Shown here: positions 1-64,000 of the stretch, piece after piece
How the letters are laid out: each line of letters begins with the position of its first letter
Numbering within the stretch: position 1 is the stretch's first letter
Virus record (IMG/VR): IMGVR_UViG_3300045988_062648
Coordinates: 1-64,000 of that record
Strand: one strand, 5' to 3'
Length of the DNA stretch: 64,000 bases
Origin: a virus
The notes under the pieces: model-generated
Databases searched by the model: none
What the model saw: only the letters and a program-made list of their open reading frames with translations
What the model was told of the DNA's origin: nothing
Made by a program: the position numbers and the translations under genes

Positions 1-13
1 AACTTAATGTATT

Positions 14-547
14 ATGTTAAATCTTAAAGTTAATGGTAAAGCAGGTAAATTTACTCTTAATTTGCCTACAATGTTTAATGAAATTTCAAATGAGTATTTG
101 GATAATGCTGTAAAGCATATTTCTGTTGCTCCTGATTATTCTCTTGTAGCTCTTGTTTATCGTGAGAAACTTGCTGTAATTCTTAATAGTGCTAAACAAA
201 ATAAAGAAATGAATACTTCTGTAGTTCCTGTATTTATTAAAGCTGGAACAACCGATAGTAAGTTTATTAAGAGTATTAAACTTGGAAATAAAGTTATTGT
301 TACTGGTAGTGATTTAGCTATTGGTGTTCATGTTAATAGTCCTTCAAATGCTCTTAGTATTCCTAATGTAGTTGCAGTTTGCGAAGGAGATAATAATGTT
401 TATAGAGAAGCAATGACTATTACAGAGTATTGTCATTTTGTTGAGTTTAAACTTGTACCTAATAGTGCAATTAAAGGTATAATTAGTGCTATTGACTTTA
501 GAATGATTGATCCTTATATTAGTAGTGAAAATATTAATGAAGCGTAA
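14..547 (+). CDS. hypothetical protein (possibly N-terminally incomplete at window edge)
   Basis: 177-aa ATG-initiated ORF in the + strand gene array; no recognisable motif. Confidence 0.45.
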   Translation: MLNLKVNGKAGKFTLNLPTMFNEISNEYLDNAVKHISVAPDYSLVALVYREKLAVILNSAKQNKEMNTSVVPVFIKAGTTDSKFIKSIKLGNKVIVTGSDLAIGVHVNSPSNALSIPNVVAVCEGDNNVYREAMTITEYCHFVEFKLVPNSAIKGIISAIDFRMIDPYISSENINEA

Positions 548-562
548 GGTAAAGATACTCAT

Positions 563-606
563 CATCTCTTCTACGGGGGGGCGACTAATCAACTCTCGTA
601 GAAGAA
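563..606 (+). repeat. dispersed motif copy (forward, subtype B-like) paired with short inverted partner: TCTTCTACG-(21 nt)-CGTAGAAGA
   Basis: catctcttctacgggggggcgactaatcaactctcgtagaagaac in spacer between first two ORFs. Confidence 0.7.
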
Positions 607-648
607 CTACTAATAGTAAAAATAGTAAAGATATTAAACATAATAGAT

Positions 649-1176
649 ATGTCTAAGATATATAGATTTCCTAATAATGGATATGAAATAGAAGTAGTTA
701 GAAAAGATGATGTAATAGCTAGCATTGAAAATAATATTATAGATAAAGATGTAGCTTATGAAATTATCAATCAATTAGAGATTGATGCAGCTACTATGCT
801 TAGTGATGGTAAATGGGTTGGTATTCCTAAGTTTGGAAATATTCGAGCTAATCCTTTTGGATATAGAGCTATGACAGAAGAAGATAAAGAAAAAGTTAGG
901 AATGCTAAAGAAGTTTTATCACATGATAAATATGTAATGTTTAGAAAAGAAACTATTATTAAAAACAACGAACGTGTTAAGATTAATAGATTCTTTAATT
1001 ATACTCTTTCAATGAGTATTAATCGTAATAAACAATTATATAAAAGATTATGTGTTACACGAGGTGAGAAATGGACTAATATATATTTTTATGCTATGTT
1101 TAATGTTAAAGCTATTACTAATGATTGGTTAATATTTGAAAGCGATGACGAATCAAATGCAGCAACTGACGATTGA
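649..1176 (+). CDS. hypothetical protein
   Basis: 175-aa ORF, ATG start, follows a hairpin-containing intergenic spacer. Confidence 0.45.
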   Translation: MSKIYRFPNNGYEIEVVRKDDVIASIENNIIDKDVAYEIINQLEIDAATMLSDGKWVGIPKFGNIRANPFGYRAMTEEDKEKVRNAKEVLSHDKYVMFRKETIIKNNERVKINRFFNYTLSMSINRNKQLYKRLCVTRGEKWTNIYFYAMFNVKAITNDWLIFESDDESNAATDD

Positions 1177-1768
1177 TAGTCTTATTTTAATAGATGATAG
1201 CGGAATGCCTAAAGCTCCTACTATAAGACAGCTTATGGATATAGACGCTAGAGAACTTTATAATAGAGATAAATCTACAGATAAACACAAATATATACAA
1301 GAGTGTATAGTTATTTATTATCTTGGTGACCCTAAATCTCCTGCTAGACAAGCTGGACTTAGTGAACCTGAATCTCTTAAAATGGCTATTGAACAAGCAG
1401 GTCTTAGTAAAAATTATGTACCTGATAAAATTGTTATTCGTCTTATTAAAAAATATTATGAACAAAATATTACTGAAGCTGGTCGTGTAGTTGAAAATAT
1501 TATGCAAGGAATACATAATATTAATCTTAGTATAACAACTATTAATAATCTTCTTAATGAAAAACTTAATGGTGTTATGACACTTGACGATGTTCCTAAC
1601 ATTCTAGCAATGGTAGATAATGTTAATAAAAAGGCTTCTGATTTACCTGCTATAATGAAAAAACTTCAAGAAGCTAAAGAAAATCTTATGTATGAAAAAG
1701 AAACTCAAATGGCACGAGGTGGTAATACAGTTATTAGTAGTATGATTGCTGATGAAAATGATATATAA
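1145..1768 (+). CDS. hypothetical protein
   Basis: ORF track start 1136 is a TTG; first in-frame ATG at 1145; overlaps upstream ORF by about 30 nt. Confidence 0.4.
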   Translation: MTNQMQQLTIDSLILIDDSGMPKAPTIRQLMDIDARELYNRDKSTDKHKYIQECIVIYYLGDPKSPARQAGLSEPESLKMAIEQAGLSKNYVPDKIVIRLIKKYYEQNITEAGRVVENIMQGIHNINLSITTINNLLNEKLNGVMTLDDVPNILAMVDNVNKKASDLPAIMKKLQEAKENLMYEKETQMARGGNTVISSMIADENDI

Positions 1769-1770
1769 TT

Positions 1771-2778
1771 ATGGATAGTATTTATAATAGTAATTTTCTA
1801 TACTTTCAAGAAGATGGACATAAATATACTGATACACTAGGAAATAAATATACTAGTGTAACTACTCTTATACATGATAAGTATGTTCCTAAATTTGATA
1901 AGAAGTATTGGTTACATAAGAAAAGTGTTGAACTTGGAATAAGTGAAAAAACACTCGCTAAACAATGGCAAGATATAACTGATGAGGCTTGTACTAGAGG
2001 TACTAAAACTCATAATAGAATTGAGGATGGTATTAAAGATAATAGTATGTTTAGTAAAGCAGTCCAATATCTTTGTCAAGTTGAAAGTGGTAGATGTATT
2101 ACTGTTGCAGATATTCCTAATTTAATTCCTCAACCTCTTGATTTAGATAAATTTATTGAAGCTACTGAAAATCGTTATCCAGAGATTTATCGAGTATTTA
2201 AAGTTTATCTTGATAGAGGTTATACTATTTATTCCGAAATAGGTGCTTATATACCTAATTTACTTATTAGTGGTACTATTGATATTCTGTGTTATAAGCC
2301 TGATAATTTTGTAATACTTGATTGGAAAACTAATCGTAATGGTTTACAATTTACTAGTGGATATTATAAAAAAGATAAGACTACTATTCCTGCACAACTT
2401 ACTAAAGAATGGGTTGATAAAGATGAACGTATGTTACCTCCTCTTGGTCATCTTCCTAATTGTAATGGAATGCACTATACAATGCAACTTAGTAGTTACG
2501 CTAGAATGGTTGAATTAATACTTGGTATTCCTTGTATAGGTTTAGGTCTTTGTCATATTAGTAGTCCATTTGTACTTAACGCGTATGGTCAACCATATAG
2601 AGATGAAAATAATCAATATCCTATAGACCCTAATGGTAAAGAAAGTGTACATTGGTATAGAATTAATTATCTTGTACATGAAGTAGATTCTATATTTCAA
2701 GATAGATATAATCAATTAGAAGCAGAAAAAGTTAAAGTTAATAATCAATTAAATTTATTTGGAGAGTATGAAGACTAA
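1771..2778 (+). CDS. putative PD-(D/E)XK superfamily nuclease
   Basis: 335 aa; segment GTIDILCYKPDNFVILDWKTN fits hhhD...(D/E)xK core (D...LDWK) of RecB/Cas4-like nucleases; several Cys residues; inference from motif only. Confidence 0.35.
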   Translation: MDSIYNSNFLYFQEDGHKYTDTLGNKYTSVTTLIHDKYVPKFDKKYWLHKKSVELGISEKTLAKQWQDITDEACTRGTKTHNRIEDGIKDNSMFSKAVQYLCQVESGRCITVADIPNLIPQPLDLDKFIEATENRYPEIYRVFKVYLDRGYTIYSEIGAYIPNLLISGTIDILCYKPDNFVILDWKTNRNGLQFTSGYYKKDKTTIPAQLTKEWVDKDERMLPPLGHLPNCNGMHYTMQLSSYARMVELILGIPCIGLGLCHISSPFVLNAYGQPYRDENNQYPIDPNGKESVHWYRINYLVHEVDSIFQDRYNQLEAEKVKVNNQLNLFGEYED

Positions 2779-3382
2779 TCTAATTGCACTTTGTAATAAT
2801 TATGACTTTAAAAAGTTATTTGATAAAAAAGGTTATGTTTACTTTACTAAAGGAGCATATAATCTTAATATAATTGGAGTACGTCATGAAGGAAATGTAG
2901 TGACAAATAAATTTGATGACGCTCTTGTTGTTATTTGGATTGATGAACAAGGTCATCTTTGTCGTAAAGTATTTGAGTGTACAACTCAACCTGGAATTAG
3001 TTATATGGGAAAGACTATGGGAAATGTTAAAGGTACTGCCATTCTAGTTCCTGGTCAATATAGAGGAGCATATAAAATTGGACTTCATAAAGGAAAATAT
3101 AAAGCTCTTGTTCAAGCTAAACCTGTAAAAGTTTATAGAGATAATGATAAAGATAAAGAATATGATTATAATCCAACTACTATAGATGAAGGATATTTTG
3201 GTATCAATATACATAAAGCTGGTACAGCTTCTGTTATCGTTAATAATTGGAGTGCTGGTTGCACTGTCTTGGCTAAAGAAGAAGATTTTAAAGCACTTAT
3301 GCGACTTACAAATAAACAAATTGAATCAGGATTAGGTAGTACATTTACTTATACACTATTAAAGCAGGAAGACTTAAAATGA
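2768..3382 (+). CDS. putative L,D-transpeptidase (YkuD)-like cell-wall enzyme
   Basis: Track start 2759 is TTG; ATG at 2768. Motif GINIHKAGT...(16 aa)...WSAGCTV resembles YkuD catalytic H...SxGC(I/V) arrangement; stop overlaps next ATG (ATGA). Confidence 0.3.
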   Translation: MKTNLIALCNNYDFKKLFDKKGYVYFTKGAYNLNIIGVRHEGNVVTNKFDDALVVIWIDEQGHLCRKVFECTTQPGISYMGKTMGNVKGTAILVPGQYRGAYKIGLHKGKYKALVQAKPVKVYRDNDKDKEYDYNPTTIDEGYFGINIHKAGTASVIVNNWSAGCTVLAKEEDFKALMRLTNKQIESGLGSTFTYTLLKQEDLK

Positions 3383-3597
3383 ATATTTTTAGAATAGTTA
3401 AATGGCTTGGTAGATATAGAGTTGATCAACGCCATCATATTATGTGGATATTTAGATATTGGGATAGAGGAGCAGTAAGTCTTTGTCCTACTTATACTTT
3501 TGATACTCCACATGACGCTATGAAAGCTATTAGAGAAGTTGCTGGAGATAAAGCAACTATTTACGTTAAAGTAGAAAAGTTTATATATTATGATTGA
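3379..3597 (+). CDS. hypothetical small protein
   Basis: 72-aa ORF, ATGA overlap with upstream gene, tight packing. Confidence 0.35.
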   Translation: MNIFRIVKWLGRYRVDQRHHIMWIFRYWDRGAVSLCPTYTFDTPHDAMKAIREVAGDKATIYVKVEKFIYYD

Positions 3598-3892
3598 TAA
3601 TGATACTAAAATTGCAATAGTAGCTATGATAAGTTTATTGCTATGTTGTACACTATTATTTGTTTTATTTGGATGGTTTAGTCATACAGAAGAACTTAAA
3701 CGATTAGAAACAGAAGCTGCTATTGAGATTAATAAAAATAATAAAACTATTGAAGCTTTAGATAAAACTAAAGATAGTCTGATGTTACAAGTTGATAATA
3801 TTAATACTATTAAAGATGCAGAAATTATTAAAGTTAAAAGTCTTGATAATGACAGCACTCTTAATTTGTTCTATCAACTTATTAGGAAGTGA
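3590..3892 (+). CDS. membrane-anchored coiled-coil protein (i-spanin-like)
   Basis: 100 aa; N-terminal hydrophobic helix (IAIVAMISLLLCCTLLFVLFGWF) followed by charged helical region; architecture of type II spanin. Confidence 0.35.
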   Translation: MIDNDTKIAIVAMISLLLCCTLLFVLFGWFSHTEELKRLETEAAIEINKNNKTIEALDKTKDSLMLQVDNINTIKDAEIIKVKSLDNDSTLNLFYQLIRK

Positions 3893-4214
3893 AGTTAATG
3901 ATAGTGTGCAGCAATCTCTTCTACGGGGGGCGAGAGCCCAAGATAGTGCTAAAGTAAGTTATGACGATTTACGTATTGTAAATAGCAAACTTATTGAGCT
4001 TGAATATCTTAAAGTTGAGAATAATATACTTAAACAAGTTCATTCTACTGATAGTATTATTATTAAACTTAAAGATAATAATATAGAGCATTATAAAAAT
4101 ATTTACAATACTAAATCTGAACAATATAATAAAGTTAAATTTCAACGTGATATTGCTATAGGTAGTACAGGAGTTAGTATTGTTGCTTTAATATTAATGC
4201 TGTTATTAAAGTAA
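3816..4214 (+). CDS. small signal-peptide/Cys protein overlapping previous gene out of frame (o-spanin-like?)
   Basis: Track start 3792 is TTG; ATG at 3816 gives MQKLLKLKVLIMTALLICS... (basic n-region, hydrophobic core, Cys); overlaps 3590-3892 in another frame like Rz/Rz1; contains one copy of the dispersed motif (3915-3942). Confidence 0.3.
   Translation: MQKLLKLKVLIMTALLICSINLLGSEVNDSVQQSLLRGARAQDSAKVSYDDLRIVNSKLIELEYLKVENNILKQVHSTDSIIIKLKDNNIEHYKNIYNTKSEQYNKVKFQRDIAIGSTGVSIVALILMLLLK
3915..3942 (+). repeat. dispersed motif copy (forward, subtype B): tctcttctacggggggcgagagcccaag
   Basis: translated SLLRGARAQ within 3816-4214; GGGC-GAGA-GCCC hairpin with GNRA-like loop. Confidence 0.75.
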
Positions 4215-4216
4215 AT

Positions 4217-6493
4217 ATGGATGATAGTTTAGAAAAATACATTAGAGAATATCCTTTTCTAAATTATATAAATGAGGATAAAACTCGTTATCGTCATGCA
4301 AGGGATGAAGGTTGGGATGACCCAGATGATTTATTTCTTATTGGCGATAGTGGAGGTTTTTTGCTTAATATAAATCCTGATGATAAGTTTGTCAATACAC
4401 GTTTATTTACTGAAATGGCAGACTTTTATCGAAAGGAAAAGAAATATACTTATCTTAAAGAAGATAGTATTCCTCATAGACAACTTCGTAAAAGAGAAGA
4501 ATATCGTCGTAGGCATGGTTTTACAGCACCATGCCTTTGGCATAATGGAGCTACTAAAGAAGTTCGTATTCCAGGAGCCATGTATAATTATCTTAATTAT
4601 ACTCTTATGGAAAAACTTGATATTAGTTCTGTTATACATAGTGATAAAGCAAGTGTTGGTCGTAAAGTATATGATTTTCCAAACTTTATTGATGCACAGT
4701 TTTGGACATTTCATATAATGGATTTTGCACAACGTAATGGTTTTAATCTTATTATAGATAAAACCCGTCGTGGAGGATTTAGTTATATTATGGCTAGTGA
4801 TACAGCTAATGATATTAATCTTACTCCTCATAAAGTAAATATTCATGTTGCAGTAGATAAGAAATATCTTACAGTAACTGGTGGTCTTACTGATTTTGCT
4901 ATTAATAATCTATTATTTTACGAAAATAATACTTTCTTTAAACGCGGTATTCTTTCTACTGATAAAGAAAACTTTAGACTTGGCTTTAAACTTCCTAATG
5001 GTGTAGTTAGTCCTAATAGTTGGCAATCAGCACTATTTAGTGTTAGCGCTATGAATAATCCTAACTGTGCTATTGGTAAAGATGCTAGAAAAGTAAAAGT
5101 AGAAGAGTTGTCTACGATGGAGAACTTTGATGAGTTTATGACTGTAACAGACCCTGCAATGCGTACAGGAGCTTATGTTACAGGAACTCTTATGGCTTGG
5201 GGAACTAGTACGTCTGGAGATATGCAAGTATTTGCTAGTAATTTTTATGATGTATATGGTTTTCATTTTATGCCTTTTGAGAATGTTTGGGATAAAGATT
5301 CTAGACATGAAACTTGTGGTTATTTTAAACCTTATGCTTGGGGACTTCAAGGTCAAATAGGAGACCGATATGCAATGGATGAAGATGGAAATTCTAATCT
5401 AGAGATCGGTCTTCATATTGCATTTAATGAACGTAAAGCTAAAAAACAAAGTTCTAAAACATTTTCTGATTATATTAATTATCTAGGTCAATATGCCAAT
5501 ATGCCTAGTGAATCATTTAGTTCTACTACAGAAAATATATTTAGTAGTGAAGAACTACTTGAATGGGAAGAACGTCTTAGAACTGATACAGCATTTAATT
5601 TTTATGTTGACGGAATGCTTTTTGAAAATGAAAAACATGAAGTTATATTTAAAACTAATGCTCGTATTGAAGCTGAAGGAGGAAAACATAATGTAGATTA
5701 TTTTGATTGGATACAAGGTGTACCACGTAAAGGACATGAACATCCACATGGTTGTATAAGAAAATGGTTTAATCCTATTAAATTAATGCACATGGATGAA
5801 AATGGTAAAATGATTAATGCTATACCAAAAGGACTTTATAGTATTAGTTATGACCCTGTAGGTGTTAACAAAGAGAATAAAGCAATAACACTTAAACATT
5901 CTCATAATAGTATAAAAGTATGGATGAATCCTATGGCTTGTAATGGTTTTAAGCCAGCACTTGTTGCAGCTTATTATGGTCGTCCTGAAAAACTTGAAGA
6001 AGCAGATAGAATATGTTATCTTTTAGCTAGATATTATAATTGTATTGGAACAACAGGTGTCGAAGTAAACCGAGGTGAAACTGTTAGTAATTTTAGTAAA
6101 TGGAAAGCTCTTAAATATCTAATGAAAGATCCCGTTGAAATTTGGGATAATACACTTAAAGGAAAAGTAGTTGCTACTTATGGTGTTAATATGGGTGATG
6201 GAGTAAAGAAACTTGAAGGTCTACGCTTACTTAAAGAAATGCTTTATACAGAGATTGGTAAGAATGAACTTGGACAACCTATTAAATTATTTCAAACAAT
6301 ATATGATTATCAAAGTATCATTGAACTTAAAATGTGGAATAATATAGGAAACTTCGATAGAGTTTCTGAAATGATTATTAGAGCACTTCAGTGGAGACTT
6401 TATAATGTAGAAGCAGCTAAAGAACTTGAACATAGAAGAAAGATTAGAGAAGAAAAAGATTATAATAATATTTTTGTTAGAGATTGGTTTTAA
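4217..6493 (+). CDS. large protein, putative terminase large subunit by position
   Basis: 758 aa immediately upstream of portal-like gene; no clean Walker A seen, so call rests on synteny (TerL-portal-scaffold-MCP) only. Confidence 0.3.
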   Translation: MDDSLEKYIREYPFLNYINEDKTRYRHARDEGWDDPDDLFLIGDSGGFLLNINPDDKFVNTRLFTEMADFYRKEKKYTYLKEDSIPHRQLRKREEYRRRHGFTAPCLWHNGATKEVRIPGAMYNYLNYTLMEKLDISSVIHSDKASVGRKVYDFPNFIDAQFWTFHIMDFAQRNGFNLIIDKTRRGGFSYIMASDTANDINLTPHKVNIHVAVDKKYLTVTGGLTDFAINNLLFYENNTFFKRGILSTDKENFRLGFKLPNGVVSPNSWQSALFSVSAMNNPNCAIGKDARKVKVEELSTMENFDEFMTVTDPAMRTGAYVTGTLMAWGTSTSGDMQVFASNFYDVYGFHFMPFENVWDKDSRHETCGYFKPYAWGLQGQIGDRYAMDEDGNSNLEIGLHIAFNERKAKKQSSKTFSDYINYLGQYANMPSESFSSTTENIFSSEELLEWEERLRTDTAFNFYVDGMLFENEKHEVIFKTNARIEAEGGKHNVDYFDWIQGVPRKGHEHPHGCIRKWFNPIKLMHMDENGKMINAIPKGLYSISYDPVGVNKENKAITLKHSHNSIKVWMNPMACNGFKPALVAAYYGRPEKLEEADRICYLLARYYNCIGTTGVEVNRGETVSNFSKWKALKYLMKDPVEIWDNTLKGKVVATYGVNMGDGVKKLEGLRLLKEMLYTEIGKNELGQPIKLFQTIYDYQSIIELKMWNNIGNFDRVSEMIIRALQWRLYNVEAAKELEHRRKIREEKDYNNIFVRDWF

Positions 6494-6505
6494 ATTGAAT
6501 ATATT

Positions 6506-8938
6506 ATGGCAGGCTTTTTTCCTACTACTTGGGCACATTTCCCCACACAGCGTGTGAGTGGTGCTGAAAAACGTAAAGCTGAATGGTACGCGAATTGTAT
6601 TGATTACGTTATTGCAATGGGTCTTTCTTGTAATGATAGAACAGAGGATGAACTAGAGTTATCTATACTTCGAGGTAATATTCCTGATAGTTTTTATAAA
6701 AAGACTCTTAACCCTTATAATGCTAGTAAAGAGAAGTATACTAGGTTTCCAGCTACAATGCGTAATTATGATATAATGTCTGATATTATTCGACGTTATG
6801 TTAGTGAATATTTTAAAGGTATTCATCAATTTGTTGTTGGTGCAGAAAATCCAGATATAGTTATTAATAAAGATGCTGCACTTAAACAAACTATTATGCA
6901 AGCAGCTGAACAAGCATTTCAACAAGAGTTTCAAAAACGTTATCAACAAATGCTTAATCAAGCTCAACAACAAGGTCAAAACCCAAATCAAGTTGACCCC
7001 AGTCAAGCAATGCCTGATGTTGAAGAGTTTATGAATAAGTTTAATCAAGATTATATTGATAAAGAAAGTAAACAAGGTCAAGATGTACTTAATTATGTTC
7101 GAGCAATGACAGAAGATAATCTTGTATATCTTACTTGTTATTTTCATTTTGTAGCTCTTGGAGAATGTTTTACATATTGTGATGTTAGGGGTAATAAGAT
7201 AGTTAAAGATTATATTCCTGTAACAGAAGCTTATCCTATTCCTAATTCAAACTTCTTCGTAGAAGACCACGATATGTTTGCAAGAAAGATGATGTTAAGC
7301 TATCAACAGATAATAGACATGTTTGATGATTTTCTTGATGAAAAAGATAGGAAATTTCTTGAAACATATTATGCACATCAAAATGCTAATAGTGGTATAA
7401 CACGTCTTTCTTATAATCAATATTTTGAGAATTATCCTGATGTTTGTTCTAAACTTTCTAATGAAGAACGAGACTTATGGAGAAAACAACCTGTAAGTCT
7501 TTATGAAGTAAATGATAATCTTTATGAAGTATGGCACGTCGTATGGAGAGGAGAAGCTAGACGAGGAATACTTACTTATATAAATGAAGTAGGAATTGAA
7601 GCTACTCGTGTAGTAGATGAAGATTATCAGCTTAATAAAGCTGCTGGAGATATTGATATTGAATGGGCTTATGAGCCACAAGTTTATGAAGGCTATCGTA
7701 TTGGTAATCGTTATACAGCTATTTATCCTATTAAAGCTAGACCTATAGCGTTTAATCGTAATGGTAAACTTCCTTATAATGGTATAATGGAAATTCTACC
7801 TTATATGGGCAAGTTTGACATAATAAAGATAGTAACACCATATCAAGTTATGAGAAATATTATCTCGTATCATAGAGAAATGGTGATAGCAAAGAACAAG
7901 ATGTTAATTCTAATGATGCCACAGTCATTAATACAAGATGATTCAGAAGATAAAGTTTATCGTATGGCAGCTGATGGTATTCTTCTTGTTGATGATAGTG
8001 AAGATACTAATAGTCAGAAGATGGCTCAAGTAAGATTACTTAATGCTAATATGGGTCAGTATATAACTGAACTTACTAATCTTATGGAAAGTATCAAACT
8101 AGAAGCTCGTGAACTTGTTGATATGAATGCTCAACGTTATGGCCAAATAGCTCAATCTGCTGGTGCTACAAATACTCAACAAGCTATCAGTCAATCAGCT
8201 ATTGGTTCAGTTATTATAAATCAAATGTTTGACGAGTTCCGTAAACGTGATTATAATAGAGATATTGATTATGCTAAGTTAGCTTATGTTGATGGTCTTG
8301 ATACAGCTTATTGGGATGAAGTTGGAAAACGTCAATTTATTAGTCTTGATGTTAGTAGCTTTATAAACTCTGATTATTCTGTTACTGTTCGTAATGATGC
8401 AAAAGAAGTTGATAAACTTCAACAGCTTCGTCAATGGGCATTTAGTGCAGCACAAAATGGTGACCTTGAAATGGCTATTGCTGCTATTACAGGAGACAAT
8501 GTTGCTCAAATTAAAAACATAGTTAATCGTTTTGCTGATATTAAACGTAAGCATGAAGAAGATATGCAACATATGGAGCAAATGATTAAACAAGAAGAAG
8601 TTGAAAATAAACTTCGTGAGATTGCAGCTAAAGGTGAGCAAGATCGTCTTACTAAAGAATTGCAATATCAGTATGAGCTTCAACTCAAATATATTGATGT
8701 TGATATGTCAATGATTGCATCTACTCCTGATAACTCTGACGATTTAGCACTTAAAGAGCGTATAGCTAATATGACAGAAGAAAGTAAGCGTAGAATAGAA
8801 GATGCAAAACTTAATATTGAACGTCAAAAACTTGTAGCTGACGCTTATAATGCTGCTGCTGAAAGAGAAGTAAAAAGAGAGCAAATGAAGACTGACTTAC
8901 AAATAGCTAAAACTAATAAGAACAGATACGACAAATAG
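6506..8938 (+). CDS. putative portal protein
   Basis: 810 aa, long highly charged helical C-terminus (EEDMQHMEQMIKQEEVENKLREIAAKGEQDRL...) reminiscent of P22-type portal barrel; position between large ATPase-sized gene and capsid genes. Confidence 0.45.
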   Translation: MAGFFPTTWAHFPTQRVSGAEKRKAEWYANCIDYVIAMGLSCNDRTEDELELSILRGNIPDSFYKKTLNPYNASKEKYTRFPATMRNYDIMSDIIRRYVSEYFKGIHQFVVGAENPDIVINKDAALKQTIMQAAEQAFQQEFQKRYQQMLNQAQQQGQNPNQVDPSQAMPDVEEFMNKFNQDYIDKESKQGQDVLNYVRAMTEDNLVYLTCYFHFVALGECFTYCDVRGNKIVKDYIPVTEAYPIPNSNFFVEDHDMFARKMMLSYQQIIDMFDDFLDEKDRKFLETYYAHQNANSGITRLSYNQYFENYPDVCSKLSNEERDLWRKQPVSLYEVNDNLYEVWHVVWRGEARRGILTYINEVGIEATRVVDEDYQLNKAAGDIDIEWAYEPQVYEGYRIGNRYTAIYPIKARPIAFNRNGKLPYNGIMEILPYMGKFDIIKIVTPYQVMRNIISYHREMVIAKNKMLILMMPQSLIQDDSEDKVYRMAADGILLVDDSEDTNSQKMAQVRLLNANMGQYITELTNLMESIKLEARELVDMNAQRYGQIAQSAGATNTQQAISQSAIGSVIINQMFDEFRKRDYNRDIDYAKLAYVDGLDTAYWDEVGKRQFISLDVSSFINSDYSVTVRNDAKEVDKLQQLRQWAFSAAQNGDLEMAIAAITGDNVAQIKNIVNRFADIKRKHEEDMQHMEQMIKQEEVENKLREIAAKGEQDRLTKELQYQYELQLKYIDVDMSMIASTPDNSDDLALKERIANMTEESKRRIEDAKLNIERQKLVADAYNAAAEREVKREQMKTDLQIAKTNKNRYDK

Positions 8939-8969
8939 TTGTTGGCACATCCTTAAAAGTAATTCTGGA

Positions 8970-9004
8970 AGTCCTAGTGCTAGTAATAAGCTAATGCTAG
9001 GACT
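8970..9004 (+). promoter_or_regulatory. hairpin directly after portal-like gene (AGTCCTAG-19 nt-CTAGGACT)
   Basis: 8-bp perfect inverted repeat 32 nt after stop at 8938; no T-tract, so weak terminator/processing candidate. Confidence 0.3.
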
Positions 9005-9042
9005 TAATTATGTACTATGTTATACGTTCTTCTGTATTTTAA

Positions 9043-9120
9043 AATCGTTTCTAAGCGCATCAAATTGTAGCGGCTGATTAACTTATCGGCTTAAAAATTT
9101 GAAGCCAACAGAGCTAAAAT
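9043..9120 (+). repeat. conserved intergenic element copy A (AATCGTTTCTAA...GCTGATTAACTTATCGGCT...CAACAGAGCTAAA)
   Basis: about 80% identical to 60547-60612 and related to 25453-25519 and inverted 21486-21510; contains hairpin GCTGAT-TAACTT-ATCGGC with G-T wobble versus perfect stem in copy B. Confidence 0.6.
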
Positions 9121-9126
9121 AAAATA

Positions 9127-9151
9127 GGTCTACGGCAACGTTTTGATGAAG
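9127..9151 (-). promoter_or_regulatory. TACGGCAAC iteron-like site (GGTCTACGGCAACGTTTTGATGAAG)
   Basis: near-identical to CCTCTACGGCAACATTTTGTTGAAAAG at 63569-63596 upstream of the wHTH gene. Confidence 0.45.
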
Positions 9152-9355
9152 TCTGATATGCTCTAAATACGGTTTTGAATATATCGTTAAGATGATGCAC
9201 TTAATGAACATAATAATGAAGATTACAGTATAGTATTTAATATTAAAATAAATGTTTCGCGTATTGATAAAAAAGAGTTAAATGGTTTTGTTGCTCGACA
9301 TCAAAAAGCTATATTTGCATCAAATATAGTAATGTATAATTAATCATATAAAACT

Positions 9356-10681
9356 ATGGGAGAAAATGAACTTGATTTAGGTTTCCAGCCAACACTTAAT
9401 ATAGGTGGTGGGAACAAAGGAGAAGACAACACTAAGCCAAATGAAGAAATAACACATCTTAATGGTAAAGGTGACCCTACAAATCCTGAAGATGTAACAG
9501 GTAAAGATGGTACTAAACCTGGAGAACAACCTATAATAGAAGATTCTAATAAAGGAGAAGAAGAGAAGAAAGATGGTGTAGAGCCTGCAAACCCTTCTAC
9601 GGGGGGGCTAGAACCCAATTCTCAAATTGAATATGATGGCCAAGTATATACCGTAGATGAAAATGGTAATATAGTTGATGATAAAGGTCAAATATTTAAA
9701 GAAGCTAAAGATGTTGAAGTTTGGCTTAAAGAAAATGAAATAGTTGATGAAACAAAAGAGACAGATGCAAATAAGATTGATATTAAAGCAATACAAGATG
9801 CATTTGGTATAGAAGTAACAGATGAAGATGGTAAACAAGTTGAATTTACTAATGATGCACAAGGTCTTAAATCTTATGTAGATTCTGTTATTGATATAAA
9901 GTCTAAAGATATACAAGAAGCTACTATTAATAGTTTTCTTGAGAATAATCCTCTTGTTGCTGAATTTATTGATTATGTACAAGTTAATAATGGTAGTCCT
10001 GTAGGATTTGGAACAATTCCTGATAGAAGTAAAATTCAACTTAATAAGGATAATGAACAACAGCAAGAGTATATCATACGAATGGCTGCTAAAGAATTTG
10101 GTAATAATAGTCTTAATGATAATTACATTAAATATCTTAAAGACAGCGGAGGTTTGTATGATGAAGCTAAAGCTCAACTTGAAGCTCTTGTAAATAAAGA
10201 TAAACAAGTACGTGAGAATATAGCTAAACAAGCTGAAGCTCAACGTAAACAAGAAGAAGAAGATTTAGTTAATTATTGGAAAAATGTAAATTCTATTATT
10301 GAGAACAGAAACATTGCTGAATATAAACTTCCTGAGAGTTTTACAAAAGAAGTAGATGGTAAGAAAACAATAGTAACACCAAATGACTTCTTTAATTATC
10401 TGACAAGGCGTACAGTTGTTGATGAACAAGGTAATAGAATAACACCTTATCAAAGAGATTTATATGCAATAACCGAAGAGGAAGAACTTAATAAAGACTT
10501 ACTTGATGCTTGGTTAATGTTCACAGGTGGTACATATAAAGATTTAGTAGATATGGCAATTAAAGAAGATAATGTTCGTAAATTGCGTATTAAGTCTAAA
10601 GAACAACGTACTATTAAACCTATTAAGATTGTTAAGAAAGCAAATGGAGGTAAAGTTGATATTAATGATATTGTGTTATAA
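9356..10681 (+). CDS. acidic coiled-coil protein, putative scaffolding protein
   Basis: 441 aa, very acidic N-terminal half (GEDNTKPNEE..., EEEKKDG), helical KAQLEALVNKDKQVRENIAKQAEAQRKQEEE; located between portal and capsid genes; contains dispersed motif copy (9592-9618). Confidence 0.35.
   Translation: MGENELDLGFQPTLNIGGGNKGEDNTKPNEEITHLNGKGDPTNPEDVTGKDGTKPGEQPIIEDSNKGEEEKKDGVEPANPSTGGLEPNSQIEYDGQVYTVDENGNIVDDKGQIFKEAKDVEVWLKENEIVDETKETDANKIDIKAIQDAFGIEVTDEDGKQVEFTNDAQGLKSYVDSVIDIKSKDIQEATINSFLENNPLVAEFIDYVQVNNGSPVGFGTIPDRSKIQLNKDNEQQQEYIIRMAAKEFGNNSLNDNYIKYLKDSGGLYDEAKAQLEALVNKDKQVRENIAKQAEAQRKQEEEDLVNYWKNVNSIIENRNIAEYKLPESFTKEVDGKKTIVTPNDFFNYLTRRTVVDEQGNRITPYQRDLYAITEEEELNKDLLDAWLMFTGGTYKDLVDMAIKEDNVRKLRIKSKEQRTIKPIKIVKKANGGKVDINDIVL
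9592..9618 (+). repeat. dispersed motif copy (forward, variant): cccttctacgggggggctagaacccaa
   Basis: inside scaffold-like CDS (PSTGGLEPN). Confidence 0.65.
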
Positions 10682-10714
10682 ATCCATTAATGTTTAATTT
10701 ATAGTAGTTTAATT

Positions 10715-12190
10715 ATGTACAAATTAAGAGAAGTACAACGTGGTAATTATGATGACCGTGGTTATTCTAATGAGGAAACCATAGCACATCTAATGCTTCA
10801 AAAACCTGCTGAAATTAACAGTATTCTGACTTATACTTATGGTATGGACGATGATAGGTTTCCTCTTACTTTCTTAACAGAGGGTCAAGGAAATGCTGGA
10901 GTTGTTGATATTGATACTGTTCAATGGACGTGGAAGACTATGGGACGTATGAAGTTTAATGATTATGTTCTATGGTTTGATACAAGTAATACTACACCTG
11001 GTAAAGGTGGTGCTATGTTCGATGTTGAGTTTAAGACTCACTGGCTTATTGAGCAATATGGTCTTATAGCTCCTGATGGACATACTCAAGTACGTATTAT
11101 GAAAGACCTTGGAGAAGGTGCTCATGGAGGTTATTTGTATCGTCTTAAACTTACTAGTCCTAATCCTAATGCTTATTGTGATCTTGATAATCTTGTTGTA
11201 GGTAAGTATTGGAGTATGACAGCTCCTACTATAAGTGAATCTTATAGTAAAGGTAATAGGAGTAATGTAATGGGACCTGGCAAGATGACAAGTCAACTTG
11301 AGTTCCACCGTTACTCAAAGGAAATTGCAGGTAATATTTCAAATGTTGTAGTAAGTTACGAGTTTAAGACTAAGACTGGTGGTACAACTAATCTTTGGAT
11401 TAATGAGGAAATGCGTCAACATGATATTACTTGTCGTATTATGGATGAGGAACGTCTTTGGGTTTCAGAGTATAACCGTACAGAGAATGGTGAAATTACT
11501 CTTCTTGACCCTGATAATGGTCAACCAATTCCTCATACAGCAGGTATGATTGAGATTTGTCGTGAGAGTAATTATGATACTTATGGAGAAGTTCTTACTC
11601 TTAATAAGATTGAACGTTCTGTAGGTGATGTTCTTGACAAGGATACAGATACTGGTACTATGGAGGTTGTACTTATGGCTGGTAAAGGTTTCATGGAAGA
11701 CTTTGATATAGCTATTCGTAACGATGCTCGTAGTGAAGGATTTGTTACTCCTCTTGGTGATAAGATGATTGAAGATTTCAATGGTGGACTTTCTTATGGA
11801 AAGTATTTCCGTCGTTATAAAACTGTAGATAATCATATTATTACAGTACAACATCTTCCTTTCCTCGACCATGGTACTATTGCAGAGAATGATAAAGCTA
11901 ATGGCAATATTCATCCTCGTACTGGTCGTCCTATGAGTTCTCACCAAGCATTCCTTATAGACATGTCTACTTATCAAGGAGTACGTAATGTACGTAAAGT
12001 TCGTCAAAAGGGACAAATCTATAAGATTGGTATTCTGAAAGGTCTTACAGATATTCCTGCTTCTTGGGGTGCAGTACCTAATAATTCTATATCTACCGAG
12101 ATTGATATGTCAAGGTATGAAATTAAGAATAGCTACGGTCTGCAAGTAAACAACGCTACCAAGATGATGCAGTTGAAGTGTGTACTCTAA
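10715..12190 (+). CDS. putative major capsid protein
   Basis: 491 aa, size and position (after scaffold-like gene, about 2 kb past portal) typical for HK97-fold MCP of crAss-like podophages; inference. Confidence 0.45.
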   Translation: MYKLREVQRGNYDDRGYSNEETIAHLMLQKPAEINSILTYTYGMDDDRFPLTFLTEGQGNAGVVDIDTVQWTWKTMGRMKFNDYVLWFDTSNTTPGKGGAMFDVEFKTHWLIEQYGLIAPDGHTQVRIMKDLGEGAHGGYLYRLKLTSPNPNAYCDLDNLVVGKYWSMTAPTISESYSKGNRSNVMGPGKMTSQLEFHRYSKEIAGNISNVVVSYEFKTKTGGTTNLWINEEMRQHDITCRIMDEERLWVSEYNRTENGEITLLDPDNGQPIPHTAGMIEICRESNYDTYGEVLTLNKIERSVGDVLDKDTDTGTMEVVLMAGKGFMEDFDIAIRNDARSEGFVTPLGDKMIEDFNGGLSYGKYFRRYKTVDNHIITVQHLPFLDHGTIAENDKANGNIHPRTGRPMSSHQAFLIDMSTYQGVRNVRKVRQKGQIYKIGILKGLTDIPASWGAVPNNSISTEIDMSRYEIKNSYGLQVNNATKMMQLKCVL

Positions 12191-12219
12191 AAGTTGATAA
12201 TTAAATAAGGGTCGATACT

Positions 12220-13341
12220 ATGTCACAATTAAATCTAAATCCAGATAGTGCAGCTAAAAGTGAAGTTGTAAACCAAGCTGCTCAACAAGAGATTGCAGCA
12301 GCATCTAGTGTAAGCGAAGAAAAAGAAGCTGAACTGAATGCAGAATATGTTGATAATCGTACTATCACTATATCTCTAATTCATAATTATTCTACTTATC
12401 GCAAAGCTAACATGAAAGTTCTAGGACAGCGTAAAGAGATAATTGGGAGTTCTATTACTTCATGTCGTACACTTTCATCTAATAGAGGTGAAGTAGAAGC
12501 ATATTTTCCAGCACTTATAGGTTTATCTCCAAATAATCCTGAATTTATTACTCGTGTTAAGGCTTGGCTTAGTAACATACAAGTAGCCGTAAACGACAAT
12601 GACATGGTGTTGAATATATCTTTTATATATAATCATAAAAGAGATTATTTGGCATTTAAAGCTAAGGAAGAAAAGATTGATGAGGAATATGAAAGAGTAG
12701 ACAGAGCTAATCTTAAAGCAATTAAAGATGCAATTAAGAAACGTGTTGAAGCTCTTAATGCTCTTGAAAGTTCTAAATATCAATATGGACGACCTGTTAA
12801 TCTTGAACAATATCTTATATATAGGCATTGTCTTTTGTATAAGGATGTTGCAAAGGATATGGCTTTGATTAATTCAGATAATAGTCTTAGATTCTATATT
12901 AAAGACGAGAATAAAGAAGCTGCTAAACGTAAGAAACTTACTGAAGAACGTGTTCGTGCAATGCGTAACTTTGTAGAAATTGGTGCTTCTGATAGTAAAT
13001 TTAATGCTGTGTTTGTTGCTATTGTTATTTATCTTGGTAGGCAACTTGCTACAGAACTTCTCAAGACAGATGATGAAAAGAAAGCTATTGCTATTCAATT
13101 CGTTAATGAACATCCTGATAAGTTTAATAAGATAGTTAATGATAGGAATATAAGTGTTAAAGCGTTTATTGAAACACTTATAGCTCGTGGTGAACTTGTA
13201 CGTTCCGAGTATAATCAACAAATATCTACAGCTGATGGTACATTTATAGGAAGTAATATGAATGACGCTATTGCTTATTTCAATAATCCTAATAATAAAG
13301 ATGTACGTACAGCTTATGAGAATAAATTGAAACTCTTTTAA
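12220..13341 (+). CDS. hypothetical virion-module protein
   Basis: 373-aa ORF in capsid gene block. Confidence 0.4.
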   Translation: MSQLNLNPDSAAKSEVVNQAAQQEIAAASSVSEEKEAELNAEYVDNRTITISLIHNYSTYRKANMKVLGQRKEIIGSSITSCRTLSSNRGEVEAYFPALIGLSPNNPEFITRVKAWLSNIQVAVNDNDMVLNISFIYNHKRDYLAFKAKEEKIDEEYERVDRANLKAIKDAIKKRVEALNALESSKYQYGRPVNLEQYLIYRHCLLYKDVAKDMALINSDNSLRFYIKDENKEAAKRKKLTEERVRAMRNFVEIGASDSKFNAVFVAIVIYLGRQLATELLKTDDEKKAIAIQFVNEHPDKFNKIVNDRNISVKAFIETLIARGELVRSEYNQQISTADGTFIGSNMNDAIAYFNNPNNKDVRTAYENKLKLF

Positions 13342-13352
13342 GTAATAGAGAT

Positions 13353-14222
13353 ATGACTATATCAGAGATGCATATATATTTTCGTCAGTATGCTCAACAA
13401 ATGGGTATGCAAAATGTTCGTGCTATACTTCCCGAACAAATAGACATATTGCTTAATACGAGCATTTCTGACACTGTTAATCAAATCATTAGAGAAAATA
13501 TCGGTGTTACTTCTGACAGAGTAATCACCGATAACTCTAAGATTGGTAGCATTAATTCTCTTAGGACATTATATAGAGTACATGAAGAATCATTTGAAAA
13601 TATATTTTTAAGTGGTGATAATAATGGTCACATGGTTCATCTTAAAACAAATGATACAGAACTTGAAAATATAGATTTTATTGATAGTAATAAAGGGCCT
13701 AGATATTTGTTTATAGTAGATTTTGCTATTAATTATAAAAGAACAGAGGCTAATTTTATAACAAACTATTTTCCTGTTCGTATTATAGATGATATATATC
13801 TTGCAGATGTTCTTAATGACTTTATACTTTGTCCTAGATTTCGTTCTCCTATAATAACTGTTACTAATATGAGAAGTACTAATAGTACAGAACTTTCTAA
13901 AAGTAACATTATTCAGTTAGATTTGTATATTGATAAAGGAGAAATAACAGACGATAATGTTAAAGCTAAACTTTATAATGGACTTGTTCCTAATCAGTTT
14001 AGAATAAGTTATTTAGGAAAGCCTAATACAGTTGTATTTAATGAAGATAATGAAGGTACTTCTGTAAATTGTGATTTGCCTGAATATACTCATGTTGATA
14101 TAGTTAAACATGCTGTTGACCTTTATCATACTGCTTTACAAGGTAGTTTATATGCTGCTCAACAAGCAGAACAACAACAGCAACGAGAGAACGTTCGTAA
14201 TAATGCTAGAAATGATAATTAA
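13353..14222 (+). CDS. hypothetical virion-module protein
   Basis: 289-aa ORF in capsid gene block. Confidence 0.4.
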   Translation: MTISEMHIYFRQYAQQMGMQNVRAILPEQIDILLNTSISDTVNQIIRENIGVTSDRVITDNSKIGSINSLRTLYRVHEESFENIFLSGDNNGHMVHLKTNDTELENIDFIDSNKGPRYLFIVDFAINYKRTEANFITNYFPVRIIDDIYLADVLNDFILCPRFRSPIITVTNMRSTNSTELSKSNIIQLDLYIDKGEITDDNVKAKLYNGLVPNQFRISYLGKPNTVVFNEDNEGTSVNCDLPEYTHVDIVKHAVDLYHTALQGSLYAAQQAEQQQQRENVRNNARNDN

Positions 14223-14237
14223 TTAAATGATTAAATT

Positions 14238-15125
14238 ATGAGACAGTTACTTATTGTAAATAGTGCTGCTACAGTTCCTAGTGGAAATGTTGACTTGAGT
14301 GCTTTAACTGCTGGTCAACTTGGTACTTTTGAACTTGGTGCTAAAACTTATGCCACAGCACTTCCGACTAAGAATTTTGGTATTGCTCTTGGTCGTGGTA
14401 ATAATTCTCCTGCATTTATAATTCCTGAAGTAGATGTTGATACTCTTACAGTTCAAATGGCTAATCCTACTAAAGGAAGTGGTACAAATGCTTTTGACCC
14501 AGCTGGTGTAGCGTTTACTGCAAAGATAACAGTTCCTACTACTATAGAAGTTGGACGTAATTATACAGTTGTACTTGTTAAGAAAGGTATTCAGTTTAAT
14601 GAGCGTAGTAATTATACTGTTACTACTTTTGTAACTAAGTCTACTACTACCGCAGCAGAGATTGCAACCGATCTTGCAAATCAACTTCAAGCTATGGCTG
14701 ATGCAGGTACTCTTAATATTACAGCTCAAGCTGCTGGCGCAGTTATTACAGTTACAGGTCTTAATAAAGGCGAGCAGTTTGCCCTTAAAGGTGGCGATGC
14801 ACTTATGGGATGTGAAACTGGTGATGCTACAGAAGCTCAACCTATTATATTTGACAAAGCTGCTATTCAAGATCTTGCTAGCCGTTGTGCTGCTGGTAAA
14901 GGCTTTGAGTATAGGTATAAGGCAGGAGAGTATATTTATCCTGGTGATCCCGAAGCTGTTGAAGATACTACTTATGCACTAATTACTCTCCGTTTTGCGG
15001 TTGGTCGTGCAGCTAGCAAACAACGTGATGAACGAGTATGGCAAGTTGTATATATTGCAGTTCCTACTGCCAAATATACTGCATTTAGTGCTCTGTTTGC
15101 TCCAGCGGAAGATGGAGGAGAATAA
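14238..15125 (+). CDS. Ala/Thr/Gly-rich structural protein (possible auxiliary/decoration capsid protein)
   Basis: 295 aa, locally higher GC and codon bias than neighbours, followed by a strong hairpin at 15141-15167, suggesting an abundant late protein. Confidence 0.4.
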   Translation: MRQLLIVNSAATVPSGNVDLSALTAGQLGTFELGAKTYATALPTKNFGIALGRGNNSPAFIIPEVDVDTLTVQMANPTKGSGTNAFDPAGVAFTAKITVPTTIEVGRNYTVVLVKKGIQFNERSNYTVTTFVTKSTTTAAEIATDLANQLQAMADAGTLNITAQAAGAVITVTGLNKGEQFALKGGDALMGCETGDATEAQPIIFDKAAIQDLASRCAAGKGFEYRYKAGEYIYPGDPEAVEDTTYALITLRFAVGRAASKQRDERVWQVVYIAVPTAKYTAFSALFAPAEDGGE

Positions 15126-15140
15126 GAATTAAATGAAAGT

Positions 15141-15177
15141 CTACAACCTCTTCTACGGGGGTTGTAGATTTCAACTT
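15141..15177 (+). repeat. dispersed motif copy (forward, subtype A) embedded in an 8-bp-stem hairpin CTACAACC-tcttctacggg-GGTTGTAG
   Basis: ctacaacctcttctacgggggttgtagatttcaactt, 16 nt after stop of 14238-15125; terminator-like placement but no T-tract. Confidence 0.7.
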
Positions 15178-15184
15178 ATAGCTT

Positions 15185-15808
15185 ATGGGAGAGTTTGAAC
15201 AAATAACTGAAATAGTTAATGATGCAGTTCGTAATTCTTCTTATGTTACAGTTTTAATTTCAAGTGGTGTTTTTATTCTATACACACTTATTATTAAACT
15301 TGTAGATTTATTTAAAGCTAAAAATAGAAATAAGCCATTAATTGAAATGGCTGCCGCTATTAAACAAGTTAGCGAGAATGTAGTAAAACTTAATAATGTT
15401 CTCGATAGAACTTTTAAAAGTGCTGAAGCTAAAGAAATTCAGAATATTAAGAATATAATTACTCTAAGTTGTGATAGTTGGAAATTTGATATTATTTATT
15501 ATTGTGGTGACATTATAACACATAATAATATACAAATTAACGAACACGCTATTAAACAAAATCTACATAAATATATAAATACAGAGTATTATAAACTTTA
15601 TTCTCTTTTATCAGCATATGAAATTAATGATGTTAATGTTTCTACTAAAATAAAAGACGAATGGATTGAAGAACTAACAAAAGAATGTATTAATATAATC
15701 TTTAATGGTCAAGAGAAAGATGTTCGCATAGTTCAACTTGCTAATAAAATACAGATTATTGTTAATAACTATTCTGTTTATCTTATGAATAAAGTTTTTA
15801 ATCATTAA
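15185..15808 (+). CDS. hypothetical protein with N-terminal transmembrane helix
   Basis: 207 aa; YVTVLISSGVFILYTLIIKLV hydrophobic segment. Confidence 0.4.
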   Translation: MGEFEQITEIVNDAVRNSSYVTVLISSGVFILYTLIIKLVDLFKAKNRNKPLIEMAAAIKQVSENVVKLNNVLDRTFKSAEAKEIQNIKNIITLSCDSWKFDIIYYCGDIITHNNIQINEHAIKQNLHKYINTEYYKLYSLLSAYEINDVNVSTKIKDEWIEELTKECINIIFNGQEKDVRIVQLANKIQIIVNNYSVYLMNKVFNH

Positions 15809-15820
15809 TAAGAAGTTCTT

Positions 15821-16060
15821 ATGAATGATAAAATAATAGATATTGCAATAGATAACCTTGAGCAGAAAGCAATTAAGACTAGTCTAGTTAATATTGCTTT
15901 AACTGCTCAAGGTTATGTCGTAAATAAAGCTAAGAAAGCTAAATTAGAGTGGAGTAGTATTCTTATTCATGCTTTCGAGAATTATGTTCTTTTTGATGAA
16001 ACTGAACAAAAGAATATAGAGTTTATGTATAATAAAGTTTTTAATGATGGACGAGCTTAA
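15821..16060 (+). CDS. hypothetical small protein
   Basis: 79-aa ORF, ATG start. Confidence 0.35.
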   Translation: MNDKIIDIAIDNLEQKAIKTSLVNIALTAQGYVVNKAKKAKLEWSSILIHAFENYVLFDETEQKNIEFMYNKVFNDGRA

Positions 16061-16508
16061 AGAAATAACTCCTGAGTATGTTTATGTAACTATTCCAGCA
16101 AATTATATTTGTATATATCATAAAATACTTGTACTTCTTGCTGAATATGGTATAAGTATGCTTAAAGATTGTAGTGCTAAATGTACTCCAAGAAATAAAA
16201 CAATTATAGATTGTTTTAATATGTTTAATGCTGCTGTAGCAGCTCGTAAATTAGGACAAGATAAAGTTGCTGAAACTATTATTAAATATGTTGACGGGCA
16301 ACTTAAACTTATATATAAAAACGAAATAGATACAAATATCGTATTTCCTGTCGATAAACATGGTCATCTTAAAGCTATTATAAGTTGCAATGGTGATAAT
16401 CCTAAATTTTATATTGACCCTGATAGTGGAGAACTTGTTGAAAATGCAACAGATGAAAGTAATAATGTAGAATTTGGTCTTGATGAAACTGATTTAAATG
16501 CTGAATAA
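16044..16508 (+). CDS. hypothetical protein
   Basis: 154-aa ORF overlapping previous by 17 nt. Confidence 0.35.
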   Translation: MMDELKEITPEYVYVTIPANYICIYHKILVLLAEYGISMLKDCSAKCTPRNKTIIDCFNMFNAAVAARKLGQDKVAETIIKYVDGQLKLIYKNEIDTNIVFPVDKHGHLKAIISCNGDNPKFYIDPDSGELVENATDESNNVEFGLDETDLNAE

Positions 16509-16511
16509 TAT

Positions 16512-17648
16512 ATGAAAACTATAAAAGAATATCTTGGTAAAGTTAGTATAACTTGTAATGGACTTTGGGATGTACAAAGAGAATATGATAGATTGTGTCT
16601 TATACATGATGGTTTCTTTGCAAGTTATGTTAGTCGTAAAAGTGTACCTGCCGGAATACCTCTTACTAATACAGAATACTGGCAACCTGTTGCTTCTCTT
16701 CGTGATGACGTTAAAGTTCATGCTAAAGAATTTGAAGATAAAGTTATTCAGTTGCTTGCTCAAATTCAACTTAAACTTAAAAGTGCTCGTATAGTAGTAA
16801 AAGATATAATTGAACGTGATGCTCTTACTATTAATGAAGTAGCTCCGGGTTGTGAAGTTTATGTTCTTGAAACTAAACAAAGTTGGATACTTGATAGTAT
16901 TGTCTGTTCAAGTGATGAAAATAATAATTATAAAGAATGGCATCTTGAAGTAGATAGCAAAATAGATAGTGAAGAGAAATATGAACTTGAAGGACAGTTT
17001 GGCACTCTTACAGCAGATAGAGCTATATGTGATGCTTATGGTAATATAATTCATGATACTTATATTACTCGTGAAACTATACATAATTATGTAGATGAAA
17101 TTATTAAAGAGTTTATAAAAAATTGGAAATATGAAATAGCAAACGGTACTATTACTTATGATATGTTGAGTGAAGCACTTAAACAATTTATAGGAAGTGA
17201 AGGTGCTGTTACTAATATGGCCGATGAAGAAGATTTAACCGTTATTGATAATCAACTTAAATTTAAAGATAGAGAATATCAAGATGGTTCTTTTAATGGT
17301 ATGGGTTATGTTGTTCTTCGTAAAAATATGATGAATAATATTAATCTTCTTGAACAAAGTATGATTAATAAACCTAATACTATTTATGAAGTTCGCTATC
17401 TATTTTGTCTCGACGGAAATACTATTACTTTACCTAGTAATTGTAAGATAATATTTAATGGTGGTCAATTTAATAATGGTACTATAAATTTAAATAAAGC
17501 TAAACTTATTAATCTTTTTACAGATAAAGATTTTGGTACAGCTACTAATGATGGAGATTATGCTGTTGGACAAAAACTTTGGTTTGTAGCCAATAATGCT
17601 TTAAAAGTTTATAATGGTAGTGAATGGAAAACAATAACATTACAATAA
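16512..17648 (+). CDS. putative tail fibre protein sharing a module with 21629-24661
   Basis: C-terminal half (GMGYVVLRKNMMNNINLLEQSMIN...GGQFNNGTINL...LWFVANNALKVYNGSEWKTI) aligns with GLGRVYLRKNIIDDKNILTQDMIN...GGSFTNGTLNC...LWFNTTNKTLNYWNGTEWIEL of the 1010-aa fibre. Confidence 0.45.
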   Translation: MKTIKEYLGKVSITCNGLWDVQREYDRLCLIHDGFFASYVSRKSVPAGIPLTNTEYWQPVASLRDDVKVHAKEFEDKVIQLLAQIQLKLKSARIVVKDIIERDALTINEVAPGCEVYVLETKQSWILDSIVCSSDENNNYKEWHLEVDSKIDSEEKYELEGQFGTLTADRAICDAYGNIIHDTYITRETIHNYVDEIIKEFIKNWKYEIANGTITYDMLSEALKQFIGSEGAVTNMADEEDLTVIDNQLKFKDREYQDGSFNGMGYVVLRKNMMNNINLLEQSMINKPNTIYEVRYLFCLDGNTITLPSNCKIIFNGGQFNNGTINLNKAKLINLFTDKDFGTATNDGDYAVGQKLWFVANNALKVYNGSEWKTITLQ

Positions 17649-17654
17649 GATAAT

Positions 17655-18383
17655 ATGAGCAATATTAAAGATATATGTGAAGTTGATAGAATACTACCTA
17701 TTCATCAACTTAATAAAATAAATGAAAAAGGTACTGAACGACAAAACTTTTTTCCTATTAGTGTAGTACAAGCTATATTTGATAAAACAGGTATTCGTCT
17801 TGATGCTATAATTAGTAGTTTTAATTATCTTTTTCTTCCGTGGAAAGGTACTAAAGAAGCTACTCGTCTACAAGTAGTTGGGCTTATGCGTCGTAAATCT
17901 CTTGTAGTATGTTATCGCGATTTAGATGATAATATTACTATTGAAATGTATAATAGTAATGAACGAGGTAATGACGAATGGAAGAAAGATGATAATTGGA
18001 AAGATTTTGCTGATTGGTTACTTGAAATTATAATTGGAATATTAGGTTCTTTGGATAAATATCCAGATATTAAAGAACAAATAACAAATATAATTAATAA
18101 GATTTCTAAAGAAATTATTGATAATTGGTTAGAAGAATATGCTAATACTACTATTGAAAATAAAGTAGTAGAGTTATTTAATTCTTATATTGCTGGAAGT
18201 GATTTTAAAGAATTAATAACTAATATTATAAATCAAGCAGTAAGTGACAACCTTGATACAAATTTACAACCCGCAGTAGATGAAGCTATGAATAAGTTAC
18301 AAGAATACGTTCAAGCTAATGAACGAGTTGTTGCTAATGCTCTTAGTAGACATGAAGAAGATATTTTAAATCTTAAATCTTAA
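17655..18383 (+). CDS. hypothetical protein
   Basis: 242-aa ORF in tail gene block. Confidence 0.4.
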   Translation: MSNIKDICEVDRILPIHQLNKINEKGTERQNFFPISVVQAIFDKTGIRLDAIISSFNYLFLPWKGTKEATRLQVVGLMRRKSLVVCYRDLDDNITIEMYNSNERGNDEWKKDDNWKDFADWLLEIIIGILGSLDKYPDIKEQITNIINKISKEIIDNWLEEYANTTIENKVVELFNSYIAGSDFKELITNIINQAVSDNLDTNLQPAVDEAMNKLQEYVQANERVVANALSRHEEDILNLKS

Positions 18384-18394
18384 AATCTTAAAAT

Positions 18395-20332
18395 ATGAAT
18401 TTAAATATTAAAGATATAAATCCTTCTTATATATTTCAAACTAATACTAAAGAACATAAAGAAGATATACTTAATCAAGCTAAAGCTGATAATAAAGAGG
18501 CTTGTTGGGTAGGATATGGTACTGAAGATATAAATAGTCAATATCAACCAAGTCCCATTAAAGATGATGATTATTATATGAAATATTGTAATTCTGATAA
18601 TTACGATTATTTAAAAGATTATCGCCTTGTATGGGGTTATGGTATTGGTATAATAGAAACTGATGTTATTATTAATATTGATACTGGAAAACATATTGTA
18701 GAAGGAAAAGAAGCATGTGATGCTTATATACCTGAAGAAGGAATTAATATTAAAAGAGGTATTTGGCTTAGATTTAGTGGAAATAATTTTAAAAATCCAA
18801 CTGAAATTAGAGAAGTTATATTACCTAAAGAAATAATTAGTATTAAAAATCTTACTACAAATCTTAGTAGTAGAAATTTGACTATATATGGTTTTAATTC
18901 TGAAAATATTATAAATTGGGATTATGCTTTTTGTGAAAAGACTAATTATTCAGAAATAATTCATAGACGTATTGCTATAACAGATTATATTTATGATTTA
19001 AGTTCTACTAAATCAATGTGTGGAACATTTAATGTTGCTAGTTTAACTAGTATAACTGAAAATAATAAATTATATTGTAAAAATGTAAATGAAAATATAA
19101 TTGCTCATTATTGTTTTTATTATTGTCGTATAAGTGTAGATATTAAAGAATTATGTTCTAATTATATAGGAGGAAATTATTTTATAAATTTTGGTACTGG
19201 TTATCCTACTTATCATTTAGAAAATTGTAAATTTAATTTTTTACCTTTATATTGTATTTCTTCTTTAGATAATTCTAAAGGTGCTGATATAAATTTAGAT
19301 TTAAGTAATACCGAATATATTATTAATGCTCCTTATTGTTATAAATTTGCAGATAATGCTTATATAAAAGGTAAAATAAAAAATATAATTGCTCCTAATG
19401 ATAATATAACAAGCTATAATATTATAAATACTTACACATTAGAAGAATATAATGATTATAATGCACCTGTATTAAATAATTATTGTGATGATATTTCTCC
19501 TATTTGTAGAATAAATGGTTTATTTAAATTAAAAGAAACTGATGAAGCAAAATACTATAGTTATACAGAATTAAGTTGTTTTCAAAATATAGATAACTCA
19601 ATTAATACTTATATTGGTAATATTGGTTATAATTATATTAATAACCAAGCTGAAAATTATTTTATTACAAATAAACTAAAATTATTTTTTAGCAATTATA
19701 ATGATATTAGATTTTTTAATGATACAAATAATATTGGAAATATAAATTTATATAATTATATAATATATAATACTGAAAATACTAAAACAGTATTTTCTTT
19801 TAATAATAAAAATGATATTATAAACATAGATAATTTATTGAATTTTGCAATAACTGGTGCTATATCTAATTCTATTTTTGTATCATCTTCTACAAATAAA
19901 ACTATTAATATAAATGATAAAATTGTTTTATTTAATAATAATGGAATTTATGTATCTATTCCAGAAAATTATTATATAGTTAATCATTTTATTGGTGATG
20001 TAGATTTATATTTAAGAAAATATAAATCTTCTTATAGTAATATTATTATAGATGGTACTATAACTATAATTAATGGAAATGAAACAGAAAATGTAGAAAA
20101 TAATATTACAGATATTACTTGTAATTCTTTAATAATAGAGGACAATTGTCCTATTAAATATTTAATTAATATTAGTGAGGAAAGTATTAATAATTTAATG
20201 AATGCTCTTATTACTAATACTGATACTTTAAAAACTATAAATATATATAGAAGTCAATATAATAAAATAACTGAAGAAAATATTAGTAACGTATTAAATA
20301 AAAATTATCAATTTGCTATAGAAGAAAATTAA
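18395..20332 (+). CDS. Asn/Ile/Tyr-rich low-complexity protein (possible receptor-binding/tail protein)
   Basis: 645 aa, extreme AT richness compared with neighbours; 10 Cys; preceded by AATCTTAAATCTTAAAATCTTAAAAT direct repeat. Confidence 0.35.
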   Translation: MNLNIKDINPSYIFQTNTKEHKEDILNQAKADNKEACWVGYGTEDINSQYQPSPIKDDDYYMKYCNSDNYDYLKDYRLVWGYGIGIIETDVIINIDTGKHIVEGKEACDAYIPEEGINIKRGIWLRFSGNNFKNPTEIREVILPKEIISIKNLTTNLSSRNLTIYGFNSENIINWDYAFCEKTNYSEIIHRRIAITDYIYDLSSTKSMCGTFNVASLTSITENNKLYCKNVNENIIAHYCFYYCRISVDIKELCSNYIGGNYFINFGTGYPTYHLENCKFNFLPLYCISSLDNSKGADINLDLSNTEYIINAPYCYKFADNAYIKGKIKNIIAPNDNITSYNIINTYTLEEYNDYNAPVLNNYCDDISPICRINGLFKLKETDEAKYYSYTELSCFQNIDNSINTYIGNIGYNYINNQAENYFITNKLKLFFSNYNDIRFFNDTNNIGNINLYNYIIYNTENTKTVFSFNNKNDIINIDNLLNFAITGAISNSIFVSSSTNKTININDKIVLFNNNGIYVSIPENYYIVNHFIGDVDLYLRKYKSSYSNIIIDGTITIINGNETENVENNITDITCNSLIIEDNCPIKYLINISEESINNLMNALITNTDTLKTINIYRSQYNKITEENISNVLNKNYQFAIEEN

Positions 20333-20335
20333 ATT

Positions 20336-20740
20336 ATGAAAAAACTTAATTATCAAAAAGATTACATTTATGTAAATAAAGAAAATGGCGGTGCTGGACA
20401 TGAAATTGTAGCACCTGATTCAGCTGATTTATATGTTTGGGCTAAATGTGCACAAGAGAATTACGATAAGTGGAAAGATTCTAATAATCAAAAACTTATT
20501 GATGAAGAAATAATTAATACTCTTGCTACTATTCCTCAAACATTAGATTCAGAAAGTAAAATTGATATTACTACTTTAAATATTCAATTTAGTGATAATG
20601 TATATAGTTTTGCTAATTTAATGAAAGATAGTAATATTACTTTATTTAATAATGTAGATTTAATAAATAAAGACTATTTGTTAAATCAAGTAGATAATAA
20701 TAATGATAATATAGAAGACGCAACAATAATAGAAGAATAA
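20336..20740 (+). CDS. hypothetical protein
   Basis: 134-aa ORF. Confidence 0.35.
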   Translation: MKKLNYQKDYIYVNKENGGAGHEIVAPDSADLYVWAKCAQENYDKWKDSNNQKLIDEEIINTLATIPQTLDSESKIDITTLNIQFSDNVYSFANLMKDSNITLFNNVDLINKDYLLNQVDNNNDNIEDATIIEE

Positions 20741-20741
20741 T

Positions 20742-21416
20742 ATGGAAAGAGTAATTTTGCAAGGAATCTACCAAGTGCTAAAAGACATGGTAGAAAAACA
20801 ACAAGAGAATCAAGAAGCTATGATAGCTAAACTTGATGAACTTAAAGTTTCAATAGAAAACATTAAGATAACTGTCGGTTCAATTAATATTAATACTGAT
20901 GAAGTTGAAGCCAAACTTGATACAGTAAATAGTAGTATTAATAGTCTTAAGACTAATATTGATGCAGTTAAAAATTCAGTTAATACAGTTAATACTTCTA
21001 TTACTACAATGGATGCAGTAGTTGATAGTATTAAAACTAATACTGATAATATTAAAACTAATCAGACTAATAATGGTACTAAACTTGATAATATTAAAAC
21101 TTCAGTAGATTCTAATGGTACTAAACTTACAACTATTGATACTGATATTAAAGCTGTAGCTACAGCAGTTAATGCTAATGGAGAAGCTATAATTGATGCT
21201 AAAGTAGATTATACTGAAAAATTTGATAATATCAAAACTAGTGTAGATGCAGTTAATACTAATATACAAGCTGTTAAAACTTCAGTAGATACAGGAGTTA
21301 CAACTATTGGTACTAAAGTAGATGCCATTGGTACTAAAGTAGATAGTGCTAATACTAAACTTGATAGTATTGTAGCAAATACTACTCCAGCAAGTAGTAC
21401 AGAGCCTACTGAATAA
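20742..21416 (+). CDS. tandem-repeat fibrous protein
   Basis: 224 aa built of repeating units such as GTKLDNIKTSVDSNGTKLTTIDTDIKAV / IGTKVDAIGTKVDSANTKLDSI; DNA-level direct repeats. Confidence 0.4.
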   Translation: MERVILQGIYQVLKDMVEKQQENQEAMIAKLDELKVSIENIKITVGSININTDEVEAKLDTVNSSINSLKTNIDAVKNSVNTVNTSITTMDAVVDSIKTNTDNIKTNQTNNGTKLDNIKTSVDSNGTKLTTIDTDIKAVATAVNANGEAIIDAKVDYTEKFDNIKTSVDAVNTNIQAVKTSVDTGVTTIGTKVDAIGTKVDSANTKLDSIVANTTPASSTEPTE

Positions 21417-21424
21417 TCATTCGT

Positions 21425-21454
21425 TCTCTTCTACGGGGGTTGTAAATCCCAACT
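21425..21454 (+). repeat. dispersed motif copy (forward, subtype A): tctcttctacgggggttgtaaatcccaact
   Basis: 10 nt after stop of 20742-21416; forms 15-bp inverted repeat with 21571-21596. Confidence 0.75.
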
Positions 21455-21485
21455 CATACTTCGCCAATTTGCCTATTTCTTTTGC

Positions 21486-21510
21486 GTCTGTCGGCTTTAA
21501 TCAGCTCTCG
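21486..21510 (-). repeat. short inverted copy of the conserved intergenic element (GCTGATTAAAGCCGACAGAC on minus strand)
   Basis: reverse complement matches GCTGATTAA...GCC(A/G)ACAGAG blocks of copies at 9071-9115, 25474-25516, 60568-60610. Confidence 0.4.
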
Positions 21511-21570
21511 TGAACAACATATCAGCTAAGTCATGTGAAACGGCTGACGGGCTTTAAAATGGGTCGGTCA

Positions 21571-21596
21571 CTACCACCCCCGTAGAAGAGATGATA
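21571..21596 (-). repeat. dispersed motif copy (reverse): ctaccacccccgtagaagagatgata
   Basis: reverse complement tctcttctacgggggtggtag; inverted partner of 21425-21454. Confidence 0.75.
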
Positions 21597-21628
21597 ACAA
21601 AGTTATTAATCTTAATTCAAATAAACTT

Positions 21629-24600
21629 ATGGATATTAAAACTGATAATATAGATAATATTAAAGCTCTTATGGCTAATATTCTTGATGGTCATAATGGA
21701 GAAAATCTTTATGCTTATCTAGCAAAGTTTAATTCACTTAATGTCGGATATGTAGCTAATGCTAAATCTGCACGTGAAGCTGTACCAGAGATATTTCGTA
21801 AGAATGGTTTATATATTACTTATTATATTAATAATAAACCTACAACTGAAATATTTGTTGGGGATAAAACTGTTGCTGGAAATGAAACTGAATGGGTTAA
21901 AGATGAATATTGGGAATTTAGTGATGGAATAGGTCATGTAGATTCTAATAGTATTACTCTTAATCAACTTAGTAAAGAAGTACTTGATTTAATATGCGCA
22001 AATAATGAAATTAATATAGTTAATTATCCAGATGGAGAAGATTTAACTGAATTTGATGTTTGTGGTGGTAATAGTAAACGAGCAGTTAATGCTTTAAGAT
22101 TTGCGAATAAAGAATATAATCCTGCTAATTTTAGTGGTCTTGGACGAGTTTATCTTCGTAAGAATATAATAGATGATAAGAACATTCTTACACAAGATAT
22201 GATTAATGAAAATAATATTCGTTATATTATTCAATATGCTTATGACTTAAATGATGCTACTATTAATATACCTACAAATTCTGTTCTTGAATTTCAAGGT
22301 GGTAGTTTTACTAATGGTACATTGAATTGTGATGGTACTGTTATAATGACTTATGATAAAGATTGGCTTGATGTTACTCTTAGTGGTACTTATTTCTTCT
22401 TTGGTTGGGCTGATAGTATAGAGCAAGTTGAAATTGTTAATAATTTGACAACTGATGATGCTACTAAAGCTCTTAGTGCAGCTCAAGGTGTAGTTATTAA
22501 GAATTTGCTGGATGATGCTTCTAAAGCTCTTATTGATGCTCAAACTGAAATTAATCAAAAGTTTACTCAAATAGCTGAACAGATACAAAATATTACTGCT
22601 GATATTGATATTCCAACTGATAAACCTGCTAAACCTGGCCTTGGTGATTTATGGTTTAATACTACTAATAAGACTTTGAATTATTGGAATGGTACTGAAT
22701 GGATTGAACTTAATGATTCTTTTGATAGCCAAAAGGTTTCTGCTGATGTAACTGATGTTCAGACTGTTGAAGCTAATGAAGAAGCTGAAGCTACTGCTAA
22801 AATAGTTAATAGTCAAATACAGTTTACATTTAAGATTCCTAAAGGAGCTACAGGTAATACTGGACCTCAAGGAGAAACTGGTCCTCAAGGAGAAATTGGC
22901 CCTGAAGGTCCTCAAGGTCCTCCGGGAAATGATGGTCATGATGGAGAAGATGGTAAGGATGGTGTAAGTCCTACTCTTCCTAATTATAGTATTTATCGTT
23001 ATCGTAAATCTGATAGTAAACCTGCTACTCCAACAGGTACTTCTCAGAATCCATCTGGTTGGACTGATATACCTAATGATGCTGGTAATTGGTGGCAGTG
23101 TGTTGGTGAAGTAAACGGAGCTACTGGAGCTGTTACTCGTTGGGGAGAAGTTCTTCCTCTTAATGGTCGCGATGGTATAGCACAAGACGGTAAATATACT
23201 GAAATGCGTTTTGCTGTTAATACAAGTCGTGTTACTTATCCAACTATTGATAGAAGTGTTCGTACTCCGAGTGGTTGGACTCTTGCAGCTCCTTCTGTTA
23301 GTCAAGGTCAATATCTTTGGATGACAACAGCTATTATTAATCCAAATGATACTCTTAATACTAATTGGAATATTCCTGTTTGTATTAGTGGCCCTACAGG
23401 AGCTAAAGGTGCTACAGGTCCTGCTGGTGATCCTGGTAGTCCTGGTTCTCAAGGTCCTGCTGGTATTCCAGGAGTTAATATGTTAGTTATGTATTGTGTT
23501 GGAACTGATACACATATAGGTGGAACTACTGAAGTTACTAATCATTGGAAAAGTAGCGATGTTTATGTTATTACTGTCCCTTCTTATCAAGGACTTGGAA
23601 CAGGTTGGTATAAAACTATACCTGATTATGACCCAAGTACTCAATATATTTGGTGTACACAAGGTAAACGAGAATATACTTCTAGTACTAAATATACTGA
23701 AACTTGGAATAAACCTTTTAGACTTAATGGTCTTAATGGTCTTAATGGAGAAGACGGAAGTGGCAAACGAGGACAAATAGTTTATCCAGCTGGTATTTAT
23801 GATAATAATACTGCTTATGTTACTGATGAAAATAAAGCTCCTTATGTTCTTGATACTACAGACGGTTATTATTATGTACTTAATGCAATTATGACTTGGA
23901 GAGGTAGTGAACAAGGTAATCGTACTCCTTCTCAAGATTATGCTATTAATAGTGGTAAATATTGGCTTAAGTTTGAAGGCTTTAATGCTATATATGCTAA
24001 AATAGGTATAATTGCTAATGGTCTTGTTGGTAGTGCTGTATTTAATGGAGATTGGATGTTTAGTCAAGCTGGACAAAATTCTTCTGGCGGACCTTCTACT
24101 CAATATGAAAATTTTAATCCAAGCAATCCTTATGGCGGTGCATTTAGACCTAATGTAGCTATTAATCTTAAGACTGGAGAAGTTTATTTTGGTTGTGATA
24201 AAACAAGATTTGGTGCTGATGGCTCTGGTAAATTAGCTAACGGTAATATCAAATGGGATGCTGATGGTAATATTGTTTATAATGGTTTGCTTGCTTCTCT
24301 TAATGTATTAGAAGATACTAATGTTGGTGTAACTTATGCTGATATTACTTTGCCTCATTTATCTGCTCCTGATGTTGATTCTGAATATCAAATGGAATAT
24401 ACTTATGTATTTGGGCCTAAAACTCGTGCTGGTTTAACAAGACGTGTTCAACTTGAAGAACGTAATGATACTTTGTATTATAATGGTGGTACTTTTTCAG
24501 GTTCAGGCGTTCTTAATATTGAAGATAAAATTCCATCTGCTTATGGTTTTATTAAGTTTATTTGTCGTATTGATGGACAAGATAATACTTGGTATATGGT

Positions 24601-24661
24601 TGTAGTTAAAGATTGTAATCTTAAATTTTATGGAACAGATAATAATGCAATTAGTAGATAA
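21629..24661 (+). CDS. tail fibre protein with collagen-like Gly-X-Y repeats
   Basis: 1010 aa; GNTGPQGETGPQGEIGPEGPQGPPGNDGHDGEDGKDG and GPTGAKGATGPAGDPGSPGSQGPAGIPG triple-helix-type repeats; N-proximal module shared with 16512-17648. Confidence 0.55.
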   Translation: MDIKTDNIDNIKALMANILDGHNGENLYAYLAKFNSLNVGYVANAKSAREAVPEIFRKNGLYITYYINNKPTTEIFVGDKTVAGNETEWVKDEYWEFSDGIGHVDSNSITLNQLSKEVLDLICANNEINIVNYPDGEDLTEFDVCGGNSKRAVNALRFANKEYNPANFSGLGRVYLRKNIIDDKNILTQDMINENNIRYIIQYAYDLNDATINIPTNSVLEFQGGSFTNGTLNCDGTVIMTYDKDWLDVTLSGTYFFFGWADSIEQVEIVNNLTTDDATKALSAAQGVVIKNLLDDASKALIDAQTEINQKFTQIAEQIQNITADIDIPTDKPAKPGLGDLWFNTTNKTLNYWNGTEWIELNDSFDSQKVSADVTDVQTVEANEEAEATAKIVNSQIQFTFKIPKGATGNTGPQGETGPQGEIGPEGPQGPPGNDGHDGEDGKDGVSPTLPNYSIYRYRKSDSKPATPTGTSQNPSGWTDIPNDAGNWWQCVGEVNGATGAVTRWGEVLPLNGRDGIAQDGKYTEMRFAVNTSRVTYPTIDRSVRTPSGWTLAAPSVSQGQYLWMTTAIINPNDTLNTNWNIPVCISGPTGAKGATGPAGDPGSPGSQGPAGIPGVNMLVMYCVGTDTHIGGTTEVTNHWKSSDVYVITVPSYQGLGTGWYKTIPDYDPSTQYIWCTQGKREYTSSTKYTETWNKPFRLNGLNGLNGEDGSGKRGQIVYPAGIYDNNTAYVTDENKAPYVLDTTDGYYYVLNAIMTWRGSEQGNRTPSQDYAINSGKYWLKFEGFNAIYAKIGIIANGLVGSAVFNGDWMFSQAGQNSSGGPSTQYENFNPSNPYGGAFRPNVAINLKTGEVYFGCDKTRFGADGSGKLANGNIKWDADGNIVYNGLLASLNVLEDTNVGVTYADITLPHLSAPDVDSEYQMEYTYVFGPKTRAGLTRRVQLEERNDTLYYNGGTFSGSGVLNIEDKIPSAYGFIKFICRIDGQDNTWYMVVVKDCNLKFYGTDNNAISR

Positions 24662-24980
24662 CTTTGATTTCGCACTGATGTTGATATTGAATGTAGTTAC
24701 TTATATATCAATTAAAATATTAGACGAAATAAATAAGGAAAAAAATGTTACTACTTGGCAAAAAAGAATTATATTTGTAGGAGTAAGTATAGTAATAGCT
24801 TTGGTTTATCATTTTCTAAGTGATGTAAGAACTATTGTAATAATTGATAGTATTATTATTGCTCCTGTTGCTTGGAGTTGGTTAGCTAAACCTATTGCTA
24901 AAAGATTTGGAATTGATTATAAACATTTAGATAGAAATGTCGAACAAATTAAAGAAAATGATAGAGAAGATGTCAGCTAG
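24630..24980 (+). CDS. small multi-pass membrane protein (holin-like?)
   Basis: 116 aa with 2-3 hydrophobic helices and charged C-terminus; overlaps fibre gene end by 32 nt. Confidence 0.3.
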   Translation: MEQIIMQLVDNFDFALMLILNVVTYISIKILDEINKEKNVTTWQKRIIFVGVSIVIALVYHFLSDVRTIVIIDSIIIAPVAWSWLAKPIAKRFGIDYKHLDRNVEQIKENDREDVS

Positions 24981-25179
24981 ACAAGATAACACTAGAGTTA
25001 TTAGAGCTGATACAATAAAATCTAGACCTGTTCAAAATTATTCTCCTTATGGTTCTCTTCCAACTAGAGAAATGCAAAGAGATCAACGTATGAGTAATAG
25101 ACCTAAACCAGTAGTCGCTAAAGCTGGTGTTACTCTAAATAATAGACGTTACAAAAATGGAGGTAAAGCCAAGTGTTAA
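24937..25179 (+). CDS. small basic protein
   Basis: 80 aa rich in R/K; overlaps neighbours. Confidence 0.3.
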   Translation: MSNKLKKMIEKMSARQDNTRVIRADTIKSRPVQNYSPYGSLPTREMQRDQRMSNRPKPVVAKAGVTLNNRRYKNGGKAKC

Positions 25180-25417
25180 GTTATATAAGATAGAACTATA
25201 TTTATTGAAGATAATACCAATGTTATTAGCATTGATAAACTTCATAAATATAGTTCTTTCTTTTAATGGTATAGATATACCTCTTTTAAGTTATATTGGT
25301 GGTATATCTTTTATACCTCTTATATTTCTTTATATAAGTAGTTATGTATTTAAATTTTGTGAATATCATAGAATGTTTCTACATTATATTGTTATATGTA
25401 ATGCTATAGATGTTTAA
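25157..25417 (+). CDS. small membrane protein
   Basis: 86 aa with two hydrophobic helices (IIPMLLALINFINIVL, ISFIPLIFLYISSYVF). Confidence 0.3.
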   Translation: MEVKPSVKLYKIELYLLKIIPMLLALINFINIVLSFNGIDIPLLSYIGGISFIPLIFLYISSYVFKFCEYHRMFLHYIVICNAIDV

Positions 25418-25452
25418 TTAAGTAATAATAATTCGAGCTAATTTCAGCCCTT

Positions 25453-25519
25453 ACAATCGCTCGTAACTCGTTGGCTGATAGTTACTTCACACCCGTTATT
25501 TCGAGCCGACAGAGGGCAC
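25453..25519 (+). repeat. conserved intergenic element copy C (diverged): ACAATCGCTCGTAA...GGCTGATAGTTAC...GAGCCGACAGAGGGCAC
   Basis: shares AATCG(Y)T, GCTGAT(T/A)A and (A/G)ACAGAG blocks, in same order, with copies A and B. Confidence 0.45.
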
Positions 25520-25647
25520 GTATGAGCCTCCTGCGAGGTTCTTAGCATTTGGTTTATTCAGTCAAAAACACTATATTTGCAATGTTGGAAACGTGCTGCA
25601 CTTGATATTGTAGTAAGCCGTGGCACTAATATTGAGATAGATAGTGT

Positions 25648-25675
25648 AGCAATACAACCCCCGTAGAGAAAGGTC
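25648..25675 (-). repeat. dispersed motif copy (reverse, slightly degenerate): tagcaatacaacccccgtagagaaaggt
   Basis: reverse complement cctttctctacgggggttgtattgcta; partner of 25781-25812. Confidence 0.7.
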
Positions 25676-25780
25676 GTTAATGTGTGTTTCTGTTAAGATT
25701 GCATCTAATTTAGTTTGTTTCATAGTTAAAAGGTTAGTAATAAAGTAGGTGAAGCTAATAGTGATATTCGCTAATCCATC

Positions 25781-25812
25781 AACTCTTCTACGGGGGTTGT
25801 AGTTTCCAACTT
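25781..25812 (+). repeat. dispersed motif copy (forward, subtype A): aactcttctacgggggttgtagtttccaactt
   Basis: perfect core plus extended TTGTAGnnTCCAACTT tail; 40 nt upstream of ATG 25854. Confidence 0.8.
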
Positions 25813-25853
25813 CTTTTGATAGTAATAATAGTAAAAATAATAAACTTAAATAT

Positions 25854-26564
25854 ATGGCTTCAGTTGCACAACTTGTTAGTGAACTAGCGCATAGTGTAGG
25901 TATGCCTAATAACAGAGCTTTACGAGAGAATCTTAAAAGTCTAGTTATTCATACTCGTAATGAAGTTATAAGACATAGTTATGAGAATCATGGTTATGTT
26001 GACAAAGGTCTAGTTCAAAGATATAAAGTTAGTCTTATAGATGTTCAAGATGGTGATATAAAAGAATTAGAAGGAATTAGTTTTGAAGATTTAGAACTTG
26101 ATGATTTAGAACTTACTAAAATTAAACGTACTGAGCAAAGAGTTCCAAAACCTGTTCGTCTGACTAATAATTTACCATTTGACCGTGTTAGCTCTGTTGG
26201 TTTTAAAACTAATAGAGCTTTTCCTTTTATAAAAGAGTCTTCTGCAAAGTTTAGAAAATCTGTTCCAGGTCTTTGTGGTATGCCTTGTTATGATTATATA
26301 AATGGTTATATTTATATATTTCCAGTTAGCAATAAACCATTTGATTTACAAAAGATTGTAATCGAGAGTGCTTTTGAGCATCCAACTCAAATAGAAATTG
26401 CTAATGGAGAAGTAGACGATATTGAAGGAACACTTGACCTTAATGAATGGGTTTTATCAGAAGATATGATAGGACAAATTAAAGAGATTATATATAAACG
26501 TGATTTACTATCTACTGTAAGACAAACGGATGAAGTTCCGAATACAGTTAAATTTAATGGTTAA
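25854..26564 (+). CDS. hypothetical virion/tail-module protein
   Basis: 236-aa ORF. Confidence 0.4.
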   Translation: MASVAQLVSELAHSVGMPNNRALRENLKSLVIHTRNEVIRHSYENHGYVDKGLVQRYKVSLIDVQDGDIKELEGISFEDLELDDLELTKIKRTEQRVPKPVRLTNNLPFDRVSSVGFKTNRAFPFIKESSAKFRKSVPGLCGMPCYDYINGYIYIFPVSNKPFDLQKIVIESAFEHPTQIEIANGEVDDIEGTLDLNEWVLSEDMIGQIKEIIYKRDLLSTVRQTDEVPNTVKFNG

Positions 26565-26567
26565 GAT

Positions 26568-27533
26568 ATGAATTTACAAAATGAAAAACCAAAGGCTGAT
26601 AAGCCTACTACTATTAGTATCTATTTTCATAAAATGCACGATAGAGCAGTTTATAGAGTAGATAAACTTGAACGAGAGTTAGAAGAAAAGAGATTAAATT
26701 GTATTGCATTAAGAGACGATGTTAAGTCTCAATACAATGTTTATAAAGATAAGTTTGGTATTAATCTTTTAAATTATAAAGAATTTGTAAATAATACTTA
26801 TACAGATGGTAGTTTTCGTAAAGCTGCAATGATGGCTTATCTTAATAGAAAGAATAATCATGAATTAACTATTGAGCTTTATAATCTAGTAAAACTAGCT
26901 AATCTTCAAAAACGAGTTAAAGAACTTGCTAAAGAGTATGAAGTTTATAAAAAACTTGCAGTAATTGGTTATAAAGAATATTGTAGAATAGTAAGTCTTT
27001 ATTACGAAAAAGTTCAAGAACTTATGATACTAGATGCAAAAGGTTATGCTTTTACTGGTAGAATGGGTTGGACTTGTATTAATAGATATAGGAAAAAATC
27101 AAACAATAATAAAATAGATTATGAAGCTACTAGAAAAGCTAAAGAAAAACTAATAGCAGAAGGTAAAAGACCTTATGATGCAGAAGAGGCTAAATGGTGT
27201 AAAGATAACGGTCTTCCTTATGATGGTGTAAAATATATTGTTCTTAGAAATGTAGAATACGATTATGAACTTCCTTTAATAGAAAGTCATATACCAGGAG
27301 GAAAAAGTTTTAAACATATTACTTCTGCTGATTATATAAATAAAGAGCTTAGAGGCAAGTCTTATGATGATATGATAGAGCTTTGTCATCATAATATAGA
27401 TGAAGTTCTAGATTTAGATATAGATATTAAAAAGAAACTTGCAATATGTCTTAGAATTAATCCTTTATTATATACTAAATATATTAGACATGAAAGTCAA
27501 AAATCATATAGACGTATCAAGATTGATTGGTAA
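26568..27533 (+). CDS. hypothetical virion/tail-module protein
   Basis: 321-aa ORF, lysine-rich helical. Confidence 0.4.
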   Translation: MNLQNEKPKADKPTTISIYFHKMHDRAVYRVDKLERELEEKRLNCIALRDDVKSQYNVYKDKFGINLLNYKEFVNNTYTDGSFRKAAMMAYLNRKNNHELTIELYNLVKLANLQKRVKELAKEYEVYKKLAVIGYKEYCRIVSLYYEKVQELMILDAKGYAFTGRMGWTCINRYRKKSNNNKIDYEATRKAKEKLIAEGKRPYDAEEAKWCKDNGLPYDGVKYIVLRNVEYDYELPLIESHIPGGKSFKHITSADYINKELRGKSYDDMIELCHHNIDEVLDLDIDIKKKLAICLRINPLLYTKYIRHESQKSYRRIKIDW

Positions 27534-28251
27534 AATAGACAATGACTTTAATATTAGTGAAAGTGATTGGATACCTAGAGTTGCAGCATGGTGTATAGAT
27601 GCGCTAGGACAAATGAAATGTTTACCATATGAAAAGAAATGTAGAAAGTTAGAAGTTAAAGATAGAGAAGCGTATTATCCTTGTCCTATCAATATGAAAG
27701 AAATAAGAGTATTTGATAGTCGAGGATGTGAGATTGAACCTGCTAAAAATAGTGGTTGTTGTAAATGTAATTCAGGATTAGATGCTAGTAATAATCAAGT
27801 ATCTAATTCTGAAATTGCCGTTATAGATACTACTAATAAAAGTGGAGTGAATTTCATGCAAGTTGCTCAAGTTGTTCAAGGTAATTCAAATCGTAATTTT
27901 GTAATACAAGGTCAATGTATTGAATTAAATTTTGATACAGATTGTATAACTGTAGAAGCTCTTGAAGTAGCTACATACTATGATGAATATTATGATTGTG
28001 AAGTTCCTTATATTTATGATAATGCTCTTCTTCTTGAAGCTCTAGCTTGGTATGTGTTATTTAAATATCTTAGTAGAGGAAGTAAACATCCTGTATATAG
28101 TTTAACTAGTCCTAGTCCAGTAACTAATCCTTATATACAATGGAATACTCTTAGAGTTCGCGCAGCTGTTGCTGTTCGTAATGAAATGTTTAAAGCAGAA
28201 GGTTGGAGAAACTTCTTTTATAATAGTACGTTTGATCCTAGAAATAGTTAA
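27490..28251 (+). CDS. hypothetical Cys-containing tail-module protein
   Basis: Track start 27439 is TTG; first in-frame ATG 27490; contains SGCCKCNSG. Confidence 0.35.
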   Translation: MKVKNHIDVSRLIGKIDNDFNISESDWIPRVAAWCIDALGQMKCLPYEKKCRKLEVKDREAYYPCPINMKEIRVFDSRGCEIEPAKNSGCCKCNSGLDASNNQVSNSEIAVIDTTNKSGVNFMQVAQVVQGNSNRNFVIQGQCIELNFDTDCITVEALEVATYYDEYYDCEVPYIYDNALLLEALAWYVLFKYLSRGSKHPVYSLTSPSPVTNPYIQWNTLRVRAAVAVRNEMFKAEGWRNFFYNSTFDPRNS

Positions 28252-28254
28252 GCT

Positions 28255-31200
28255 ATGAATATTATACCAGAACTTAATCTAAATAAAACTCCTAATACTG
28301 TTAAAAATGGTAGTATTATTGGAGCTAAAAATATAGCTATAGATGATTCTGCTAGTTATATAACTAACGAGTATGGTTTTAAAGAAGAAATAGCTTTGAT
28401 TCATGCTAATGAAAAGATAGTTGGTTGTATTCCTTGTAATGAAGAAATAGTTATATTTACTTACGATGGAACTACTAGTAGAATATATAGAAAACCTGAT
28501 AATGGAAATATTGCAGAAATACCTACTAAATGGGAATGGAGTGGTGGTTTAATTGTTGGTGATTATACTTATAATTATAAACATCAACTTGTTATAACTG
28601 TTGGAGAATATGATGTTTCGGATAACATTAAAGTTCCTCTTAAAAGTTGGATACTTCCTGAAATAGGAGATGTAGAAGATACATATAAAGATTATAAAAT
28701 TTGTCCAGATATTCCTGCATATAATTGTAATTATAATATAAATAATTTTGGAGGTAATCTTGTATGTGGTCGTTATGTATATTTTATAAGGTTTAAAATA
28801 TATGATGAAACATATACTAATTGGTTTAATTTAACGGATGATATTTATATTGTAAATCTTATAGAAAAACAAAAACCTATAATAAATTATTTTGCTGGTA
28901 GTGCTGGAAGTTATGCTATAGAACAAGCCACAATGGATAACGGTAATACTACTATGGCTAACTTTTATGTACATGATGATGAAAATTTTAGCAACAAAAG
29001 TATATCTCTTAAAATAAACATAAAAGATAGTGTTTATGATGAATTTCAATTAGGTTATATATTTAAACGTGAAAGTGAAACTGTCGGACGTATTATAGGA
29101 AATTATGATATAAATACCAAAGAAATAGTTATTTCTACTAACTCATATATAGACGAAATATCCATAGATGATATACTTAAAAGACCTAATCAATTTTATA
29201 ATGTGCATAATGTAAAAACATATAATAATAGAATTTATATTGGTAATTATGAAGAAGAAGATATAGAAGATTTACAATCTTATGCTAATAATGTTCAACT
29301 TGGATATAATACAATTAATGCTAATAACATTTATCCTAACGGTATTATAAATGAAGGTGGAGATGATCCTGATCCAGATCCTGATCCAGATCCTGAACCT
29401 GAACCTGGAACTAATAAATATAATATTACTTTTAATATTGGTTTTGATAGTCTTACAACAATTTTAGCTAATAATGTTTCTTATTATGAAGATGGAGGTA
29501 ATATTTATATAAGTAATCCAGGCGAGTTTATAAGAGATTATTTTCTTAAAAATATATCTGTTCATAATACTGTTATTGACGCTAATCAAATTATTAATCA
29601 ATCTTATGATGTAAATCAAGATGGACGTAATTATCATTTTAGTTACGGTATTCAAGTAGGAACAGGTACAGCACATAATGTGTGGTTATATGATACAGAT
29701 TATGCCGATAATTATTTAACAGGTGGAAGTAGTACATATAAAATTCGTATTAATTCAGATAATAGTATAACTTTTATAAAAGACAATGAAGAATATACTA
29801 TTGATAAAACTCAAGAAAATGTAGGCATATTTATTTTATGTACATATAGAATAGATGAAGGTGAATTTCAATATGCTTATATTGTAAGTAATAAAGATTT
29901 TCATACTGTTGTTGCTTATCCTAATGCCAAATATGATATTAAATTTTGGGCTACAGTTGAAGTTGTAACTCCTCCAGCTTCTAGAAATATAGAAGTTTAT
30001 GCAGATAATGTTACAGATTCTACTCCTAATTATTTTAATAAAACTCTTGTACCAAGACAAGTATATAATTTTTTTATTCATTTTATAAGAAAGAATGGAA
30101 CTTATACAAATGGATATAAAATAAATAGTGAAATAAATAATATAGCCGATAATGATTTTATAGCTTATAAAGATGATAACAATAATATAGTAGGATATTA
30201 TGCTTATGCTGTTAGAAACACAAGTATGCCTACTGAAGAAACTATTAGTGCTTATTATTATAAAAAGATAATTGCTCCTAAGTTTTATCTTGATAGTCTT
30301 CCTAATAATTTTATTGGTTATTTTATAACTTATGAAGCTGTAGAAAATGAAGTATTTACAGCATATTGTATGAAACACAATTCCGATTATAATAATAAAC
30401 GTTGGAATAGTAGTGCTTATCTTTATAATCTTAAAAGCATTAGAGGAGCTAATTTTAATTATATAAGTGATATAAATATAGCAAATAATCAAATAGAAGA
30501 TTTAGAAAATGTAAATAGAAACGATATTGAAAAACATTTTCTACTAGAAAATAGTACGTGGAATGGTATATTTAATACAGATGAACCTTATATATTTACA
30601 ATAGATAATAAGTATATTTATCAAAAGAAGTTTAAAACTTTATATAGACTAACTCAAAATATATATAAAAACTTTAATGAAGATAGTTATAATCAAACAA
30701 TGTATCTTCCAGCTTTTTATAATAGAGAAATAATACTTTATTATAGTCAAAAAGTTATTGGAAATATAACTGGAGATAAATATGTTAATGAACAAGGTTC
30801 TGCTGTAGCATTTAAAATATATCTTAATAATTTATATAATTATAGTGTTTATCCATATTTTGCTTTATCTATTAAACAAGATTATGAGCAAGCTATGGTT
30901 AATTTTGTTGATTATGAAGCTGAAAATGTCAACGACCAAGAAAAAGGTTTATATTATAATGATGGTATAATGCCAGGTAAAATAAAAGATTTTCTTGAAC
31001 TTAAGGCTTGTTATACAGCAGTACCTATAGAAATATATACAAATTACAGTACCACAAATATTGATACGTTTCCTAAAACTATATATCGTAGTGATACTTA
31101 TAGCGATGAAAATTTAAATAATGCTTTTAGAGAATATCAAACAGATAATTATAAAAATATTACAGAAAATAAAGGAAGCGTTACAAATATAGTTCCAATT

Positions 31201-32208
31201 AGCCTTAATCTTCTTATTCATACAGAATACAGTTTATTTGTATTTGATAGAAGTCCTAGACTTACAAGTCTTACTAAAACTGATATTCCTGATACGTTTG
31301 ATGTACAATATCAAGAATTACTTAATAAAAGTTATGGTGGACTTAAAGATAGACGTCAATCTATAATAACTAATTTTGGTTATATATGGTATGATATTGT
31401 AAATGATATTATATTTAGATTTGATGAAGGTAAAATTAATATTCTTAGTGCTCCAATTAATACTTTCCTAAAACAATTACAAGTAAATGATGTTAGATTT
31501 GCATTTGATAGTTTTAGAAATAGACTTATAATAAGTTTATTTACTGATACTTATGGTGTTGTTACTTTAAGTTATAATTTTAATACTGAAACTTTTATAA
31601 GTGTTCATGATTATTATTTAACTGAATGTTTTAGAACAGCTACCAAGGATTATATATTTAATGATATAAAATCAAATAATAAATTATATATTTATGATAG
31701 TGATGAATTTGATTATAAAGAATTAACTGATAAAAGTAATACTTTATTTGATAACTATACTACTAATAATAAACAAGATAGATATATAGATTTAATATAT
31801 AATAGTAATTATGAACTTCCCAAAGTTGTAGAAAGTATAAGTTATAATTTGTCTAATATACTAAATAATTTTGATTTAAATATAATTAGAAATACAGTAG
31901 AAGAAAATCTTAATCGAAGATTTAGTGGAGATAGATTATATGTTTATACTGATGAAACTTGTACAGGAGAACTTAATATAAATTGTGATGATGGGCATAA
32001 TAAATTAAATAATTATAAATATCCTTATTGGGATAAAGGTAAATGGAATTTCAATTATTTCCGTAATACTGTTGCAACTACTACTAAGCCAACTAATAGT
32101 GATAATCAATCGGTAATATACGGAAAATATTTTGTAATTCGATTTATATTTAATAATGATAGAAGATTTAAACTTGAAAATGTAGAACCTAAAATAAATA
32201 TATATTAA
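28255..32208 (+). CDS. large tail protein (muzzle/tail-spike-like)
   Basis: 1317 aa, Asn/Tyr-rich beta-type composition, internal DDPDPDPDPDPEPEPG linker encoded by hexanucleotide repeat at 29364-29406. Confidence 0.4.
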   Translation: MNIIPELNLNKTPNTVKNGSIIGAKNIAIDDSASYITNEYGFKEEIALIHANEKIVGCIPCNEEIVIFTYDGTTSRIYRKPDNGNIAEIPTKWEWSGGLIVGDYTYNYKHQLVITVGEYDVSDNIKVPLKSWILPEIGDVEDTYKDYKICPDIPAYNCNYNINNFGGNLVCGRYVYFIRFKIYDETYTNWFNLTDDIYIVNLIEKQKPIINYFAGSAGSYAIEQATMDNGNTTMANFYVHDDENFSNKSISLKINIKDSVYDEFQLGYIFKRESETVGRIIGNYDINTKEIVISTNSYIDEISIDDILKRPNQFYNVHNVKTYNNRIYIGNYEEEDIEDLQSYANNVQLGYNTINANNIYPNGIINEGGDDPDPDPDPDPEPEPGTNKYNITFNIGFDSLTTILANNVSYYEDGGNIYISNPGEFIRDYFLKNISVHNTVIDANQIINQSYDVNQDGRNYHFSYGIQVGTGTAHNVWLYDTDYADNYLTGGSSTYKIRINSDNSITFIKDNEEYTIDKTQENVGIFILCTYRIDEGEFQYAYIVSNKDFHTVVAYPNAKYDIKFWATVEVVTPPASRNIEVYADNVTDSTPNYFNKTLVPRQVYNFFIHFIRKNGTYTNGYKINSEINNIADNDFIAYKDDNNNIVGYYAYAVRNTSMPTEETISAYYYKKIIAPKFYLDSLPNNFIGYFITYEAVENEVFTAYCMKHNSDYNNKRWNSSAYLYNLKSIRGANFNYISDINIANNQIEDLENVNRNDIEKHFLLENSTWNGIFNTDEPYIFTIDNKYIYQKKFKTLYRLTQNIYKNFNEDSYNQTMYLPAFYNREIILYYSQKVIGNITGDKYVNEQGSAVAFKIYLNNLYNYSVYPYFALSIKQDYEQAMVNFVDYEAENVNDQEKGLYYNDGIMPGKIKDFLELKACYTAVPIEIYTNYSTTNIDTFPKTIYRSDTYSDENLNNAFREYQTDNYKNITENKGSVTNIVPISLNLLIHTEYSLFVFDRSPRLTSLTKTDIPDTFDVQYQELLNKSYGGLKDRRQSIITNFGYIWYDIVNDIIFRFDEGKINILSAPINTFLKQLQVNDVRFAFDSFRNRLIISLFTDTYGVVTLSYNFNTETFISVHDYYLTECFRTATKDYIFNDIKSNNKLYIYDSDEFDYKELTDKSNTLFDNYTTNNKQDRYIDLIYNSNYELPKVVESISYNLSNILNNFDLNIIRNTVEENLNRRFSGDRLYVYTDETCTGELNINCDDGHNKLNNYKYPYWDKGKWNFNYFRNTVATTTKPTNSDNQSVIYGKYFVIRFIFNNDRRFKLENVEPKINIY

Positions 32209-32209
32209 T

Positions 32210-35200
32210 ATGAGTAATCGTAGAAGTCTTAAATGTGGTGGTAGACAAAAACTTGCTTGTGGTGGTAGACGTAAAGCATCGACTGGACTAGCAATAGGAT
32301 TGTCAGCTCTTAATAGTTTAGGAAGTATGATTGGTGGAATAGTATCTGCTAATGCTCAACGCAAAGCTATACAAGAATATAATGACCAACAAAGAGTAAA
32401 TAATCAAATAGCAAGTTCTAATAATTTAGCTGCTTCTGTAAATAGAAATATAGCTAGCAATAGAAATCTAAATAATTTTAATTTAGATGAATATATTGTT
32501 TATAAATACGGAGGCAAAACTCGTCCTAAGTGTAGTTTTGGAACTGTATTCGCTAATATAACTAAAGGTATTAACACATTTGCTCCTTTAGCAACTTCTT
32601 TAGCTGCTGCTGGAAGTACTGCCCCTACAAGTATTGGTACGTCTCTTCAACAAGATCTTATAAATAATGCTACTGATGCTAATATATTACGTCAAGCTGC
32701 CACACAAACATTTAAATGTGGTGGTCGTAAGAAAGCTCGTAGCGGTATAGCTAGAAGACTTGAAAGTCCTTATATTACAGATGGAGGAGTAGCTATTCCT
32801 CTTGGCAACGGATTATCTCTTCTACGGGGGGCGACACATGAGGACATCAATGAAACAGGTCAGACCGGTATTGGTATTAATACAGGTAAAGGAGAGATAG
32901 AAGCTGAAAATGGAGAAGTAATACAAAATACTGGTAAAGAACTTCGTATTTTTAGTGACCAACCAATATTTAATGGTATTAGCCCTGCTGATGCAGTTCA
33001 AGCTGGTTATAATCCTAATCGAGTATTTAATGCTCAAGAAAGAGTTAAAAGCAGACTTGGTATTAAAAATCCTAGTAAGAAAGCTCCTTGGGGAGATAAT
33101 GTAGATATACAAGAGTCAGATGCTACTAGAACTTATGCTACTCCATTTAATGAACGTGGACGTAGAACTTCTTATGCTGATAGTTATCAAGGATGGTTTG
33201 ATCCAGTTAGTTATCTTACTGGTAGTGCATTTACTATTGCAGATTATTATTCTACTAGACGTAGAGGTGAAACTCCTGAAGAATGGGCTGAGCGTCAAGC
33301 AGTAGAAGCACAATATCGTTCTACAGGTTATGCACCTAATGTTGGCTTTCGGGGAGGAATGGGTAGAAATGCAGTACAACGTGCAGCTACTACTAGATAT
33401 GCTAATCAAGTTAGAGGACAACAAATTAGACAAACAGGTAGATATAATAGAAATCAATTACTTTCTCAACAACTTGGAGAAGCAGCTCAAGCTAGAACTG
33501 CACAAGGTGCTAGACAAATTTCTAATAAAATACGAGTTAAAAGAGCAGGACAAGAATGGACTAATGCTGCTGAAACTCCTTATGCTCCTTATGCTGGTGC
33601 TGCTGAGAGCCGTGGTGTTGCTTATCCGTATGAGAATGCAGTTGGTACATTAAATCTACCTAATGCTAGAGCTGAACGTATTAGAACTTCTATTAATAGA
33701 AGAATACAAAATGCTAAAAATAGAATAAATCAACGTAGACAAAATAATACAAATAACAATAATACTAATAACACAGAAACTAATAATTCTAATAATCAAA
33801 ATGAAAGTTGGATTAGAAGAACTAGTCGTAAAGCAGCAAATACAGCTAAGACTTATGGTAAATATGGAGCTATGGGAGTTGGAGTAGGTGGACTTATTAC
33901 AGGTGCTATAGCTCTTGGAAATAGAGAAAGTATTAATACAGCAGGTACTAATAGAAATTCTAATAATCAACAAGCTGCTAGACGTAATACTTCTTCTCAG
34001 CAAAATAATAATCAACAAGCTGCTAAACCTACTAGAAGTCTTAAAGATATAGCTCGAGAAACAAATGCTGTTGTTAATCAAGACTTTTTATCTCTTAATC
34101 AACGTAATTTAATATATGGTGCTATTAATGTAGGAAATAAAAGAAATAATAATTCTAAAAAATCTCGTGGTAATAGAACTACTAGAGCTAACAGAAATAC
34201 ATCTAAACGAAATACAACTTCACGTAGAAGTCTTAAAGATATTGCTCGTTTTACTATTCCTAATTATATTCCTACTCCTACTAGAACTACTATAAGACGT
34301 GCTCAATCTGTTTATGATTTAGGTTTAACTAATGAACAAATAGATAGACTTAAAGAAGAAATTACTCAAATTCCATCTAGACCTAGAAAACGTTTTAGTG
34401 GACGTAGCACTACAACCCCCGTAGAAAGGATTGGTAGACCTAGATTTGTTATTGGAGGTTCTAATGCTTATGATTATACTAATCAATTTCTTAATAGTAT
34501 AGCTCCTGCTAGAGTAGTGGATAATAGACCTATTTGGCAAAGAAGTAATTTTAGTCTTCCACAAGTAGCTAATCAAATTACAGGACAATCTGCAAACAAT
34601 ACATCAGTAACATCTACAAATACAAATACTTCACCTACATTTAATGTTAGAAGTAATAATCTTGGAATGGATATAACTGGTAGAGATTGGATTGGTTTGG
34701 GTACTGATATACTTGGTAGTCTTGGTGTTGGTTTATTTAATGCTAATTCTTTAAAAGGGTTAGATGTTAATTATACTATTCCGCAATATGTAGATGAAAC
34801 TCCTGTAGCATTTGATACTACTTGGCATAATGGAGCACAGCGTGCTAATGTAGAACGTAATCGTATTAATGCTCGTAATATAATTGGACGTAATACAGCT
34901 TCAGCTAATACAGCGGTTCAACGTATGCAACAAAGTGATACTGACGCTATGATGCAACAGAATGTTCTTTGGGACGAAAAAGCTAATAAAGAAGCTGAAC
35001 TTAGAAATACTGCTGCTGCAAATGAACAACAAGTTCGTGCTAGAAATGCTGCTGCTAGAAATGCTTATTATCAGAATGTTGCACAAATACGAAATGCTGA
35101 ACAAGATGCTAGAAATAATATTAGACTTGCACAAGCTAATGCGATAAGTGGAAGTCTTGCAGGTTTAGGTCAAGCTGCATCTAACTTCTTAACTTCTGCT

Positions 35201-35449
35201 GGTCAACGTTATGAAGATAATAATGCTCTTAGAGCTTATATAGCAAGTAGTGATGAAGGAACACTTGGAAGATTACTTTCTGCTGGAGTTCAAATAAATC
35301 CTGATATACTTGCCGGTTTGTATAATTATGAAGTACAAAGACCAAATGCTAATAGTAAAGAAAGCAAAGAACGTCGAAGTATAATGCTGAATAATTTAAT
35401 TAGAAATAGAGGTTACAGACGACAAGCTAGAGGATTAGGTTTAATCTAA
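32210..35449 (+). CDS. highly basic low-complexity virion protein (possible ejected cargo / nucleic-acid-binding protein)
   Basis: 1079 aa rich in R/N/Q/T/A; three KCGGR(Q/R/K)K knuckle-like repeats holding its only Cys; SLKDIAR internal repeat; contains two dispersed-motif copies. Confidence 0.4.
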   Translation: MSNRRSLKCGGRQKLACGGRRKASTGLAIGLSALNSLGSMIGGIVSANAQRKAIQEYNDQQRVNNQIASSNNLAASVNRNIASNRNLNNFNLDEYIVYKYGGKTRPKCSFGTVFANITKGINTFAPLATSLAAAGSTAPTSIGTSLQQDLINNATDANILRQAATQTFKCGGRKKARSGIARRLESPYITDGGVAIPLGNGLSLLRGATHEDINETGQTGIGINTGKGEIEAENGEVIQNTGKELRIFSDQPIFNGISPADAVQAGYNPNRVFNAQERVKSRLGIKNPSKKAPWGDNVDIQESDATRTYATPFNERGRRTSYADSYQGWFDPVSYLTGSAFTIADYYSTRRRGETPEEWAERQAVEAQYRSTGYAPNVGFRGGMGRNAVQRAATTRYANQVRGQQIRQTGRYNRNQLLSQQLGEAAQARTAQGARQISNKIRVKRAGQEWTNAAETPYAPYAGAAESRGVAYPYENAVGTLNLPNARAERIRTSINRRIQNAKNRINQRRQNNTNNNNTNNTETNNSNNQNESWIRRTSRKAANTAKTYGKYGAMGVGVGGLITGAIALGNRESINTAGTNRNSNNQQAARRNTSSQQNNNQQAAKPTRSLKDIARETNAVVNQDFLSLNQRNLIYGAINVGNKRNNNSKKSRGNRTTRANRNTSKRNTTSRRSLKDIARFTIPNYIPTPTRTTIRRAQSVYDLGLTNEQIDRLKEEITQIPSRPRKRFSGRSTTTPVERIGRPRFVIGGSNAYDYTNQFLNSIAPARVVDNRPIWQRSNFSLPQVANQITGQSANNTSVTSTNTNTSPTFNVRSNNLGMDITGRDWIGLGTDILGSLGVGLFNANSLKGLDVNYTIPQYVDETPVAFDTTWHNGAQRANVERNRINARNIIGRNTASANTAVQRMQQSDTDAMMQQNVLWDEKANKEAELRNTAAANEQQVRARNAAARNAYYQNVAQIRNAEQDARNNIRLAQANAISGSLAGLGQAASNFLTSAGQRYEDNNALRAYIASSDEGTLGRLLSAGVQINPDILAGLYNYEVQRPNANSKESKERRSIMLNNLIRNRGYRRQARGLGLI
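32815..32840 (+). repeat. dispersed motif copy (forward, subtype B): tctcttctacggggggcgacacatga
   Basis: inside CDS 32210-35449, translated LSLLRGAT. Confidence 0.75.
34407..34431 (-). repeat. dispersed motif copy (reverse): gcactacaacccccgtagaaaggat
   Basis: inside CDS 32210-35449, translated STTTPVER; shares GCACTACAACCCCC with copy at 52642. Confidence 0.7.
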
Positions 35450-35530
35450 TGTTAGTAAAATAAAAATTCCTTTGATAATAACGATGTTATCAAAGGAATT
35501 ACTTATATTTGTAAATAAATAAGTATAGTT

Positions 35531-36718
35531 ATGCCAATTAAAAATAATTATAATAGTGTCAATTTAGGTTTTTATAATGTTCCTCAAAGAGAACCTATAA
35601 GAATGAACCTAGATGCTTTTAGTAAATCTATTGATAAGATAGATGAAAAGAATCAAAAAGCACTTCAACAACGTACTGCTATAGATGTAGCATTAAGTCA
35701 AGTAGAACTTGATTCTAGTGAAGATGAATGGAAATTTAATTATGCTCAACGTATTCGTGACCAAATAGATGCACAAGCCGAATTTGGAGATTATAGTAGA
35801 GCACTTAATACAGCTACTATGTTAGCTGGTACAGCTGTATCTAGTCCTGAACTTATTGGCAGACAACGTGCTCATAAAGATAGAGAAGAAGCATGGAGTA
35901 AAGTACAAAGTAGAAACGATATTGACGAAGATACTAAACGTGCTTGGAATCTTACAAATAAATATTATTATAAAGATAATTATAATGATAAAGGAGATAT
36001 AATAGGAGGAACGAAATGGCAATCTAGTTGGACACCTGTTGCTCACGTAGATGTTGTTCCAGAATTAGCTAAAGCTGTTTCTCTTATTGCTGCTGAAAAA
36101 GCTGGGAGTTCTAGTACTACTGGTGGTACTACAGTGAAAGAAGATGGTACTAGTACTGGAGGACAACAATCTAGTTCAAGCAGTTATCAAAGACTTACAG
36201 CTGATAGAATAAATAAACAACTTAAAGATTATATAGAAAGTAATCCTCAGCTTAAAGCAAGTATTCTTCAAGAGTATAATGTAAATAAAATACTTCTTAA
36301 AGATGCAAAACAAAAACTTACTAATTCTACTGATCCTGAAGAAGCACAAGCATTAAGAGATGAAATTGCCATGCGAGAAGGTAATATTACTAATCATAAT
36401 GGTATTAACACAGGAGATTATATGACTCTTATTTATAAAAAATATGGTAATATAATTAATAATTTTGCTTATAATTGGACTGAAAGTAGTTCTACAAATA
36501 TAAGTAATACTGATAAGTACGTAAAAGGAGCAGGTAATGGAGTTGCTCTTTCCTATAATCCTAATACTCGTGAATATACTGTTCAAGCTACAAGTATGGG
36601 ACAAGGTGTTGAACAAATTGGGCAACAACTACTTCCTATAGCTCAATCATTAAATAATACTAATCAAGGTTTAGATGCACTTTTAAATGATATTCCTTGG
36701 GCTGCACCTATTAATTAA
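35531..36718 (+). CDS. hypothetical virion protein
   Basis: 395-aa ORF between cargo-like genes. Confidence 0.4.
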   Translation: MPIKNNYNSVNLGFYNVPQREPIRMNLDAFSKSIDKIDEKNQKALQQRTAIDVALSQVELDSSEDEWKFNYAQRIRDQIDAQAEFGDYSRALNTATMLAGTAVSSPELIGRQRAHKDREEAWSKVQSRNDIDEDTKRAWNLTNKYYYKDNYNDKGDIIGGTKWQSSWTPVAHVDVVPELAKAVSLIAAEKAGSSSTTGGTTVKEDGTSTGGQQSSSSSYQRLTADRINKQLKDYIESNPQLKASILQEYNVNKILLKDAKQKLTNSTDPEEAQALRDEIAMREGNITNHNGINTGDYMTLIYKKYGNIINNFAYNWTESSSTNISNTDKYVKGAGNGVALSYNPNTREYTVQATSMGQGVEQIGQQLLPIAQSLNNTNQGLDALLNDIPWAAPIN

Positions 36719-36739
36719 TAATAACTAAACAATAATATT

Positions 36740-38677
36740 ATGTTACCATTTAACCAAATAGATAGAAGTAAAATTGAACAATATAGAGATAATTTTGATT
36801 ATAATGGTCTAGCAGATTATCTCTCACAATTTTATGTAGAAGATGCACAAAGACAAAAAGAATATTTAGATTATATTCGTCAATATAGAAGTCAAGGTAA
36901 TAAATTCAAAGGAATAATGGATAGAGCTAATGATGACCAAAAGCAAGCTATTCAATTTCAAATGGGTTTACAAAATAATAGACTACCTAAAACTTTTATT
37001 AATAGTCTAGGTCAAGAACAAGAGAATAGATTTACTAAAGATTATGTTAGTAAACTAAATAATATGGGAGGTGAAGATAGTACTACTCTTGAGTTTATGC
37101 TTGAGGGTAAGACTGTTGAAACTAAAGGTTTATTTGGTATTAATTGGTGGAAAGGTAATGACATTCAATATAAAGATAGTGGATTTGATTTATTTAGTAA
37201 AGGTACAGGATATACAGAACAAGACCTTATGAATATGGGAGTACAAGTTACTCACAAAGATGGTCAAACTATTCTTACTGTGGCTAAAGATAATCCTAAT
37301 ATTGCTAATATTTTTATGGGTATGCAATACGTTAATACTAATAGAAGTACAGACGATATTAGAAATCCTATGGATGCTAATCAAGAAGGAGAAGCTAGAT
37401 ATAAAGTTCGTGGTCTTGATGCAGATGGTAACCCAGTTCAAGTTGGAGCTTCAATAGATTTTACTCCAGATAATACTATAGCAGCTACAAGAAATTCTGA
37501 TAGTATTCCAGGTTTTCTTTATAATACTGTAGTTGGTACAGGTGAAGCAATTGGTAGAACACTACGACAAGTAGCTGGTGGTATTGGAGACATATTTAGT
37601 TCTAATCAAAGAGATTGGGAAGAAGATCAATTTAATAATCCAAAGAATATTTACACATACGATACTAATACTAATCCATATACTACACTTCGTGAAGCTC
37701 AAAGTATTTATAATAATTTTATGAATTCTGATGTTGATAATACTCAAGTATCTTATGAAATAACTGGTTTAGCTGTTAATGGAGCTGCTAGAGCACAATT
37801 AGAACAACGAAGACAAGCTGGTCTTATTAGTAATGAAGATTATCAAAAAGCTCTTAATAACCTTAATGATAGTTATAAATTAGCTCTTAATCAGTCTCTT
37901 CATAATTATAGAGTATGGTCTAATATAGATAATGACGATAGTGATGACCAAGCACTTTATGAACTCAATACAGAACAAAGAGTAGATGCAGCAGAACAAT
38001 TACATCTTGATATTAATCGTGATGATGCTGTATTTATGCACGCAATGATGGGCAATAAAGTAGGTACAATGATTGTTATTCCTGGTCAAAAGAATAAAGA
38101 TGGAACAGTTAAAGAAAATACTGAACGTCGTTATTTTATTGAAGACTTTATGAAAGATGAAGCAGAAGCTGCATTTAGACGAGATACTAAAACTCGTGCT
38201 CAAATGGAACTTTCAGATATGCAAACATATAAATACAATTATGATATACCTGAAGTTGGAACTATTAAAAATGTAAATGGAGCTAGTGCAGTTCTTGAAC
38301 ATCAAGATGGAAGTGAACAACTTATAGATAGACAAACAGCTCTTGATTATCTTAATAGAGCTATGATATATCAAGACGCAATAGACATGGCTAATCAAAA
38401 CTATTGGTACGATAATGGTGTTAGCAGAGATTATACTAATCTTAAAAATGATGTTAATACTTGGTCGCAACTTAGTATGGCTGAAATATATCCTACAGCA
38501 TGGCAAAGATATATAGAAGCATTACAAAGAGCTGGAGTTAGAACACCAAATCTTGATGATAATACTCCACTTGATGAACAAGGAGAAAATGATAGACTTT
38601 ATCTTAGAACTCTTAAAAATCAAATGGCAGCTTATATTCTTCGTTCTGTAGGTTATAACTTTAATAATGTTGAATAA
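36740..38677 (+). CDS. hypothetical virion protein
   Basis: 645-aa ORF; its TAA stop overlaps the ATG of the next giant ORF (TAATG). Confidence 0.4.
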   Translation: MLPFNQIDRSKIEQYRDNFDYNGLADYLSQFYVEDAQRQKEYLDYIRQYRSQGNKFKGIMDRANDDQKQAIQFQMGLQNNRLPKTFINSLGQEQENRFTKDYVSKLNNMGGEDSTTLEFMLEGKTVETKGLFGINWWKGNDIQYKDSGFDLFSKGTGYTEQDLMNMGVQVTHKDGQTILTVAKDNPNIANIFMGMQYVNTNRSTDDIRNPMDANQEGEARYKVRGLDADGNPVQVGASIDFTPDNTIAATRNSDSIPGFLYNTVVGTGEAIGRTLRQVAGGIGDIFSSNQRDWEEDQFNNPKNIYTYDTNTNPYTTLREAQSIYNNFMNSDVDNTQVSYEITGLAVNGAARAQLEQRRQAGLISNEDYQKALNNLNDSYKLALNQSLHNYRVWSNIDNDDSDDQALYELNTEQRVDAAEQLHLDINRDDAVFMHAMMGNKVGTMIVIPGQKNKDGTVKENTERRYFIEDFMKDEAEAAFRRDTKTRAQMELSDMQTYKYNYDIPEVGTIKNVNGASAVLEHQDGSEQLIDRQTALDYLNRAMIYQDAIDMANQNYWYDNGVSRDYTNLKNDVNTWSQLSMAEIYPTAWQRYIEALQRAGVRTPNLDDNTPLDEQGENDRLYLRTLKNQMAAYILRSVGYNFNNVE

Positions 38678-41600
38678 TGAATACTGAACTTATATTTTCA
38701 CAAGGTGGTGTAGAAGTTCCTAATCCAGCTTATAATTCTCGTAGTAAAAAACGAGGAGTTTCTCCTACTATAATAGTTCCTGATGCTTCTCAAGCAAGTT
38801 CTATGGCAGATATTGCTTATAGAACTAATCCTGCTCTTTATGGTCAGTATGATTATGCTGATGTAAAAAAGTATTATGGTGAAGGTTTAATGCCTAATAA
38901 AATATCGCCAAATCTAGATGTAGAGCTTGCAGAAGCACAAAGTGGTATAAAAAAGTTTGGTAATGCTTTAGCACAAACACTTGTATCAGAAATAGCTTTA
39001 GGCACTGTAATAGGTATAACAGATTTACTTGATGTAGTAGGAAATGCTATAAGTATGAATACTAATAATGATTATCAAAATCCTATTAGTAGAACTCTTA
39101 CTGAATGGCAAGAAAAATTTAGAAATGAAGTTGCTCCTATTTATACAGACCCAACTAAAAATATAGCTAACGGTGGTTTACTTGATATGGGTTGGTGGGC
39201 TAGTAATATTCCAAGTATTGCTAGTTCACTTACTTTGCTTATTCCATCAACAGGTGTAACAAAAGGACTTTCAGCACTTTCTAAATCTACTAATATAGGT
39301 GCTTATACTAGAACTGCCGTTAGAGCTGCAACTAAAAAACTTGGTAATAAAAGTTTATATAGAGCGGCTAATCGTCCATCTACTATTACAGCTTGGAATA
39401 GAGGAATAGAATTAGGTATTAATGCTGGACTTCAACGTACAATGGAAAACTATCAAGAAGCTAGACAAGTTTATAATGATAGTTTAGAAGATAGTATTAA
39501 TACTCTTCAAAATATGTCTCCCGAAGATTATCAGAATATGCTTCAACGTAATGCTGATATGTTTGAAGGAGTCGATACAAGTAATATACAAGAAGTAGCT
39601 AAAGCTATTGCTCGTAGAGCTTCTGATAGAACATTTGCTATGGACTTTGCTAATATTGGTTTTGACGTTATGCAACTTTATGCTCTTAGAAATGTTTTTG
39701 GCAATAACAGATTAGCTAATGTTGGTAGAGCTTCTGCTCGTAGAGCAAATAGACTTAGTATTAAATATGCAGGTAAAAGTCAAGCTGAAATAGATAAACT
39801 TGAAGCAGCAAGACCTTGGAGAGAAAGAACTTTAGATAATATAAAAGATTATGCTATAGGTAGCGGTTATGCTATTAAAGCTCAACTTAGTGAAGGTGTT
39901 GAAGAAGCTGTTAACTATATTGCTCAAGAAGAAGGTATGAGTCTAGGTCGAACTATTCTTGGTAAAGAGAATCCAAGTAGTTTTGATTATAGACTTAAAC
40001 AATACATGTTTGCTCCTCAACTTTGGGAAAGTGCATTTTGGGGTACACTTGGTGGAGTAACATTTCAAGCTGCTGGTAGTGGTTTAATGCGAGTAGCAAA
40101 TACTATTAAAAAAGGAACAGAGGTTGACCCTATTACAGGAGAACGTAGACAGAATGTTGCTTGGGCTGGTCTTAGTATGCTTCCTGAAGTAGAAAGACGA
40201 GTTAAAGATATTGAATCTCGTAATATTAAAATGGGACAACTTGCAGAACTTATTAAGACTATTGATAAAGACCATAAAAATCCTTTTCAAAGAAATGCTG
40301 ATGGAAGTTTTGTTGATATACCTAATAAGATTGATCAAGATGCAGCTAAAGAACTAGCTATTAATGAATTTGTTACTGATATTGCTTTACAAGCTAATAA
40401 CAATGGTAATTATGAAGCTACAAGAGAATATCTTGCTGACGATAACGTTAGACAAGCTATGGTTCAAGCTGGTATAGTAGATGAAGCTAGTTCTAAAGAA
40501 TGGCAACAAAGTGTTCTTAGAAAGTATGACCAAGTTAAAGAACAATATGAAAATGAGTTGTTTAAACTAGATGATTTAGCAGCTACTAGTAACGTTAAAG
40601 GAAGAGTTCCTATTGAATTTCTACAGAATGCTGCAACATTTAATGTTCAAACTAAACTTAATATTGCTAATTTAAGGTCTCAACAAAGTGCTTATACAGA
40701 GCAATACAATAAAGCTAAAGCTGATGCTATAGAAAATGGTAAACTAGATGCTACTTATGATTATGATTCTATTATAAAGCTGTCCACTATTGTTAGTGGA
40801 CTTAATGCTTTATATCAACAAAGAAAAGAAATACAAGATGATATAAAACAAAATGGTGCTACTGTTGCTAAACAAATAAGTCTTGATGAAATTAATAAAC
40901 GTATAACTAAACTTCAAAAAGACTTTTATATAGATAATAGTACTAATCAACTTGTATCTCTTCTTGCTGGTCTTAGTTCTATTTATAATAGTAGAGCTAG
41001 AAACGAAGAAATAGATAAAAATCTAGAAAAAGCTCTTAATGATGCTTTACAAAATAATAAGTTTGGTGGTATAGAAACTTTGCTAGGTCTTGAGCCTGAT
41101 ACTATAACAGTATCAGAAGAAGAACATAAAAATATAGTTAATGCTTATAATAAATTTAATAAAGAATTTATTAATAGAACAGAGGGCAAACAAGGTATTA
41201 ATCAAATTGGTAAACAAAATGTAGAAGCACTTTCTAATGCTATTGCTCTTGGTTATACTATAGCTAATCAACAATCTCAAGTTATAGATACTCAATCTGA
41301 TTTAGATTATTATCTTAATATGATGAACAATAGTATGGATGAAGCTAGAAGAAATGCTATTGAAGAATCATATAATACTATAAGAGAACTTAATAAGAAA
41401 TATGGTCGTAGAAGTATTGAAGAAGCTCTAGCTCTTGCTTATCAAGGAAAATCTTCTTTAGAAGCTCTTGATGATTATGAAGAAGGAGATAGAAATAATC
41501 TTAATAGAGCTATTAAAATTCTTAATCTTACTAGTGCGCCTAACCGAATACTTTATGATGATATTCAAGCACTACTTGATATAGAGGATAAACTTAGTGC

Positions 41601-44600
41601 TGATAGACGTGCTAATACAGAAGTATTATCTACCACAAATCAAAATCCCGTACAATCGACTGAAACCTCGCAGACGAACAATCCATCAGCTGTCACGTCC
41701 GAAACGCCCACAGCGCAAGCAAATAGGCAAAACGGCAATGTTCCGCCAACTCAAACACCATCTCAAACGGCTACATCAGAGCCAATAAATGTTCGTGTTG
41801 GTACTCGCAGTGGTAATCCTTTTATTACTGCAATAAGTGATACAGGAGCACAAAATCAAAATGGTACACTTGTTCCTACAACAGTAGCTGGTCGTTATAG
41901 ACTGCAAACACAAGAAGAACAAATACTTAATAATGATAATTTCTATGATAAAGAGAATGGTGTTTCTGTTATAGATGGTGATTATAAAATTACTCAAGAA
42001 CCAATAGTCATACTTGATAATGATGGAAAATATGTTATAGAAGAGAAAGGATTATTGAGTAAAGTAAATGACGAGAAGCCCCCCGTAGAAGATAACGGTG
42101 GAACTCAACAAGGTGGAAACTCTTTTCAAGATGCTATTAGAGATAAAGAAACTCAACAAGGTGTAGTACAACAAAGTCAAGACGATGCAACCTCTTCTAC
42201 GGGGGGCGAGAGTCAAGTAGATAGTTTTATCCCAGTAGAAGATTTAAGTCAAGCTGTAGCTGCTAGAATGACTGATATCAATGTTCTTGACTCAAATCTT
42301 GATTTAGACGCTAAAGCTCAACAATATAAAGAACAACTTAATCCTGAAGAATTTGGTGTTACAAGAGAAGAACTTGATAGAGTTATAGATGAACGTATAG
42401 CTGGTTTTAAACAACTTAAAGAACATCTTGCTACACTTCAAAATCCTCAAGCTCAAGCTGCTACTGGAATAGCTTTTGCAGCTAGACTTATGGAACCTAC
42501 TAGTAATGTATTTTCATTAATGTTTGCTAGTAGTATGTCTAGTTTTGTTCAAGAATATGCTAAGTCAATGATTATACCAAAGACTACAGATGGTCGTTAT
42601 GTAATTAATCTTAGGTCTTTTCTTAGACAGCTTAGAGACGCTCTTGGCTCAAATAATAAAGATGTTATTCTTCCTATATATCGTCAAATTAAAACTTATT
42701 TCCTTAGTGCTGACGGTAAAGCAAATTATGTACTTGATAATTATGAAACGTTACTTGATGATAGTGTATTAGATAATCTTGATAAGTCTGTAGAACAAAT
42801 CAGACAAGAACAAAATAATAATGTAACGACATTAAGAGTAAATATTAATGACTTTATAGAAGCAGCCAATAACGTTTACGATGATGCTAGACGTCAAGAA
42901 TACTTTAATGTTCTTGATAATCTTAAAGTTGGAGATAAACTTACTCTTAGAACTCTCGATGGTTACATAGAAGTATCTAAAGGAAATGTAGTAGTAGGTA
43001 ATATGTCTATTGCTAAAGTTACTCCTGATGGTAGATATTATGTATATAATGAAGGTTGGAGAGAAGATGTTAATATTGGTTCTAATGGACAAATTATAAG
43101 TGATGCTAAACAAATAATAGAAGATATATTTACAGGACAGTCTGTAAATCATACTAGTCTTCGTAAAATTATTACTGATGCCATTACTGCTAGAGATATT
43201 TCAAAAAATCTAGTTAATCGTTTTGCAGCTAATCCTATTATAAATGATTTAGCTAATCGTTCTAGAGGAGAACAAGCTGGAGAAAGAATATTCTTTGTAG
43301 ATGATAAGACAGGTCTTATTGACTATGATAGAATACTTCGTCATCTTGTAAAACTTTGGAATTATTCTTTTGTTAGTAATAAATCAATAGTAACAAATGA
43401 TGATATAAAAGCTAGTCTTAATAATTGGTATGAAAAACTTTATCATACTTATAATAATATTAATTATCTAGCTCAACAACAAGATGTTACTGTTAGTTAC
43501 ATGAATGAAGGAGCTATTAATAGAAAAGTAGAAAATGATACAGCTAATGCTTATGAACAATTTGAATATGCTTCAAATGGTATTGCTGATTTATCTCAAG
43601 CTGCTCTTGGAATAACTGCTCCCATAACTAATACAATGGTAATATCAGGACATAATGGAGAATCTTCTACATGGAGTGCTGGTAGTACAGTTGTAGCTAT
43701 TTATAGTAGAAATACTAAACCTGATTTTGTTAAAGCTTATGGTCTTAGACTTACAACAGATGAAATGAAGCAAAATGCTACATTTAAAGCTATGAATGAT
43801 GCTATGCAGAATAGACTTATTTCTATTATAAATAGTTTAATAAGTAATAATTCTGATGAAAACTTTAGTAAACTTGTAGATACTATAACGTCCATTCTAG
43901 CTTGTAGAAATTTTACTGATTACGTAAATCCTAAGACTAAAGTTCCAATATATAGAGCTATGTCTGGAAGATTCCAAATTAGACCTGTTACTTATAGAAA
44001 TACTCCTAATATTAAAGGTATTGATATAATATATACAAGTCCTGATGGTCGAATGAGTAACTTCCATATTTATAATCATGGTGCTAATAGACCTCAAATA
44101 GGTTATAAACCGGCTAATACAAACAGATTTGTATTTACTGATACTGATAGTACTATTACTGGTTCTAGGATAGCTACTGATTTTATGAACTTTATAGCTC
44201 CTTATGTAAACTTTAATATAGCTCAGGCTGGTATAGCTCTTGATAATAATCCTAATGCTGATTATGCTGGTTTTATAACTCATAAAAACGGAAAAGTAGT
44301 TGTTAATATTCCAACAGAAGATAATACAATTGGATTTAATGAAGAATATGATAGTTATAGTCAATTTGTTCTTAGTAATAATCTAGTCAAAGTTAATACT
44401 TTTGTTGGTCAAAATGGTAAGAACTTTAGTTATCAAAATGGAAATCAACGTGCTAATCAAGTTCTTTATGTAGATAGTGAGTTGGGAACTACAACCCCCG
44501 TAGAAGAAACGAGATATATTAATTCTAACTCTGATGCAGCTCTTAATCAACAAGTTTATGATATACTTAACTCTAATGAGCCAACTAGTAATACAGGAGA

Positions 44601-45738
44601 ACGTATATTCCAAGCTATTAAAGGTAATAAACAACAAATAGAAATTCCTCATATAACAGATGATGAAGGAAATGTTATAAGTTTATTCCCAGCTGATATT
44701 AGGTTTGAACCTAAGATGAATGATAGACAAGATAGTCGAGGAGTAATAGCTTATACTACAAGTGATAAAAACCATAGGCATATTTATGTTTATAATAGTC
44801 CTACTGATAAAAATTCTGCTCGTGTTGGAAGAGCTGTTGGTAAAGTTTATGTAGGAACTAAATGGCTTAATATGATAAGTAGTAATAATGAAGCTGTTAG
44901 AAATGTAGCTATTTCTAAACTTATTCATGAACGTTTACATTTACTTATACATGATGCAAAATATGCTGCAAAAGCTCCTAAACTTTATTCTGATATTGCT
45001 CCTATATATGAAGAATTTTGGAAACAAGTAAATAATATTCGACAAGATGCTAATGCAGATGCTACTCTTAAAGAACTTGCTAATCATGCTGTAACTACTT
45101 TCCAACCTTATTTCAATACAGAAGCAAGTACTAGAAATGATGAAGCTGCTCATAATAGAGCAACACAAGTATTATATGAAGAGTTTATAGTTGAAAGTCT
45201 TACTAATAGTGCTTTCCTTAATCTTCTTAATGCTATGGAGGCTACAGAAGAAATAAGTAGAGGCAAACAAAATCTGCTTAGTAGAATTATTGATGCTATA
45301 CTTAATTTCCTTGGTATTACTGATAAAATAAATAAAGGTAGTCTTCTTGAACAACAAATTAATACTTTAGCTAATTCATTTAATAATGATGATGTATTAC
45401 CGCCAAATGTCAATAAAGATATTGAACAAAGTGTTTCTCAGGAAATTGAAAATGATGTTAACGAAGTACAAGAAACACAAGAAGTAAGTAATAAGGAAGA
45501 AGATACTTTAACTTCTGATGAACAAGATGATGCCGATGTATTTGACGAAGAAGGAGATGATTATGAAGATGTAGATGACAATGCTAATGCTGCTAATATA
45601 GCTGAACCAATTCTTCCAGTAAGTGAAGAAATAAGTATTTCGTCAATCGACTACTTTAGCCGCCAGCTCCCTGGGATAAGCCAACGCCAATTTAGGGCAA
45701 TGATTGACCGTGGTGACGTTAATTTCCGATGCAGGTAG
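38677..45738 (+). CDS. giant virion (cargo-type) protein
   Basis: 2353-aa uninterrupted ORF; contains four dispersed-motif copies, a GC-rich Thr/Pro/Gln linker (about 41640-41800), HERLH motif and acidic C-terminal tail. Confidence 0.5.
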   Translation: MNTELIFSQGGVEVPNPAYNSRSKKRGVSPTIIVPDASQASSMADIAYRTNPALYGQYDYADVKKYYGEGLMPNKISPNLDVELAEAQSGIKKFGNALAQTLVSEIALGTVIGITDLLDVVGNAISMNTNNDYQNPISRTLTEWQEKFRNEVAPIYTDPTKNIANGGLLDMGWWASNIPSIASSLTLLIPSTGVTKGLSALSKSTNIGAYTRTAVRAATKKLGNKSLYRAANRPSTITAWNRGIELGINAGLQRTMENYQEARQVYNDSLEDSINTLQNMSPEDYQNMLQRNADMFEGVDTSNIQEVAKAIARRASDRTFAMDFANIGFDVMQLYALRNVFGNNRLANVGRASARRANRLSIKYAGKSQAEIDKLEAARPWRERTLDNIKDYAIGSGYAIKAQLSEGVEEAVNYIAQEEGMSLGRTILGKENPSSFDYRLKQYMFAPQLWESAFWGTLGGVTFQAAGSGLMRVANTIKKGTEVDPITGERRQNVAWAGLSMLPEVERRVKDIESRNIKMGQLAELIKTIDKDHKNPFQRNADGSFVDIPNKIDQDAAKELAINEFVTDIALQANNNGNYEATREYLADDNVRQAMVQAGIVDEASSKEWQQSVLRKYDQVKEQYENELFKLDDLAATSNVKGRVPIEFLQNAATFNVQTKLNIANLRSQQSAYTEQYNKAKADAIENGKLDATYDYDSIIKLSTIVSGLNALYQQRKEIQDDIKQNGATVAKQISLDEINKRITKLQKDFYIDNSTNQLVSLLAGLSSIYNSRARNEEIDKNLEKALNDALQNNKFGGIETLLGLEPDTITVSEEEHKNIVNAYNKFNKEFINRTEGKQGINQIGKQNVEALSNAIALGYTIANQQSQVIDTQSDLDYYLNMMNNSMDEARRNAIEESYNTIRELNKKYGRRSIEEALALAYQGKSSLEALDDYEEGDRNNLNRAIKILNLTSAPNRILYDDIQALLDIEDKLSADRRANTEVLSTTNQNPVQSTETSQTNNPSAVTSETPTAQANRQNGNVPPTQTPSQTATSEPINVRVGTRSGNPFITAISDTGAQNQNGTLVPTTVAGRYRLQTQEEQILNNDNFYDKENGVSVIDGDYKITQEPIVILDNDGKYVIEEKGLLSKVNDEKPPVEDNGGTQQGGNSFQDAIRDKETQQGVVQQSQDDATSSTGGESQVDSFIPVEDLSQAVAARMTDINVLDSNLDLDAKAQQYKEQLNPEEFGVTREELDRVIDERIAGFKQLKEHLATLQNPQAQAATGIAFAARLMEPTSNVFSLMFASSMSSFVQEYAKSMIIPKTTDGRYVINLRSFLRQLRDALGSNNKDVILPIYRQIKTYFLSADGKANYVLDNYETLLDDSVLDNLDKSVEQIRQEQNNNVTTLRVNINDFIEAANNVYDDARRQEYFNVLDNLKVGDKLTLRTLDGYIEVSKGNVVVGNMSIAKVTPDGRYYVYNEGWREDVNIGSNGQIISDAKQIIEDIFTGQSVNHTSLRKIITDAITARDISKNLVNRFAANPIINDLANRSRGEQAGERIFFVDDKTGLIDYDRILRHLVKLWNYSFVSNKSIVTNDDIKASLNNWYEKLYHTYNNINYLAQQQDVTVSYMNEGAINRKVENDTANAYEQFEYASNGIADLSQAALGITAPITNTMVISGHNGESSTWSAGSTVVAIYSRNTKPDFVKAYGLRLTTDEMKQNATFKAMNDAMQNRLISIINSLISNNSDENFSKLVDTITSILACRNFTDYVNPKTKVPIYRAMSGRFQIRPVTYRNTPNIKGIDIIYTSPDGRMSNFHIYNHGANRPQIGYKPANTNRFVFTDTDSTITGSRIATDFMNFIAPYVNFNIAQAGIALDNNPNADYAGFITHKNGKVVVNIPTEDNTIGFNEEYDSYSQFVLSNNLVKVNTFVGQNGKNFSYQNGNQRANQVLYVDSELGTTTPVEETRYINSNSDAALNQQVYDILNSNEPTSNTGERIFQAIKGNKQQIEIPHITDDEGNVISLFPADIRFEPKMNDRQDSRGVIAYTTSDKNHRHIYVYNSPTDKNSARVGRAVGKVYVGTKWLNMISSNNEAVRNVAISKLIHERLHLLIHDAKYAAKAPKLYSDIAPIYEEFWKQVNNIRQDANADATLKELANHAVTTFQPYFNTEASTRNDEAAHNRATQVLYEEFIVESLTNSAFLNLLNAMEATEEISRGKQNLLSRIIDAILNFLGITDKINKGSLLEQQINTLANSFNNDDVLPPNVNKDIEQSVSQEIENDVNEVQETQEVSNKEEDTLTSDEQDDADVFDEEGDDYEDVDDNANAANIAEPILPVSEEISISSIDYFSRQLPGISQRQFRAMIDRGDVNFRCR
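42075..42099 (-). repeat. dispersed motif copy (reverse): gaagccccccgtagaagataacggt
   Basis: inside giant CDS (KPPVEDNG); inverted partner of 42189-42217 about 110 nt downstream. Confidence 0.7.
42189..42217 (+). repeat. dispersed motif copy (forward, subtype B): aacctcttctacggggggcgagagtcaag
   Basis: inside giant CDS (SSTGGESQ); GGGC-GAGA-G(T/C)CC mini-hairpin possible. Confidence 0.75.
44481..44511 (-). repeat. dispersed motif copy (reverse, extended): gttgggaactacaacccccgtagaagaaacg
   Basis: inside giant CDS (LGTTTPVEETR); reverse complement tcttctacgggggttgtagttcccaac matches full subtype A consensus. Confidence 0.8.
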
Positions 45739-45796
45739 AATACGTCCACTTTTAATTTTGAACCGCTTAAAATCGAATTTAAAATATATAATAACT

Positions 45797-48700
45797 ATGA
45801 GTGATAAAAGTTGTATTATAAAGTTTAACGATAGTAGTCTTTCAAAAGAACTTACAAAAAGAACTGGTCATAATAGTATAAAGTTTGCTGCTTATGAAGC
45901 CGCAGTAATTGAAAATGGTCAGTTTAATCAAGCATTTACAGATTGGTATAAAGCTCGTTATAAAAGAACACCAAATCTAGAAGTAAAAGACGCTAAGACT
46001 TTAGCTGATAGAGTAATTGAATATTATAATACTGAAGTGTATACTACAGCTAGAGATATTACAAATCAAAGTGTAGATGCTAAACAAGTACTTGAAAATG
46101 GTTATAATAGTTTTCAAGATAGAGAACTTGGTAAACATTTTGTAGCTGTATCTATACTTAGAACTTATCGCGATGTTCATGACCTTGGCATAAATATTCG
46201 TGGTAGTAAACGAGATTATTATACTAATACTGCTAAAAGAGCATGGAATGATTATATATTTGAATCTATAGTTGCTAGACGCAAGAAAGATATTAATCAA
46301 GTTAAAGAAGAATATGATTCTGCTGAAGATAAATATGCTTATATTAATAAAGAACTTGGTAGAAATAAAACTGTAAGCGAAGTTAATCTTATTGCAGTTT
46401 GGAATGAGTTAAATGGTAGTGCAGATAAAGCTCAAAGGTTTATAGATGAAGTTTTTGCTACTAATGAAATATCTAATATTAGAGCAGAAATAGATGATGT
46501 TGAAACAGATAAAAATATAAATGATGCTTCTGATGCTAATCGAGAAGAAAATGATTTAGATAACGGAGAGGATGTAGCAAAAGAAGAAGATGCAACTGAT
46601 GATACTATTAGTAAATTTGATCATTCAGGTGTTTATAGTACTTGGCTTAAACATCTTAATCAAAGACTTGTAGTATATTTCAATACTCTTGAAGTTCTTA
46701 ATAGTCCTACTCAAAATGATGGTGCTTGGGATGTAAATAGAAATAATAGTTTTGGTATAGCAAATACTATGGATGCAGCAGCTTGTTCTAAGCTGATATT
46801 TGCTAATAATGGTTTTGCTAATACTGATGAAATGATTTATACTATTAGACGTTTAAGTACTACTATACCTGGCTTTGAGTCTTTTGCTAAATTTGCAGAT
46901 GACCTTGAACACGATGCTGATTTACGTACAGAAGTATTTACTACGTTTAGTAAAGCTGTAGTTCCTAAACTTGAAACTGTAATCGAAAACGAAGAAGTTA
47001 ATACACGTATTAGTAATCTACGGGCTAATCCGAGACTTGCCACAATGTTCTTGGCGTATGATGATATGCGAGCTTCTATAGGTATTGATAATACTTTTAT
47101 GCAAAGTAGAGTTAATGCTTTTGAAAGAAGTCTTAAAAAGAAGAGTGGTGTAGTAGAAAATGCAAAAGAAAGACTTAATAAAGATATTGACGATATTATT
47201 GATATAGTTCGTCAATATATACCATCTATTCCAGCAAATGCTATAAAAACATTTATACAAAAGAATAATCACGCAGATAATGATATTAATGCTCAATATG
47301 ATAATCTTAATATTATAGTTGGTAATCTTAAAAACATTATTAAGAGTGCATCTGCTACCCAAACTAGATATAATAGTTTTATAACTAGAATAAATGAAGC
47401 TGTTGAACATAATGACGCAATAAAACATGATGTTAGTGGACAACCACATAGTCATACAGAATATATAAATATAGCCGACTTATATAAAGAAGATTATCTT
47501 GATGCTAGTGTTAATGGTGCTGTTGCAGCTATAGTTGATAATGTTCTTCAATATATTAATCCTGACGTATCTTTTAATTCTCGTAATCAAGATGGTAATC
47601 AAAACTCTGATGTAATTAATAATAGTTTAGTTACATATATGCGCCGACTTAATAGTCGTTGGTATATGTATAGAGATGAAGCTACAGGTAATGCTACTTG
47701 GCAAAATGATGAACTTCTTGATTGGGGAAGAGAAAGACTTTTAAGTCAGCAATATACTTATAGTAATATACTTCTTGAACACAGAGATGAAGAAGGTAAT
47801 ATTCTTAATAAAGGGTTGTTCCGTAAAGGTGATAATGGAGAACTTTCTTTAACAGAATATGCTAAAGATCTTTTTGATATTTATTATTATAATGGAGCAT
47901 CAGATTTAGATAATGGTACTAGTGCAGGTTATTCCAAAATGAATATTGGAGTATATGCACCTACTACTTATATGAATTATTTTAAAGCTAATGTTAATGG
48001 TGTTTCAGATAGTAATTTTGCTAATTATTTCTTACGTATTCCATCAGATGCTCCTAAAACTTTTATACTACGTGCTCCAAGATATAGTACAAAAAATCTT
48101 TATAGCGTAGCTAATAGAGATGAAATACGTCAAGCTGCAAGTGAAATAGTTGATAATTACGATAGAATTAGCATTAATGATTTTACTAGAGATTATTTTA
48201 ATGAAGAAACAATAAAAGTAAAAGGTAATAATATCAACTCTACAGAAGATATAATTGCTAATTATCTTACCGATAAAGGAGATATGTATGTTCCAACACT
48301 TAAAGCTGTTAAACAAATTCCTGATAGTGATGAAGTTTATGTAGCTGTTGAAACAGTTGGAACATATAAAAATCCAGATGGAACATATAGTAATCACTTG
48401 TATATAATAAAAGGTACTCTAGTAAAGAGAGGTAAAGCTAATTTCCTTACTAATAGAGAATATATTGCTTCTGTATCTGATACTCATGATATGGATGAGA
48501 AGGTTAAAAACATTATGAGAAATTACTATGAACGTAGGCTTGAAACTCATGATGTTACAGTTAAAGGAACTACATATAATAAAGCTAGACGAGAAATAAA
48601 TAGAAATCATACTATTGTTAAGATACTTCTTAATAACTTTAAACAAGAACTTCTTGACATGGCTACAACACTTAACCATTACTTTGAATTTAATGCTGAT

Positions 48701-51700
48701 GGTAGTATTAAATTTGAAGCTAAAACTTATCGTCCTGTATTTAAACCTGGAGTTAAAGATACAGATGGTTATAGATTTTATGACCTTGGAAAGAATGGAA
48801 GTGTAATTGAAGCATCTAAAACTGGTAATATTTCACATTATAGACTTGGAGGTAATGTATTTAAAAGTAATAAATTTACTGTAAAAGAACTTGGAGATGA
48901 TAATGTGCTACGTAAAGTCAATTATATGGAAGATATATTTGACGATAGTATTAATAGCACAGGAGCTGATGGTCGCATCAACCTTCTCTACGGGGGGCGA
49001 GAGTCCAAACTTAATATTGTTCGTAGTGATACTGGCTTAGTCACAGATGTTCAACTTACAGAAGCACAACAAGAAAGAGCTATTAATAATATAGTTAATT
49101 TCCTTAATAGTTACTTTACGCAAGCACAAGAAGAAGTTGCTAATTTTAATAATTTTGTTAAAGGTGTTCCAACTACTATAGATGCTGTTGTAGATTTTGC
49201 TGCTAATCAACTCATTACTCATTATGCTTATGATGACATATTTGAAGGTGGAGTAAAGTTCTATGCTGATGCTCAAACTGTACTTAAACGTGCTAAAGAA
49301 GTACAAGGTAGTGGAGTATCTTATGGTATTGTTGATTTTAATGATTCAAATATAGCTGATTTATATGATATTCCAAATGCTTATCTTAATAATGGTAAGT
49401 ATTCAGATTATACTAAAGAACAATATATTGGTGAAGATGGTAAACGTCATACTAAAGAAGTTCCTAGAACTAGAACTATTCAAGAAGTATTTGCTGGTAC
49501 TGAACTTGCTGGTATAACACAACGTAATGGCTGGCGAGCAGTTACTATTGAAAATAGTAAAAACACAAACTTTGCAGCACTTAAAGAACTTACAGGCGTT
49601 CTTGTTAAAGCAGGAATGAGTGAAGAAAATGCTAAAAATCTTCTTTATGGTCCTGTTGTAACAGATAAAAATGGTAATCCTATTTATGATAAAAATGGAC
49701 TAGAAAAACATAAAGGTGGTTATCAAGATACTAAAGTTAATGATGCACAGTCTTATATAACATTTAAAGAATGGGTTAGAAGAATAGCTGCAAGAGGTCA
49801 ACTTAAACGTTATATGCCACTTATTGAGAAACTTCTTGATCCAAATGCTGTACTTACTGATAATGACCTTAATGAATTTGTACAAGTTCAAAAGAATTTC
49901 TATTATGATTTACATTATGATAGTAGTTTTAATCGTTTTGTTCCTCGTCAAATTAAAAATGCAGAGTTTGTATTAGTTCCTCGTTTTATTAAAGGAACTC
50001 AACTTGAACGAGTCGCTCAAATGATGGAAGAAGCTAATATAGACCAGCTTAATACAGTTGAAACTAGTAAGGCTTCTAATCGTCATGTACTTACTCTTTG
50101 GGATAATGATGGAGAAATAAGTGAAGAACGTTATCAAAACTTTGCTAAAGAAGCAAAAGGAGTGGCTGAGATTTATTATTATAAATATCTTTATACTCAA
50201 CAAGAAACTCCGCAACATGTTAATACTACTAATAAAGCAGGTATTCAAATAGTCAAAAAGATGATTGATAATCTTGCTCAAGATGACCCTAATAAACTTC
50301 AATTCTTTGCTAATTATGTAGCTAATATTGAAGAAAGTTGGAGAAATCTTCTTGATAAACTTGATGTACCTCGTGATGAAAATGGTAATATACTTACTAA
50401 TCAAGATGGTCAAATACTAGGTATTAATAAAAAAGTTCTTTATGAAAGATTTAAAGAAGAACTTTATCGTACTGGCATTAATAGTAATATACTCGATTTT
50501 GTAACTCTTGATGAAACTACAAATCAACCTATTGCTCCTGCTATTAGCAATCTAGTTCTTGATAAAATAGAAACTACTCATCAAGCTATTTATAATAGTA
50601 AGATTACAAGACAGAAACTTCCTGGTTTCCATGCAGCGCAAGTAACTAATATTGGTTGGAAGAGATTAGATAATGGTGAAAGTAAATATTGTCTGAAAAC
50701 TAATGCTAATGTAATTATAAGTAAAGAAGAGTTTAATAATCTTGATGAAACAGAGAAAAAGAAATACCGTAACACACAAGTACAATATGATGGTAGCTTA
50801 CGTTATCATCCTAATGGAGAAGGTTATATTGAAGTAAAACTTACTTATAGTGCTTTAGGTATCAATAAAAATGATCCTCACTATATAGGAATGACTAATG
50901 CTGAAATCATTAAAGAACTTGAAGAACAAGGACTTGATAAAATTATTGGTTATCGTATTCCTACAGAAGGTAAACAATCAGTAGCTGTAATGAAAGTTGT
51001 AGACTTTATAGATGATGGTCTTGGTTCAACTATTGTAGTTCCTAATGATTGGGTTAGTCAAACTGGTTCTGACTTTGATATTGACTCTGTATATGGTATA
51101 ACTTTCGATACTCATAGAGGAAAAGGCGGCAAACTTATTAAAGCTAAATTTGTTGATGGAGATAATTATACTATTTCTGATTGGATTAATTATATAAAGA
51201 ATTATGCTGATAGAAATGCCAAAGGTTATGTTCGTCCTAAAATAAAACAAATTATAGATGCTATTAATAGTTCTGAACAAGAAGAATTTGTTAGTCTTAG
51301 AGCACAAGAAGATGAAGCATTTAAAAAATTTATTTCTGCTATACCTGAACAAAGTAGAGGTAAAATGGTAAATAGATTTAAGAATGAGGCTAAACGAATA
51401 AGAACTGCACTTGATGGAGCTAGTAATAAAGAAATATGGTCAGCTCAACTTGAAAAATATATTCAAATAGCTAGTGATCTTAAAGCTAAACTTAAAAATG
51501 CAAATACTATTGCATCTATAGATGAATTTATTTCTTCTTGTGATGATATACTTAATTTCCTTAATAATCAAGATGGAAGATTTGAACGAAAGAAAGATGC
51601 AGCTCTTGCTGAAGAAGAACAAAAACGTATAGATAAGTACAATGAAATAGCTAAAGAAGCTGGGCTTCTTACATTTGATGAATATTTTGATGCACTTGAC

Positions 51701-54700
51701 GCAGCTAAAACTCCAGAAGATTTTGCTAAACTTAATACCCGTCATGCTAGAAATAATGCTATTGTTCAATCTATGCTTAATATACTTCAAGATGTAAAGA
51801 ATCTTGAAGAAAATCTTTCTCGTTCTAATTCAGATGATATAGAAGCTAGTATAGATAAATGTCTTGGGGATAATGCTAAAGCTGAACGAGAAAATCGTAG
51901 CCAGTATAATGTATTTGACGAAATGCGTTATCAAGAAGAAGCTATGAGTGGTGCTGTCCTTAAAGGTGCTAGCGTATTTATGGATAGTGTATGTTCTATA
52001 TGTAATGTTGTTAAACCTACACTTCGTGGTGGTGTTAAAGTTTCTTATGATACTAAATTTTATAATCAAGAAGAAATTACCAAACGTTACGGTTTAAATA
52101 AAAATGATATTAGTAAAGGACGTATTCGTGTAGTACATAATCAATATGGCTGGAGTTCAGATAATAGAAATGTTATTGGACGACTTATAACACCTTATAG
52201 TTCAGAAACTACAGCTTATATTCTTGATGCTATCAAGAAAGGTGCTATGCCAAATGTTAATCAATTTACTTTCCCAGTTCTTAAACATTTGGTTAATCTT
52301 GGTATAGATTATGATACTGCTATATCATTTATGGCAAATCCTGCTATAAGTACAATAATACGTAATAATAATAGATTTAATTCTATTTATAGTAATGAGT
52401 TTGGAAATGCTATTCATGAAAGTATTAACGAAATAGCTCGTCAACTTGGTATAAAAGTAGATGAAAAAACACCTGTAATAAGTGTTCTTGCTTCTGTTCA
52501 ATCTAAGTTTGGCGATGTTATTAATAAGATATTTAAAGTAGATAAAGAAGACGTTAAATTTAGTCTTGAAGAAGAAGCTGCTGCTACTCTTGCTTTAATG
52601 CCTGATAAACTTATAGCAAGACTTAAAGATAATGGTATCTTTGGCACTACAACCCCCGTAGAAGAGAAGTTGATATTTGACTTAGGTAATATACTTATCT
52701 TTAATAGACTTCGTAATCAAGCACAAGAAATAGGTGGAGTAGCAACTGCTCTTAATCCAGATAAGTTTGGTGCTAAAATGAGTCTTTTTGCTACTAATCA
52801 AATATTTGATAAAATACTTGGACAAATATATACTGATAGTAGTTATGTAGAAGAAAGAACAGACCCTATTCTTAGTATTAATGGAGAACATATACTTAAA
52901 AGTATTTATCCAGGTATTACAGGAGACCCAGAAAATAGTATAGAACCTGGAGTTCCAGCAATGCTTAGAGCAGATATTAGTAAAAGTACTTATCCATCTC
53001 TTGCAGCATTTCTTAAATATGCTACAGCTACTTCTTCTGTAATTGCTAAACAAGTTCTTCTTACTCAACATCCAGCTTTTATTCGTTTTTGTAACGGACT
53101 TGCAACTAAGTTTAGTGATGTTGTACAAGAAATGGACGAAAAGCAATATAATGATTTTCAAAAGTATGCTATTAGTTATTTCTACAATAATGTAGAAAGT
53201 ATTAGGCGTCCAATTGTACCAGTCAAAAACGAAGATGGTACTTATAGTTATAATATAGATAATAGCGATACTCCAGACAATGCTACTATTTCAATAGAAG
53301 ATGCAGAACGTGAACGAGTATTTGGTTATAATAGAGTTCCAGCTTTATCTATAGTTGAAAAAGTACAAGTTACTAGAAATGGTAAAACTATTAATAAGAC
53401 TGTTACTCGTCCAATAGAAATAGAAAATCTTAATCATCCAACTCAAGAAGAACTCAATGATTTTGCTCAATTTAGTCCTGCACAAAAAGTTAAGTTTATT
53501 AAAACTCATTTTGATGATGCAGGAGTGTTCGATTATATTGATGTTCAACTTTATAATCCTACAATAAGAGGTTGGAGAACTGGTATGCAAACTCTTGAAT
53601 ATCTTGAATCTAACGTTGGTGACAATGTTATATTTAATATGTTCTATGAAGCATATAATAATCGTAATCCTCTTGTTGCTATGGCTGCTAGAGATGTAAT
53701 TAAATATGCAATACAAGTTGAAGGTTATCGTATGCGTCAAACTGCTGCTGGTAAAGTTATTAGTAATAAACCTCTTAATACTGGTTATGAAGAAGGTGGA
53801 ATGAATTTCTTTGCAGAAGTTGCTGAAATGTTTTCTACTATTGGTACAACAGGTAGTGCTATATTTGAACAAACTAGTATGGATGAAATATATGAGAGAT
53901 ATTTTAGAAGTCATATAGATAATCCTCATATTAAATCATTTAGACTTACTAATTCAAGTATGATTAAGTTTAATATTCATACTCGTAGTTACGATATGCT
54001 TGTAATGGAGAAAAAGTATGATGAAACTTCTGATGATGATAAAATAGCTAAAGAGTTTAATAATAATTGTGCTAAAGCAGGAATTAAAACTTATCATCCA
54101 GCTTCTAATACATATACTACAAATAATTATCTTAGAGTATATCGTGATAAAAAAGTTGTATTATATAAAATAAAAGATCTTGGTGATAAAGTTATACTTT
54201 ATCCTCTTAATAAACTTCAACCTAATGAAACTACTGAATGGTCAGCTAATGATAATAATAATGAATATCCTAATAAAATAACTTATGAAGGTATTATTCA
54301 TGATTATCAAAAACAACTTTTTAATGATGCTGCATTACAATTTACTAGTGGTTGGATAAAAGAAAGTAATAATGCTAGAAAACAAAATGGTGAAAATCCT
54401 GTAGTTTATTATAAGCATCGTAGAGATTATAGCAATCAAGCAGCTACAGTTGATTTCAATCTTGATAAACTTGCTAATGAACAAGGAGGTGCTTTAGCAC
54501 AAGCTCGTGAACAAATTAGAAGTAATTTTGAACGACTTAATGCTAAACATCTTTATATGCGTAATGCTGCTCTTGGTAATTATATATTTGTTCCAGGTTT
54601 TGAAAATGCTAGTAAGCAAACTATTACAATGAGAAATGGAGCTAAAAGTACATTCCTTATTGCAAAAGTAGATACAGACAGAAGTAGAACAAATAAACGT

Positions 54701-57700
54701 TATTTAGGTAATAATAAAAAAGAAAATGCTAAAGTTATTCAAACTATAGACAATCCTTCTCTTCGCCAAGTATATGAAAATGCTAATAATATAGGTCTAA
54801 AACAAGTAAGTGACTTATTTGTAGTTAGTCCTTATATTACTGATAGTAGCGAAGATATAGCTATGGCTTCTAATATAGAAGAGAATTTCTATGGTATGAT
54901 TGATAATATAGCTCGTGTTGCTCATACTACAGGAGAACAAGAAGCTGTATATGTTTATGATAAATTATCTAAAGCTGGAGTTAATTCTACTAAACAAGCT
55001 ATTAGAAATAATATAGAACTTGCTGTTCGTGAAAGTGCTAGATACTATTCTCATAAAGCTCAAGAACTTAAAAATCAAGTTAATTTCTTTATAGAAGACC
55101 CAACTCTTCCGGGACAATATATTTCAATGAACTCTGATGAAGTTTATAATAGGCTTGTACAAGACCAAGATATGACTAAACGTTATCTTAGAGTTTCAAA
55201 TGAAATTACTGCACTTAGAAATATGCTTGCTCCATTTGAAGAACTTAATCTTGATTCAGAAGATGCTCAACTTCAAGGTTATATAGACGCTTTAAAGAAA
55301 GCATATAAAATTGTACGTGAACTTCCAGTTAATGAAATTAATACTAATTATGCTAGAAAAGTATTAGCTAAAACTTCTACTAATCCTGTTATTACTGCAA
55401 ACATAATTGATGTACTTGATAATTATCATCGTAATTATGGTGCTATGTGGAAGTTTCATGATATAGCTGAATCTGGTAATCCATTTGTTCAACTTCTTAT
55501 GAGAGATATAGCTTCTCTTACAGAGGCTAAACGAATGCAAACTCAAAGATTTAAACGGAATTATCAAGCACGTATTAAAGAAATACAAGATGAAGCTACT
55601 CGTAATGGCTATACTATTGACCTTAATAAAATGATAGATAAACATGGCTATTTTGTTAAGAGTTATACTCATCAATTTATAGAAGATTATGATAGACTTA
55701 GAGTAGCTAAAAATAATGCAGCGGCTGAATATGGTATTGGTTCTATTGAATGGCTTAAAGCTAGAAATGAATATGAAGATTTTAAAGCTAAATATATAAA
55801 TCAAGAAGTTAAACAAGAATATTACGAAAAGCGTAATGCTAATGAAAAATATATGCTTGATAACTATCCTGAAATATATGAAGAATATATGAAACTTCAT
55901 TATCAGAGAATAGAACTTATGTCTTATTCTAGTGACCACGGTACTACACAAGATATAATAGATAAAATTGCTAATGTTGAACGTCAAATGTTCAATCTTA
56001 CAAGACCTAATTATTATATTAATGCTGACGGTCAATTAGTAGAAAGACCTGTAAGAGATCCTGATATTCAATATAGTCCTGAAAATGAAAGAGTATTACG
56101 TCTTTATAGTAGAGATGCACAAACTACTCTTAATAATTATCTTGACGCTCAACGTAAACTTAATGAAGAATATTATGAATATGATTCTGCATTTGGTTTT
56201 GAAGAAAATCTTGAAAAGTATCTTAATATAATAAAAGATTTTGAGCAACGTGATGCTAATGGAGTTCCTACTGTTCCAATTACTGTACTTGAAAATAATC
56301 CTAAATATGTAGAAGCTCGTAATTGGGTTCGTGAAAATGCTCAATTCGTTATTACACCAACTGATGAAGCAATTAAATCAGAAAATAGTATAGCTTATAA
56401 ACTTACTAATGCTCTTAACAGATTATTGATAGGTCGTAATGGTAAAAGTTATGCTGTTAATGATATAATGAATAACGCTAATGACGGAAAAGGTATTCGA
56501 GATGAACGTGGCATTCCAGATGGAACAAAACTTACAGATAAGGAACGAGCTAATATTAAAAAGAATCAAGAAGATGCTTATCAAATAAATGAAAGTACAG
56601 CTGGTTCTGATAGAATTCTTATTAATAGTATTAGTAAGCGTGAGGGTGATACTTATAAAGGTGAGTTCTATCGCAGTATGACTAGTGACAAGAAGATAGA
56701 TAATGCTCGTTATCTTAAACTTGTTACTGAACTTAATAGAAAACTTGAAAAGTATTATTCTGATATAGACGGTATAATTCATTTTGAACAAATACCAGAT
56801 ACTGAAGAAGGAATAGAAGAACTTAGTGAAATTGCAATGCTTTATCAGCAAATTCGTGCTGTTAAAAAGCAATATAAATCTTCTACTTCTACAGAAGCTA
56901 CTGAGTTTATTAAAGAAAATGTTGTTTTTGTATATGATAAAAATATTTATCTTTCACAAGCCAATGCCGTTAATGATAGAAGTAGCGAATATACAGAAGC
57001 ATGGATGAGAGTTAATCTTGAACGTAATGAAAATGGAGATTTTATACAGCGTCAAGACGGTTCTGTTATTCCTAATAATATGATTTATTCTTATGCTAAA
57101 CCTAAAGGTAAAAAAGGAGAAACCAAATATGATAAATGGGTAGATAATCAGAAAGCAGAAGATTTAGCTATTGTAAATCAATATTATCGTAAAGTTAAGA
57201 CACGTTATTATTATCAAGCTATGCGAGAAGCTATGCGTCAAGAAGAAGAAAATCATGACGGTAGTTATCAGAAATGGTATCAAGATAATCATATTTATAA
57301 TCCTTATACACGTAAATATGAGCCTCTTGCTTGCTGGCTTATGAATGAATATCGTGACGAACTTTTTAAAGATAATGAATTTGAAGGTCGTTGGATGCCT
57401 AAGAGAAAACAACGTGAAAGAGTTGTTAGGGATGGTAATACTTCTATTATAGTAAATGGAGTAGAAAATACTATATATAATGAGTATAACGATAAACGTA
57501 ATGCTAATTACAATCCCAATCTTCCTCTTAGCGACAATTATATTCAAGGTTCAGGTTATGATAATAATGTAGCTCTTAATCCTTATGAAGTTCAAATGCG
57601 TGATTATATGCAATCTGTTCTTCAATCTCTTGCTCATGTAGATAGTGCTAAGAAATATTTTAGTAGAGGTGCTTTACCGAGAAGACTTAAACCTGAAAGA

Positions 57701-60046
57701 GCAACTATTAAAAAGAATCTTAAAGAGATTAGTAAGATAATTGGTTTTAATGTATCTACAAATAATGGTAAGCAAGAATATTATGAGGAACTTAGTTATA
57801 AAACTGATAAAACTCCTCTAATGCCTCTTACTAATACTCTTATGTCTAAAGATAGATTTAAAGCTAAGACTATTGATGAAGCAGAGCAACAACTAGAAGG
57901 AGAACGTTCTATTGATATGCGTGATGTTATAAGACCTCAACGTGACCAATTTGAAACTGTAGAAGAATATAATCAAGCAGTTAATAGATTTGATACTGTA
58001 TCAGACCAAGTTAAAGCTCATAATAGAGAAATTCAAAAAAATCTTATGGATAGAGATTGGTATGATGTTATTGAAAACTTTATAGAACAAGCTGGTCATT
58101 ATAATGCAGTTCAAGATATTAAAGAACAACTTTATTATGGTCTTAGTATGCTTGAAAATCAACAAGCATTTATTAGAAAGTATGGTGCTTTTGGAAATCT
58201 TAAACGAGATGATAGAAGAACTACTGATAATAATCAACCTGTATATGAAACCACAGTTGACAAAGATATAGTATCACAATGGAAAACTTATATGCGTCGT
58301 GTACTATATGACCAGTGGAAAGAGCCTGAAAGTAAACTTACTGCTTTTGCTAATAATCTACAAGGTTTTACATCAGCTAACTATATGATGCTTAACATTC
58401 GTGGTGGTATAGCTAACGTAACACTTGGTGAAACAGGTATTCTTGCAGAAGCTGCTGCACATGAATATTTCCATGCTTCAGAATGGGCTGCTGGTACTGC
58501 TGAATGGTCACTTGGAGTTATGGGTTTTGTTCGTGGTATGTATAGTGAAAAAGCATATAACAAACAAGATGCTATAGCTAAGTTCTTTAAAGCTGTTGAT
58601 TATGATGAACATACTGGTGTTTCAAGACTTGTCGATTTAGCCAAATGGAGTGAGCGTATTCGTAATCTTGGATTTAGTCCTCAAACAATAGGTGAACACT
58701 TCATGCAAAATAGTGTTCTATTTGCTATGATGAAAAGTCATAAAGTAGTTCCTATGCCAAATGACCCAAAAGGTATTGGTTTTACTATTATGAACAAAGA
58801 AGAATACATACGTTATAGACAAGCTGATATACTTAATGAACTTCTTAATGATGAACAACGTGCAGAGTTTGTTCAATTTATGAAAGATATAAGTATGGAT
58901 GCAGACCTTGCAAAAGATTATGCTTGGTTTAGAAAAGAGCCTTTTAGTCAATTCTTAGTTACTCATTGTAGTAATGAACAAAGAAAAGAATTTGGTAAAC
59001 GTATAAAAGAACAACGTAAACGACTCTCAGAAGAGTTTGATAATCATAATTCTTTATATGAACAAGTTGAACTTGGAGAAGATGGTTATATGAAATTTGT
59101 TGAGGGTTCTGACTTAGCACAACTTGATGAAAAACCATATAACGATATTACACAAGCAATAGACCTTATGGGACGTTTTTCAGAACGAGTTAGAAGTGTT
59201 AATAAAAAGATACATGGTGTATATAATAGACTTGGTTCTGCTGATATAGAACGTAAATGGTATGGTAGTCTTATTATGCAATATCATAAACACTTACCTA
59301 TGGGTATTCTTAAACGTTATCGTATAAGAGGTCATTACAATGAAACTCGTGGCAGTGTTGAAAAAGGTATGATAAGTAGTGTTGCAGATTTTCTTTCACT
59401 CAATTTTGATGCAGTTAAACATGATATGGGTCTGAGTGATGATGAAGTATTTACTCTTAAAGGACTTCAAAATCTATTTACTAGTATTGGAGATTTTCTT
59501 ATTAAGATACCTACTACATGGGCTATTGTGCCAGAGTATGATAGAGCTAACATAAGACGTAATCTTGGTGACGCTGTAGGTGTACTTGCTTCTCTTTCTA
59601 CTTCTGTTGCTCTATTTGCTATTGGAGATGATGACGATGATGGTATTCTTTACAATCTCGCAATATATGAAGCTGACCGACTTGGTAGTGAAGCATTTAT
59701 GTATAATCCTATTGGAGCAATTAATGAGGGTAAAAAACTTATGTCTACTCCTATTGCTGCTCAAAGTATTATAAATGATGCTTGGAAAACTATGCAAGAA
59801 ATATGTGGGTTTATACTTGAAGGAGATGAATATGACCCATATTATAAGAATGGTAGATTTGCAGGTGAAAGTAAACTTAGTGTATTTATTCAACGTCGTA
59901 TTCCTATTTGGAATGGTATTAGAAATATAATTGATGTTAGTGAAAATAATAAGTTCTATAAAGTTGGAACTACTGGGTCAATTCTTTTTAATACTCAAGC
60001 AATGGGTAATTGGATAGCTGGAGAGGGCTATCAAGATAACGAATAA
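45797..60046 (+). CDS. giant virion protein containing RNA-polymerase-like DFDID motif (putative virion-packaged RNAP fused to cargo domains)
   Basis: Track start 45704 is TTG overlapping previous ORF; first ATG 45797 gives about 4750 aa. SDFDIDSVYG at nt 51071-51085 resembles the NADFDGD-type metal-binding loop of DPBB RNAPs; size/position typical of crAss-like vRNAP genes. Confidence 0.5.
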   Translation: MSDKSCIIKFNDSSLSKELTKRTGHNSIKFAAYEAAVIENGQFNQAFTDWYKARYKRTPNLEVKDAKTLADRVIEYYNTEVYTTARDITNQSVDAKQVLENGYNSFQDRELGKHFVAVSILRTYRDVHDLGINIRGSKRDYYTNTAKRAWNDYIFESIVARRKKDINQVKEEYDSAEDKYAYINKELGRNKTVSEVNLIAVWNELNGSADKAQRFIDEVFATNEISNIRAEIDDVETDKNINDASDANREENDLDNGEDVAKEEDATDDTISKFDHSGVYSTWLKHLNQRLVVYFNTLEVLNSPTQNDGAWDVNRNNSFGIANTMDAAACSKLIFANNGFANTDEMIYTIRRLSTTIPGFESFAKFADDLEHDADLRTEVFTTFSKAVVPKLETVIENEEVNTRISNLRANPRLATMFLAYDDMRASIGIDNTFMQSRVNAFERSLKKKSGVVENAKERLNKDIDDIIDIVRQYIPSIPANAIKTFIQKNNHADNDINAQYDNLNIIVGNLKNIIKSASATQTRYNSFITRINEAVEHNDAIKHDVSGQPHSHTEYINIADLYKEDYLDASVNGAVAAIVDNVLQYINPDVSFNSRNQDGNQNSDVINNSLVTYMRRLNSRWYMYRDEATGNATWQNDELLDWGRERLLSQQYTYSNILLEHRDEEGNILNKGLFRKGDNGELSLTEYAKDLFDIYYYNGASDLDNGTSAGYSKMNIGVYAPTTYMNYFKANVNGVSDSNFANYFLRIPSDAPKTFILRAPRYSTKNLYSVANRDEIRQAASEIVDNYDRISINDFTRDYFNEETIKVKGNNINSTEDIIANYLTDKGDMYVPTLKAVKQIPDSDEVYVAVETVGTYKNPDGTYSNHLYIIKGTLVKRGKANFLTNREYIASVSDTHDMDEKVKNIMRNYYERRLETHDVTVKGTTYNKARREINRNHTIVKILLNNFKQELLDMATTLNHYFEFNADGSIKFEAKTYRPVFKPGVKDTDGYRFYDLGKNGSVIEASKTGNISHYRLGGNVFKSNKFTVKELGDDNVLRKVNYMEDIFDDSINSTGADGRINLLYGGRESKLNIVRSDTGLVTDVQLTEAQQERAINNIVNFLNSYFTQAQEEVANFNNFVKGVPTTIDAVVDFAANQLITHYAYDDIFEGGVKFYADAQTVLKRAKEVQGSGVSYGIVDFNDSNIADLYDIPNAYLNNGKYSDYTKEQYIGEDGKRHTKEVPRTRTIQEVFAGTELAGITQRNGWRAVTIENSKNTNFAALKELTGVLVKAGMSEENAKNLLYGPVVTDKNGNPIYDKNGLEKHKGGYQDTKVNDAQSYITFKEWVRRIAARGQLKRYMPLIEKLLDPNAVLTDNDLNEFVQVQKNFYYDLHYDSSFNRFVPRQIKNAEFVLVPRFIKGTQLERVAQMMEEANIDQLNTVETSKASNRHVLTLWDNDGEISEERYQNFAKEAKGVAEIYYYKYLYTQQETPQHVNTTNKAGIQIVKKMIDNLAQDDPNKLQFFANYVANIEESWRNLLDKLDVPRDENGNILTNQDGQILGINKKVLYERFKEELYRTGINSNILDFVTLDETTNQPIAPAISNLVLDKIETTHQAIYNSKITRQKLPGFHAAQVTNIGWKRLDNGESKYCLKTNANVIISKEEFNNLDETEKKKYRNTQVQYDGSLRYHPNGEGYIEVKLTYSALGINKNDPHYIGMTNAEIIKELEEQGLDKIIGYRIPTEGKQSVAVMKVVDFIDDGLGSTIVVPNDWVSQTGSDFDIDSVYGITFDTHRGKGGKLIKAKFVDGDNYTISDWINYIKNYADRNAKGYVRPKIKQIIDAINSSEQEEFVSLRAQEDEAFKKFISAIPEQSRGKMVNRFKNEAKRIRTALDGASNKEIWSAQLEKYIQIASDLKAKLKNANTIASIDEFISSCDDILNFLNNQDGRFERKKDAALAEEEQKRIDKYNEIAKEAGLLTFDEYFDALDAAKTPEDFAKLNTRHARNNAIVQSMLNILQDVKNLEENLSRSNSDDIEASIDKCLGDNAKAERENRSQYNVFDEMRYQEEAMSGAVLKGASVFMDSVCSICNVVKPTLRGGVKVSYDTKFYNQEEITKRYGLNKNDISKGRIRVVHNQYGWSSDNRNVIGRLITPYSSETTAYILDAIKKGAMPNVNQFTFPVLKHLVNLGIDYDTAISFMANPAISTIIRNNNRFNSIYSNEFGNAIHESINEIARQLGIKVDEKTPVISVLASVQSKFGDVINKIFKVDKEDVKFSLEEEAAATLALMPDKLIARLKDNGIFGTTTPVEEKLIFDLGNILIFNRLRNQAQEIGGVATALNPDKFGAKMSLFATNQIFDKILGQIYTDSSYVEERTDPILSINGEHILKSIYPGITGDPENSIEPGVPAMLRADISKSTYPSLAAFLKYATATSSVIAKQVLLTQHPAFIRFCNGLATKFSDVVQEMDEKQYNDFQKYAISYFYNNVESIRRPIVPVKNEDGTYSYNIDNSDTPDNATISIEDAERERVFGYNRVPALSIVEKVQVTRNGKTINKTVTRPIEIENLNHPTQEELNDFAQFSPAQKVKFIKTHFDDAGVFDYIDVQLYNPTIRGWRTGMQTLEYLESNVGDNVIFNMFYEAYNNRNPLVAMAARDVIKYAIQVEGYRMRQTAAGKVISNKPLNTGYEEGGMNFFAEVAEMFSTIGTTGSAIFEQTSMDEIYERYFRSHIDNPHIKSFRLTNSSMIKFNIHTRSYDMLVMEKKYDETSDDDKIAKEFNNNCAKAGIKTYHPASNTYTTNNYLRVYRDKKVVLYKIKDLGDKVILYPLNKLQPNETTEWSANDNNNEYPNKITYEGIIHDYQKQLFNDAALQFTSGWIKESNNARKQNGENPVVYYKHRRDYSNQAATVDFNLDKLANEQGGALAQAREQIRSNFERLNAKHLYMRNAALGNYIFVPGFENASKQTITMRNGAKSTFLIAKVDTDRSRTNKRYLGNNKKENAKVIQTIDNPSLRQVYENANNIGLKQVSDLFVVSPYITDSSEDIAMASNIEENFYGMIDNIARVAHTTGEQEAVYVYDKLSKAGVNSTKQAIRNNIELAVRESARYYSHKAQELKNQVNFFIEDPTLPGQYISMNSDEVYNRLVQDQDMTKRYLRVSNEITALRNMLAPFEELNLDSEDAQLQGYIDALKKAYKIVRELPVNEINTNYARKVLAKTSTNPVITANIIDVLDNYHRNYGAMWKFHDIAESGNPFVQLLMRDIASLTEAKRMQTQRFKRNYQARIKEIQDEATRNGYTIDLNKMIDKHGYFVKSYTHQFIEDYDRLRVAKNNAAAEYGIGSIEWLKARNEYEDFKAKYINQEVKQEYYEKRNANEKYMLDNYPEIYEEYMKLHYQRIELMSYSSDHGTTQDIIDKIANVERQMFNLTRPNYYINADGQLVERPVRDPDIQYSPENERVLRLYSRDAQTTLNNYLDAQRKLNEEYYEYDSAFGFEENLEKYLNIIKDFEQRDANGVPTVPITVLENNPKYVEARNWVRENAQFVITPTDEAIKSENSIAYKLTNALNRLLIGRNGKSYAVNDIMNNANDGKGIRDERGIPDGTKLTDKERANIKKNQEDAYQINESTAGSDRILINSISKREGDTYKGEFYRSMTSDKKIDNARYLKLVTELNRKLEKYYSDIDGIIHFEQIPDTEEGIEELSEIAMLYQQIRAVKKQYKSSTSTEATEFIKENVVFVYDKNIYLSQANAVNDRSSEYTEAWMRVNLERNENGDFIQRQDGSVIPNNMIYSYAKPKGKKGETKYDKWVDNQKAEDLAIVNQYYRKVKTRYYYQAMREAMRQEEENHDGSYQKWYQDNHIYNPYTRKYEPLACWLMNEYRDELFKDNEFEGRWMPKRKQRERVVRDGNTSIIVNGVENTIYNEYNDKRNANYNPNLPLSDNYIQGSGYDNNVALNPYEVQMRDYMQSVLQSLAHVDSAKKYFSRGALPRRLKPERATIKKNLKEISKIIGFNVSTNNGKQEYYEELSYKTDKTPLMPLTNTLMSKDRFKAKTIDEAEQQLEGERSIDMRDVIRPQRDQFETVEEYNQAVNRFDTVSDQVKAHNREIQKNLMDRDWYDVIENFIEQAGHYNAVQDIKEQLYYGLSMLENQQAFIRKYGAFGNLKRDDRRTTDNNQPVYETTVDKDIVSQWKTYMRRVLYDQWKEPESKLTAFANNLQGFTSANYMMLNIRGGIANVTLGETGILAEAAAHEYFHASEWAAGTAEWSLGVMGFVRGMYSEKAYNKQDAIAKFFKAVDYDEHTGVSRLVDLAKWSERIRNLGFSPQTIGEHFMQNSVLFAMMKSHKVVPMPNDPKGIGFTIMNKEEYIRYRQADILNELLNDEQRAEFVQFMKDISMDADLAKDYAWFRKEPFSQFLVTHCSNEQRKEFGKRIKEQRKRLSEEFDNHNSLYEQVELGEDGYMKFVEGSDLAQLDEKPYNDITQAIDLMGRFSERVRSVNKKIHGVYNRLGSADIERKWYGSLIMQYHKHLPMGILKRYRIRGHYNETRGSVEKGMISSVADFLSLNFDAVKHDMGLSDDEVFTLKGLQNLFTSIGDFLIKIPTTWAIVPEYDRANIRRNLGDAVGVLASLSTSVALFAIGDDDDDGILYNLAIYEADRLGSEAFMYNPIGAINEGKKLMSTPIAAQSIINDAWKTMQEICGFILEGDEYDPYYKNGRFAGESKLSVFIQRRIPIWNGIRNIIDVSENNKFYKVGTTGSILFNTQAMGNWIAGEGYQDNE
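48981..49010 (+). repeat. dispersed motif copy (forward, subtype B): accttctctacggggggcgagagtccaaac
   Basis: inside giant CDS (LLYGGRES); one substitution in core (ttctctacg). Confidence 0.7.
52642..52670 (-). repeat. dispersed motif copy (reverse): tggcactacaacccccgtagaagagaagt
   Basis: inside giant CDS (GTTTPVEEKL). Confidence 0.75.
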
Positions 60047-60073
60047 GTTGGGATATACAACCCCCGTAGAAGA
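60043..60073 (-). repeat. dispersed motif copy (reverse, extended): aagttgggatatacaacccccgtagaagagg
   Basis: starts inside stop codon of giant ORF; reverse complement cctcttctacgggggttgtatatcccaactt is the full subtype A consensus. Confidence 0.8.
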
Positions 60074-60291
60074 GGTGATGGTAGAAGTTGTAATACTCTA
60101 CTATTCACCTCTTTCTCTTTCTTAACATAATTTTGTAATTCTGTTTAATGCTGAAACAAGTAATATTACTATATTTGTAATACCGCTTATGCTACATATA
60201 TAATATGACTTGCATTTGTTCCTGATGCAGGTGGAGGACGAAAAGGAGCAGGAGTTCAAGCTAGCTCTCCTTCATCAAAAGTTAGCTACAA

Positions 60292-60362
60292 TGGAGCATG
60301 GTGTAATGGTAGCACCACAGGTTTTGGTTCTGTTAGTAGAGGTTCGAGTCCTCTTGTTCCAA
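60292..60362 (+). tRNA. tRNA-Gln (anticodon TTG)
   Basis: Folded by hand: acceptor TGGAGCA/TGTTCCA (one G-T), D-arm GTGT-aatggta-GCAC with GG, anticodon arm ACAGG-ttTTGgt-TCTGT (U33, anticodon TTG, G37), T-arm AGAGG-TTCGAGT-CCTCT, discriminator A; GC-rich island in AT-rich DNA. Confidence 0.75.
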
Positions 60363-60466
60363 CAACGATTTTGTTTATTTGTTGATTGCTGTAAATGATA
60401 ATGTTTAAAGGGTTACTTGAAACTTTCTTTTAAAAGTTGAATAAAGTGTTTTTGAAAGTAATTCGA

Positions 60467-60496
60467 TAGCTCGGCTAGTGATAGTCGAGCTATTTT
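60467..60496 (+). terminator. intrinsic terminator-like hairpin TAGCTCG-(12 nt)-CGAGCTA followed by TTTTT
   Basis: 7-bp GC-containing stem plus T-tract about 100 nt downstream of tRNA, at point where + and - strand gene blocks converge. Confidence 0.45.
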
Positions 60497-60546
60497 TGTA
60501 TGTATTAAACAAGATGAAATAAACTACCATATTTTAAATTCCTCTA

Positions 60547-60612
60547 CAATCGTTTTAATTTTGCAAGCTGATTAATTTATCAGCTAAGATATTAGAACTC
60601 AACAGAGCCAAA
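60547..60612 (+). repeat. conserved intergenic element copy B (CAATCGTTTTAA...AGCTGATTAATTTATCAGCT...CAACAGAGCCAAA)
   Basis: about 80% identity to copy A at 9043-9120 including perfect 7-bp hairpin AGCTGAT-taattt-ATCAGCT. Confidence 0.6.
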
Positions 60613-60627
60613 GGAAAGTGGCAAATT

Positions 60628-60864
60628 TCAAATGTCCGTACCATACCAACCCGATGCGTTTGCCTGCACGGTGTCCGTTTCATAAACTCTATCATTATTA
60701 GCTTTACTTCGTGTATAATCATGTCTATTAACACTGCCAAGTAAAAATCCAATAACAATACCAATACATAAAAAGTACATATACTTCGTTATTTGTTTCT
60801 TTTGTTGCTTTTCCATATTATTTATATATAATAAAAATGCTAAGACTTTCACAAGCCCTAGCAT
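60628..60864 (-). CDS. small membrane protein
   Basis: 78 aa, ATG start, hydrophobic helix YFLCIGIVIGFLLGSV; first gene of convergent minus-strand block. Confidence 0.3.
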   Translation of the reverse strand: MLGLVKVLAFLLYINNMEKQQKKQITKYMYFLCIGIVIGFLLGSVNRHDYTRSKANNDRVYETDTVQANASGWYGTDI

Positions 60865-60897
60865 TACTCGATTTTTATTATGACTGAAAAGAAGAAA

Positions 60898-61194
60898 TTA
60901 CTTCATATATAAATCTATCCAACGTACAATAACTGGCGCAGGATAACTCCCAACACATTTAAATCTAATATCATCATTAATCATAAAAAGAGTTATAGGA
61001 TAATCTTTAGCATTAATTTTGCGAAGTAATGATCTATCAATTCTTCTATAATCTTCAAGTTCTTTGGTAATATTAAATTTAGATTTAACTGTCTTAATTG
61101 CTTCTCCAACATTTTTACTTTGAATAGTACAACCAAGACAACCAGGAGTAGTTATTATCAATATTTTTCTGTCAACACTCATGTTCTTGTTCAT
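60898..61194 (-). CDS. thioredoxin/glutaredoxin-like protein
   Basis: Track start 61278 is TTG; ATG at 61194 or 61182 gives about 95 aa with TTPGCLGC (CxxC redox motif after a beta-strand). Confidence 0.4.
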   Translation of the reverse strand: MNKNMSVDRKILIITTPGCLGCTIQSKNVGEAIKTVKSKFNITKELEDYRRIDRSLLRKINAKDYPITLFMINDDIRFKCVGSYPAPVIVRWIDLYMK

Positions 61195-61483
61195 TTTGCA
61201 GTTGACCTTGAGGTTCATTATCATTAGCAGGCAACACAATTCTATCAACTGCTTCACGATAATAACCATCTTCGTCAATTGTTACTCCCATATTTTCAAG
61301 AATACACTCAAGAGCTTCTGCTGCTTTCTTATAAGAAGCAAGTAGAATAGCAAGATTGGCATAAGTTACATGACTACGAGTAGAATCTTTTGGATTCCAA
61401 TTAGAAATAGTGTTTTCAAGTTTACTAATACGAATAACTATTTCTTTATGTTCAGTTATTCCAGCTTTAACAAATTTGTCCAT
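61172..61483 (-). CDS. hypothetical protein
   Basis: 103-aa ORF, ATG start. Confidence 0.35.
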   Translation of the reverse strand: MDKFVKAGITEHKEIVIRISKLENTISNWNPKDSTRSHVTYANLAILLASYKKAAEALECILENMGVTIDEDGYYREAVDRIVLPANDNEPQGQLQNEQEHEC

Positions 61484-61507
61484 ATATTTATTATTTAAAT
61501 TATTAAT

Positions 61508-61789
61508 TTATTTACCTGTTGATTGAAAACCTCCATCTCCACTTTCTGTTTCGCTAAGATCTTCTTTAAGAGTATTAGAATATAAAAGTTCTTTTTCATA
61601 ATTAATGCGAGTATTAAGAATAATAAGATAATTAATCATAGCTTTATGTTGTTTTATAAGAAGTTCTTTTTGATAACCATTAAGTGTAGTAAATTTTTCT
61701 CCAGTAATAAATTTAATACATTTATCTACTTTATCATAGAGTTCTTCTTTTTCTATAATCATTCTTTTTATATAATCAGGCATTTCCAT
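61508..61789 (-). CDS. small protein ending in a dUTPase motif-V-like tail (GDGGFQSTGK)
   Basis: 93 aa; C-terminus resembles RGxGGFGSTG arm of trimeric dUTPases but protein lacks motifs I-IV. Confidence 0.35.
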   Translation of the reverse strand: MEMPDYIKRMIIEKEELYDKVDKCIKFITGEKFTTLNGYQKELLIKQHKAMINYLIILNTRINYEKELLYSNTLKEDLSETESGDGGFQSTGK

Positions 61790-61840
61790 AGTTTAATCTT
61801 CTTTTTTTTATTTTAATTTCAATTCGTTATTTTATAGTTT

Positions 61841-62212
61841 TTAATCAATATTTGCACCTTTAGGATTAGGACATTTGGGGAAGTCATCATCATTATAATA
61901 AAAAGTTTTAAGACCATAATTAGCAGCAGCTTCATGCTCTACATGACAACCACGAGCTTTTTCCCAACCTTTACAGAAATAAACTGCATCACAAGTAGAC
62001 ATTTTAGCAAGAGACTGAGCAAGAAAATAAAGAGGAATATTTTGGACTCCAATATTTCTAAGACTCTCAGGCTTATCGAAATCATCACCAAAATAAGTAT
62101 TAACTATTTCATATCCTTTTTCTTTAAGGACTTTAACAGCTTTATCTTTTTCAGCTAAGATAGTAGCTTCACCTTTACCAGCCATAGGCTGACTAATCAT
62201 TGCTTTCTTCAT
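61841..62212 (-). CDS. DUF4406-like / nucleoside 2-deoxyribosyltransferase-like protein
   Basis: 123 aa starting MKKAMISQPMAGKGEA... with Rossmann-like N-terminus typical of phage DUF4406 proteins; weak, from memory of family hallmark. Confidence 0.3.
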   Translation of the reverse strand: MKKAMISQPMAGKGEATILAEKDKAVKVLKEKGYEIVNTYFGDDFDKPESLRNIGVQNIPLYFLAQSLAKMSTCDAVYFCKGWEKARGCHVEHEAAANYGLKTFYYNDDDFPKCPNPKGANID

Positions 62213-62215
62213 AAT

Positions 62216-62431
62216 TTAATCCTTTCTAAGTTTAAAATAATTCATAAAATCGTCAATAAGACGAACGAAACGAGTAACTTCATTGTCATTTTCAGAAACA
62301 TAACAAATACAGTTTTTCCAATCGCCATTTATTTTAACTCTTGCAAAAGTGTCAGTAATAACATATTTACTATCTTTGTATGTAATATGCTCAACTTTAG
62401 CACCAATTTTAATATCTTCAAGTTTAATCAT
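62216..62431 (-). CDS. hypothetical small protein
   Basis: 71-aa ORF, ATG start. Confidence 0.3.
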   Translation of the reverse strand: MIKLEDIKIGAKVEHITYKDSKYVITDTFARVKINGDWKNCICYVSENDNEVTRFVRLIDDFMNYFKLRKD

Positions 62432-62437
62432 AGTACA

Positions 62438-62989
62438 TTATTTTTCTGTCGAACCAAAACCGCCTTCTCCACGGTCAGTAGCTCCAAGTGTATCTTGTGT
62501 TTCAACTTCATCCCAAACAATACGTTCACGGCGACGAACAAGTATTTGAGCGACTCTGTCTCCAACACTATATTCAGCACAAGAACTTGTTGGGTCATCT
62601 ATTTGACGATGAACAAGCATAAGTTCTCCACGATAACCTCCATCAAGGGTCCCTGGGGCATTCTGCATAACAGCAAGAGTTTTAGTATTACTACTACGAG
62701 GACGAATTTCCATTTCGTAATCTTTAGGAAGAGCAAAATGAAGTCCAGTATGATAAACTACTCGACCATCATCTTTATACTCTATTGAATGAACATAAAC
62801 ATCCATACAAGCATCACCAGGTTTGGCATAAGTAGGAAGTTTAACTGTTTCATCTTCACGCCAAACTTTAACGTAACAGGTATCAAGTTGACTAAGTACA
62901 TCTTTTACCATGTACTCCAAATCATCTCCACGTCCATTTTGTACAGCTAGTGTTATAGCACTAGTTAAAACATCTACAATTTTACTCAT
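62438..62989 (-). CDS. dut: dUTP diphosphatase (trimeric dUTPase)
   Basis: 183 aa with dUTPase motifs: GDACMDV, RPRSS, GTLDGGYRGEL, GDRVAQ and C-terminal RGEGGFGSTEK (motif V). Confidence 0.6.
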   Translation of the reverse strand: MSKIVDVLTSAITLAVQNGRGDDLEYMVKDVLSQLDTCYVKVWREDETVKLPTYAKPGDACMDVYVHSIEYKDDGRVVYHTGLHFALPKDYEMEIRPRSSNTKTLAVMQNAPGTLDGGYRGELMLVHRQIDDPTSSCAEYSVGDRVAQILVRRRERIVWDEVETQDTLGATDRGEGGFGSTEK

Positions 62990-63488
62990 TTCTTTTAAGT
63001 TTTAATTTACGTAAATTATTTAAATATTCAATACGATTTTTATTTTCTTGTTCTAACTTATATTTACGTTCTTCTTCTTTTCTTTCTTTATCTTTTTTAA
63101 TTATAGTATCTATATTACCTTTAAAAGATTGGTCAACAGGAACTTTATAAGTATCTTTATCTATTATTTGAATAAAGTTTTTTTCAACTAAACTTTTAAT
63201 AGCTTTACTTATAGTTCCTTTATCAAGAGTAAGAACTTCCTCAAAAGTATTACGTTCTATTTTAACAACATTAGTATTTTTCTTTAGACAATCAAGTATG
63301 TAAAAATATACAAGTTGTGTAGATCTATTACAATAAGCAATATCGTAAAGTCTATCTATTTTGACTCGTACACTTTCATTTAAATACTTACAAGGTCTAT
63401 TAATTACTTCACCTTTGTTATTATATTCAGGAACTGTCATTTCATCTATATTAAGAAGTTCTTGTTCATCAATAATAATTTCATTCAT
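62982..63488 (-). CDS. winged-helix DNA-binding regulator-like protein
   Basis: Track start 63602 is TTG; ATG at 63488 (MNEIIIDEQ...). Segment TLDKGTISKAIKSLVEKNFI resembles HTH recognition helix; Lys/Glu-rich helical C-terminus; iteron-like repeats upstream. Confidence 0.35.
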   Translation of the reverse strand: MNEIIIDEQELLNIDEMTVPEYNNKGEVINRPCKYLNESVRVKIDRLYDIAYCNRSTQLVYFYILDCLKKNTNVVKIERNTFEEVLTLDKGTISKAIKSLVEKNFIQIIDKDTYKVPVDQSFKGNIDTIIKKDKERKEEERKYKLEQENKNRIEYLNNLRKLKLKRNE

Positions 63489-63511
63489 AACTAGCTTTAG
63501 ACCGTTGACTA

Positions 63512-63533
63512 TACGGCAAAAATACGGCAAAAA
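63512..63533 (+). promoter_or_regulatory. tandem TACGGCAAAAA direct repeats (iteron/operator-like) upstream of minus-strand regulator gene
   Basis: atacggcaaaaatacggcaaaaag; on the gene strand these read TTTTTGCCGTA twice. Confidence 0.45.
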
Positions 63534-63568
63534 GTTGATAATTAGGCAATATTTATAAGATTTTGTTT

Positions 63569-63596
63569 CCTCTACGGCAACATTTTGTTGAAAAGT
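63569..63596 (+). promoter_or_regulatory. third TACGGCAA site: CCTCTACGGCAACATTTTGTTGAAAAG
   Basis: near-identical to 9127-9151; followed by GTTGAAAAGTTGCCAAAGTGTCAAC partial palindrome. Confidence 0.45.
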
Positions 63597-63615
63597 TGCC
63601 AAAGTGTCAACAAAA

Positions 63616-63648
63616 AAATCTCCTAACTAATTGATAGTCAGGAGATTA
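63616..63648 (+). promoter_or_regulatory. hairpin ATCTCCT-(15 nt)-AGGAGAT
   Basis: 7-bp inverted repeat in the leader region between regulator gene and downstream intergenic region. Confidence 0.3.
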
Positions 63649-63745
63649 CAACGGTCTAAGTAGTTCCTTATATAATATATATAAGTACAATACAAATATA
63701 CTTATCTTTATTTACATCACCATGCGCATTAACTCTTTTAACACT

Positions 63746-63775
63746 CTTGGGATATTAAACCCCCGTAGAAGAGTG
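63746..63775 (-). repeat. dispersed motif copy (reverse): cttgggatattaaacccccgtagaagagtg
   Basis: reverse complement ctcttctacgggggtttaatatcccaag; partner of 63901-63935. Confidence 0.7.
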
Positions 63776-63900
63776 TACATCGTAGCCTTACTTTGGTAAA
63801 AAGTTCAATCATCATTTGTTTCAAAAGCATATTCACTCTATCTAACTCTATTTTGTCTAGTACCAATATCACTACTATCTAGACTAAGACTACAACATCT

Positions 63901-63935
63901 CATTTCTTCTACGGGGGTTGTGTATCCCGACTTAC
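63901..63935 (+). repeat. dispersed motif copy (forward, subtype A): catttcttctacgggggttgtgtatcccgacttac
   Basis: intergenic, 130 nt downstream of its inverted partner. Confidence 0.75.
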
Positions 63936-64000
63936 AGCTTCACCAAGTTACACCGCAACTCCGTAACCTGCTGCACTAATAAGAGCATGGTTCATTACTT

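Follow-up and report, generated by a model that had tools for sequence, protein, structure and literature searches.

The 64,000-nt stretch of viral DNA analysed here (positions 1 to 64,000 of IMG/VR record IMGVR_UViG_3300045988_062648; the window) carries a 13-nt sequence that recurs about every 5 kb on both strands, between genes as well as inside them. What kind of element is this, and what might it do for the virus? The window belongs to an Intestiviridae crAss-like gut phage, with a major capsid protein (MCP) identity of 87% to cr271_1 and 66% to prototype crAssphage, and 95% of it is coding under an approximate ORF model.

Copy number and sequence of the motif

A search of both strands with TCTTCTACGGGGG, allowing up to two mismatches, detected 20 copies in the window (13 exact, one with one mismatch and six with two), against 0.12 expected from dinucleotide shuffles, where the largest number was 1. 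The motif is also the most repeated G+C-containing 11-mer of the window. The search recovered all 18 copies listed in the original prediction and its partial partner at 597, and the proposed over-representation was borne out. The copies were real but their coordinates lay 0–10 nt off the core start (566 is 567, 34409 is 34416 and 60051 is 60061), because they mark the extended motif.

Non-coding DNA, 5% of the window, holds 10 of the 20 copies, and the remainder are distributed over ORFs in three frames. The two 3' variants were confirmed, ...GGGGG-TTGTAGnnTCCCAACTT (variant a) and ...GGGGG-GCGAGAGyCCAA (variant b). Five of the in-ORF copies are sense and four are full antisense copies, the antisense reading of all four being TTTPVEE / PVED, and the full TTGTAG variant never occurs sense inside an ORF. 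In four genomes, an all-pyrimidine hexamer precedes 89 of the 92 occurrences of ACGGGG, and variation in this hexamer, the 5' half of the motif, is confined to C/T changes. The frequency of G does not exceed 0.12 across positions -10 to -1 and falls to 0.01 at both -2 and -1. In its general form the motif is a G-free tract, about 18 nt long and closed by five pyrimidines, followed by YACG, GGGG(G/A) and lineage-specific flanks.

Copies along the window

The leftmost exact core (567–579, +) is intergenic, 20 nt past the stop of ORF 14–547, and forms a predicted hairpin with a partial inverted partner carrying two mismatches (593–605, -); its orthologues are at 65874 in a close IMG/VR relative (the relative) and 3521 in cr271_1. 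An exact core of variant b (3917–3929, +) lies sense in ORF 3816–4214, just upstream of the terminase gene, where it is read as LLRGAR in frame 2. It has orthologues in the relative (69230) and cr271_1 (7006), and counterparts by gene position only, in the small gene before terminase, in ΦcrAss002 (4210) and prototype crAssphage (91286). The core with one mismatch (9593–9605, +) is sense in ORF 9356–10681 (PSTGGLE, frame 0), the gene upstream of that for MCP, at the end of a low-complexity linker, with orthologues in the relative (76141), cr271_1 (14928), prototype crAssphage (85732) and ΦcrAss002 (10169).

Five intergenic copies follow. The exact core at 15149–15161 (+, variant a) has a stop codon 24 nt before it and the next ATG 36 nt after; its flanks CTACAACC / GGTTGTAG could enclose it in a hairpin, and the cr271_1 orthologue (20442) has another enclosing stem, GTTCAAG / CTTGAAC. 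Exact cores at 21427–21439 (+, variant a) and 21577–21589 (-) form the left and right arms of a 163-bp imperfect palindrome upstream of the tail-fibre gene (21629–24661), and the predicted fold of 21417–21600 has an energy of -61.1 kcal/mol (z = -5.8). The copies at 25658–25670 (-, two mismatches, TTCTC...) and 25784–25796 (+, exact, variant a) are a divergent pair with a 113-nt spacer, of which the second has the tail ring protein gene (25854–26564) 70 nt downstream and an orthologue in cr271_1 (31981).

Three large ORFs carry the next copies. ORF 32210–35449 holds an exact, b-like sense copy (32818–32830, +; LLRGAT), orthologous to 8235 in the relative and tentatively to cr271_1 39077, which has the same orientation in the corresponding gene but site flanks that do not align. 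It also holds an antisense copy of variant a with two mismatches (34416–34428, -; TTTPVER), orthologous to 8756- in the relative and probably to 50971+ in gp47 of prototype crAssphage. In a 2353-aa ORF, an exact antisense core (42080–42092, -; counterpart 16305- in the relative) makes a divergent pair with an exact sense core of variant b in a low-complexity linker (42193–42205, +; SSTGGES, frame 0; relative 16412, cr271_1 47766). The latter has a partial inverted partner with two mismatches across a 24-nt spacer (42230–42242, -), which the earlier list missed. The same ORF carries an exact antisense core of variant a (44495–44507, -; TTTPVEE), orthologous to cr271_1 50248- and, aligned within about one residue, to 42677+ in gp45 of prototype crAssphage. 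The 4780-aa ORF of the RNAP block contains a sense copy of variant b with two mismatches (48984–48996, +; TTCTC; LLYGGRE, frame 1; relative 23088, cr271_1 55543, approximately 39091- in gp44 of prototype crAssphage) and an exact antisense core of variant a (52653–52665, -; TTTPVEE; relative 26187-, cr271_1 59062-). At 56084–56103 (+) the window has a decayed copy where the relative (29628+) and cr271_1 (62340+) still have the motif; point substitutions erased it, and the site itself aligns without a gap. Single copies can decay, so the maintained unit is the copy set rather than each copy.

The exact core at 60061–60073 (-, variant a) lies where the two gene modules converge, its extension abutting the stop codon of the 4780-aa ORF; of its orthologues (relative 33478-, cr271_1 66209-), that in cr271_1 makes up one arm of a hairpin, after which comes a T-rich run. 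Two exact cores then form an inverted pair with a 132-nt spacer, 63760–63772 (-; sense for the minus-strand module; relative 37380-) and 63905–63917 (+, variant a; relative 37519+). The first is about 160 nt upstream of a gene directly downstream of the pair (62982–63602, -), which encodes a homologue of RepL-family replication proteins (PF05732 at 20.9 bits, the cut-off being 20.3; 27% identity to prototype crAssphage gp43, E = 6e-6).

The translations quoted originally were confirmed, the readings being LLRGAR, PSTGGLE, SSTGGES, LLYGGRE and TTTPVEE / PVED. With copies in three frames and both orientations, and a core that is invariant where orthologous flanks have fully diverged, selection is on nucleotides and not on peptide, as had been argued.

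Conservation among crAss-like phages

Sister copies of the motif number 22 in the relative, about 17 in cr271_1, 29 in cultured ΦcrAss002 and 32 in prototype crAssphage, that is, 17–32 per genome of about 90–97 kb. Many occupy orthologous positions in the same orientation despite completely diverged flanking DNA. The flanks are lineage-specific, each genome having its own type common to all its copies, also at orthologous sites. Antisense in-ORF copies are likewise kept between subfamilies (for example window 44495- and crAssphage gp45 42677+), a pattern at odds with a simple mRNA element, which the original prediction had also called unlikely. Copy positions have been retained since before the subfamily split. 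Prototype crAssphage has about 11 sense and 10 antisense copies inside ORFs. Its ORFs also contain in-frame insertions of long, GC-rich forms that carry (AGCGN)n repeats. The antisense copies of ΦcrAss002 have about 24 nt in common, and new inverted partners are found beside older copies in the window lineage. The copies showed no trace of recent mobility, with neither insertion polymorphism nor target duplication seen, and the sole loss is the point decay described above. The motif is absent from the marine Cellulophaga phage phi14:2.

An 18-mer compared with 185,579 species genomes gave one chance-level match, itself a mis-binned phage contig. The motif is neither a host repeat nor an artefact; the possibility of a passive host-derived sequence, raised at the outset, fails given its presence at conserved positions in related phages, and without host abundance the analogy to DNA uptake sequences is not supported. 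Recombination or inversion sites are not indicated either, as the genomes are collinear, with no identity breakpoints at copies in the one segment compared (window 1–4767). No description of the motif was found in the searchable literature, so the family is apparently undescribed, as had been supposed.

Spacing, orientation and inverted pairs

Spacing is more even than chance for the minus-strand copies of prototype crAssphage (CV 0.31, p < 5e-5), the plus-strand copies of cr271_1 (CV 0.33, p < 5e-5) and the sites of the window with pairs collapsed (CV 0.38, p = 4.5e-4). Copies continue within 21 kb of giant ORFs that have no intergenic DNA, which indicates that coverage outweighs gene context. 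Sense copies are uniform along the modules, and antisense copies crowd toward the convergent junction (mean normalised distance 0.34, naive p = 0.002). Even spacing and this gradient give partial support to the polarity in the original prediction, which saw a polar DNA-level signal or a phage-protein binding or nicking site, all of them possible. The strand bias of copies in cr271_1 is 12:5. In ΦcrAss002, as counted from a listing, TACG and TATG stand at 11:4 in sense copies and 3:11 in antisense copies. Unpaired intergenic copies are mostly sense and lie 11–33 nt past stop codons, and at the crAssphage divergent junction copies point into both modules (95744-/95864+).

Close inverted partners, 13–24 nt apart, occur at 567/593 and 42193/42230 in the window, 68766/68799 in cr271_1 and 22900/22927 in crAssphage. 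For each of the four repL genes examined (one in the window, two in crAssphage and, in the relative, the second), inverted pairs or copies are located 100–550 nt upstream; the crAssphage pair spacers at repL have 23% G+C, and a predicted origin has been placed directly upstream of one repL (PMC10983915). No repL is present in cr271_1, so the link to an origin is not universal. The core hairpin does not exceed its shuffled controls in stability and, as DNA, is essentially unstable, and neither a U-tract nor a stable hairpin accompanies single copies.

Possible functions of the motif

Only candidate roles can be offered. Our tentative best guess is that the motif gives the phage replication machinery a strand-specific signal, for instance a priming or initiation site. 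The phage's own machinery would recognise it where the DNA is unwound or single-stranded, and it would mark starts of complementary-strand synthesis, a priming or single-strand-initiation signal needed every few kb per strand. The invariant CGGGGG would be the recognition part, the CTA immediately 5' of it the initiation point, and the G-free tract the template copied into the primer. TTGTAG..CCCAAC and GCGAGAG would be alternative 3' flanks in the window, GCGAGAG being the one for sense elements in translated ORFs, and the inverted pairs flanking AT-rich spacers beside repL would be origin-proximal start sites. Counting for this reading are the indifference to gene orientation inside ORFs, the even spacing, the strand-specific sequence logic (pyrimidine hexamer, G-poor tract), the pairs and copies upstream of repL genes, and the exclusion of a host repeat or artefact. 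Flanks particular to each lineage are expected from co-evolution with a phage-encoded reader, and antisense crowding at the convergent junction is expected if forks crossing it still need same-strand signals. RepL is excluded as that reader, since cr271_1 carries the motif without repL. Counting against the replication reading are the unstable core hairpin, the mostly sense unpaired intergenic copies just past stop codons and the lack of repL in cr271_1. DnaG/TOPRIM primases, the type annotated in ΦcrAss002 (with weak fold matches to TOPRIM from a low-confidence model), normally need only a trinucleotide; the known sequence-specific ssi primases, RepB', are of another family, and normal Okazaki priming is far denser than one motif per 5–8 kb per strand.

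That subtypes correlate with orientation relative to transcription, in ΦcrAss002 and the window, argues that transcription or mRNA matters, and a close rival, possible though doubtful, is a polar signal that RNA polymerase reads in the motif's own orientation or that is read in nascent RNA. Replication and transcription polarity are inseparable by sequence alone because module genes share one orientation. Such a signal could be a promoter at which the two-barrel phage RNAP starts on the G-run, in the manner of T7-type promoters. It could instead be a terminator or attenuator that works without a hairpin, a site of RNA processing, or an ops-like signal in the non-template strand by which an elongation factor is reloaded in the course of very long operons. 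Phage-RNAP promoters of the T7 group classically have an asymmetric consensus in multiple copies, a picture matched by 13–30 nt, about 20–30 copies and lineage-specific flanks. The unpaired intergenic copies also lie upstream of AT-rich promoter-like boxes, copies are directed into both modules at the divergent junction, sense copies are uniform along operons while antisense ones cluster, and C/T-only variation opposite the G-run fits a G·U-tolerant RNA helix with a YACG loop. However, antisense copies make up about 40% and are conserved within ORFs of different subfamilies. On this reading they would act on read-through transcripts from the convergent module, yet as promoters they would drive antisense RNA, and an antiterminator gives no reason for them; conserved sense copies acting as terminators would truncate essential mRNAs, and single copies lack a U-tract or stable hairpin. 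In phi14:2, early virion-RNAP transcripts had no motif in common, and the promoters of middle and late genes are host sigma70-like (bioRxiv 10.1101/2020.03.07.982082). The motif described here is also absent from phi14:2.

Other roles are less probable. Binding sites for a phage-encoded architectural protein, spaced along the genome so that DNA is organised, condensed or looped in replication, packaging or ejection, would suit the even spacing, the immaterial gene orientation, the tolerance of any position that coding allows, the lineage-specific flanks and, if dimers bind, the inverted pairs. One candidate for the protein is the product of ORF 649–1176, beside the 567 copy, which gives a weak HU-like match (E = 0.009). 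We consider this role unlikely: the HU-like match is below the Pfam cut-off, HU binds DNA without sequence specificity, crAss 'IHF' genes turn out to be tail ring proteins (PF25702), and neither the strand-specific G-free tract, the orientation-linked subtypes nor the antisense gradient would be explained. Quite unlikely is a miniature repeat of selfish nature (similar to MITE/REP elements, or a mobile regulatory cassette comparable to the PeSLs of T4-type phages), spread by copying, homogenised by gene conversion and functionless for the phage. The shared flanks, new inverted partners, in-frame (AGCGN)n forms, about 24 nt common to antisense copies in ΦcrAss002 and foldback element at 21427–21589 fit it, but the orthologous positions across subfamilies with invariant core and saturated flanks, the significantly even rather than random or clustered spacing and the lack of insertion polymorphism or target duplication do not; repeats of 13–30 nt are too short for efficient gene conversion, and no transposase or RAYT-like gene was noticed among the part of the ORF set scanned. 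Nicking-endonuclease sites leaving localised single-strand interruptions in virion DNA, as in T5 and phiKMV-like phages, are very unlikely. The motif, about 13–20 nt at a few dozen fixed positions, resembles the known phiKMV-like nick consensus, these phages encode DNA ligase, HNH and PD-(D/E)XK nucleases, and cr271_1 has a strand bias, but copies occupy both strands, and two nicks in partners only 13–24 nt apart would make a double-strand break. Least probable is a signal for a host enzyme, whether Chi-like protection of concatemers from a RecBCD/AddAB-type nuclease or a KOPS-like translocase guide. A density of about one per 3–5 kb, copies in all frames and both orientations with some polarity, and absence from phi14:2 are compatible with it. 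Classical Chi and KOPS, to which the motif had been likened, are 5–8-mers that host enzymes recognise and that are also present, and over-represented, in the host chromosome, whereas the one species-genome match of the 18-mer was a mis-binned phage contig, flanks differ between phages of related hosts, and these phages carry a Gam-like nuclease inhibitor.

Whichever machinery reads it, the motif constitutes a conserved, strand-specific cis-element family of Intestiviridae crAss-like phages, one that prefers intergenic DNA yet also occupies ORF linker regions in any frame, and its job is probably in DNA replication or transcription.

Genome context of the window

The window derives from a crAss-like phage of the Intestiviridae, and its plus strand carries, in order, genes for a PD-(D/E)XK-type exonuclease, terminase, portal, MCP, tail proteins and a tail ring protein, followed by giant ORFs of 2353 aa and 4780 aa. 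After these come a tRNA-Gln gene and a minus-strand block with the genes for RepL and dUTPase and a crAss001_48-like gene. With uncultured phage cr271_1 (Intestiviridae, Obtuvirinae), the MCP shares 87% and the TerL 74% identity; with the prototype crAssphage, Carjivirus communis, the values are 66% and 57%. At the DNA level, GenBank phage matches to the window are limited to scraps. An isolated island of nucleotide conservation lies amid a diverged region at 25291–25397, where 107 nt are 81% identical to cr271_1 27582–27688 (hypothetical protein). Between ORFs 32210–35449 and 35531–36718 is a perfect 14–16-bp palindromic hairpin with T-runs on both sides (35465–35500), a candidate classical bidirectional terminator that is unrelated to the repeated motif.

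A dispersed repeat under nucleotide-level constraint

A search for the 13-nt core, TCTTCTACGGGGG, at up to two mismatches found 20 copies in the window (13 exact), against 0.12 expected from dinucleotide shuffles, with 10 on each strand. All copies listed in the original prediction were recovered, at offsets of 0–10 nt, along with one further partial partner at 42230. The motif is also the most repeated G+C-containing 11-mer of the window. The conserved stretch extends over about 30–35 nt, and its 3' flank is of two types, variant a (GGGGG-TTGTAGnnTCCCAACTT) and variant b (GGGGG-GCGAGAGyCCAA).

Half of the copies (10/20) are intergenic, though the window is 95% coding by an approximate ORF model. 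Sense copies within ORFs are translated as LLRGAR, PSTGGLE, SSTGGES or LLYGGRE, in three frames, while the full antisense copies within ORFs (4/4) read TTTPVEE or PVED. The use of three frames and both strands excludes a repeat at the protein level and bears out the earlier view that the constraint acts on the nucleotide sequence and not on the peptide. Splicing or bypass between sense and antisense partners was rejected, since the ORFs stay open and the distances (1598, 2302 and 3669 nt) fall in mixed frame classes; so was long-range RNA pairing of partners, as complementarity ends at the core.

Distribution among phages and their hosts

The version found in the window occurs in 22 copies in its relative, a collinear IMG/VR contig (IMGVR_UViG_3300045988_073497) with 66–89% nucleotide identity in the alignable parts. 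About 17 copies are present in cr271_1, as TCTTCTACGGGGG-AGCT, and 32 in the prototype crAssphage, as ttCCA-TCCTC(T/C)ACGGGG(G/A)-GTCTAC (the expectation of 0.42 for this genome applies to a first, looser scan). The cultured phage ΦcrAss002 carries 29 copies of yCCTTTA(C/T)GGGGGAA, with 0.8 expected, and many further contigs in IMG/VR, roughly 90 kb long and with a G+C content of about 29%, have several copies each.

A search of 185,579 species of bacteria and archaea with an 18-mer taken from the window version returned a single match, and a host-derived repeat or uptake sequence was rejected on this ground. The matching contig (JAZSIL010000043.1; 8.9 kb) is labelled as part of a Bacilli MAG, and is probably a mis-binned crAss-like phage fragment because it has 28% G+C and two motif copies. 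An assembly or adaptor artefact was likewise dismissed, given the orthologous placement of copies in independent assemblies and isolates. The motif is thus a family trait, and both of the outcomes that would have undone the original prediction, a passive host sequence and an artefact, can be set aside.

The trait is not universal across the order. No comparable repeat was found in the marine crAss-like phage phi14:2, and the Intestiviridae motif is absent from the first 100 kb of crAss001 (Steigviridae; MH675552.1), which has a different word. This word, CTTCTGGAG, occurs there in 27 exact copies, against an expectation of 0.28. Of these, 13 are sense and 14 antisense, 25 of the 27 fall inside ORFs, and the 5' flank is G-free; the word may be a comparable dispersed signal in a different crAss family. 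Searches of the literature with the motif strings, or for descriptions of crAss repeats or motifs, returned no relevant match, and it goes unmentioned in the publications consulted on the genomics of crAss phages, on the RNAP of phi14:2 and on the phage-plasmid lifestyle of crAssphage. The earlier impression that the repeat family is undescribed therefore appears to be correct for the searchable literature.

Sequence logic, spacing and orientation

Across four genomes, an all-pyrimidine hexamer precedes ACGGGG in 89 of 92 occurrences and varies by C/T exchange only. The frequency of G does not exceed 0.12 at positions −10 to −1, and is 0.01 at −2 and −1. Extensions on the 5' and 3' sides are genome-specific, and are common to all copies within each genome. 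Copies follow one another at intervals far more regular than random placement would give, with a CV of 0.31 (p < 5e-5) for minus-strand and 0.50 (p = 0.006) for plus-strand copies of crAssphage, 0.33 (p < 5e-5) for plus-strand copies of cr271_1, and 0.38 (p = 4.5e-4) for the window sites with pairs collapsed.

Copies inside ORFs are sense or antisense in about equal numbers, and unpaired intergenic copies are predominantly sense. Sense copies are uniformly distributed along the gene modules, and antisense copies crowd towards the point where the two modules converge, at a mean normalised distance of 0.34; the p value of 0.002 for this gradient is naive, as the sites are not fully independent, and replication direction is confounded with transcription direction in it. 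The flanking subtypes follow orientation as well. All five sense copies within ORFs of the window are variant b, and variant a predominates among the intergenic copies and the antisense copies within ORFs. In ΦcrAss002 (MN917146.1), sense copies are mostly TACG (...TTTACGGGGG, 11:4) and antisense copies mostly TATG (...TATGGGGG, 11:3), as counted by us from the copy listing; the antisense copies have in common a longer 5' consensus, caacttgctgct. These orientation-linked subtypes show that the context of transcription or translation matters.

Conservation of position

Conservation of position and orientation, proposed originally as a check on the motif, is extensive among related phages. At least 13 window sites have a counterpart in the relative that is equivalent in both position and orientation, and about 11 are matched, again with orientation kept, in the corresponding gene or intergenic gap of cr271_1, despite a nucleotide similarity between window and cr271_1 that is almost nil. 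The pairing of 32818 with cr271_1 39077 is tentative because the flanking sequences do not align at the site. By alignment with crAssphage proteins (25–40% identity), 4–5 sites fall at equivalent residues. For example, the gene upstream of that for MCP carries a copy in the window (9593), crAssphage (85732) and ΦcrAss002 (10169); window site 44495- corresponds to 42677+ in crAssphage gp45 within about 1 residue, 48984+ to 39091- in gp44 within about 16 residues, and 34416- probably matches 50971+ in gp47. The copies within ORFs are located in low-complexity linkers.

At one site that the relative and cr271_1 both retain, point substitutions have eroded the window copy, and there is no gap at the site itself; single copies are therefore dispensable, and excision is unsupported. 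The earlier suggestion of recombination sites found no support either, as the genomes are collinear without inversions between inverted copies; in the comparison of window 1–4767 with the relative there is no step in identity at the copies, as would mark a mosaic or recombination boundary.

Hairpins, inverted partners and repL

The C/T-only variation would fit a mini-hairpin, Y5-(YACG)-G5, that tolerates G·U or G·T pairs and could form on the motif strand only. Folding of consensus single copies is no better than that of shuffled controls (z = −0.1 to −1.0), and as DNA the stability of the mini-hairpin is near zero. Recognition of the pyrimidine tract by a protein accounts for the C/T pattern equally well. 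A stable UNCG/YNMG-type hairpin finds no support as the whole explanation, since the energies are unsupportive and the GGGGA variants of crAssphage would give a C·A mismatch. A terminator scan of window 1–40,000 picked no motif copy, and the G+C-rich hairpin and U-tract of intrinsic terminators are lacking at single copies.

Single copies are not palindromic, but at several sites a second, inverted copy lies 13–150 nt away; six window sites have such a partner, and strong hairpins are confined to some of these inverted pairs. The pair at 21427/21577 bounds an imperfect palindrome of 163–184 nt between tail genes (21417–21600), which has a folding energy of −61.1 kcal/mol (z = −5.8) and 44% G+C in a 30% genome, and is a candidate foldback element or, alternatively, a strong hairpin acting in both directions. 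It has no Rfam match; with E allowed up to 1, the only match in the surroundings of the 21.4-kb pair was at chance level. The covariance models of Rfam 15 detected only the tRNA-Gln in the window, and no known RNA family was matched by the motif. The ORF directly 3' of the 567/593 hairpin (649–1176, plus strand) shows a weak HU-like match (PF00216, E = 0.009) that is below the Pfam cut-off.

Pairs or copies were found just upstream of every repL examined, namely that of the window, gp43 and gp88 of crAssphage, and the second repL of the relative. The window gene (62982–63602, minus strand) specifies a RepL family protein (PF05732, just above cut-off) with 27% identity to crAssphage gp43, and the pair spacers at gp43 and gp88 have 23% G+C. 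The relative has two repL homologues and cr271_1 none. RepL was rejected as the reader protein, since cr271_1 carries its 17 copies without repL, and virion proteins labelled 'IHF' were rejected after being identified as tail ring proteins.

Several elaborations of the motif were seen. Seven 'long forms' in crAssphage (BK010471.1; 6021+, 28076-, 28172+, 44952-, 58726-, 93666- and 95864+) consist of the core followed first by G+C-rich (AGCGN)n pentamers, or by a small hairpin that varies, and next by either CTACTAAT or AAGCTAAT. Of these forms, two are in frame within ORFs gp45 and gp50, and a related ...ACTACTAATAG follows the 567 copy of the window. AT-rich boxes of the type TAGTAAAAATAGTAAAGATA occur 30–60 nt 3' of several intergenic copies, just before start codons (window 600–648 and 25812–25853; relative around 65900, 81840 and 37330), and a conserved GTATATTTGTAT after the 63760- copy resembles the Bacteroidetes −7 element TAnnTTTG. 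These boxes and GTATATTTGTAT are possible promoters.

Phage primase and polymerase

The 'primase' of cr271_1 (gp_64718) had no sequence match in Pfam or PDB, and a low-confidence AF2 model (pLDDT 55) gave weak TOPRIM matches; its orthologue in ΦcrAss002 is annotated as DnaG-family. Homologues of gp_64718 are unusually conserved for these phages (72–98% identity over 1345 database matches), and have an invariant E295 and D322xD324 that would be consistent with a TOPRIM fold. A RepB'-like cognate primase is thus unsupported. The DNA polymerase of cr271_1 is annotated as two CDSs (83336–84385 and 84777–86033) about 390 nt apart, which suggests an intron or other interruption.

Interpretation and alternative explanations

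Together, the observations show that the motif is a functional, strand-specific cis-element that is kept as a set and required on both strands with regular spacing, and that its reader differs between phage lineages. It departs in at least one tested defining feature from each family compared (T7-type promoters, intrinsic terminators, Chi/KOPS/DUS, REP/MITE-like repeats, phage nick consensus, ssi and Rfam), and in its working it comes closest to a dispersed site recognised by an enzyme specific to the phage. We rank a replication-coupled role first, although tentatively. The copies would be priming or single-strand-initiation signals, and the pairs beside repL origin-proximal starts; the G-free template tract beside the invariant CGGGGG might serve as template for a short primer. 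Such a role accounts, without extra assumptions, for the indifference to gene orientation within ORFs and the even spacing per strand, as well as for copies having been forced into the giant ORFs, for the conservation and gradient of the antisense copies, and for the association with repL. Known ssi and primosome sites (RSF1010 ssiA/ssiB, the phiX174 n' site, the G4 complementary-strand origin and F plasmid Frpo) are likewise strand-specific, act on unwound DNA as proposed here, and lie on opposite strands near the origin with any placement relative to genes. Inverted pairs lie upstream of repL in the window, relative and crAssphage, a possible parallel to this opposite-strand arrangement, and cr271_1 has the motif without repL. 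However, known ssi number one or two per replicon, and are stable hairpins of 40–100 nt with RepB'-type primases, PriA or host RNAP as their readers, whereas the motif has 17–32 short copies genome-wide and weak hairpin potential, and the primase of these phages is DnaG/TOPRIM-type. Also against a replication role are that this predicted primase type is not a known sequence-specific ssi primase, that the site density is far under that of normal Okazaki priming, and that the subtypes are linked to orientation. A signal coupled to transcription (promoter, terminator, processing site or ops-like element) is a close rival, though a doubtful one, and would explain the subtypes, the sense bias of intergenic copies and the T7-like architecture. 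The promoters of phage RNAPs (T7/T3/SP6, and the N4 virion-RNAP hairpin) share with the motif an asymmetric consensus of 13–30 nt in about 15–30 copies, a G-run after an A/T/C-only stretch, and divergence of the consensus among related phages, the pattern predicted if it co-evolves with an enzyme of the phage. All promoters of the T7 type run in the direction of the genes, and N4 has only three of the hairpin kind, whereas about 40% of motif copies are antisense and many are conserved in ORFs; within ORFs, the window has 4 full antisense copies and crAssphage about 10 antisense ones. Conserved sense and conserved antisense copies in essential ORFs are hard to accommodate under any such signal. 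The ops element (RfaH recruitment) is also a strand-specific 12–13-nt sequence with a tiny hairpin in one DNA strand, found with very long operons, but it is sense only and in operon leaders, unlike the conserved antisense copies here, and no NusG-like factor was identified.

The remaining explanations are weaker. Binding sites for an architectural protein are unlikely, and a selfish repeat a little more so. REP/BIME, Rickettsia palindromic elements (RPEs) and T4-type PeSLs are short dispersed repeats in both orientations and often in inverted pairs, RPEs also lying in frame within ORFs and PeSLs between phage genes. These are, however, palindromic units of 30–150 nt with insertion polymorphism and irregular spacing, whereas a single motif copy is non-palindromic, and the copies hold fixed positions from subfamily to subfamily at even spacing. 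MITE- or REP-like presence/absence polymorphism was not seen; sites are orthologous, and the single loss was by substitution. Nick sites are improbable, even though the nick consensus of T5/phiKMV-like phages is also conserved over no more than about 20 nt, at fixed dispersed positions without obvious gene-regulatory logic. Nicks in those phages are few and on one strand, and the motif differs in occupying both strands (10 plus and 10 minus copies in the window), with inverted partners 13–24 nt apart. A Chi-like host signal is the least probable. Like the motif, Chi and KOPS occur about once per 3–5 kb and in genes in any frame, and their informative orientation may also be shared, but they are 5–8-mers that are read by host enzymes and enriched in the host chromosome, whereas the motif is at least 13 nt long, specific to phage lineages and, by the 18-mer search, absent from bacterial genomes. 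The likeness to Chi/KOPS or DNA uptake sequences drawn in the original prediction therefore fails on host abundance of this 18-mer. Resemblances to CRISPR repeats (mimicry), boxA/nut, the IHF consensus and the pMV158-type nick site (CTACG) are too short for a meaningful comparison.

Significance

CrAss-like phages are dominant human gut viruses and, to our knowledge, their replication initiation and most of their transcription signals are still largely unknown. The repeat family formed by the motif is real and occurs both in the most abundant phage of the human gut and in a relative grown in culture. It has no description in the searchable literature, and we know of no phage counterpart that combines even spacing, conservation within ORFs across subfamilies and orientation-linked subtypes. 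With 20–32 copies, cross-subfamily conservation and even spacing, it is a testable handle on the process that reads it, and its presence in two culturable systems, ΦcrAss002 and Carjivirus communis, makes the mechanism directly testable. Within coding sequence the motif constrains the encoded protein, and such nucleotide-level constraint would bias dN/dS analysis of these genes. It is also a lineage marker, and a possible target for diagnostics or engineering. Tentatively, Intestiviridae crAss-like phages may carry a genome-wide 'punctuation' of evenly spaced, strand-specific signals that extends even to linkers within giant ORFs and is read by a phage machine; for example, a QDE-1-like RNA polymerase or a divergent primase might act on ssDNA and so provide strand starts all round the genome. 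If true, this would be an organization of replication or transcription without a described phage counterpart.

Follow-up and report, generated by a model that had tools for sequence, protein, structure and literature searches.

Among viruses of the human gut, crAss-like phages are the most abundant, and to our knowledge almost nothing has been established about their regulatory signals; we know of no cultured model for the lineage studied here. In phage N4, the promoter hairpins have stems of 5 to 7 bp and loops of 3 nt. For the only crAss-like virion polymerase that has been studied, early transcripts share no common upstream motif, and the most abundant transcripts of the crAss-like phage phi14:2 include long intergenic RNAs. 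In other crAss-like phages, motifs reported as putative middle and late promoters lie upstream of homologous genes, namely a structural gene beside the portal gene and genes for RNA polymerase, IHF, and tRNAs (bioRxiv 10.1101/2020.03.07.982082). Two replication origins have been proposed near RepL genes in the prototype crAssphage (PMC10983915). The literature that we found on crassvirus promoters describes neither the intergenic element reported here nor the recurrent motif considered below.

The viral DNA analyzed here (64,000 nucleotides; the window) was assigned to a crAss-like phage (Crassvirales, Intestiviridae), with Obtuvirinae as the nearest group. An initial annotation had proposed that its long intergenic regions share a family of noncoding elements of about 70 nt. 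The family is genuine and occupies matching positions in relatives, which are crassviruses of the Obtuvirinae type, and its copies A and B are indeed paralogous, but the actual length is about 115 to 120 nt. The best local alignment between the intergenic regions containing A and B scored 49, compared with 23.6 ± 2.8 for 200 dinucleotide shuffles, none of which reached 49; the shared core comprises 46 nt at 83% identity. We searched with nhmmer using one profile that contained no window sequence (relatives only) and a second that included A and B, and expressed E values either for the whole window or among intergenic regions. The paralogues in the window are A, B, an inverted copy at 21.5 kb, and a half copy at 45.7 kb. 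The module is AT-rich, spans about 115 bp, and consists of the ordered blocks TTTAATATTTTAAAT, TTTCnGAG, TGATTAAnTTATCA, ATTTGAA, GCCAACAGAG, and then GGCAAATTT (CTACGGCAATGTTT in some members). Copies are only 60 to 80% similar and occur in both orientations relative to neighboring genes.

Copy A (9027 to 9146, plus strand; E = 1.9e-20), which could be aligned block by block with relatives, was also hit by the relatives-only profile (9031 to 9143, E = 1e-17). The surrounding 417-nt gap separates the portal gene (6506 to 8938) from a 441-amino-acid gene that precedes the major capsid gene. Following the portal stop codon and 22 nt ahead of copy A, we read from the sequence a plus-strand hairpin (8970 to 9004) with an 8-bp stem, AGTCCTAG/CTAGGACT, that our hairpin scans did not pick up. 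A canonical Bacteroidota-type promoter, TTTG-N19-TATATTTG (9287 to 9317, plus strand; likewise read from the sequence), serves the capsid operon and is separate from copy A, 140 nt downstream of it. The element diverges faster than this promoter: identity to the closest relative (L011) is 67% over the element region and 92% over the promoter stretch.

Copy B (60526 to 60641, plus strand; E = 3.7e-18), recovered by the relatives-only profile at 60527 to 60629 (E = 4e-14), lies 165 nt past a tRNA-Gln gene (60292 to 60363), and its 3' end meets the stop codon of a small convergent minus-strand ORF (60628 to 60816). Since its own strand has no downstream gene, copy B cannot act there as an upstream activator. 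Hairpin scans revealed a plus-strand terminator-like hairpin of 13 pairs followed by TTTGTATGT (60465 to 60494), 31 nt before copy B. The position after tRNA-Gln is also occupied by the element in two complete genomes, cr8_1 and cr271_1; in a third, ctcc615, the element is found at the equivalent convergent junction, where no tRNA is annotated. Further relatives of this gap were sought with three queries. The C terminus of the giant protein returned zero loci; the dUTPase gene returned one contig, with neither element nor motif; and a tRNA-Gln pattern returned two contigs (170 and 321 kb) without the element and with a single match to the TACGGGG core.

A 25-nt inverted fragment noted previously at 21486 to 21510 is indeed inverted, but it is part of a full-length minus-strand copy at 21457 to 21559 (E = 0.0018 window-wide, 5e-5 among intergenic regions, and 0.003 with the relatives-only profile). 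This copy fills the gap upstream of a 1,010-amino-acid tail fiber gene and sits between an inverted pair of CTACGGGGG motifs at 21431 (plus) and 21577 (minus); orthology of the fiber genes around the gap could not be established. The half copy, absent from the initial annotation, is also inverted and contains only the 5' blocks (45746 to 45794, minus strand; E = 3.6e-4 window-wide, 7e-6 among intergenic regions). A distance of 3 nt separates its A-rich end from the start codon (ATG at 45797) of the largest gene, which encodes a virion protein of 4.7 kaa. The orthologous junction of ctcc615, identified by homologous giant-gene N termini, bears a full-length inverted copy.

The membership of a proposed third copy, C (25453 to 25519), found no statistical support. 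No profile matched there even at E = 100, and the alignment of the region with that of A scored 28, a value reached by 5 of 200 shuffles (21.8 ± 2.5). At most, the plus-strand region from 25440 to 25545 is a doubtful degenerate member with a weak alignment to a cr271_1 copy; it is only the positional counterpart of that significant copy, which lies upstream of the orthologous 236-amino-acid gene. Directly after region C is a canonical promoter, TTTG-N20-TATATTTG (25548 to 25579, plus strand; identified by sequence), and the cr271_1 intergenic region aligned over this stretch also has ATTTGGTT and TATATTTG. In both the window and cr271_1, the copy position ahead of the IHF-like gene is followed by a canonical promoter.

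Conservation in relatives, on which the initial annotation had staked its proposal, was found: three complete genomes and 43 of 80 related contigs have copies at matching positions. Each of the 43 contigs, whose portal proteins are 60 to 89% identical to that of the window, has a single copy ahead of the pre-capsid gene, without exception on the same strand, and this copy is retained even where extra genes intervene after the portal gene. The complete genomes cr8_1, cr271_1, and ctcc615 have 4 to 6 copies each, with matching positions confirmed by protein orthology at two sites. Their copies are mostly on the structural-gene strand, including copies within the oppositely transcribed replication module. 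Prototype crAssphage had zero copies at E < 0.01, and crAss002 had a single weak reverse-strand match.

The central inverted repeat, GCTGAT-N6-ATCAGC (plus strand; 60567 to 60584 in copy B, with the equivalent at 9073 to 9090 in copy A), had been taken to hint at an RNA structure. As reported, the repeat is perfect in B and includes a single G-T in A, yet it does not characterize the family: the right half, TTATCA, is conserved, and the stem is not. Among 35 diverse members, pairing occurred in 49.5% of cells, compared with 52.3% after shuffling, and the stem covariation score was 0.106, compared with 0.141 in shuffles. RNAalifold found 0 consensus pairs on either strand of the 35-member alignment, which has few gaps, so that block spacing is rigid. 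When Rfam was applied to the whole window at the gathering score, tRNA-Gln alone passed, and at E ≤ 10 the two gaps yielded sub-threshold noise of 10 to 23 bits over A and B. A structured noncoding RNA family is therefore ruled out by the absence of covariation, consensus pairs, and Rfam matches. These comparisons show that the element acts as sequence rather than as folded RNA, with blocks and rigid spacing conserved and no base-pair covariation; a role as a leader RNA or small RNA is possible only for an unstructured RNA.

The suggestion that the copies are host-polymerase promoters also fared poorly. By the criterion for Bacteroidota primary-sigma promoters (a -7 box, TAnnTTTG, with a -33 TTTG 19 to 21 nt upstream), neither box is present in A or B, a strict -7 box in block 1 is found in only 7 of 35 members, and true two-box promoters lie elsewhere in the gaps. 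Searches for the -7 and -33 boxes gave inconsistent results from member to member, and a sigma-70-type scan found no excess of sites over shuffles. Nor does the 5' block serve as a general promoter: it had only one extra match (≤3 mismatches), a result equaled in 37 of 100 shuffles. A hairpin with a T-rich tail lies within 70 nt upstream of 40 of 52 distinct copies, compared with 8.2% of random windows, the copies not being independent because most are orthologues of one intergenic region. These terminator-like hairpins are separate from the element, and since its own hairpin has no T-run, we rejected an intrinsic terminator.

Because the element does not fold like an RNA, we consider a DNA-level control signal most likely and tentatively propose a cis-regulatory module at transcription-unit boundaries, which a putative DNA-binding factor of the phage or host would bind. 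In long intergenic regions, the module lies 20 to 45 bp past the terminator hairpin that closes the preceding unit, and a canonical host-type promoter follows it, immediately at 25.5 kb and after 140 bp at 9.3 kb. Within short intergenic regions, the module is inverted and fills the whole spacer, with its A-rich end beside the following start codon. From this placement at boundaries, the module would be expected to tune reinitiation, insulation, or the timing of middle and late transcription. The occurrence of both orientations is more easily reconciled with a DNA-binding site than with a directional RNA signal. The gene neighborhoods of the putative promoters reported in other crAss-like phages offer a further parallel.

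Alternatively, though we think this somewhat unlikely, the element could be an unstructured RNA module transcribed from the strand opposite to that aligned in the initial annotation. Inverted copies would then form a 5' leader of about 100 nt, and A and B a small RNA or 3' untranslated region ending at the neighboring hairpin; either would rely on linear motifs, for instance by enhancing translation initiation or by serving as a decoy for a leader-binding factor. Consistent with this, the element is inverted in all short gene-flanked intergenic regions, with the A-rich end 2 to 70 nt before the start codon, although this proximity is partly forced since the element occupies the whole spacer. 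The far end often reads nAAATTTGCC, near the host -7 box (in 12 of 35 members when the rule is relaxed), but the strict box occurs on that strand in only 2 of 35 and the -33 box never at the correct distance. In cr271_1 (after tRNA-Gln) and ctcc615 (at the equivalent junction), a hairpin and T8-9 follow the copy on the opposite strand, an arrangement that resembles a transcript 3' end and favors the RNA reading at these junctions; the abundance of the phi14:2 intergenic RNAs also agrees with it. Against it, conserved secondary structure is lacking on both strands, and the best-conserved copy, in the portal-capsid gap, has a degenerate box and a hairpin without a T-run on that strand.

A second and much stronger recurrent sequence was observed in the window: CTTCTACGGGGG occurs 18 times, compared with 0.02 expected. 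It lies inside genes, where all three frames are represented, and its conservation extends across Intestiviridae. Five Intestiviridae genomes contain 15 to 28 occurrences each, in both orientations and also in noncoding DNA, which, with the use of all frames, indicates a signal in the nucleic acid and not in the protein. The flanking sequence is constant within each genome and varies from one genome to another, as at phage-polymerase promoters. Orthologous sites are located about 300 nt ahead of the terminase gene, at codon 81 of the pre-capsid gene, within each giant virion gene (as forward-reverse pairs spaced 1.6 to 3.7 kb), and immediately past the stop codon of the largest gene. In several relatives, the CAACAGAG block of the element is replaced by a reverse motif copy. 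Segments between paired copies have no mutual similarity. Orientation alternates in 22 of 27 cases in cr8_1, compared with 8 to 11 of 14 to 18 in the others, a descriptive count for which a binomial figure was computed for 22/26 only. When bacterial genomes were scanned for CTCTTCTACGGGGG, nearly all loci had a single match, many of them outside Bacteroidales (for example, in Streptomyces), and hence there was no sign of a host repeat; full-text literature searches for the motif string yielded nothing but unrelated primers. We regard as unlikely the idea that the element and CTTCTACGGGGG are parts of one crassvirus-specific punctuation system, with a putative phage factor as its reader; if true, it would be a new genome-wide signal, for example for the virion polymerase, DNA organization or ejection, or RNA processing. 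The CTACGGGGG motif is a stronger and more widespread signal than the element and merits its own study.

It is improbable that the element has little present function, as duplicated intergenic remnants, recombination linkers, or mobile repeats. The low similarity among copies, with C nearly unrecognizable, would suit such an origin, as would the inverted repeats that enclose the 21.5-kb copy like those of a miniature transposable element. These flanks are found at that copy only, no target-site duplications were noticed in passing, and the conservation of positions between distant genomes speaks against mobility. Contigs whose portal proteins share only about 60% identity still agree in position, strand, and block order, and neutral sequence would not survive such divergence.

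Still less probable is a DNA site for replication or packaging, in which an AT-rich unwinding block and initiator boxes would resemble an origin. The AT-rich 5' block, the rigidly spaced boxes with a TTATCA core, and the several copies per genome mainly on one absolute strand are compatible with this idea, as are a possible RepL-like winged-helix gene (an impression from its translation) at 62982 to 63602, 2.4 kb from B, and the origins proposed near RepL genes in prototype crAssphage. However, there are no iterons or DnaA boxes, the copies are dispersed among late genes, and the element was not found in the very phage for which origins were predicted. Finally, a promoter for a virion-packaged RNA polymerase, read as single-stranded or hairpin DNA as in N4, is very improbable despite the giant virion polymerase genes of the phage, the hairpin in A and B, and the structural-gene-strand copies in the replication module, where that strand would be the early-gene template, since copies lie mostly in the late structural module in both orientations, the stem is not conserved, its loop is 6 rather than 3 nt, and the one crAss-like virion polymerase studied has no common early motif.

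As a DNA-level cis-regulatory module, the conserved element would provide landmarks for transcription-unit boundaries in this lineage and a route to the factor that times expression of the capsid, tail, and virion-polymerase genes. The exclusion of a folded RNA shifts the focus to DNA-protein binding and the mapping of transcript ends.

Several known systems resemble the element in part. The N4 virion RNA polymerase promoters likewise belong to a phage whose own RNA polymerase is injected and pair conserved sequence with a short hairpin, whereas here the hairpin is unconserved, the loop has 6 nt, and the copies are not upstream of early genes. Structured phage and Bacteroidales RNA motifs of the Rfam type are alike in size and intergenic location, but the element has neither a match nor a consensus structure. 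The phi14:2 intergenic RNAs (g004-g006 junctions) also come from long noncoding intergenic regions of a crAss-like phage; they lie at the early genome end, whereas the element is known from sequence alone and has no conserved structure. The tripartite motif of Drobysheva et al. (phi14:2 and candidate genus VI) has -35- and -10-like blocks and is nearly always in the sense orientation, unlike the element, which occurs in both orientations and in copies A and B lacks host promoter boxes, with separate promoters downstream; by gene neighborhoods, the only basis on which the two were compared, both are repeated and intergenic, and copies of the element lie in the matching gaps.

The window belongs to a crAss-like phage of low G+C content whose nearest complete genomes are members of the Crassvirales, Intestiviridae, Obtuvirinae. 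Its capsid protein is 87 to 88% identical to those of the complete genomes ctcc615 and cr271_1 and 76% identical to that of cr8_1. The genes include those for the terminase large subunit (4217-6493) and the portal (6506-8938), a 441-aa gene of unknown function (9356-10681), the major capsid gene (10715-12190), a tail-fibre-like gene (21629-24661), and giant virion genes encoding proteins of 2353 aa and about 4750 aa; convergent minus-strand genes of the replication module lie downstream of tRNA-Gln (60292-60363). Four gaps are long: 8939-9355, 21417-21628, 25418-25853, and 60047-60897.

The best local alignment between the gaps containing copies A and B of the proposed non-coding element scored 49, compared to 23.6 ± 2.8 in 200 dinucleotide shuffles, with a core of 46 nt at 83% identity. 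These two copies are therefore paralogous, as first proposed, and longer than the roughly 70 nt initially assigned to them: when aligned with relatives, each spans about 115 to 120 nt, beginning at a ATATTTTAAA block upstream of the previously noted AATCG and ending in GGTCTACGGCAACGTTT in copy A and GTGGCAAATTTC in copy B. A profile built from relatives, with no window sequence, recovered A at 9031-9143 (E = 1e-17) and B at 60527-60629 (E = 4e-14). The family alignment, about 120 columns long and nearly gap-free, consists of rigidly spaced blocks, TGATTAAnTTATCA among them. The 5' block recurs in a second, partial copy (TATTTAATATTAAAATAAATGTTTCGCG) at 9238-9270, some 50 nt before the promoter of the capsid operon. 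A 62-aa minus-strand ORF (60628-60816) that by eye resembles a membrane protein terminates exactly at the end of copy B and is preceded by a terminator-like hairpin on the same strand (60836-60865). In cr271_1 and ctcc615, a small convergent gene is annotated beside or overlapping an element copy, and in cr8_1 such a gene lies just upstream of a facing copy.

The other proposed members fared differently. The 25-nt inverted fragment does mark a real inverted copy, but it is only the middle of a full-length one at 21457-21559 (E = 0.0018 in the whole window, 5e-5 when the gaps alone were searched, and 0.003 with the relatives-only profile). A minus-strand half copy at 45746-45794 had been overlooked; it lies 3 nt from ATG 45797 of the largest gene, and ctcc615 carries a full inverted copy at the matching junction. 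A mechanical ORF call starts this gene at TTG 45704, overlapping the preceding gene. ATG 45797 (MSDKSC...) is likely the true start, judging from the homology to the ctcc615 protein, which begins there, at the first residues of both proteins. Copy C (25453-25519) failed every statistical test of membership, and the case for it comes solely from its position: in cr271_1, the gap ahead of a 236-aa gene orthologous to the window's (68% identical) holds a significant copy (E = 1e-9). Over the copy stretch, the alignment between these two gaps is weak.

Conservation in relatives, which the initial annotation had put forward as a test of the family, was borne out both in contigs and in complete genomes. 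Among 80 contigs encoding portal proteins 57 to 89% identical to the window's, 43 contain one element copy each (profile search, E < 1e-3). In all 43 this portal-side copy is on the structural-gene strand, upstream of the gene preceding the capsid gene, a position kept even where extra genes are inserted between the latter gene and the portal gene. Some portal-side copies are closer to copy B than to copy A, including in the AAAGTGGCAAAT tail. At E < 0.01, leaving out reverse-strand matches that overlap a stronger copy, we counted six copies each in cr8_1 and cr271_1 and four in ctcc615; at the same threshold, the two cultured phages included are without clear copies, prototype crAssphage having none and crAss002 a single weak reverse-strand match and nothing else. 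The positions occupied in complete genomes are the portal-capsid gap, the convergent-junction gap after tRNA-Gln (where cr8_1 has two copies facing each other), the gap preceding the IHF-like genes, the junction of two giant genes, gaps within the replication module, and, in cr8_1, the gap upstream of a gene of about 1000 aa that matches the fibre-gene location in the window. Where the element occupies a short gap between co-directional genes, it is inverted without exception and takes up the whole gap, its A-rich end 2 to 70 nt from the next start codon.

The central hairpin had been taken as a hint of RNA structure, and the wider alignment does not bear this out. RNAalifold predicted no pairs on either the aligned strand or its complement in 35 diverse members. 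Among these members, standard pairs make up 49.5% of cells in the GCTGAT/ATCAGC stem versus 52.3% in shuffles, the covariation score of the stem falls short of the shuffled mean, and just 7 members keep five or six of the stem pairs. The G-T in copy A therefore cannot be read as a sign of a wobble-tolerant helix. The conserved part of the central repeat is its right half, TTATCA, with TGAT-N7-ATCA kept more loosely. No Rfam family matched the element.

Of 52 distinct copies, 40 have a terminator-like hairpin and T-rich tail no more than 70 nt upstream, compared to 8.2% of random windows, although these are not 40 independent events because most are orthologues of one gap. In the window, such hairpins occupy 8970-9004 and 60465-60494. 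Promoters of the canonical Bacteroidota type (TTTG-N19/20-TATATTTG) are found upstream of the capsid operon at 9287-9317, 140 nt after copy A, and at 25548-25579, where one immediately follows region C in the gap that precedes the IHF-like genes (25854-27533). ATTTGGTT and TATATTTG also occur in the cr271_1 intergenic sequence that aligns with the latter stretch. Canonical boxes lie upstream of tRNA-Gln as well (60170-60177). These boxes fit transcription of the three units by the host polymerase, and the canonical promoters are features separate from the element. No host promoter box is consistently present within the element on either strand, contrary to the earlier suggestion that it could serve as a host promoter.

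A separate short motif, CTACGGGGG, occurs in 18 exact copies in the window versus 0.02 expected, within a larger motif of 17 to 35 nt (CTCTTCTACGGGGG followed by GCGAGAG or TTGTAGnnyCCAACT). Copies are at 571, 3921, 9597, 15153, 21431, 25788, 32822, 42197, 48988, and 63909 on the plus strand and at 21577, 25658, 34416, 42080, 44495, 52653, 60061, and 63760 on the minus strand. They fall outside coding sequence as well as within genes, in each of the three frames and in both orientations (SLLRGA, STGG, or LYGGRE forward; TTPVEE reverse), which makes the motif a nucleic-acid signal. Its core, TACGGGG, is present 15 to 28 times per genome in five Intestiviridae genomes, prototype crAssphage included, versus about 2 in shuffles. 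Its sites are orthologous across distant relatives, and its flanks are uniform within one genome and different between genomes. A scan of bacterial genomes showed that it is not a repeat found there, and the literature searched yielded no description of it.

Each of the three largest virion genes has one forward-reverse motif pair (32822/34416, 42197/44495, and 48988/52653), spaced 1.6 to 3.7 kb apart, and the largest gene has the reverse copy at 60061 just past its stop. Giant genes of cr8_1, ctcc615, and cr271_1 contain pairs of this kind too, if not in every case, and in all three genomes a reverse copy follows the largest gene's stop. Four close inverted pairs (21431/21577, 25658/25788, 42080/42197, and 63760/63909) enclose 117 to 150 nt of mutually unrelated sequence, one pair lying in frame within the 2353-aa gene; at the RNA level, these pairs could fold into stems of at least 14 bp. 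A 58-aa minus-strand ORF (25546-25722) between paired copies in the gap that precedes the IHF-like genes runs through one copy (..LSLRGLY..) and is probably not a gene. The motif and the element also meet. The inverted element copy at 21457-21559 occupies the whole space inside an inverted motif pair, and a true reverse motif copy (gCCGCCCCGTAAAAGG) stands in place of the element's CAACAGAG block in contigs L044, L056, L061-L065, and L076, in L001 at about 5570 (minus strand), and in cr8_1 at 53777. Given gCCGCCCCGTAAAAGG in these relatives, the window's CAACAGAGC may be a decayed motif copy.

Together, the data show that the element is a sequence module located at boundaries between gene blocks, functional, conserved, and devoid of structure. 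Our leading, still tentative, interpretation is a protein-binding regulatory module acting at the DNA level; this reading is compatible with either orientation, with the rigid spacing and absence of structure, and with the terminators and promoters nearby. Second, and rather unlikely, is an unstructured leader or small RNA transcribed from the opposite strand. In cr271_1 and ctcc615, a hairpin and T8-9 follow the convergent-junction copy on that strand (in cr271_1, the copy after tRNA-Gln), and this copy may be part of a transcript. We consider it improbable that the copies are remnants of recombination or duplication, and a little more so that they are origin-like sites. Least probable is a virion-polymerase promoter, the sole published work on crAss-like transcription having found no common motif for that polymerase (bioRxiv 10.1101/2020.03.07.982082). 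For homologues of the same genes, that study described intergenic promoter motifs of the middle and late classes lying upstream. The element resembles these motifs in its placement, a likeness that we regard as no more than a lead.

Follow-up and report, generated by a model that had tools for sequence, protein, structure and literature searches.

The gap between a gene for a coiled-coil repeat protein and a gene for a collagen-like tail fibre in a crAss-like phage holds a perfect inverted repeat that encloses a short GC-rich segment, and this arrangement raises the question of whether the locus acts on DNA, as a promoter that is switched by inversion, or on RNA, as a processing stem or a small structured RNA. 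The phage belongs to the family Intestiviridae and is closest to the Obtuvirinae. No viruses of the human gut are more abundant than the crAss-like phages and, to our knowledge, almost nothing is known of how their long operons are punctuated or regulated. An earlier note on this DNA had put forward the invertible switch as its lead idea and had kept the two RNA readings as fallbacks. We followed up the locus in a 64,000-nt stretch of the phage genome (positions 1 to 64,000 of IMG/VR record IMGVR_UViG_3300045988_062648), which we refer to as the window, and in related phage genomes and metagenomic contigs.

The inverted repeat and its surroundings

The upstream gene (20742..21416, plus strand) encodes a 224-aa coiled-coil protein and stops 9 nt short of the left arm of the repeat, while the downstream gene (21629..24661, plus strand) encodes a tail fibre of 1010 aa that contains collagen and phage-fibre repeats. 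This gene order is as the earlier note had described it, and so is the 16-bp perfect inverted repeat, which consists of TCTCTTCTACGGGGGT at 21425-21440 and its exact reverse complement, ACCCCCGTAGAAGAGA, at 21576-21591. An inverted-repeat search lengthened the arms to 33 nt with 79% complementarity, so that the left arm spans 21425..21457 on the plus strand and the right arm 21559..21591 on the minus strand. The left arm is a forward copy of a dispersed repeat, in which a lineage-specific extension, TTGTAAATCCCAACTCAT, is added to a core, TCTCTTCTACGGGGG, to give a 33-nt unit; the right arm is an inverted copy of this unit, and its minus-strand reading is TCTCTTCTACGGGGGTGGTAGTGACCGACCCAT. The segment enclosed by the perfect repeat measures 135 bp, rather than the "about 120 bp" given before. 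It is indeed richer in GC than its flanks (0.43-0.47 versus 0.22-0.33 in 100-nt windows), with an interior GC content of about 45% against about 30% for the genome and a mean of 0.3045 for the window. Arms and interior together form a 167-nt non-coding element (21425..21591, plus strand), which is followed by an AT-rich leader (21592..21628, plus strand) that reaches to the fibre start codon.

The interior had also been thought to contain an inverted copy of an intergenic element shared with other parts of the genome. Instead, both arms are themselves copies of that element, because the 15-mer TCTCTTCTACGGGGG occurs 17 times in the window (with up to 3 mismatches) against 0.25 expected, and the maximum among 100 shuffles was 2. 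A second copy of ATCAGCTAAG does exist, as claimed, but it lies at 60579-60588 and not at 60587; two copies against 0.22 expected are weakly unusual and were matched by one of 100 shuffles. The heptamer ATCAGCT was considered as an operator-like iteron and rejected, since its 21 copies, against 12 expected, do not amount to over-representation.

Conservation and predicted folding of the 167-nt element

Eight distinct versions of the element were recovered from 11 contigs and about 10 samples, and every one is exactly 167 nt long, without a single indel, at 81-93% identity within the alignment set of the eight versions. In all of them the interior has the same orientation relative to its flanks, a result at odds with the proposed promoter inversion. 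The conserved block begins exactly at the left arm: identity over the 200 nt upstream falls to 61-70%, which is alignment noise. The leader is conserved along with the element (87-93%), and the element plus a 45-nt leader stays at 86-93% even where a different gene follows (contigs L136 and L144). The neighbouring genes vary between the lineages that carry the element. A covariance-model search found one full element per genome, and no paralogs of the interior were present in the window, in cr271_1, in p-crAssphage, in the distant relative L116, or in the other Intestiviridae searched. Neither strand carries a conserved open reading frame, the longest being 7-8 codons and unconserved.

Beyond these lineages, no homologues of the interior were found in IMG/VR or in the JGI metagenomes, and an interior 21-mer had no match in 185,579 species genomes. 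Together with the single match of an 18-mer of the motif in the same genomes, this led us to reject a host-derived RNA or repeat as the source of the element. A scan of IMG/VR for inverted motif pairs returned only pairs in apparently coding sequence, among them eight of Carjivirus type that flank low-complexity linkers and two (L125 and L130) that differ in having an AT-rich interior. In L116 itself, the same module carries a comparable repeat-closed hairpin at 1600-1777, with a different interior and a folding z of -6.2.

The whole element folds at z = -5.8, and its consensus structure has 50 pairs and -50.5 kcal/mol in the sense orientation compared with 42 pairs and -42.3 kcal/mol in the antisense. 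In the predicted sense structure the two motif copies form an 18-bp closing helix, P1 (21427..21444 with 21572..21589, plus strand), which is followed by a 4x4 internal loop and by P2 (21449..21457 with 21559..21567). In silico, P1 is predicted to supply the approximately two turns of uninterrupted double-stranded RNA that characterize an RNase III processing stem. Farther in, the 5' strand of P3, GCGUCUGUCGGCUU (21486..21499), is predicted to pair with 21536..21552, and the distal arm made up of P4 and P5 (21504..21531) has the nearly invariant sequence GUGAACAAYAUAUCAGCUAAG. The interior without its arms folds slightly better than shuffled sequences (mean z = -1.2 sense and -1.9 antisense). 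A second candidate structured element, at 25425-25685, was discarded when no folding signal appeared.

The earlier note had suggested a covariance analysis of the fold across relatives, and this gave a divided answer: the pattern of substitution favours the sense strand, but strict covariation is not significant. Pairing is retained in 96.5% of paired cells in the sense structure and in 85.3% of those in the mirrored structure of the other strand, a comparison biased by the structure having been derived from the sense strand; with the same sense-derived structure, the figures are 98% and 78% for P2 and 94% and 59% for P3. Among variable columns of the interior, transitions alone account for the change in 15 of 18 paired columns and 14 of 28 unpaired ones (Fisher P = 0.02). 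Additionally, a 5-nt block replacement in the 3' strand of P3 in relatives keeps four of five pairs through G-U wobbles and one compensatory change. Only one pair shows a double change, and the observed covariation scores were reached by shuffles in most trials. The five changes in P1 are all one-sided and uncompensated, which suggests that the arms may be conserved as copies of the motif rather than as a helix.

The region has no relevant match in Rfam, either at gathering threshold or at E <= 10, the best scores being 11-14 bits against thresholds of 37-68. A terminator scan found no intrinsic terminator in the element, and the helix is not followed by a U-tract. No promoter match was found in a scan limited to promoters of the sigma-70 type, nor was a TTTG...TAnnTTTG arrangement seen by eye. 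The one window match at Rfam gathering threshold was a tRNA-Gln at 60292, which was also the sole result of a tRNA/tmRNA scan.

A dispersed motif in Intestiviridae genomes

The copies of TCTCTTCTACGGGGG lie on both strands, in intergenic gaps and in genes in all three reading frames. Nine of the 17 window copies are inside open reading frames, so the motif is not confined to extragenic DNA, and its enrichment in intergenic gaps is nonetheless strong (P = 9e-7). The full 33-nt unit also occurs at 15147, 25782, 44495 (minus), 60061 (minus) and 63903. Close inverted pairs are over-represented, with three strict pairs, or five when two with partial copies are counted, against 0.47 expected; by simulation, the probability of at least four is 0.0009.

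The intergenic copies include a forward copy with a partial inverted copy across a 21-nt loop (565..606, plus strand; TCTTCTACG...CGTAGAAGA), a forward copy at 15147..15161 with the next start codon 23 nt on, and a reverse copy at 60061..60075 that lies 15 nt past the stop codon of a 4780-aa reading frame and is syntenic in cr271_1 (66209). A divergent pair at 25653..25796, consisting of a partial reverse copy (25653-25675) and a forward copy (25782-25796), sits in a 437-nt gap before the gene for tail ring protein 2. Another divergent pair, at 63760..63917, occupies an intergenic gap of a minus-strand operon; the idea that this pair (63760/63903) marks a divergent promoter region was dropped, both flanking genes being on the minus strand. 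Within genes, forward copies are found at 3915..3929, where the frame reads SLLRGA, and at 9591..9605, where it reads PSTGG in a 441-aa gene upstream of the major capsid gene; the latter copy falls at the border between a disordered N-terminus and a conserved domain, and its site is syntenic in cr271_1. A 1079-aa reading frame contains a forward copy at 32816..32830 and a reverse copy, which reads TTTPVE, at 34416..34430. A 2353-aa frame contains a divergent pair at 42080..42205 (reverse at 42080, forward at 42191) and a reverse copy at 44495..44509, and the 4780-aa frame has a forward copy at 48982..48996 (frame LLYGGRE) and a reverse copy at 52653..52667. The possibility that forward and reverse copies far apart in these giant genes pair with each other as RNA was considered and rejected, as deviations in one partner are uncompensated in the other.

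The motif exists in lineage-specific versions, TCTCTTCTACGGGGG in the window and in cr271_1, CCATCCTCYACGGGGRG in p-crAssphage and CTCCTYTAYGGGGGA in crAss002, and every copy within a genome carries the version of its lineage. Between lineages the pyrimidine half drifts between C and T and the G-run is fixed. In four genomes the copies are spaced more evenly than chance would give (CV 0.38-0.67, P = 0.0002-0.028), and in p-crAssphage (z = 2.2) and crAss002 (z = 2.8) they alternate in orientation more often than expected at random. Coding copies genome-wide are divided between sense (34) and antisense (26) and are not co-oriented with transcription, a sign that recognition of the motif itself may take place on DNA. 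Solo arm copies within genes occupy syntenic sites across subfamilies, which argues that they were retained and not inserted recently. When relatives are compared, blocks of homology often begin or end at motif copies.

The forward strand of the motif forms a small hairpin of its pyrimidine run and G-run in every lineage (-3 to -7 kcal/mol), whereas the reverse strand in most cases gives a weaker fold or none (0 to -3.2 kcal/mol), a bias that mostly points to a single-stranded or RNA reading of the motif. The exception is the CCACGGGGAG variant of p-crAssphage, in which the reverse strand reaches -7.3 kcal/mol against -4.6 for the forward strand. Intergenic inverted pairs able to form hairpins are found at 565 in the window, at 3519 and 68764/68799 in cr271_1, and at 22899/22926 in p-crAssphage. 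No description of the motif strings, or of crAss promoter or terminator motifs, was found in a literature search of limited coverage.

It is possible, if on balance doubtful, that the arms belong to a hitherto undescribed punctuation system of the Intestiviridae. Its signal would be the 15-18-nt sequence composed of a pyrimidine run, TAY and a G-run, which is present in 17-31 copies per genome at regular intervals of 3.6-5.5 kb, is enriched in gene gaps and is tolerated in genes in any frame. Position and orientation are kept across subfamilies, and the sequence would co-evolve genome-wide with a putative phage-encoded reader. As part of the same doubtful proposal, the 167-nt element would be a new structured RNA, closed by a stem of two of these signals, and would mark the head of the host-range (fibre) cassette, a site prone to recombination. 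Should the motif be a genuine signal, it would provide a handle on the factor that reads it, whether in transcription, RNA processing, replication or packaging, and an easily used sequence tag by which to recognize the family and its sublineages.

Interpretation of the locus

The interpretation given in the earlier note is supported in part. Its two RNA fallbacks agree far better with the findings than the switch does: the element is conserved, fixed in length and non-coding, and its substitutions preserve pairing on the sense strand. We favour, tentatively, a model in which the locus is a conserved RNA stem-loop module that heads the fibre cassette, is closed by two copies of the family-wide repeat, and probably serves as a processing or stability site. 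The element would be transcribed rightward within the late structural transcript, and the two repeat copies would then pair into P1, lengthened by P2, enclosing an interior of approximately 100 nt that would fold into the P3-P5 arm with its invariant loop sequences. A long perfect RNA duplex between two cistrons makes a post-transcriptional role the most plausible one. Such a duplex could be the target of a double-strand-specific nuclease of the host RNase III type, a stable end structure, or both; cleavage or the end structure would separate and stabilize the upstream message and the fibre-cassette message, and the interior could be released as a small RNA. The element sits exactly where tail-fibre, and hence host-range, cassettes are swapped between relatives, and it could explain how new fibre genes are plugged in with correct expression retained. 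It is a candidate new phage RNA, and if it proves merely an intergenic hairpin it would still be a useful annotation.

Two other readings rank next to this model. In one, which we consider rather unlikely, a sequence-specific factor encoded by the phage, for instance a regulator, a polymerase cofactor, or an architectural or nicking protein, recognizes the dispersed motif on double-stranded DNA, and the locus consists of two convergent sites that flank conserved regulatory DNA where the fibre cassette begins, the hairpin being incidental. A lineage-specific version shared genome-wide is what co-evolution with a trans-acting factor would produce, and the mixed orientation with balanced coding copies, the regular spacing and the alternation, the uncompensated arm changes, and an interior with long invariant blocks that folds weakly on its own all agree with recognition of DNA. 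However, the interior substitutions favour sense pairing over the mirrored antisense pairing with a transition bias in paired columns, the forward-strand motif hairpin recurs in every lineage, and no candidate binding protein emerged. A small trans-acting RNA gene, acting for instance in host takeover or anti-defence, with P1 as its processing or closing stem and with the RNA either cut out of the late transcript or transcribed from an unrecognized promoter of its own, is unlikely. Its fixed length, its invariant predicted loops (GUGAACAAYAUAUCAGCUAAG and GGGCUUUAAAAU), its single copy per genome, a closing stem that resembles the processing stems around stable RNAs, and conservation independent of the downstream gene would suit such an RNA, but no Rfam family matches even at E = 10, scans of the element gave no promoter or terminator signals, and the lineage is narrow, with nothing in IMG/VR, the JGI metagenomes or the 185,579 species genomes. 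Furthermore, the same conserved AT-rich leader always follows the element, which suggests action in cis.

The remaining alternatives treat the repeat as mobile, invertible or borrowed. Insertion of a MITE or Correia-type miniature element between two tail genes would account for a 16-33-bp terminal inverted repeat around a core of about 135 bp that is GC-richer than the genome, for the coincidence of the left arm with the edge of the conserved block, and for homology blocks bounded by motif copies. We regard it as improbable, since the whole unit occurs once per genome and always in the same module and orientation, the flanks (...ATTCGT and TGATAA...) show no target-site duplication, close relatives yielded no pair of empty and filled sites, the annotations of related genomes include no transposase, and the solo in-gene copies are retained in synteny. 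A phase-variation switch is not supported. Bacteroidales hosts use invertible promoter switches, and inverted repeats around a short stretch of non-coding DNA just ahead of a surface-structure gene are the arrangement expected if a site-specific recombinase flips the 135-bp segment and so turns the fibre gene on or off; yet the orientation is identical in all eight assembled versions, where inversion of 21441-21575 would give the junctions TCTCTTCTACGGGGGTGGTAGTGACC and GAGTTGGGATTTACAACCCCCGTAGAAGAGA. The repeat is not private to the locus, its 17 copies lying in both orientations and also in essential genes, so that a recombinase acting on the arms would scramble the genome. The annotations of the complete phage genomes cr271_1, p-crAssphage and crAss002 contain neither an invertase nor an integrase, and the genes neighbouring the element have no recombinase match, although a host enzyme might act instead. 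The sigma-70-type scan found no promoter consensus in the element, and sequence change is directional by strand; we regard inversion as highly improbable. Finally, the idea that the motif copies are solitary mimics of CRISPR repeats, acting as RNA anti-CRISPR decoys, is barely credible. It stems from the copy at 15147, which reads UCUAC...GUAGAU (TCTAC-GGGGGTT-GTAGAT) and resembles the 5' handle of a Cas12a repeat, but GTAGAT is present in only one of the 17 copies, the conserved half is the 5' half, and the 3' flanks are entirely different in other lineages. The 18-mer TCTTCTACGGGGGTTGTA occurs once in the 185,579 species genomes and never in an array, and in-gene copies in all frames are unexpected for decoys.

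Several known systems resemble the RNA stem-loop module or its arms in part. The Correia/NEMIS elements of Neisseria and the REP/BIME elements of enterobacteria are short dispersed repeats whose inverted copies give long hairpins in intergenic transcripts, and the Correia units, of 100-160 nt with 26-bp inverted ends, form hairpins that are cut by RNase III and alter mRNA stability. The repeat described here likewise pairs as inverted copies into intergenic hairpins. In contrast to those elements, the repeated part is confined to the arms of a unit whose interior is unique, about half of the copies are in genes, and the repeat resides in a phage genome rather than a bacterial chromosome, with no target duplication or transposase found. 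The DNA uptake sequences (DUS/USS) of Neisseria and Haemophilus and the Chi sites are 10-15-nt motifs that are over-represented genome-wide on both strands and in several coding frames, are spaced more evenly than random, and in inverted pairs after genes often double as hairpins. Our motif shares these traits, from its genome-wide presence on both strands and in several frames to its even spacing and inverted pairs, but it is longer, specific to phage lineages, absent from bacterial genomes except for one 18-mer match, and kept in orientation at syntenic sites, and neither uptake nor RecBCD-type machinery is implicated.

Cleavage at the processing stems of phage T7 and of rRNA operons leaves stable stem ends and can release an enclosed RNA, and a long intercistronic duplex of this kind is predicted from sequence at the fibre locus. 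At the T7 sites the duplex is a local hairpin, about 60 nt in size and interrupted by characteristic internal loops, whereas the predicted helix here is perfect over 18 bp, is built from a genome-wide repeat and encloses a conserved 100-nt interior. The stoperators of cluster A mycobacteriophages, which are binding sites of the L5 repressor, are asymmetric sites of 13-15 bp in 20-30 copies per genome, most of them in short gaps between genes and some within genes, with a lineage-specific sequence that co-evolves with a phage factor. The Intestiviridae motif is similarly asymmetric, present in tens of copies and lineage-specific in sequence; unlike stoperators, which show a strong preference for the direction of transcription and occur in temperate phages whose repressor is known, it has mixed or alternating orientation in a lytic phage. 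In T4-type phages, PeSL (promoter-early stem-loop) cassettes place repeated regulatory stem-loops at the borders of variable cassettes, where they coincide with recombination junctions. PeSLs carry a recognizable early promoter, whereas none was recognized here and the element is single-copy with its arms alone repeated; as with PeSLs, a stem-loop, here a predicted one, stands at the border of a variable gene cassette.

Conservation of the 167-nt element and its cassette

The element lies on the + strand at 21425-21591, within the 212-nt gap that separates the stop codon of a gene for a 224-aa coiled-coil protein (20742-21416, +) from the start of a gene for a 1010-aa collagen-repeat tail fibre (21629-24661, +). 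Its left arm, TCTCTTCTACGGGGGT (21425-21440), and its right arm, the exact complement of TCTCTTCTACGGGGGT (21576-21591), form a 16-bp perfect inverted repeat that can be extended to 33 nt at 79% complementarity. The enclosed 135 bp have a GC content of 43-47%, compared with 22-33% in the flanks and 30.5% over the window. These measurements bear out a perfect 16-bp inverted repeat around a GC-richer segment, as described in an earlier note made from the sequence alone, which had put the segment at about 120 bp. The window belongs to a crAss-like phage, whose structural genes share 65-77% nucleotide identity with the uncultured phage cr271_1 (Intestiviridae, Obtuvirinae); p-crAssphage is more distant.

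Relatives were located in the ENA and Logan assemblies through homologues of the upstream 224-aa protein, giving eight distinct versions of the element: the window (identical to contig L132), L133 (identical to L134 and L135), L136, L137 (identical to L138), L139, L140, L143 and L144. From arm to arm all eight measure exactly 167 nt, with no indel, and they are 81-93% identical. In the comparison with the flanks, the element scores 86-93% identity; a 45-nt AT-rich leader 3' of it is 87-93% identical in six of seven relatives and 69% identical in L133. The 200 nt upstream of the element are 61-70% identical, which is the noise level for such composition, and the upstream gene itself varies, being either the 224-aa homologue or an extra gene of 161 or 165 aa. 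The element and leader are conserved in L136 and L144 too, despite an unrelated downstream gene. Because similarity falls to noise upstream while element and leader persist between differing neighbours, the left arm, as judged from these alignments, forms the left boundary of a conserved head of the cassette, within a module that exchanges its genes.

L144 and L136 retain remnants of the fibre start region, in the former an ATG and eight codons followed by a stop (925-1000) and in the latter an ATG mutated to ATA (4258-4330), each followed by a different gene (MEQ...). The remnants are a visible scar, left where one cassette took the place of another 3' of the element.

Searched with a covariance model of the element, each genome yields a single full copy and no further paralog, and the interior has no match in IMG/VR, the JGI metagenomes or 185,579 species genomes. 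In L116 (IMG/VR contig 3300045988_061905), a phage that is more distantly related, an analogous 178-nt hairpin (1600-1777; z = -6.2) occupies the same module, one gene upstream of the fibre gene. It is closed by that phage's own version of the motif, ATCCCTCTACGGGG...CCCCGTAGGGAGAT, its interior is unrelated, and it is the only instance of its type found in IMG/VR.

A dispersed motif in the window and across Intestiviridae

Both arms are copies of a dispersed 15-nt motif, TCTCTTCTACGGGGG, which is the most repeated word of the genome and, among the GC-containing 11-mers of the window, the commonest. Chance predicts 0.25 copies in the window at up to three mismatches, and shuffled sequences reach 2 at most; the window holds 17, ten of them forward (565, 3915, 9591, 15147, 21425, 25782, 32816, 42191, 48982 and 63903) and seven on the - strand (21577, 34416, 42080, 44495, 52653, 60061 and 63760). 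They are regularly spaced (mean 4.9 kb, CV 0.38, P = 0.0002), and 8 of the 17 are intergenic, compared with an intergenic share of only about 5% of the window (P = 9e-7). The remaining nine lie within ORFs, where forward copies are read in all three frames (SLLRGA, PSTGG, LLYGGRE) and reverse copies encode TTPVE or PPVED. Since all frames and the reverse orientation are used, the conserved object is, on sequence grounds, nucleic acid rather than peptide.

Relatives have kept the motif at syntenic sites, with flanks that have diverged and contain indels, and several blastn homology blocks start at a motif copy; the motif may mark, as these comparisons suggest, the boundaries of segments that are exchangeable or evolve fast. 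Edges of homology blocks (8938-9590; 3763, 9590, 15132, 25814, 32717) fall repeatedly at or within about 150 nt of a copy. In the window and in cr271_1, the gene for a 441-aa protein upstream of the major capsid gene bears the motif at the junction of a disordered N-terminus and a conserved domain.

The motif is a family-wide repeat of Intestiviridae in lineage-specific versions: cr271_1 has 17 copies of TCTCTTCTACGGGGG in 92.8 kb with a different 3' flank (AGCT), p-crAssphage 31 copies of CCATCCTCYACGGGGRG and crAss002 27 copies of CTCCTYTAYGGGGGA; a scan of the DAC15 genome (Steigviridae) found none. Across lineages the G-run is fixed and the pyrimidine half varies between C and T. In each of the four Intestiviridae genomes examined (window, cr271_1, p-crAssphage and crAss002) the copies are more evenly spaced than chance would give (CV 0.38-0.67, P = 0.0002-0.028), and orientation alternates beyond random in p-crAssphage (z = 2.2) and crAss002 (z = 2.8). 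As RNA, the forward strand is predicted to form a small hairpin of -3 to -7 kcal/mol. For the reverse strand the predicted fold is in most cases weaker or absent, except for one p-crAssphage variant predicted to fold better in reverse. Many p-crAssphage and crAss002 copies, mostly intergenic, are followed directly by GC-rich runs of GCGAAGC/GCGGAGC/GCGTAGC-type mini-hairpins (p-crAssphage 6020, 28075, 28171, 44951, 93665, 95863; crAss002 4208, 47838, 86210, 89646), which are absent from the window's lineage.

Close inverted pairs of the motif number three by strict count and five with partial copies, against 0.47 expected; besides 21425-21591 they lie at 565-606, 25653-25796, 42080-42205 and 63760-63917. 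Wider forward/reverse pairs occur in two giant ORFs that are counterparts of crAss-like RNAP-like virion proteins, 42191/44495 in the 2353-aa ORF (38677-45738) and 48982/52653 in the 4780-aa ORF (45704-60046). The giant genes of cr271_1 (47764/50248, 55541/59062) and crAss002 (47838/50152, 53876/58946) hold pairs at matching positions, in the same order and orientation. Inverted pairs are not confined to non-coding DNA, since IMG/VR contigs L122-L131 carry forward...reverse pairs 146-167 nt apart in apparent coding sequence. At eight Carjivirus-type loci among them the pairs flank low-complexity Thr/Ala/Glu/Pro-rich linkers (e.g. ...SSTGG...TPPVED...); L125 and L130 differ in the type of their interior, which is AT-rich.

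RNA and DNA readings of the element

On both strands the whole element is much more stably folded than shuffled sequences (z = -5.8 and -5.5), mostly because of its arms; the interior alone reaches a mean z of -1.2 (+ strand) and -1.9 (- strand). A formal covariation test on the alignment of eight versions was not significant. By RNAalifold, the + strand gives a consensus of 50 pairs (-50.5 kcal/mol) and the - strand one of 42 pairs (-42.3 kcal/mol). Under a structure derived from the + strand, 96.5% of paired cells are compatible on that strand versus 85.3% for the mirrored structure (98 versus 78% in helix P2, 94 versus 59% in P3). Changes are transitions only in 15 of 18 variable paired interior columns versus 14 of 28 unpaired columns (P = 0.02), and where a block of 5 nt has been replaced in P3, wobbles and a single compensatory change preserve four of five pairs; changes in P1, the closing helix of the arms, are uncompensated. 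As a whole, the comparisons tilt towards an RNA of the sense strand, with the covariation result, the uncompensated changes in P1 and the + strand origin of the structure counting against it.

We tentatively read the element as an RNA module, at somewhat less than an even chance. Late transcription would read through it, and an 18-bp helix would form between the two motif copies, stack on P2 and enclose the conserved interior. Since a perfect duplex of such length between cistrons suits a double-strand-specific RNase, as a natural substrate, and provides a stable end structure, the element might insulate, process or stabilise the fibre-cassette message, and a small RNA might be released from it. 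The main rival, that a phage factor reads the motif on DNA and the hairpin is incidental, is favoured for the motif in general by the regular intervals between copies, their mixed orientation and their co-evolution throughout the genome; for the element itself the lean towards sense-strand RNA counts against it, and we consider it unlikely. That the element is a gene for a trans-acting RNA is rather improbable; no known RNA family matched it. All remaining readings jointly have at most a slim chance.

The invertible promoter switch proposed in the earlier note was not supported: the element occurs in one orientation only in 11 contigs, its arms also occur elsewhere in the genome, no recombinase is annotated in complete relatives, and a scan for sigma-70-type promoters found none inside it. 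A MITE was not supported either, given a single-copy interior, the lack of target duplication and an always syntenic position; a CRISPR-repeat mimic was rejected on the motif copies and the species-genome search, and a host-derived repeat on searches of the 185,579 species genomes.

By analogy, the element may work like Correia or REP hairpins or T7 RNase III sites, and the motif may behave like uptake sequences, Chi sites or stoperators, but each of these families has at least one defining feature that is missing here. In the literature searched for the motif strings and for crAss promoter or terminator motifs, no paper was found to contain the strings or to describe such a motif; one crAss transcription study reports sigma-70-like middle and late promoters, and for the early ones no motif. 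An undescribed family-wide signal of Intestiviridae would be the more novel possibility for the dispersed motif.

Other non-coding stretches of the window

The gene for tail ring protein 2 is preceded by an unusually long gap of 437 nt (25417-25854). This gap contains a GC-rich stretch (25430-25680), a partial reverse motif (25653-25675) and a forward motif (25782), with no ORF and no folding signal on either strand (z about 0). A gene in decay or DNA with a regulatory role may account for it.

Between the ends of the + strand and - strand gene blocks lie 850 nt of mostly non-coding sequence (60046-60898). This region includes tRNA-Gln(UUG) (60292-60363) and, on the - strand at about 60632-60826, an ORF that could encode a small membrane protein. 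Within it, 60533-60635 (-) gives a weak covariance-model match of borderline significance (14.5 bits) to element positions 34-134, with shared pieces such as AATTTGCC..TTTCCTTTG..TCTGT and ATCAGCT. This similarity explains the recurrence of ATCAGCTAAG reported in the earlier note; the second copy exists, at 60579-60588 rather than 60587. A hairpin, AGCTGATTAATTTATCAGCT, lies at 60566-60585, downstream of a small - strand ORF.

Follow-up and report, generated by a model that had tools for sequence, protein, structure and literature searches.

Gene neighborhood of the inverted pairs

The whole stretch of DNA analyzed here, hereafter the window, spans 64 kb and comes from a crAss-like phage (Crassvirales), with Pfam matches to the crAss major capsid protein and to tail ring proteins 1 and 2, and with two giant open reading frames (ORFs) of 2353 and 4780 aa. 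The nearest named relatives are the crAssphages ctcc615 and cr271_1 (Intestiviridae, Obtuvirinae), to which the window shows weak nucleotide similarity. The mean GC content of the window is 30.4%. A search of the whole window against Rfam 15 at the gathering threshold returned a tRNA-Gln only, and the region 21300-26000 gave no Rfam 15 match at E-values up to 1. The Crassvirales, to which the most abundant phages of the human gut belong, are poorly charted in their cis-acting signals: their replication origins, the signals of their virion polymerase and their RNA processing sites have scarcely been mapped.

At 25.7 kb, two inverted copies of a short motif lie upstream of the gene for tail ring protein 2 (Table 1), which is followed by a run of ORFs on the same strand that reaches position 60046 (approximately 34 kb). 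On the upstream side, the pair is preceded by a tail fibre gene with collagen repeats (21629-24661) and three small ORFs. The reverse copy reads AGCAATACAACCCCCGTAGAGAAAGGTC and the forward copy AACTCTTCTACGGGGGTTGTAGTTTCCAACTT; as noticed in the original prediction, the two are true inverted repeats, which share a perfect 15-nt core (TCTACGGGGGTTGTA) and enclose a spacer of 105 bp (25676-25780). Two details of that prediction have to be amended: the spacer, which had been described as AT-rich, has a GC content of 29.5%, the same as that of the window, and the forward copy does lie just upstream of the ATG at 25854, at a distance of 41 nt rather than 40 nt. The mirrored pair pointed out at 21.4 kb is also real, with exact cores at 21430-21444 (forward) and 21572-21586 (reverse); it flanks the tail-fibre cassette and is located 4 kb from the 25.7-kb pair. 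When up to 3 mismatches are allowed, the 15-mer is found in 13 copies in the window, compared to 0.36 expected, a count that was not reached in any of 100 shuffled sequences.

The nearest relative of the window is the contig IMGVR_UViG_3300045988_073497 (L116), and homology between the two begins exactly at position 25418, which indicates a variable tail-fibre cassette next to a conserved intergenic region, the one in which the pair is located. The possibility that motif sites are homology breakpoints with respect to this contig was rejected, given that the break is at 25418 and not at the pair.

Table 1. Coordinates of the motif copies, the stem-loop and the associated features in the window
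Feature	Position	Strand	Remarks
Motif copy, intergenic	564..585	+	degenerate reverse partner at approximately 591-608
Motif copy within ORF 3792-4214	3914..3935	+	30 nt past the stop codon at 3892
Motif copy within ORF 9356-10681	9590..9611	+	window site 9598, same alignment column as cr271_1 site 14933
Motif copy, 60-nt intergenic gap	15146..15167	+
Motif copy, forward arm of the 21.4-kb forward-reverse pair	21424..21445	+
Motif copy, reverse arm of the 21.4-kb pair	21571..21592	-	whole element -61.1 kcal/mol, z = -5.8
Bacteroidetes-type promoter match, TTTG-N20-TATATTTG	25548..25579	+	pattern match, kept in L116; putative activity
Reverse motif copy, 5' arm of the stem-loop	25648..25675	-	exact core 25653-25667; position-weight score 26.1 bits
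Imperfect stem-loop of about 150 nt, closed by both motif copies	25653..25803	+	RNA fold
Forward motif copy, 3' arm of the stem-loop, extended CCAAC tail	25781..25812	+	exact core 25787-25801; position-weight score 30.9 bits
Tail ring protein 2 gene	25854..26564	+	Pfam PF25702 CrAss_Ring_2, E = 1.2e-49
Motif copy within ORF 32210-35449	32815..32836	+	orthologous in 16 relatives, two frames
Motif copy, antisense, within ORF 32210-35449	34410..34431	-
Motif copy, reverse arm of in-ORF reverse-forward pair, 2353-aa gene	42074..42095	-
Motif copy, forward arm of in-ORF pair, 2353-aa gene	42190..42211	+	window site 42198, same alignment column as cr271_1 site 47771
Motif copy, antisense, 2353-aa gene	44489..44510	-	window site 44495, same alignment column as cr271_1 site 50249
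Motif copy, 4780-aa gene	48981..49002	+	window site 48989, same alignment column as cr271_1 site 55548
Motif copy, antisense, 4780-aa gene	52647..52668	-	window site 52653, same alignment column as cr271_1 site 59063
Motif copy about 10 nt past the stop codon of the 4780-aa gene	60055..60076	-	cr271_1 copy in the equivalent place, 66210
Motif copy, reverse arm of reverse-forward pair, right window end	63754..63775	-
Motif copy, forward arm of right-end pair	63902..63923	+

A dispersed motif and its conservation among crAss-like phages

Both arms of the 25.7-kb pair are members of a motif that is dispersed over the entire window. Its central 8-mer, TACGGGGG, occurs 18 times (10 copies on the plus strand and 8 on the minus strand) compared to 0.09 expected occurrences, and none of 100 shuffles reached this count. 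The motif is asymmetric, approximately 19 nt long and can be written as YYYYY-TACGGGGG-nGnTA, with an extension to CCAAC in some copies, about 10 nt after nGnTA. The logo, which was derived from 131 distinct copies from the window and its relatives, comprises five positions restricted to C or T (A or G below 3%), the invariant TACGGGGG and the weaker nGnTA, with 13 or more constrained positions. A position-weight scan of the window returned exactly the 18 sites, each scoring above 22 bits; the range between 12 and 22 bits is empty, so that there are no decaying copies. Eight of the 18 copies are located within long ORFs, where the sense copies occupy all three frames and the antisense copies a stop-free frame.

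The similarity among the sites stops after about 30 nt, and a search for a longer repeat around the motif found nothing past this length; in particular, the interiors of the four tight pairs in the window are unrelated to each other, and the flanks of single copies contain no compositional signal in the form of A- or T-tracts. We also looked at a local mini-hairpin with G-U pairs, YYYYC(UACG)GGGGG, and rejected it because the folds of the 18 copies are inconsistent and the flanks do not covary. For the motif at its full length, a host recombination hotspot of the Chi type, which would be 5-8 nt long and over-represented in the host genome, was rejected as well, given the presence of at least 13 constrained positions and the observation that the 14-mer yields only scattered single matches in bacterial genomes, where it is not a repeat.

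To extend the analysis to relatives, viral contigs were scanned with the 14-mer and searched with the ring protein 2 gene, which resulted in 61 related loci. The complete genomes of two other genera, cr271_1 and ctcc615, contain 17 and 19 copies of the motif, respectively, and every TACGGGG in these genomes is embedded in the full motif context, with copies on both strands and in both genome arms. Five sites of the window and cr271_1 occupy the identical alignment column in the same orientation (Table 1) in proteins that are 31-55% identical; four of these five are in giant proteins with only 31-37% identity. A sixth orthologous site (3922 in the window, 7011 in cr271_1) is found in a different frame, five columns apart, and 16 relatives retain the site located in the gene 32210-35449, which is read in two frames and encodes either LLRG or YGG. 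The use of two frames at one orthologous site, together with the shared columns in highly diverged proteins, implies that selection acts on the nucleotides and not on the protein. In the larger set, 85 of the 129 distinct copies, about two thirds, fall within ORFs (52 sense and 33 antisense), and the copies between genes include 25 sense and 18 antisense ones; the copies in ORFs are distributed over the three sense frames and, in antisense, over the two frames that are free of stop codons. On the evidence of these alignments, selection at the nucleotide level is shown to maintain the motif even within genes, about every 4-5 kb and on both strands, in this lineage of Crassvirales. The motif is a sharply defined signal, held at fixed positions inside giant genes that have diverged to about a third identity.

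The sites in the window are spaced more evenly than expected by chance (coefficient of variation of the gaps 0.38, p = 3e-4), and the same is the case in ctcc615 (0.42, p = 2e-4); the largest gaps between site loci are 7.7 kb in the window and 8.8 kb in ctcc615. The evenness is not significant in cr271_1 (p = 0.06) because of a single gap of 17 kb, which begins immediately upstream of the major head gene, ends at the ring protein 2 homologue and spans an annotated tail-fibre gene. Even spacing, in combination with fixed positions within genes, in all frames and on both strands, is unusual for a dispersed repeat.

More distant lineages carry variants of the motif, such as YYTTTACGGGGCGGCT. The genome of crAss001, a member of another family (Steigviridae), contains no TACGGGG and has a dispersed motif of its own, YYCTTCTGGAG, with the core CTTCTGGAG present in 28 copies; a looser pattern matches 32 sites, compared to about 5 expected, on both strands and mostly in genes. 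The likeness of the two motifs is a resemblance in style. Given that crAss001 is a cultured model, the function of such a motif is directly testable. In the searchable literature, we found no description of either the window motif or the crAss001 motif, so the former, sharply defined as it is, is apparently undescribed. For the crAss-like phage phi14:2, no common motif has been found upstream of the early transcripts (bioRxiv 10.1101/2020.03.07.982082).

The stem-loop upstream of the ring protein 2 gene

Across the crAss-like loci, we identified 50 distinct pairs of motif copies no more than 300 nt apart, with spacers of 40 to 293 nt; 34 of these are arranged reverse-forward, 16 forward-reverse and none are direct. 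Both mirror forms are therefore normal among the relatives, and, together with the occurrence of copies on both strands throughout the genome, this bears out the simpler of the two readings offered in the original prediction for the mirrored pairs at 21.4 and 25.7 kb, namely, orientation-independent use of the site. It can be added that deletion would remove direct repeats 100 nt apart, and survivorship could therefore account in part for the exclusively inverted arrangement of the tight pairs.

When folded as RNA, the region 25640-25815 yields a structure of -45.7 kcal/mol (z = -3.65), in which the interior of the pair is also base-paired, so that the whole element forms one long imperfect hairpin. 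In most of the 61 relatives, the best inverted repeat in the interval searched is a hairpin that ends about 12-65 nt before the orthologous ring protein 2 ATG; in many relatives, its 3' end is 18-55 nt from this ATG, and in many the loop is only 3-17 nt long. The arms are motif-like in about 21 lineages, and in others there are only weak AT-rich stems. In several lineages, the two arms have changed together: CCTCGCCCGTAG and CTACTGGCGAGG (L118), CGCTCCACAGAAG and CTTCTGTGGAGCG (L126), AAGTTGCTATAGA and TCTATAGCAACTT (L130), CCGCCCCGTAGAAG and CTTTTACGGGGCGG (L142 and the L145 group), and ACCCTAGTAGAGA and TCTCTACTAGGGT (L166). In some lineages, such as L126, L130 and L166, the arms no longer match the motif and yet still pair. 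With the arms of 21 lineages aligned, 88.7% of the cells are paired compared to 74.5% in shuffled alignments, with none of 500 shuffles reaching the observed value. Changes on both sides were detected in 13 of 16 arm pairs, and slid controls gave 40-55%. The covariation count is biased toward pairing because the arms were located with an inverted-repeat finder.

Taken at the level of sequence comparison, these data show that what is conserved at the ring protein 2 position is a hairpin, rather than the orientation of a DNA segment. A lack of conservation of the pair in related genomes, which had been named in the original prediction as part of what would refute it, is not what we observe: the pair persists, in the form of a hairpin with compensatory changes and not in the form of two alternative orientation states.

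Folding of the pairs is more favorable in the sense than in the antisense orientation (-2171 compared to -1832 kcal/mol), with 349 and 152 G-U pairs, respectively. This asymmetry was rejected as a signature of RNA given that random segments of the same loci are equally asymmetric (p = 0.34). The sense advantage and the G-U excess thus belong to the genomic background, and the folding molecule may be either RNA or single-stranded DNA.

The Bacteroidetes-type promoter match lies just upstream of the reverse copy, and the only TAnnTTTG near the pair, at 25572-25579, is outside the repeats. Twelve distinct relatives likewise have the full consensus upstream of the 5' arm, with no match between the hairpin and the ATG; scans for Sigma-70-type promoters and for terminators remained at or below the shuffle expectation. 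In lineages with an intergenic gap of only about 100 nt, the hairpin fills the gap and leaves 22-26 nt to the ATG. Such gaps have no room for a promoter after the hairpin, which would place the hairpin inside the transcript and argues against a strong terminator. In phi14:2, according to published work, the host RNA polymerase transcribes the middle and late genes from Bacteroidetes-type promoters. The 25.7-kb hairpin is accordingly placed, as a prediction from the promoter pattern and the gene order, in the transcribed leader of the gene run 25854-60046.

Candidate functions of the pair and of the dispersed motif

The explanation that we rank first, with confidence that falls somewhat short of an even chance, is a transcribed hairpin, leader or intercistronic, which is built on the dispersed motif, with the motif having a separate role at the level of DNA or of both strands. 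Under this explanation, the element would be transcribed within the leader of the operon, or between cistrons in the relatives with short gaps, and the RNA stem-loop would shape the fate of the mRNA, possibly as a barrier to exonucleases, as a processing site of the RNase III type, or through attenuation or antitermination of the gene run of about 34 kb. Two layers are needed, given that a role in RNA explains neither the single copies nor the antisense copies within genes: conserved antisense copies within genes cannot act via the mRNA, so that the motif must have a second role, at the level of DNA or of both strands. In this second role, a putative phage-encoded factor would recognize it on DNA or on both strands; the candidates are a binding site and an initiation or priming site.

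Among known systems, the 25.7-kb pair would seem to work most like the REP/BIME elements (REPIN) of enterobacteria and pseudomonads or the RNase III hairpins of phage T7. The former are dispersed short repeats, single or in inverted pairs, and their paired units fold into hairpins in transcribed intergenic regions and affect mRNA stability. The latter are long irregular hairpins between genes in polycistronic transcripts that recur with shared sequence features; unlike the motif described here, which also occurs as single copies without a stem, the T7 sites are always in the sense orientation and confined to intergenic positions.

A possible but unlikely alternative is that the motif serves as a start signal, on DNA that is single-stranded or unwound, for a phage primase or for the crAss virion RNA polymerase, with the inverted pairs as two-strand, origin-like units. 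A purine-rich RNA would then start across the pyrimidine tract, on either strand, at sites no more than about 8 kb apart. The anatomy of the motif is compatible with this possibility: the invariant TACGGGGG is 3' of the five C/T-only positions, the polarity of block and pyrimidine tract seen in T7 primase sites. Read on the reverse strand, the sequence is CCCCCGTA-GAAGAG. The initially transcribed sequences of T7 and SP6 promoters are purine runs, and SP6 transcripts start with GAAGAG. An invariant block beside a templating tract with two-letter degeneracy is common to the motif, the ssiA and ssiB sites of RSF1010, T7 primase sites, the promoters of single-subunit RNA polymerases and the ori/promoter elements of yeast mitochondria, a likeness in architecture only; the use of both strands is a further shared feature, inverted pairs are also found in ssiA/ssiB, and in the mitochondrial ori of yeast, GC clusters flank AT-rich DNA within an AT-rich genome. 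The distribution of the sites points in the same direction, being even and on both strands with no gap above 7.7 and 8.8 kb in two genomes and with positions kept across genera, and so does the dispersed motif of similar style in a different crAss family. Furthermore, the virion polymerase of crAss-like phages, which has no known promoter motif, transcribes single-stranded DNA and does not transcribe double-stranded DNA (bioRxiv 10.1101/2020.03.07.982082). If initiation is indeed the function, the motif would be the signal of this polymerase or of a sequence-specific primase.

Several observations are difficult to reconcile with initiation. The annotated primase of cr271_1 has no match in Pfam or PDB that would mark it as a sequence-specific type, and crAss001 and ctcc615 carry, according to the annotations of their records, primases of the DnaG type. 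Primases of this type recognize trinucleotides. The orientation of the motif does not switch in the manner of replichores, and the hairpins that outlast the loss of the motif in their arms would be left unexplained.

Somewhat more doubtful appears a site in double-stranded DNA for a phage-encoded protein, which might be architectural (HU/IHF-like) or a repressor acting on stoperator-like sites; a pair below a promoter would then serve as a cooperative roadblock or as a looping site that times the late operon. That the motif is asymmetric, 13-19 bp long, all-or-none and found on either strand is consistent with such a site, as are the lineage-specific variants, which are expected from co-evolution of a protein with its site, and the location of the pair just downstream of the promoter match. 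Genes for HU/IHF-like proteins are annotated in crAss001, and the ORF 649-1176 of the window has a weak HU-like Pfam match (E = 0.009, under the curated cutoff). Degeneracy limited to C or T at five adjacent positions is, however, unusual for base-specific readout of double-stranded DNA, spacers of 40-293 nt do not fit a fixed dimer geometry, and the compensatory changes by which arms abandon the motif point to pairing. The stoperators of L5 and other cluster A mycobacteriophages are similar in being asymmetric sites of about 13 bp with tens of copies, including copies in transcribed regions below promoters; they differ in being intergenic, in a single orientation with respect to transcription and bound by a known repressor in temperate phages, whereas the motif described here is found in both orientations and mostly in coding sequence.

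It is improbable that the pair acts as an intrinsic terminator in both directions, by which the variable tail-fibre cassette would be insulated from the operon that follows. The stem has a GC-rich base (CCCCC/GGGGG) and is followed by U-rich sequence, both here (UUGUAGUUU...CUUCUUUUG) and in relatives, and the copy at 60.06 kb, past the end of the giant gene, is also part of a terminator-like hairpin. The loop, however, is 40-190 nt long (more than 100 nt here), the U tract is interrupted, and the terminator scan did not call the pair. Moreover, the promoter match is upstream of the hairpin and not after it, and in the gaps of about 100 nt a terminator would leave the downstream gene without a promoter.

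A miniature mobile element of the MITE or REPIN type, with the motif as its terminal inverted repeats, is in our view a very improbable explanation of the pair. Such an element would account for inverted terminal copies around 100-150 bp and for the dispersal of the copies; the motif contains GTAG, as REP sequences do, and some copies are in-frame in genes like the palindromic elements of Rickettsia. In contrast to the expectation for a mobile element, the interiors of different pairs are unrelated, and the coexistence of forward-reverse and reverse-forward pairs means that the motif is not a consistent outer end. Decaying copies are missing from the bimodal distribution of scores, positions and orientations are fixed between genera, and bacterial genomes do not carry the motif as a repeat. 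Nor has any presence/absence polymorphism of whole elements with target-site duplications been seen so far among close strains. No transposase family and no RAYT (Y1 transposase) Pfam family was found among the window proteins, and no RAYT is annotated in three relatives. The motif further differs from REP/BIME in that its unit is not palindromic (the 18 copies have no consistent local hairpin, and the flanks do not covary) and in that it resides in a phage genome, mostly in coding sequence.

Finally, an invertible DNA switch, in which a recombinase would flip the 105-bp segment between the repeats, has next to no probability: despite 15-nt perfect inverted repeats beside a gene start and a second, mirrored pair that flanks the tail-fibre cassette at a distance of 4 kb, the 38 window proteins include no resolvase, integrase or transposase family (about one third of the genome lies outside the window), no recombinase is annotated in cr271_1, neither strand of 25676-25780 contains a promoter match, flipping would alter little in a self-complementary interior, L116 is collinear through the element, the loops of 3-17 nt in many relatives are too short to invert, and the same motif is conserved as single copies within genes. 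The pair should not be catalogued as a phase-variable switch. Hin/Gin, shufflons and the invertons of Bacteroides likewise have inverted repeats around a short segment beside a gene, and the phage has a presumed Bacteroidetes-type host; unlike in those systems, no recombinase or internal promoter accompanies the pair, no second orientation was seen, and its repeats are members of a genome-wide motif. As for the suggestion that the pairs at 21.4 and 25.7 kb are two orientations of one invertible module, the two interiors are dissimilar in sequence, which means that the pairs do not represent a single module.

Tail-fibre region and the forward-reverse pair at 21.4 kb

The forward-reverse pair of the dispersed motif at 21.4 kb lies between a coiled-coil gene on one side and the tail-fibre gene on the other. 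Its interior has a GC content of 44.6%, against 30% for the genome, and contains an 11-bp stem (GUCUGUCGGCU/GGCUGACGGGC), and the predicted fold of the entire element reaches -61.1 kcal/mol (z = -5.8). The element could be a structured non-coding RNA; a search of Rfam with it returned no match.

Within positions 19000-24000 of the window, the composition shifts sharply: GC content amounts to 18-24% between 18 and 21 kb and to 32-37% between 22 and 24 kb, the latter stretch falling within the collagen-repeat tail-fibre gene, and similarity to the nearest relative starts only at 25418. Both features are consistent with a swapped host-range cassette. In cr271_1, a phage of another genus, the sole long motif-free stretch (17 kb, 14933-31907) extends from a point shortly before the major head gene to the homologue of ring protein 2, and the annotated tail-fibre gene lies within it. 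This stretch might be newly exchanged DNA that has not yet acquired sites.

Coordinates of the individual features in the window
Feature	Position	Location or description
Second full Bacteroidetes-type promoter match	9287-9317	Same A-rich lead-in CATCAAAAAGCTATATTTG
Forward-reverse motif pair element	21424-21592	Interior 121 nt
Conserved block, ~41% GC	25418-25547	Upstream of promoter match; shared with the nearest relative (L116)
Degenerate reverse-like motif copy	~42231	CCCAGTAGAAGAT
Terminator-like hairpin	60044-60135	Immediately follows the 4780-aa gene's stop codon
TATATTTG box	60170	Downstream of the terminator-like hairpin
tRNA-Gln	60292-60363	Downstream of the TATATTTG box

Promoter matches and the conserved upstream block

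The conserved block that precedes the promoter match at 25548-25579 has CGCTCGTAACTCG.TGGCTGATAG and CAGAGGGCA in common between the window and the nearest relative, and other relatives, too, carry AGGGCA-like words ahead of the promoter match. The middle/late promoter of crAss phages has been described as tripartite in phi14:2, and the conserved block may represent the third block of such a promoter or, alternatively, a small RNA. The second promoter match is located in a 418-nt gap, upstream of the gene preceding the major capsid gene.

Motif copies within and next to genes

Inside the 2353-aa gene (42074-42245), a reverse-forward pair is followed by a third copy, which is degenerate and reverse-like. 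Given that cr271_1 has the forward copy only at the equivalent position, the reverse copy, which is located in a low-complexity linker, was gained in the lineage of the window. At the end of the 4780-aa gene, a reverse copy contributes its purine tract, AGAAGAGGTGA, to a stem whose other arm, TCACCTCTTTCT, is located 26 nt further downstream, and CTTTCTT follows; this structure looks like a terminator. ORF 649-1176, which has a weak HU/IHF-like match (PF00216, E = 0.009, under the curated cutoff), is preceded at a distance of 77 nt by another motif copy, whose inverted partner is degenerate.

G runs and the dispersed motif of crAss001

On the plus strand of the whole window, GGGGG occurs 18 times and CCCCC 9 times (overlaps counted). 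From these counts, five-G runs appear to be largely restricted to motif copies; if they truly are, such runs would be avoided on either strand elsewhere in the genome. In Bacteroides phage crAss001 (MH675552), TACGGGG has zero occurrences. This phage has a dispersed motif of its own, YYCTTCTGGAG (28 occurrences of the core), a looser pattern of which yields 32 sites versus ~5 expected. Most of these sites lie within genes, and both strands carry them; therefore, a signal of the same type may be present, with a different sequence, in another crAss family.
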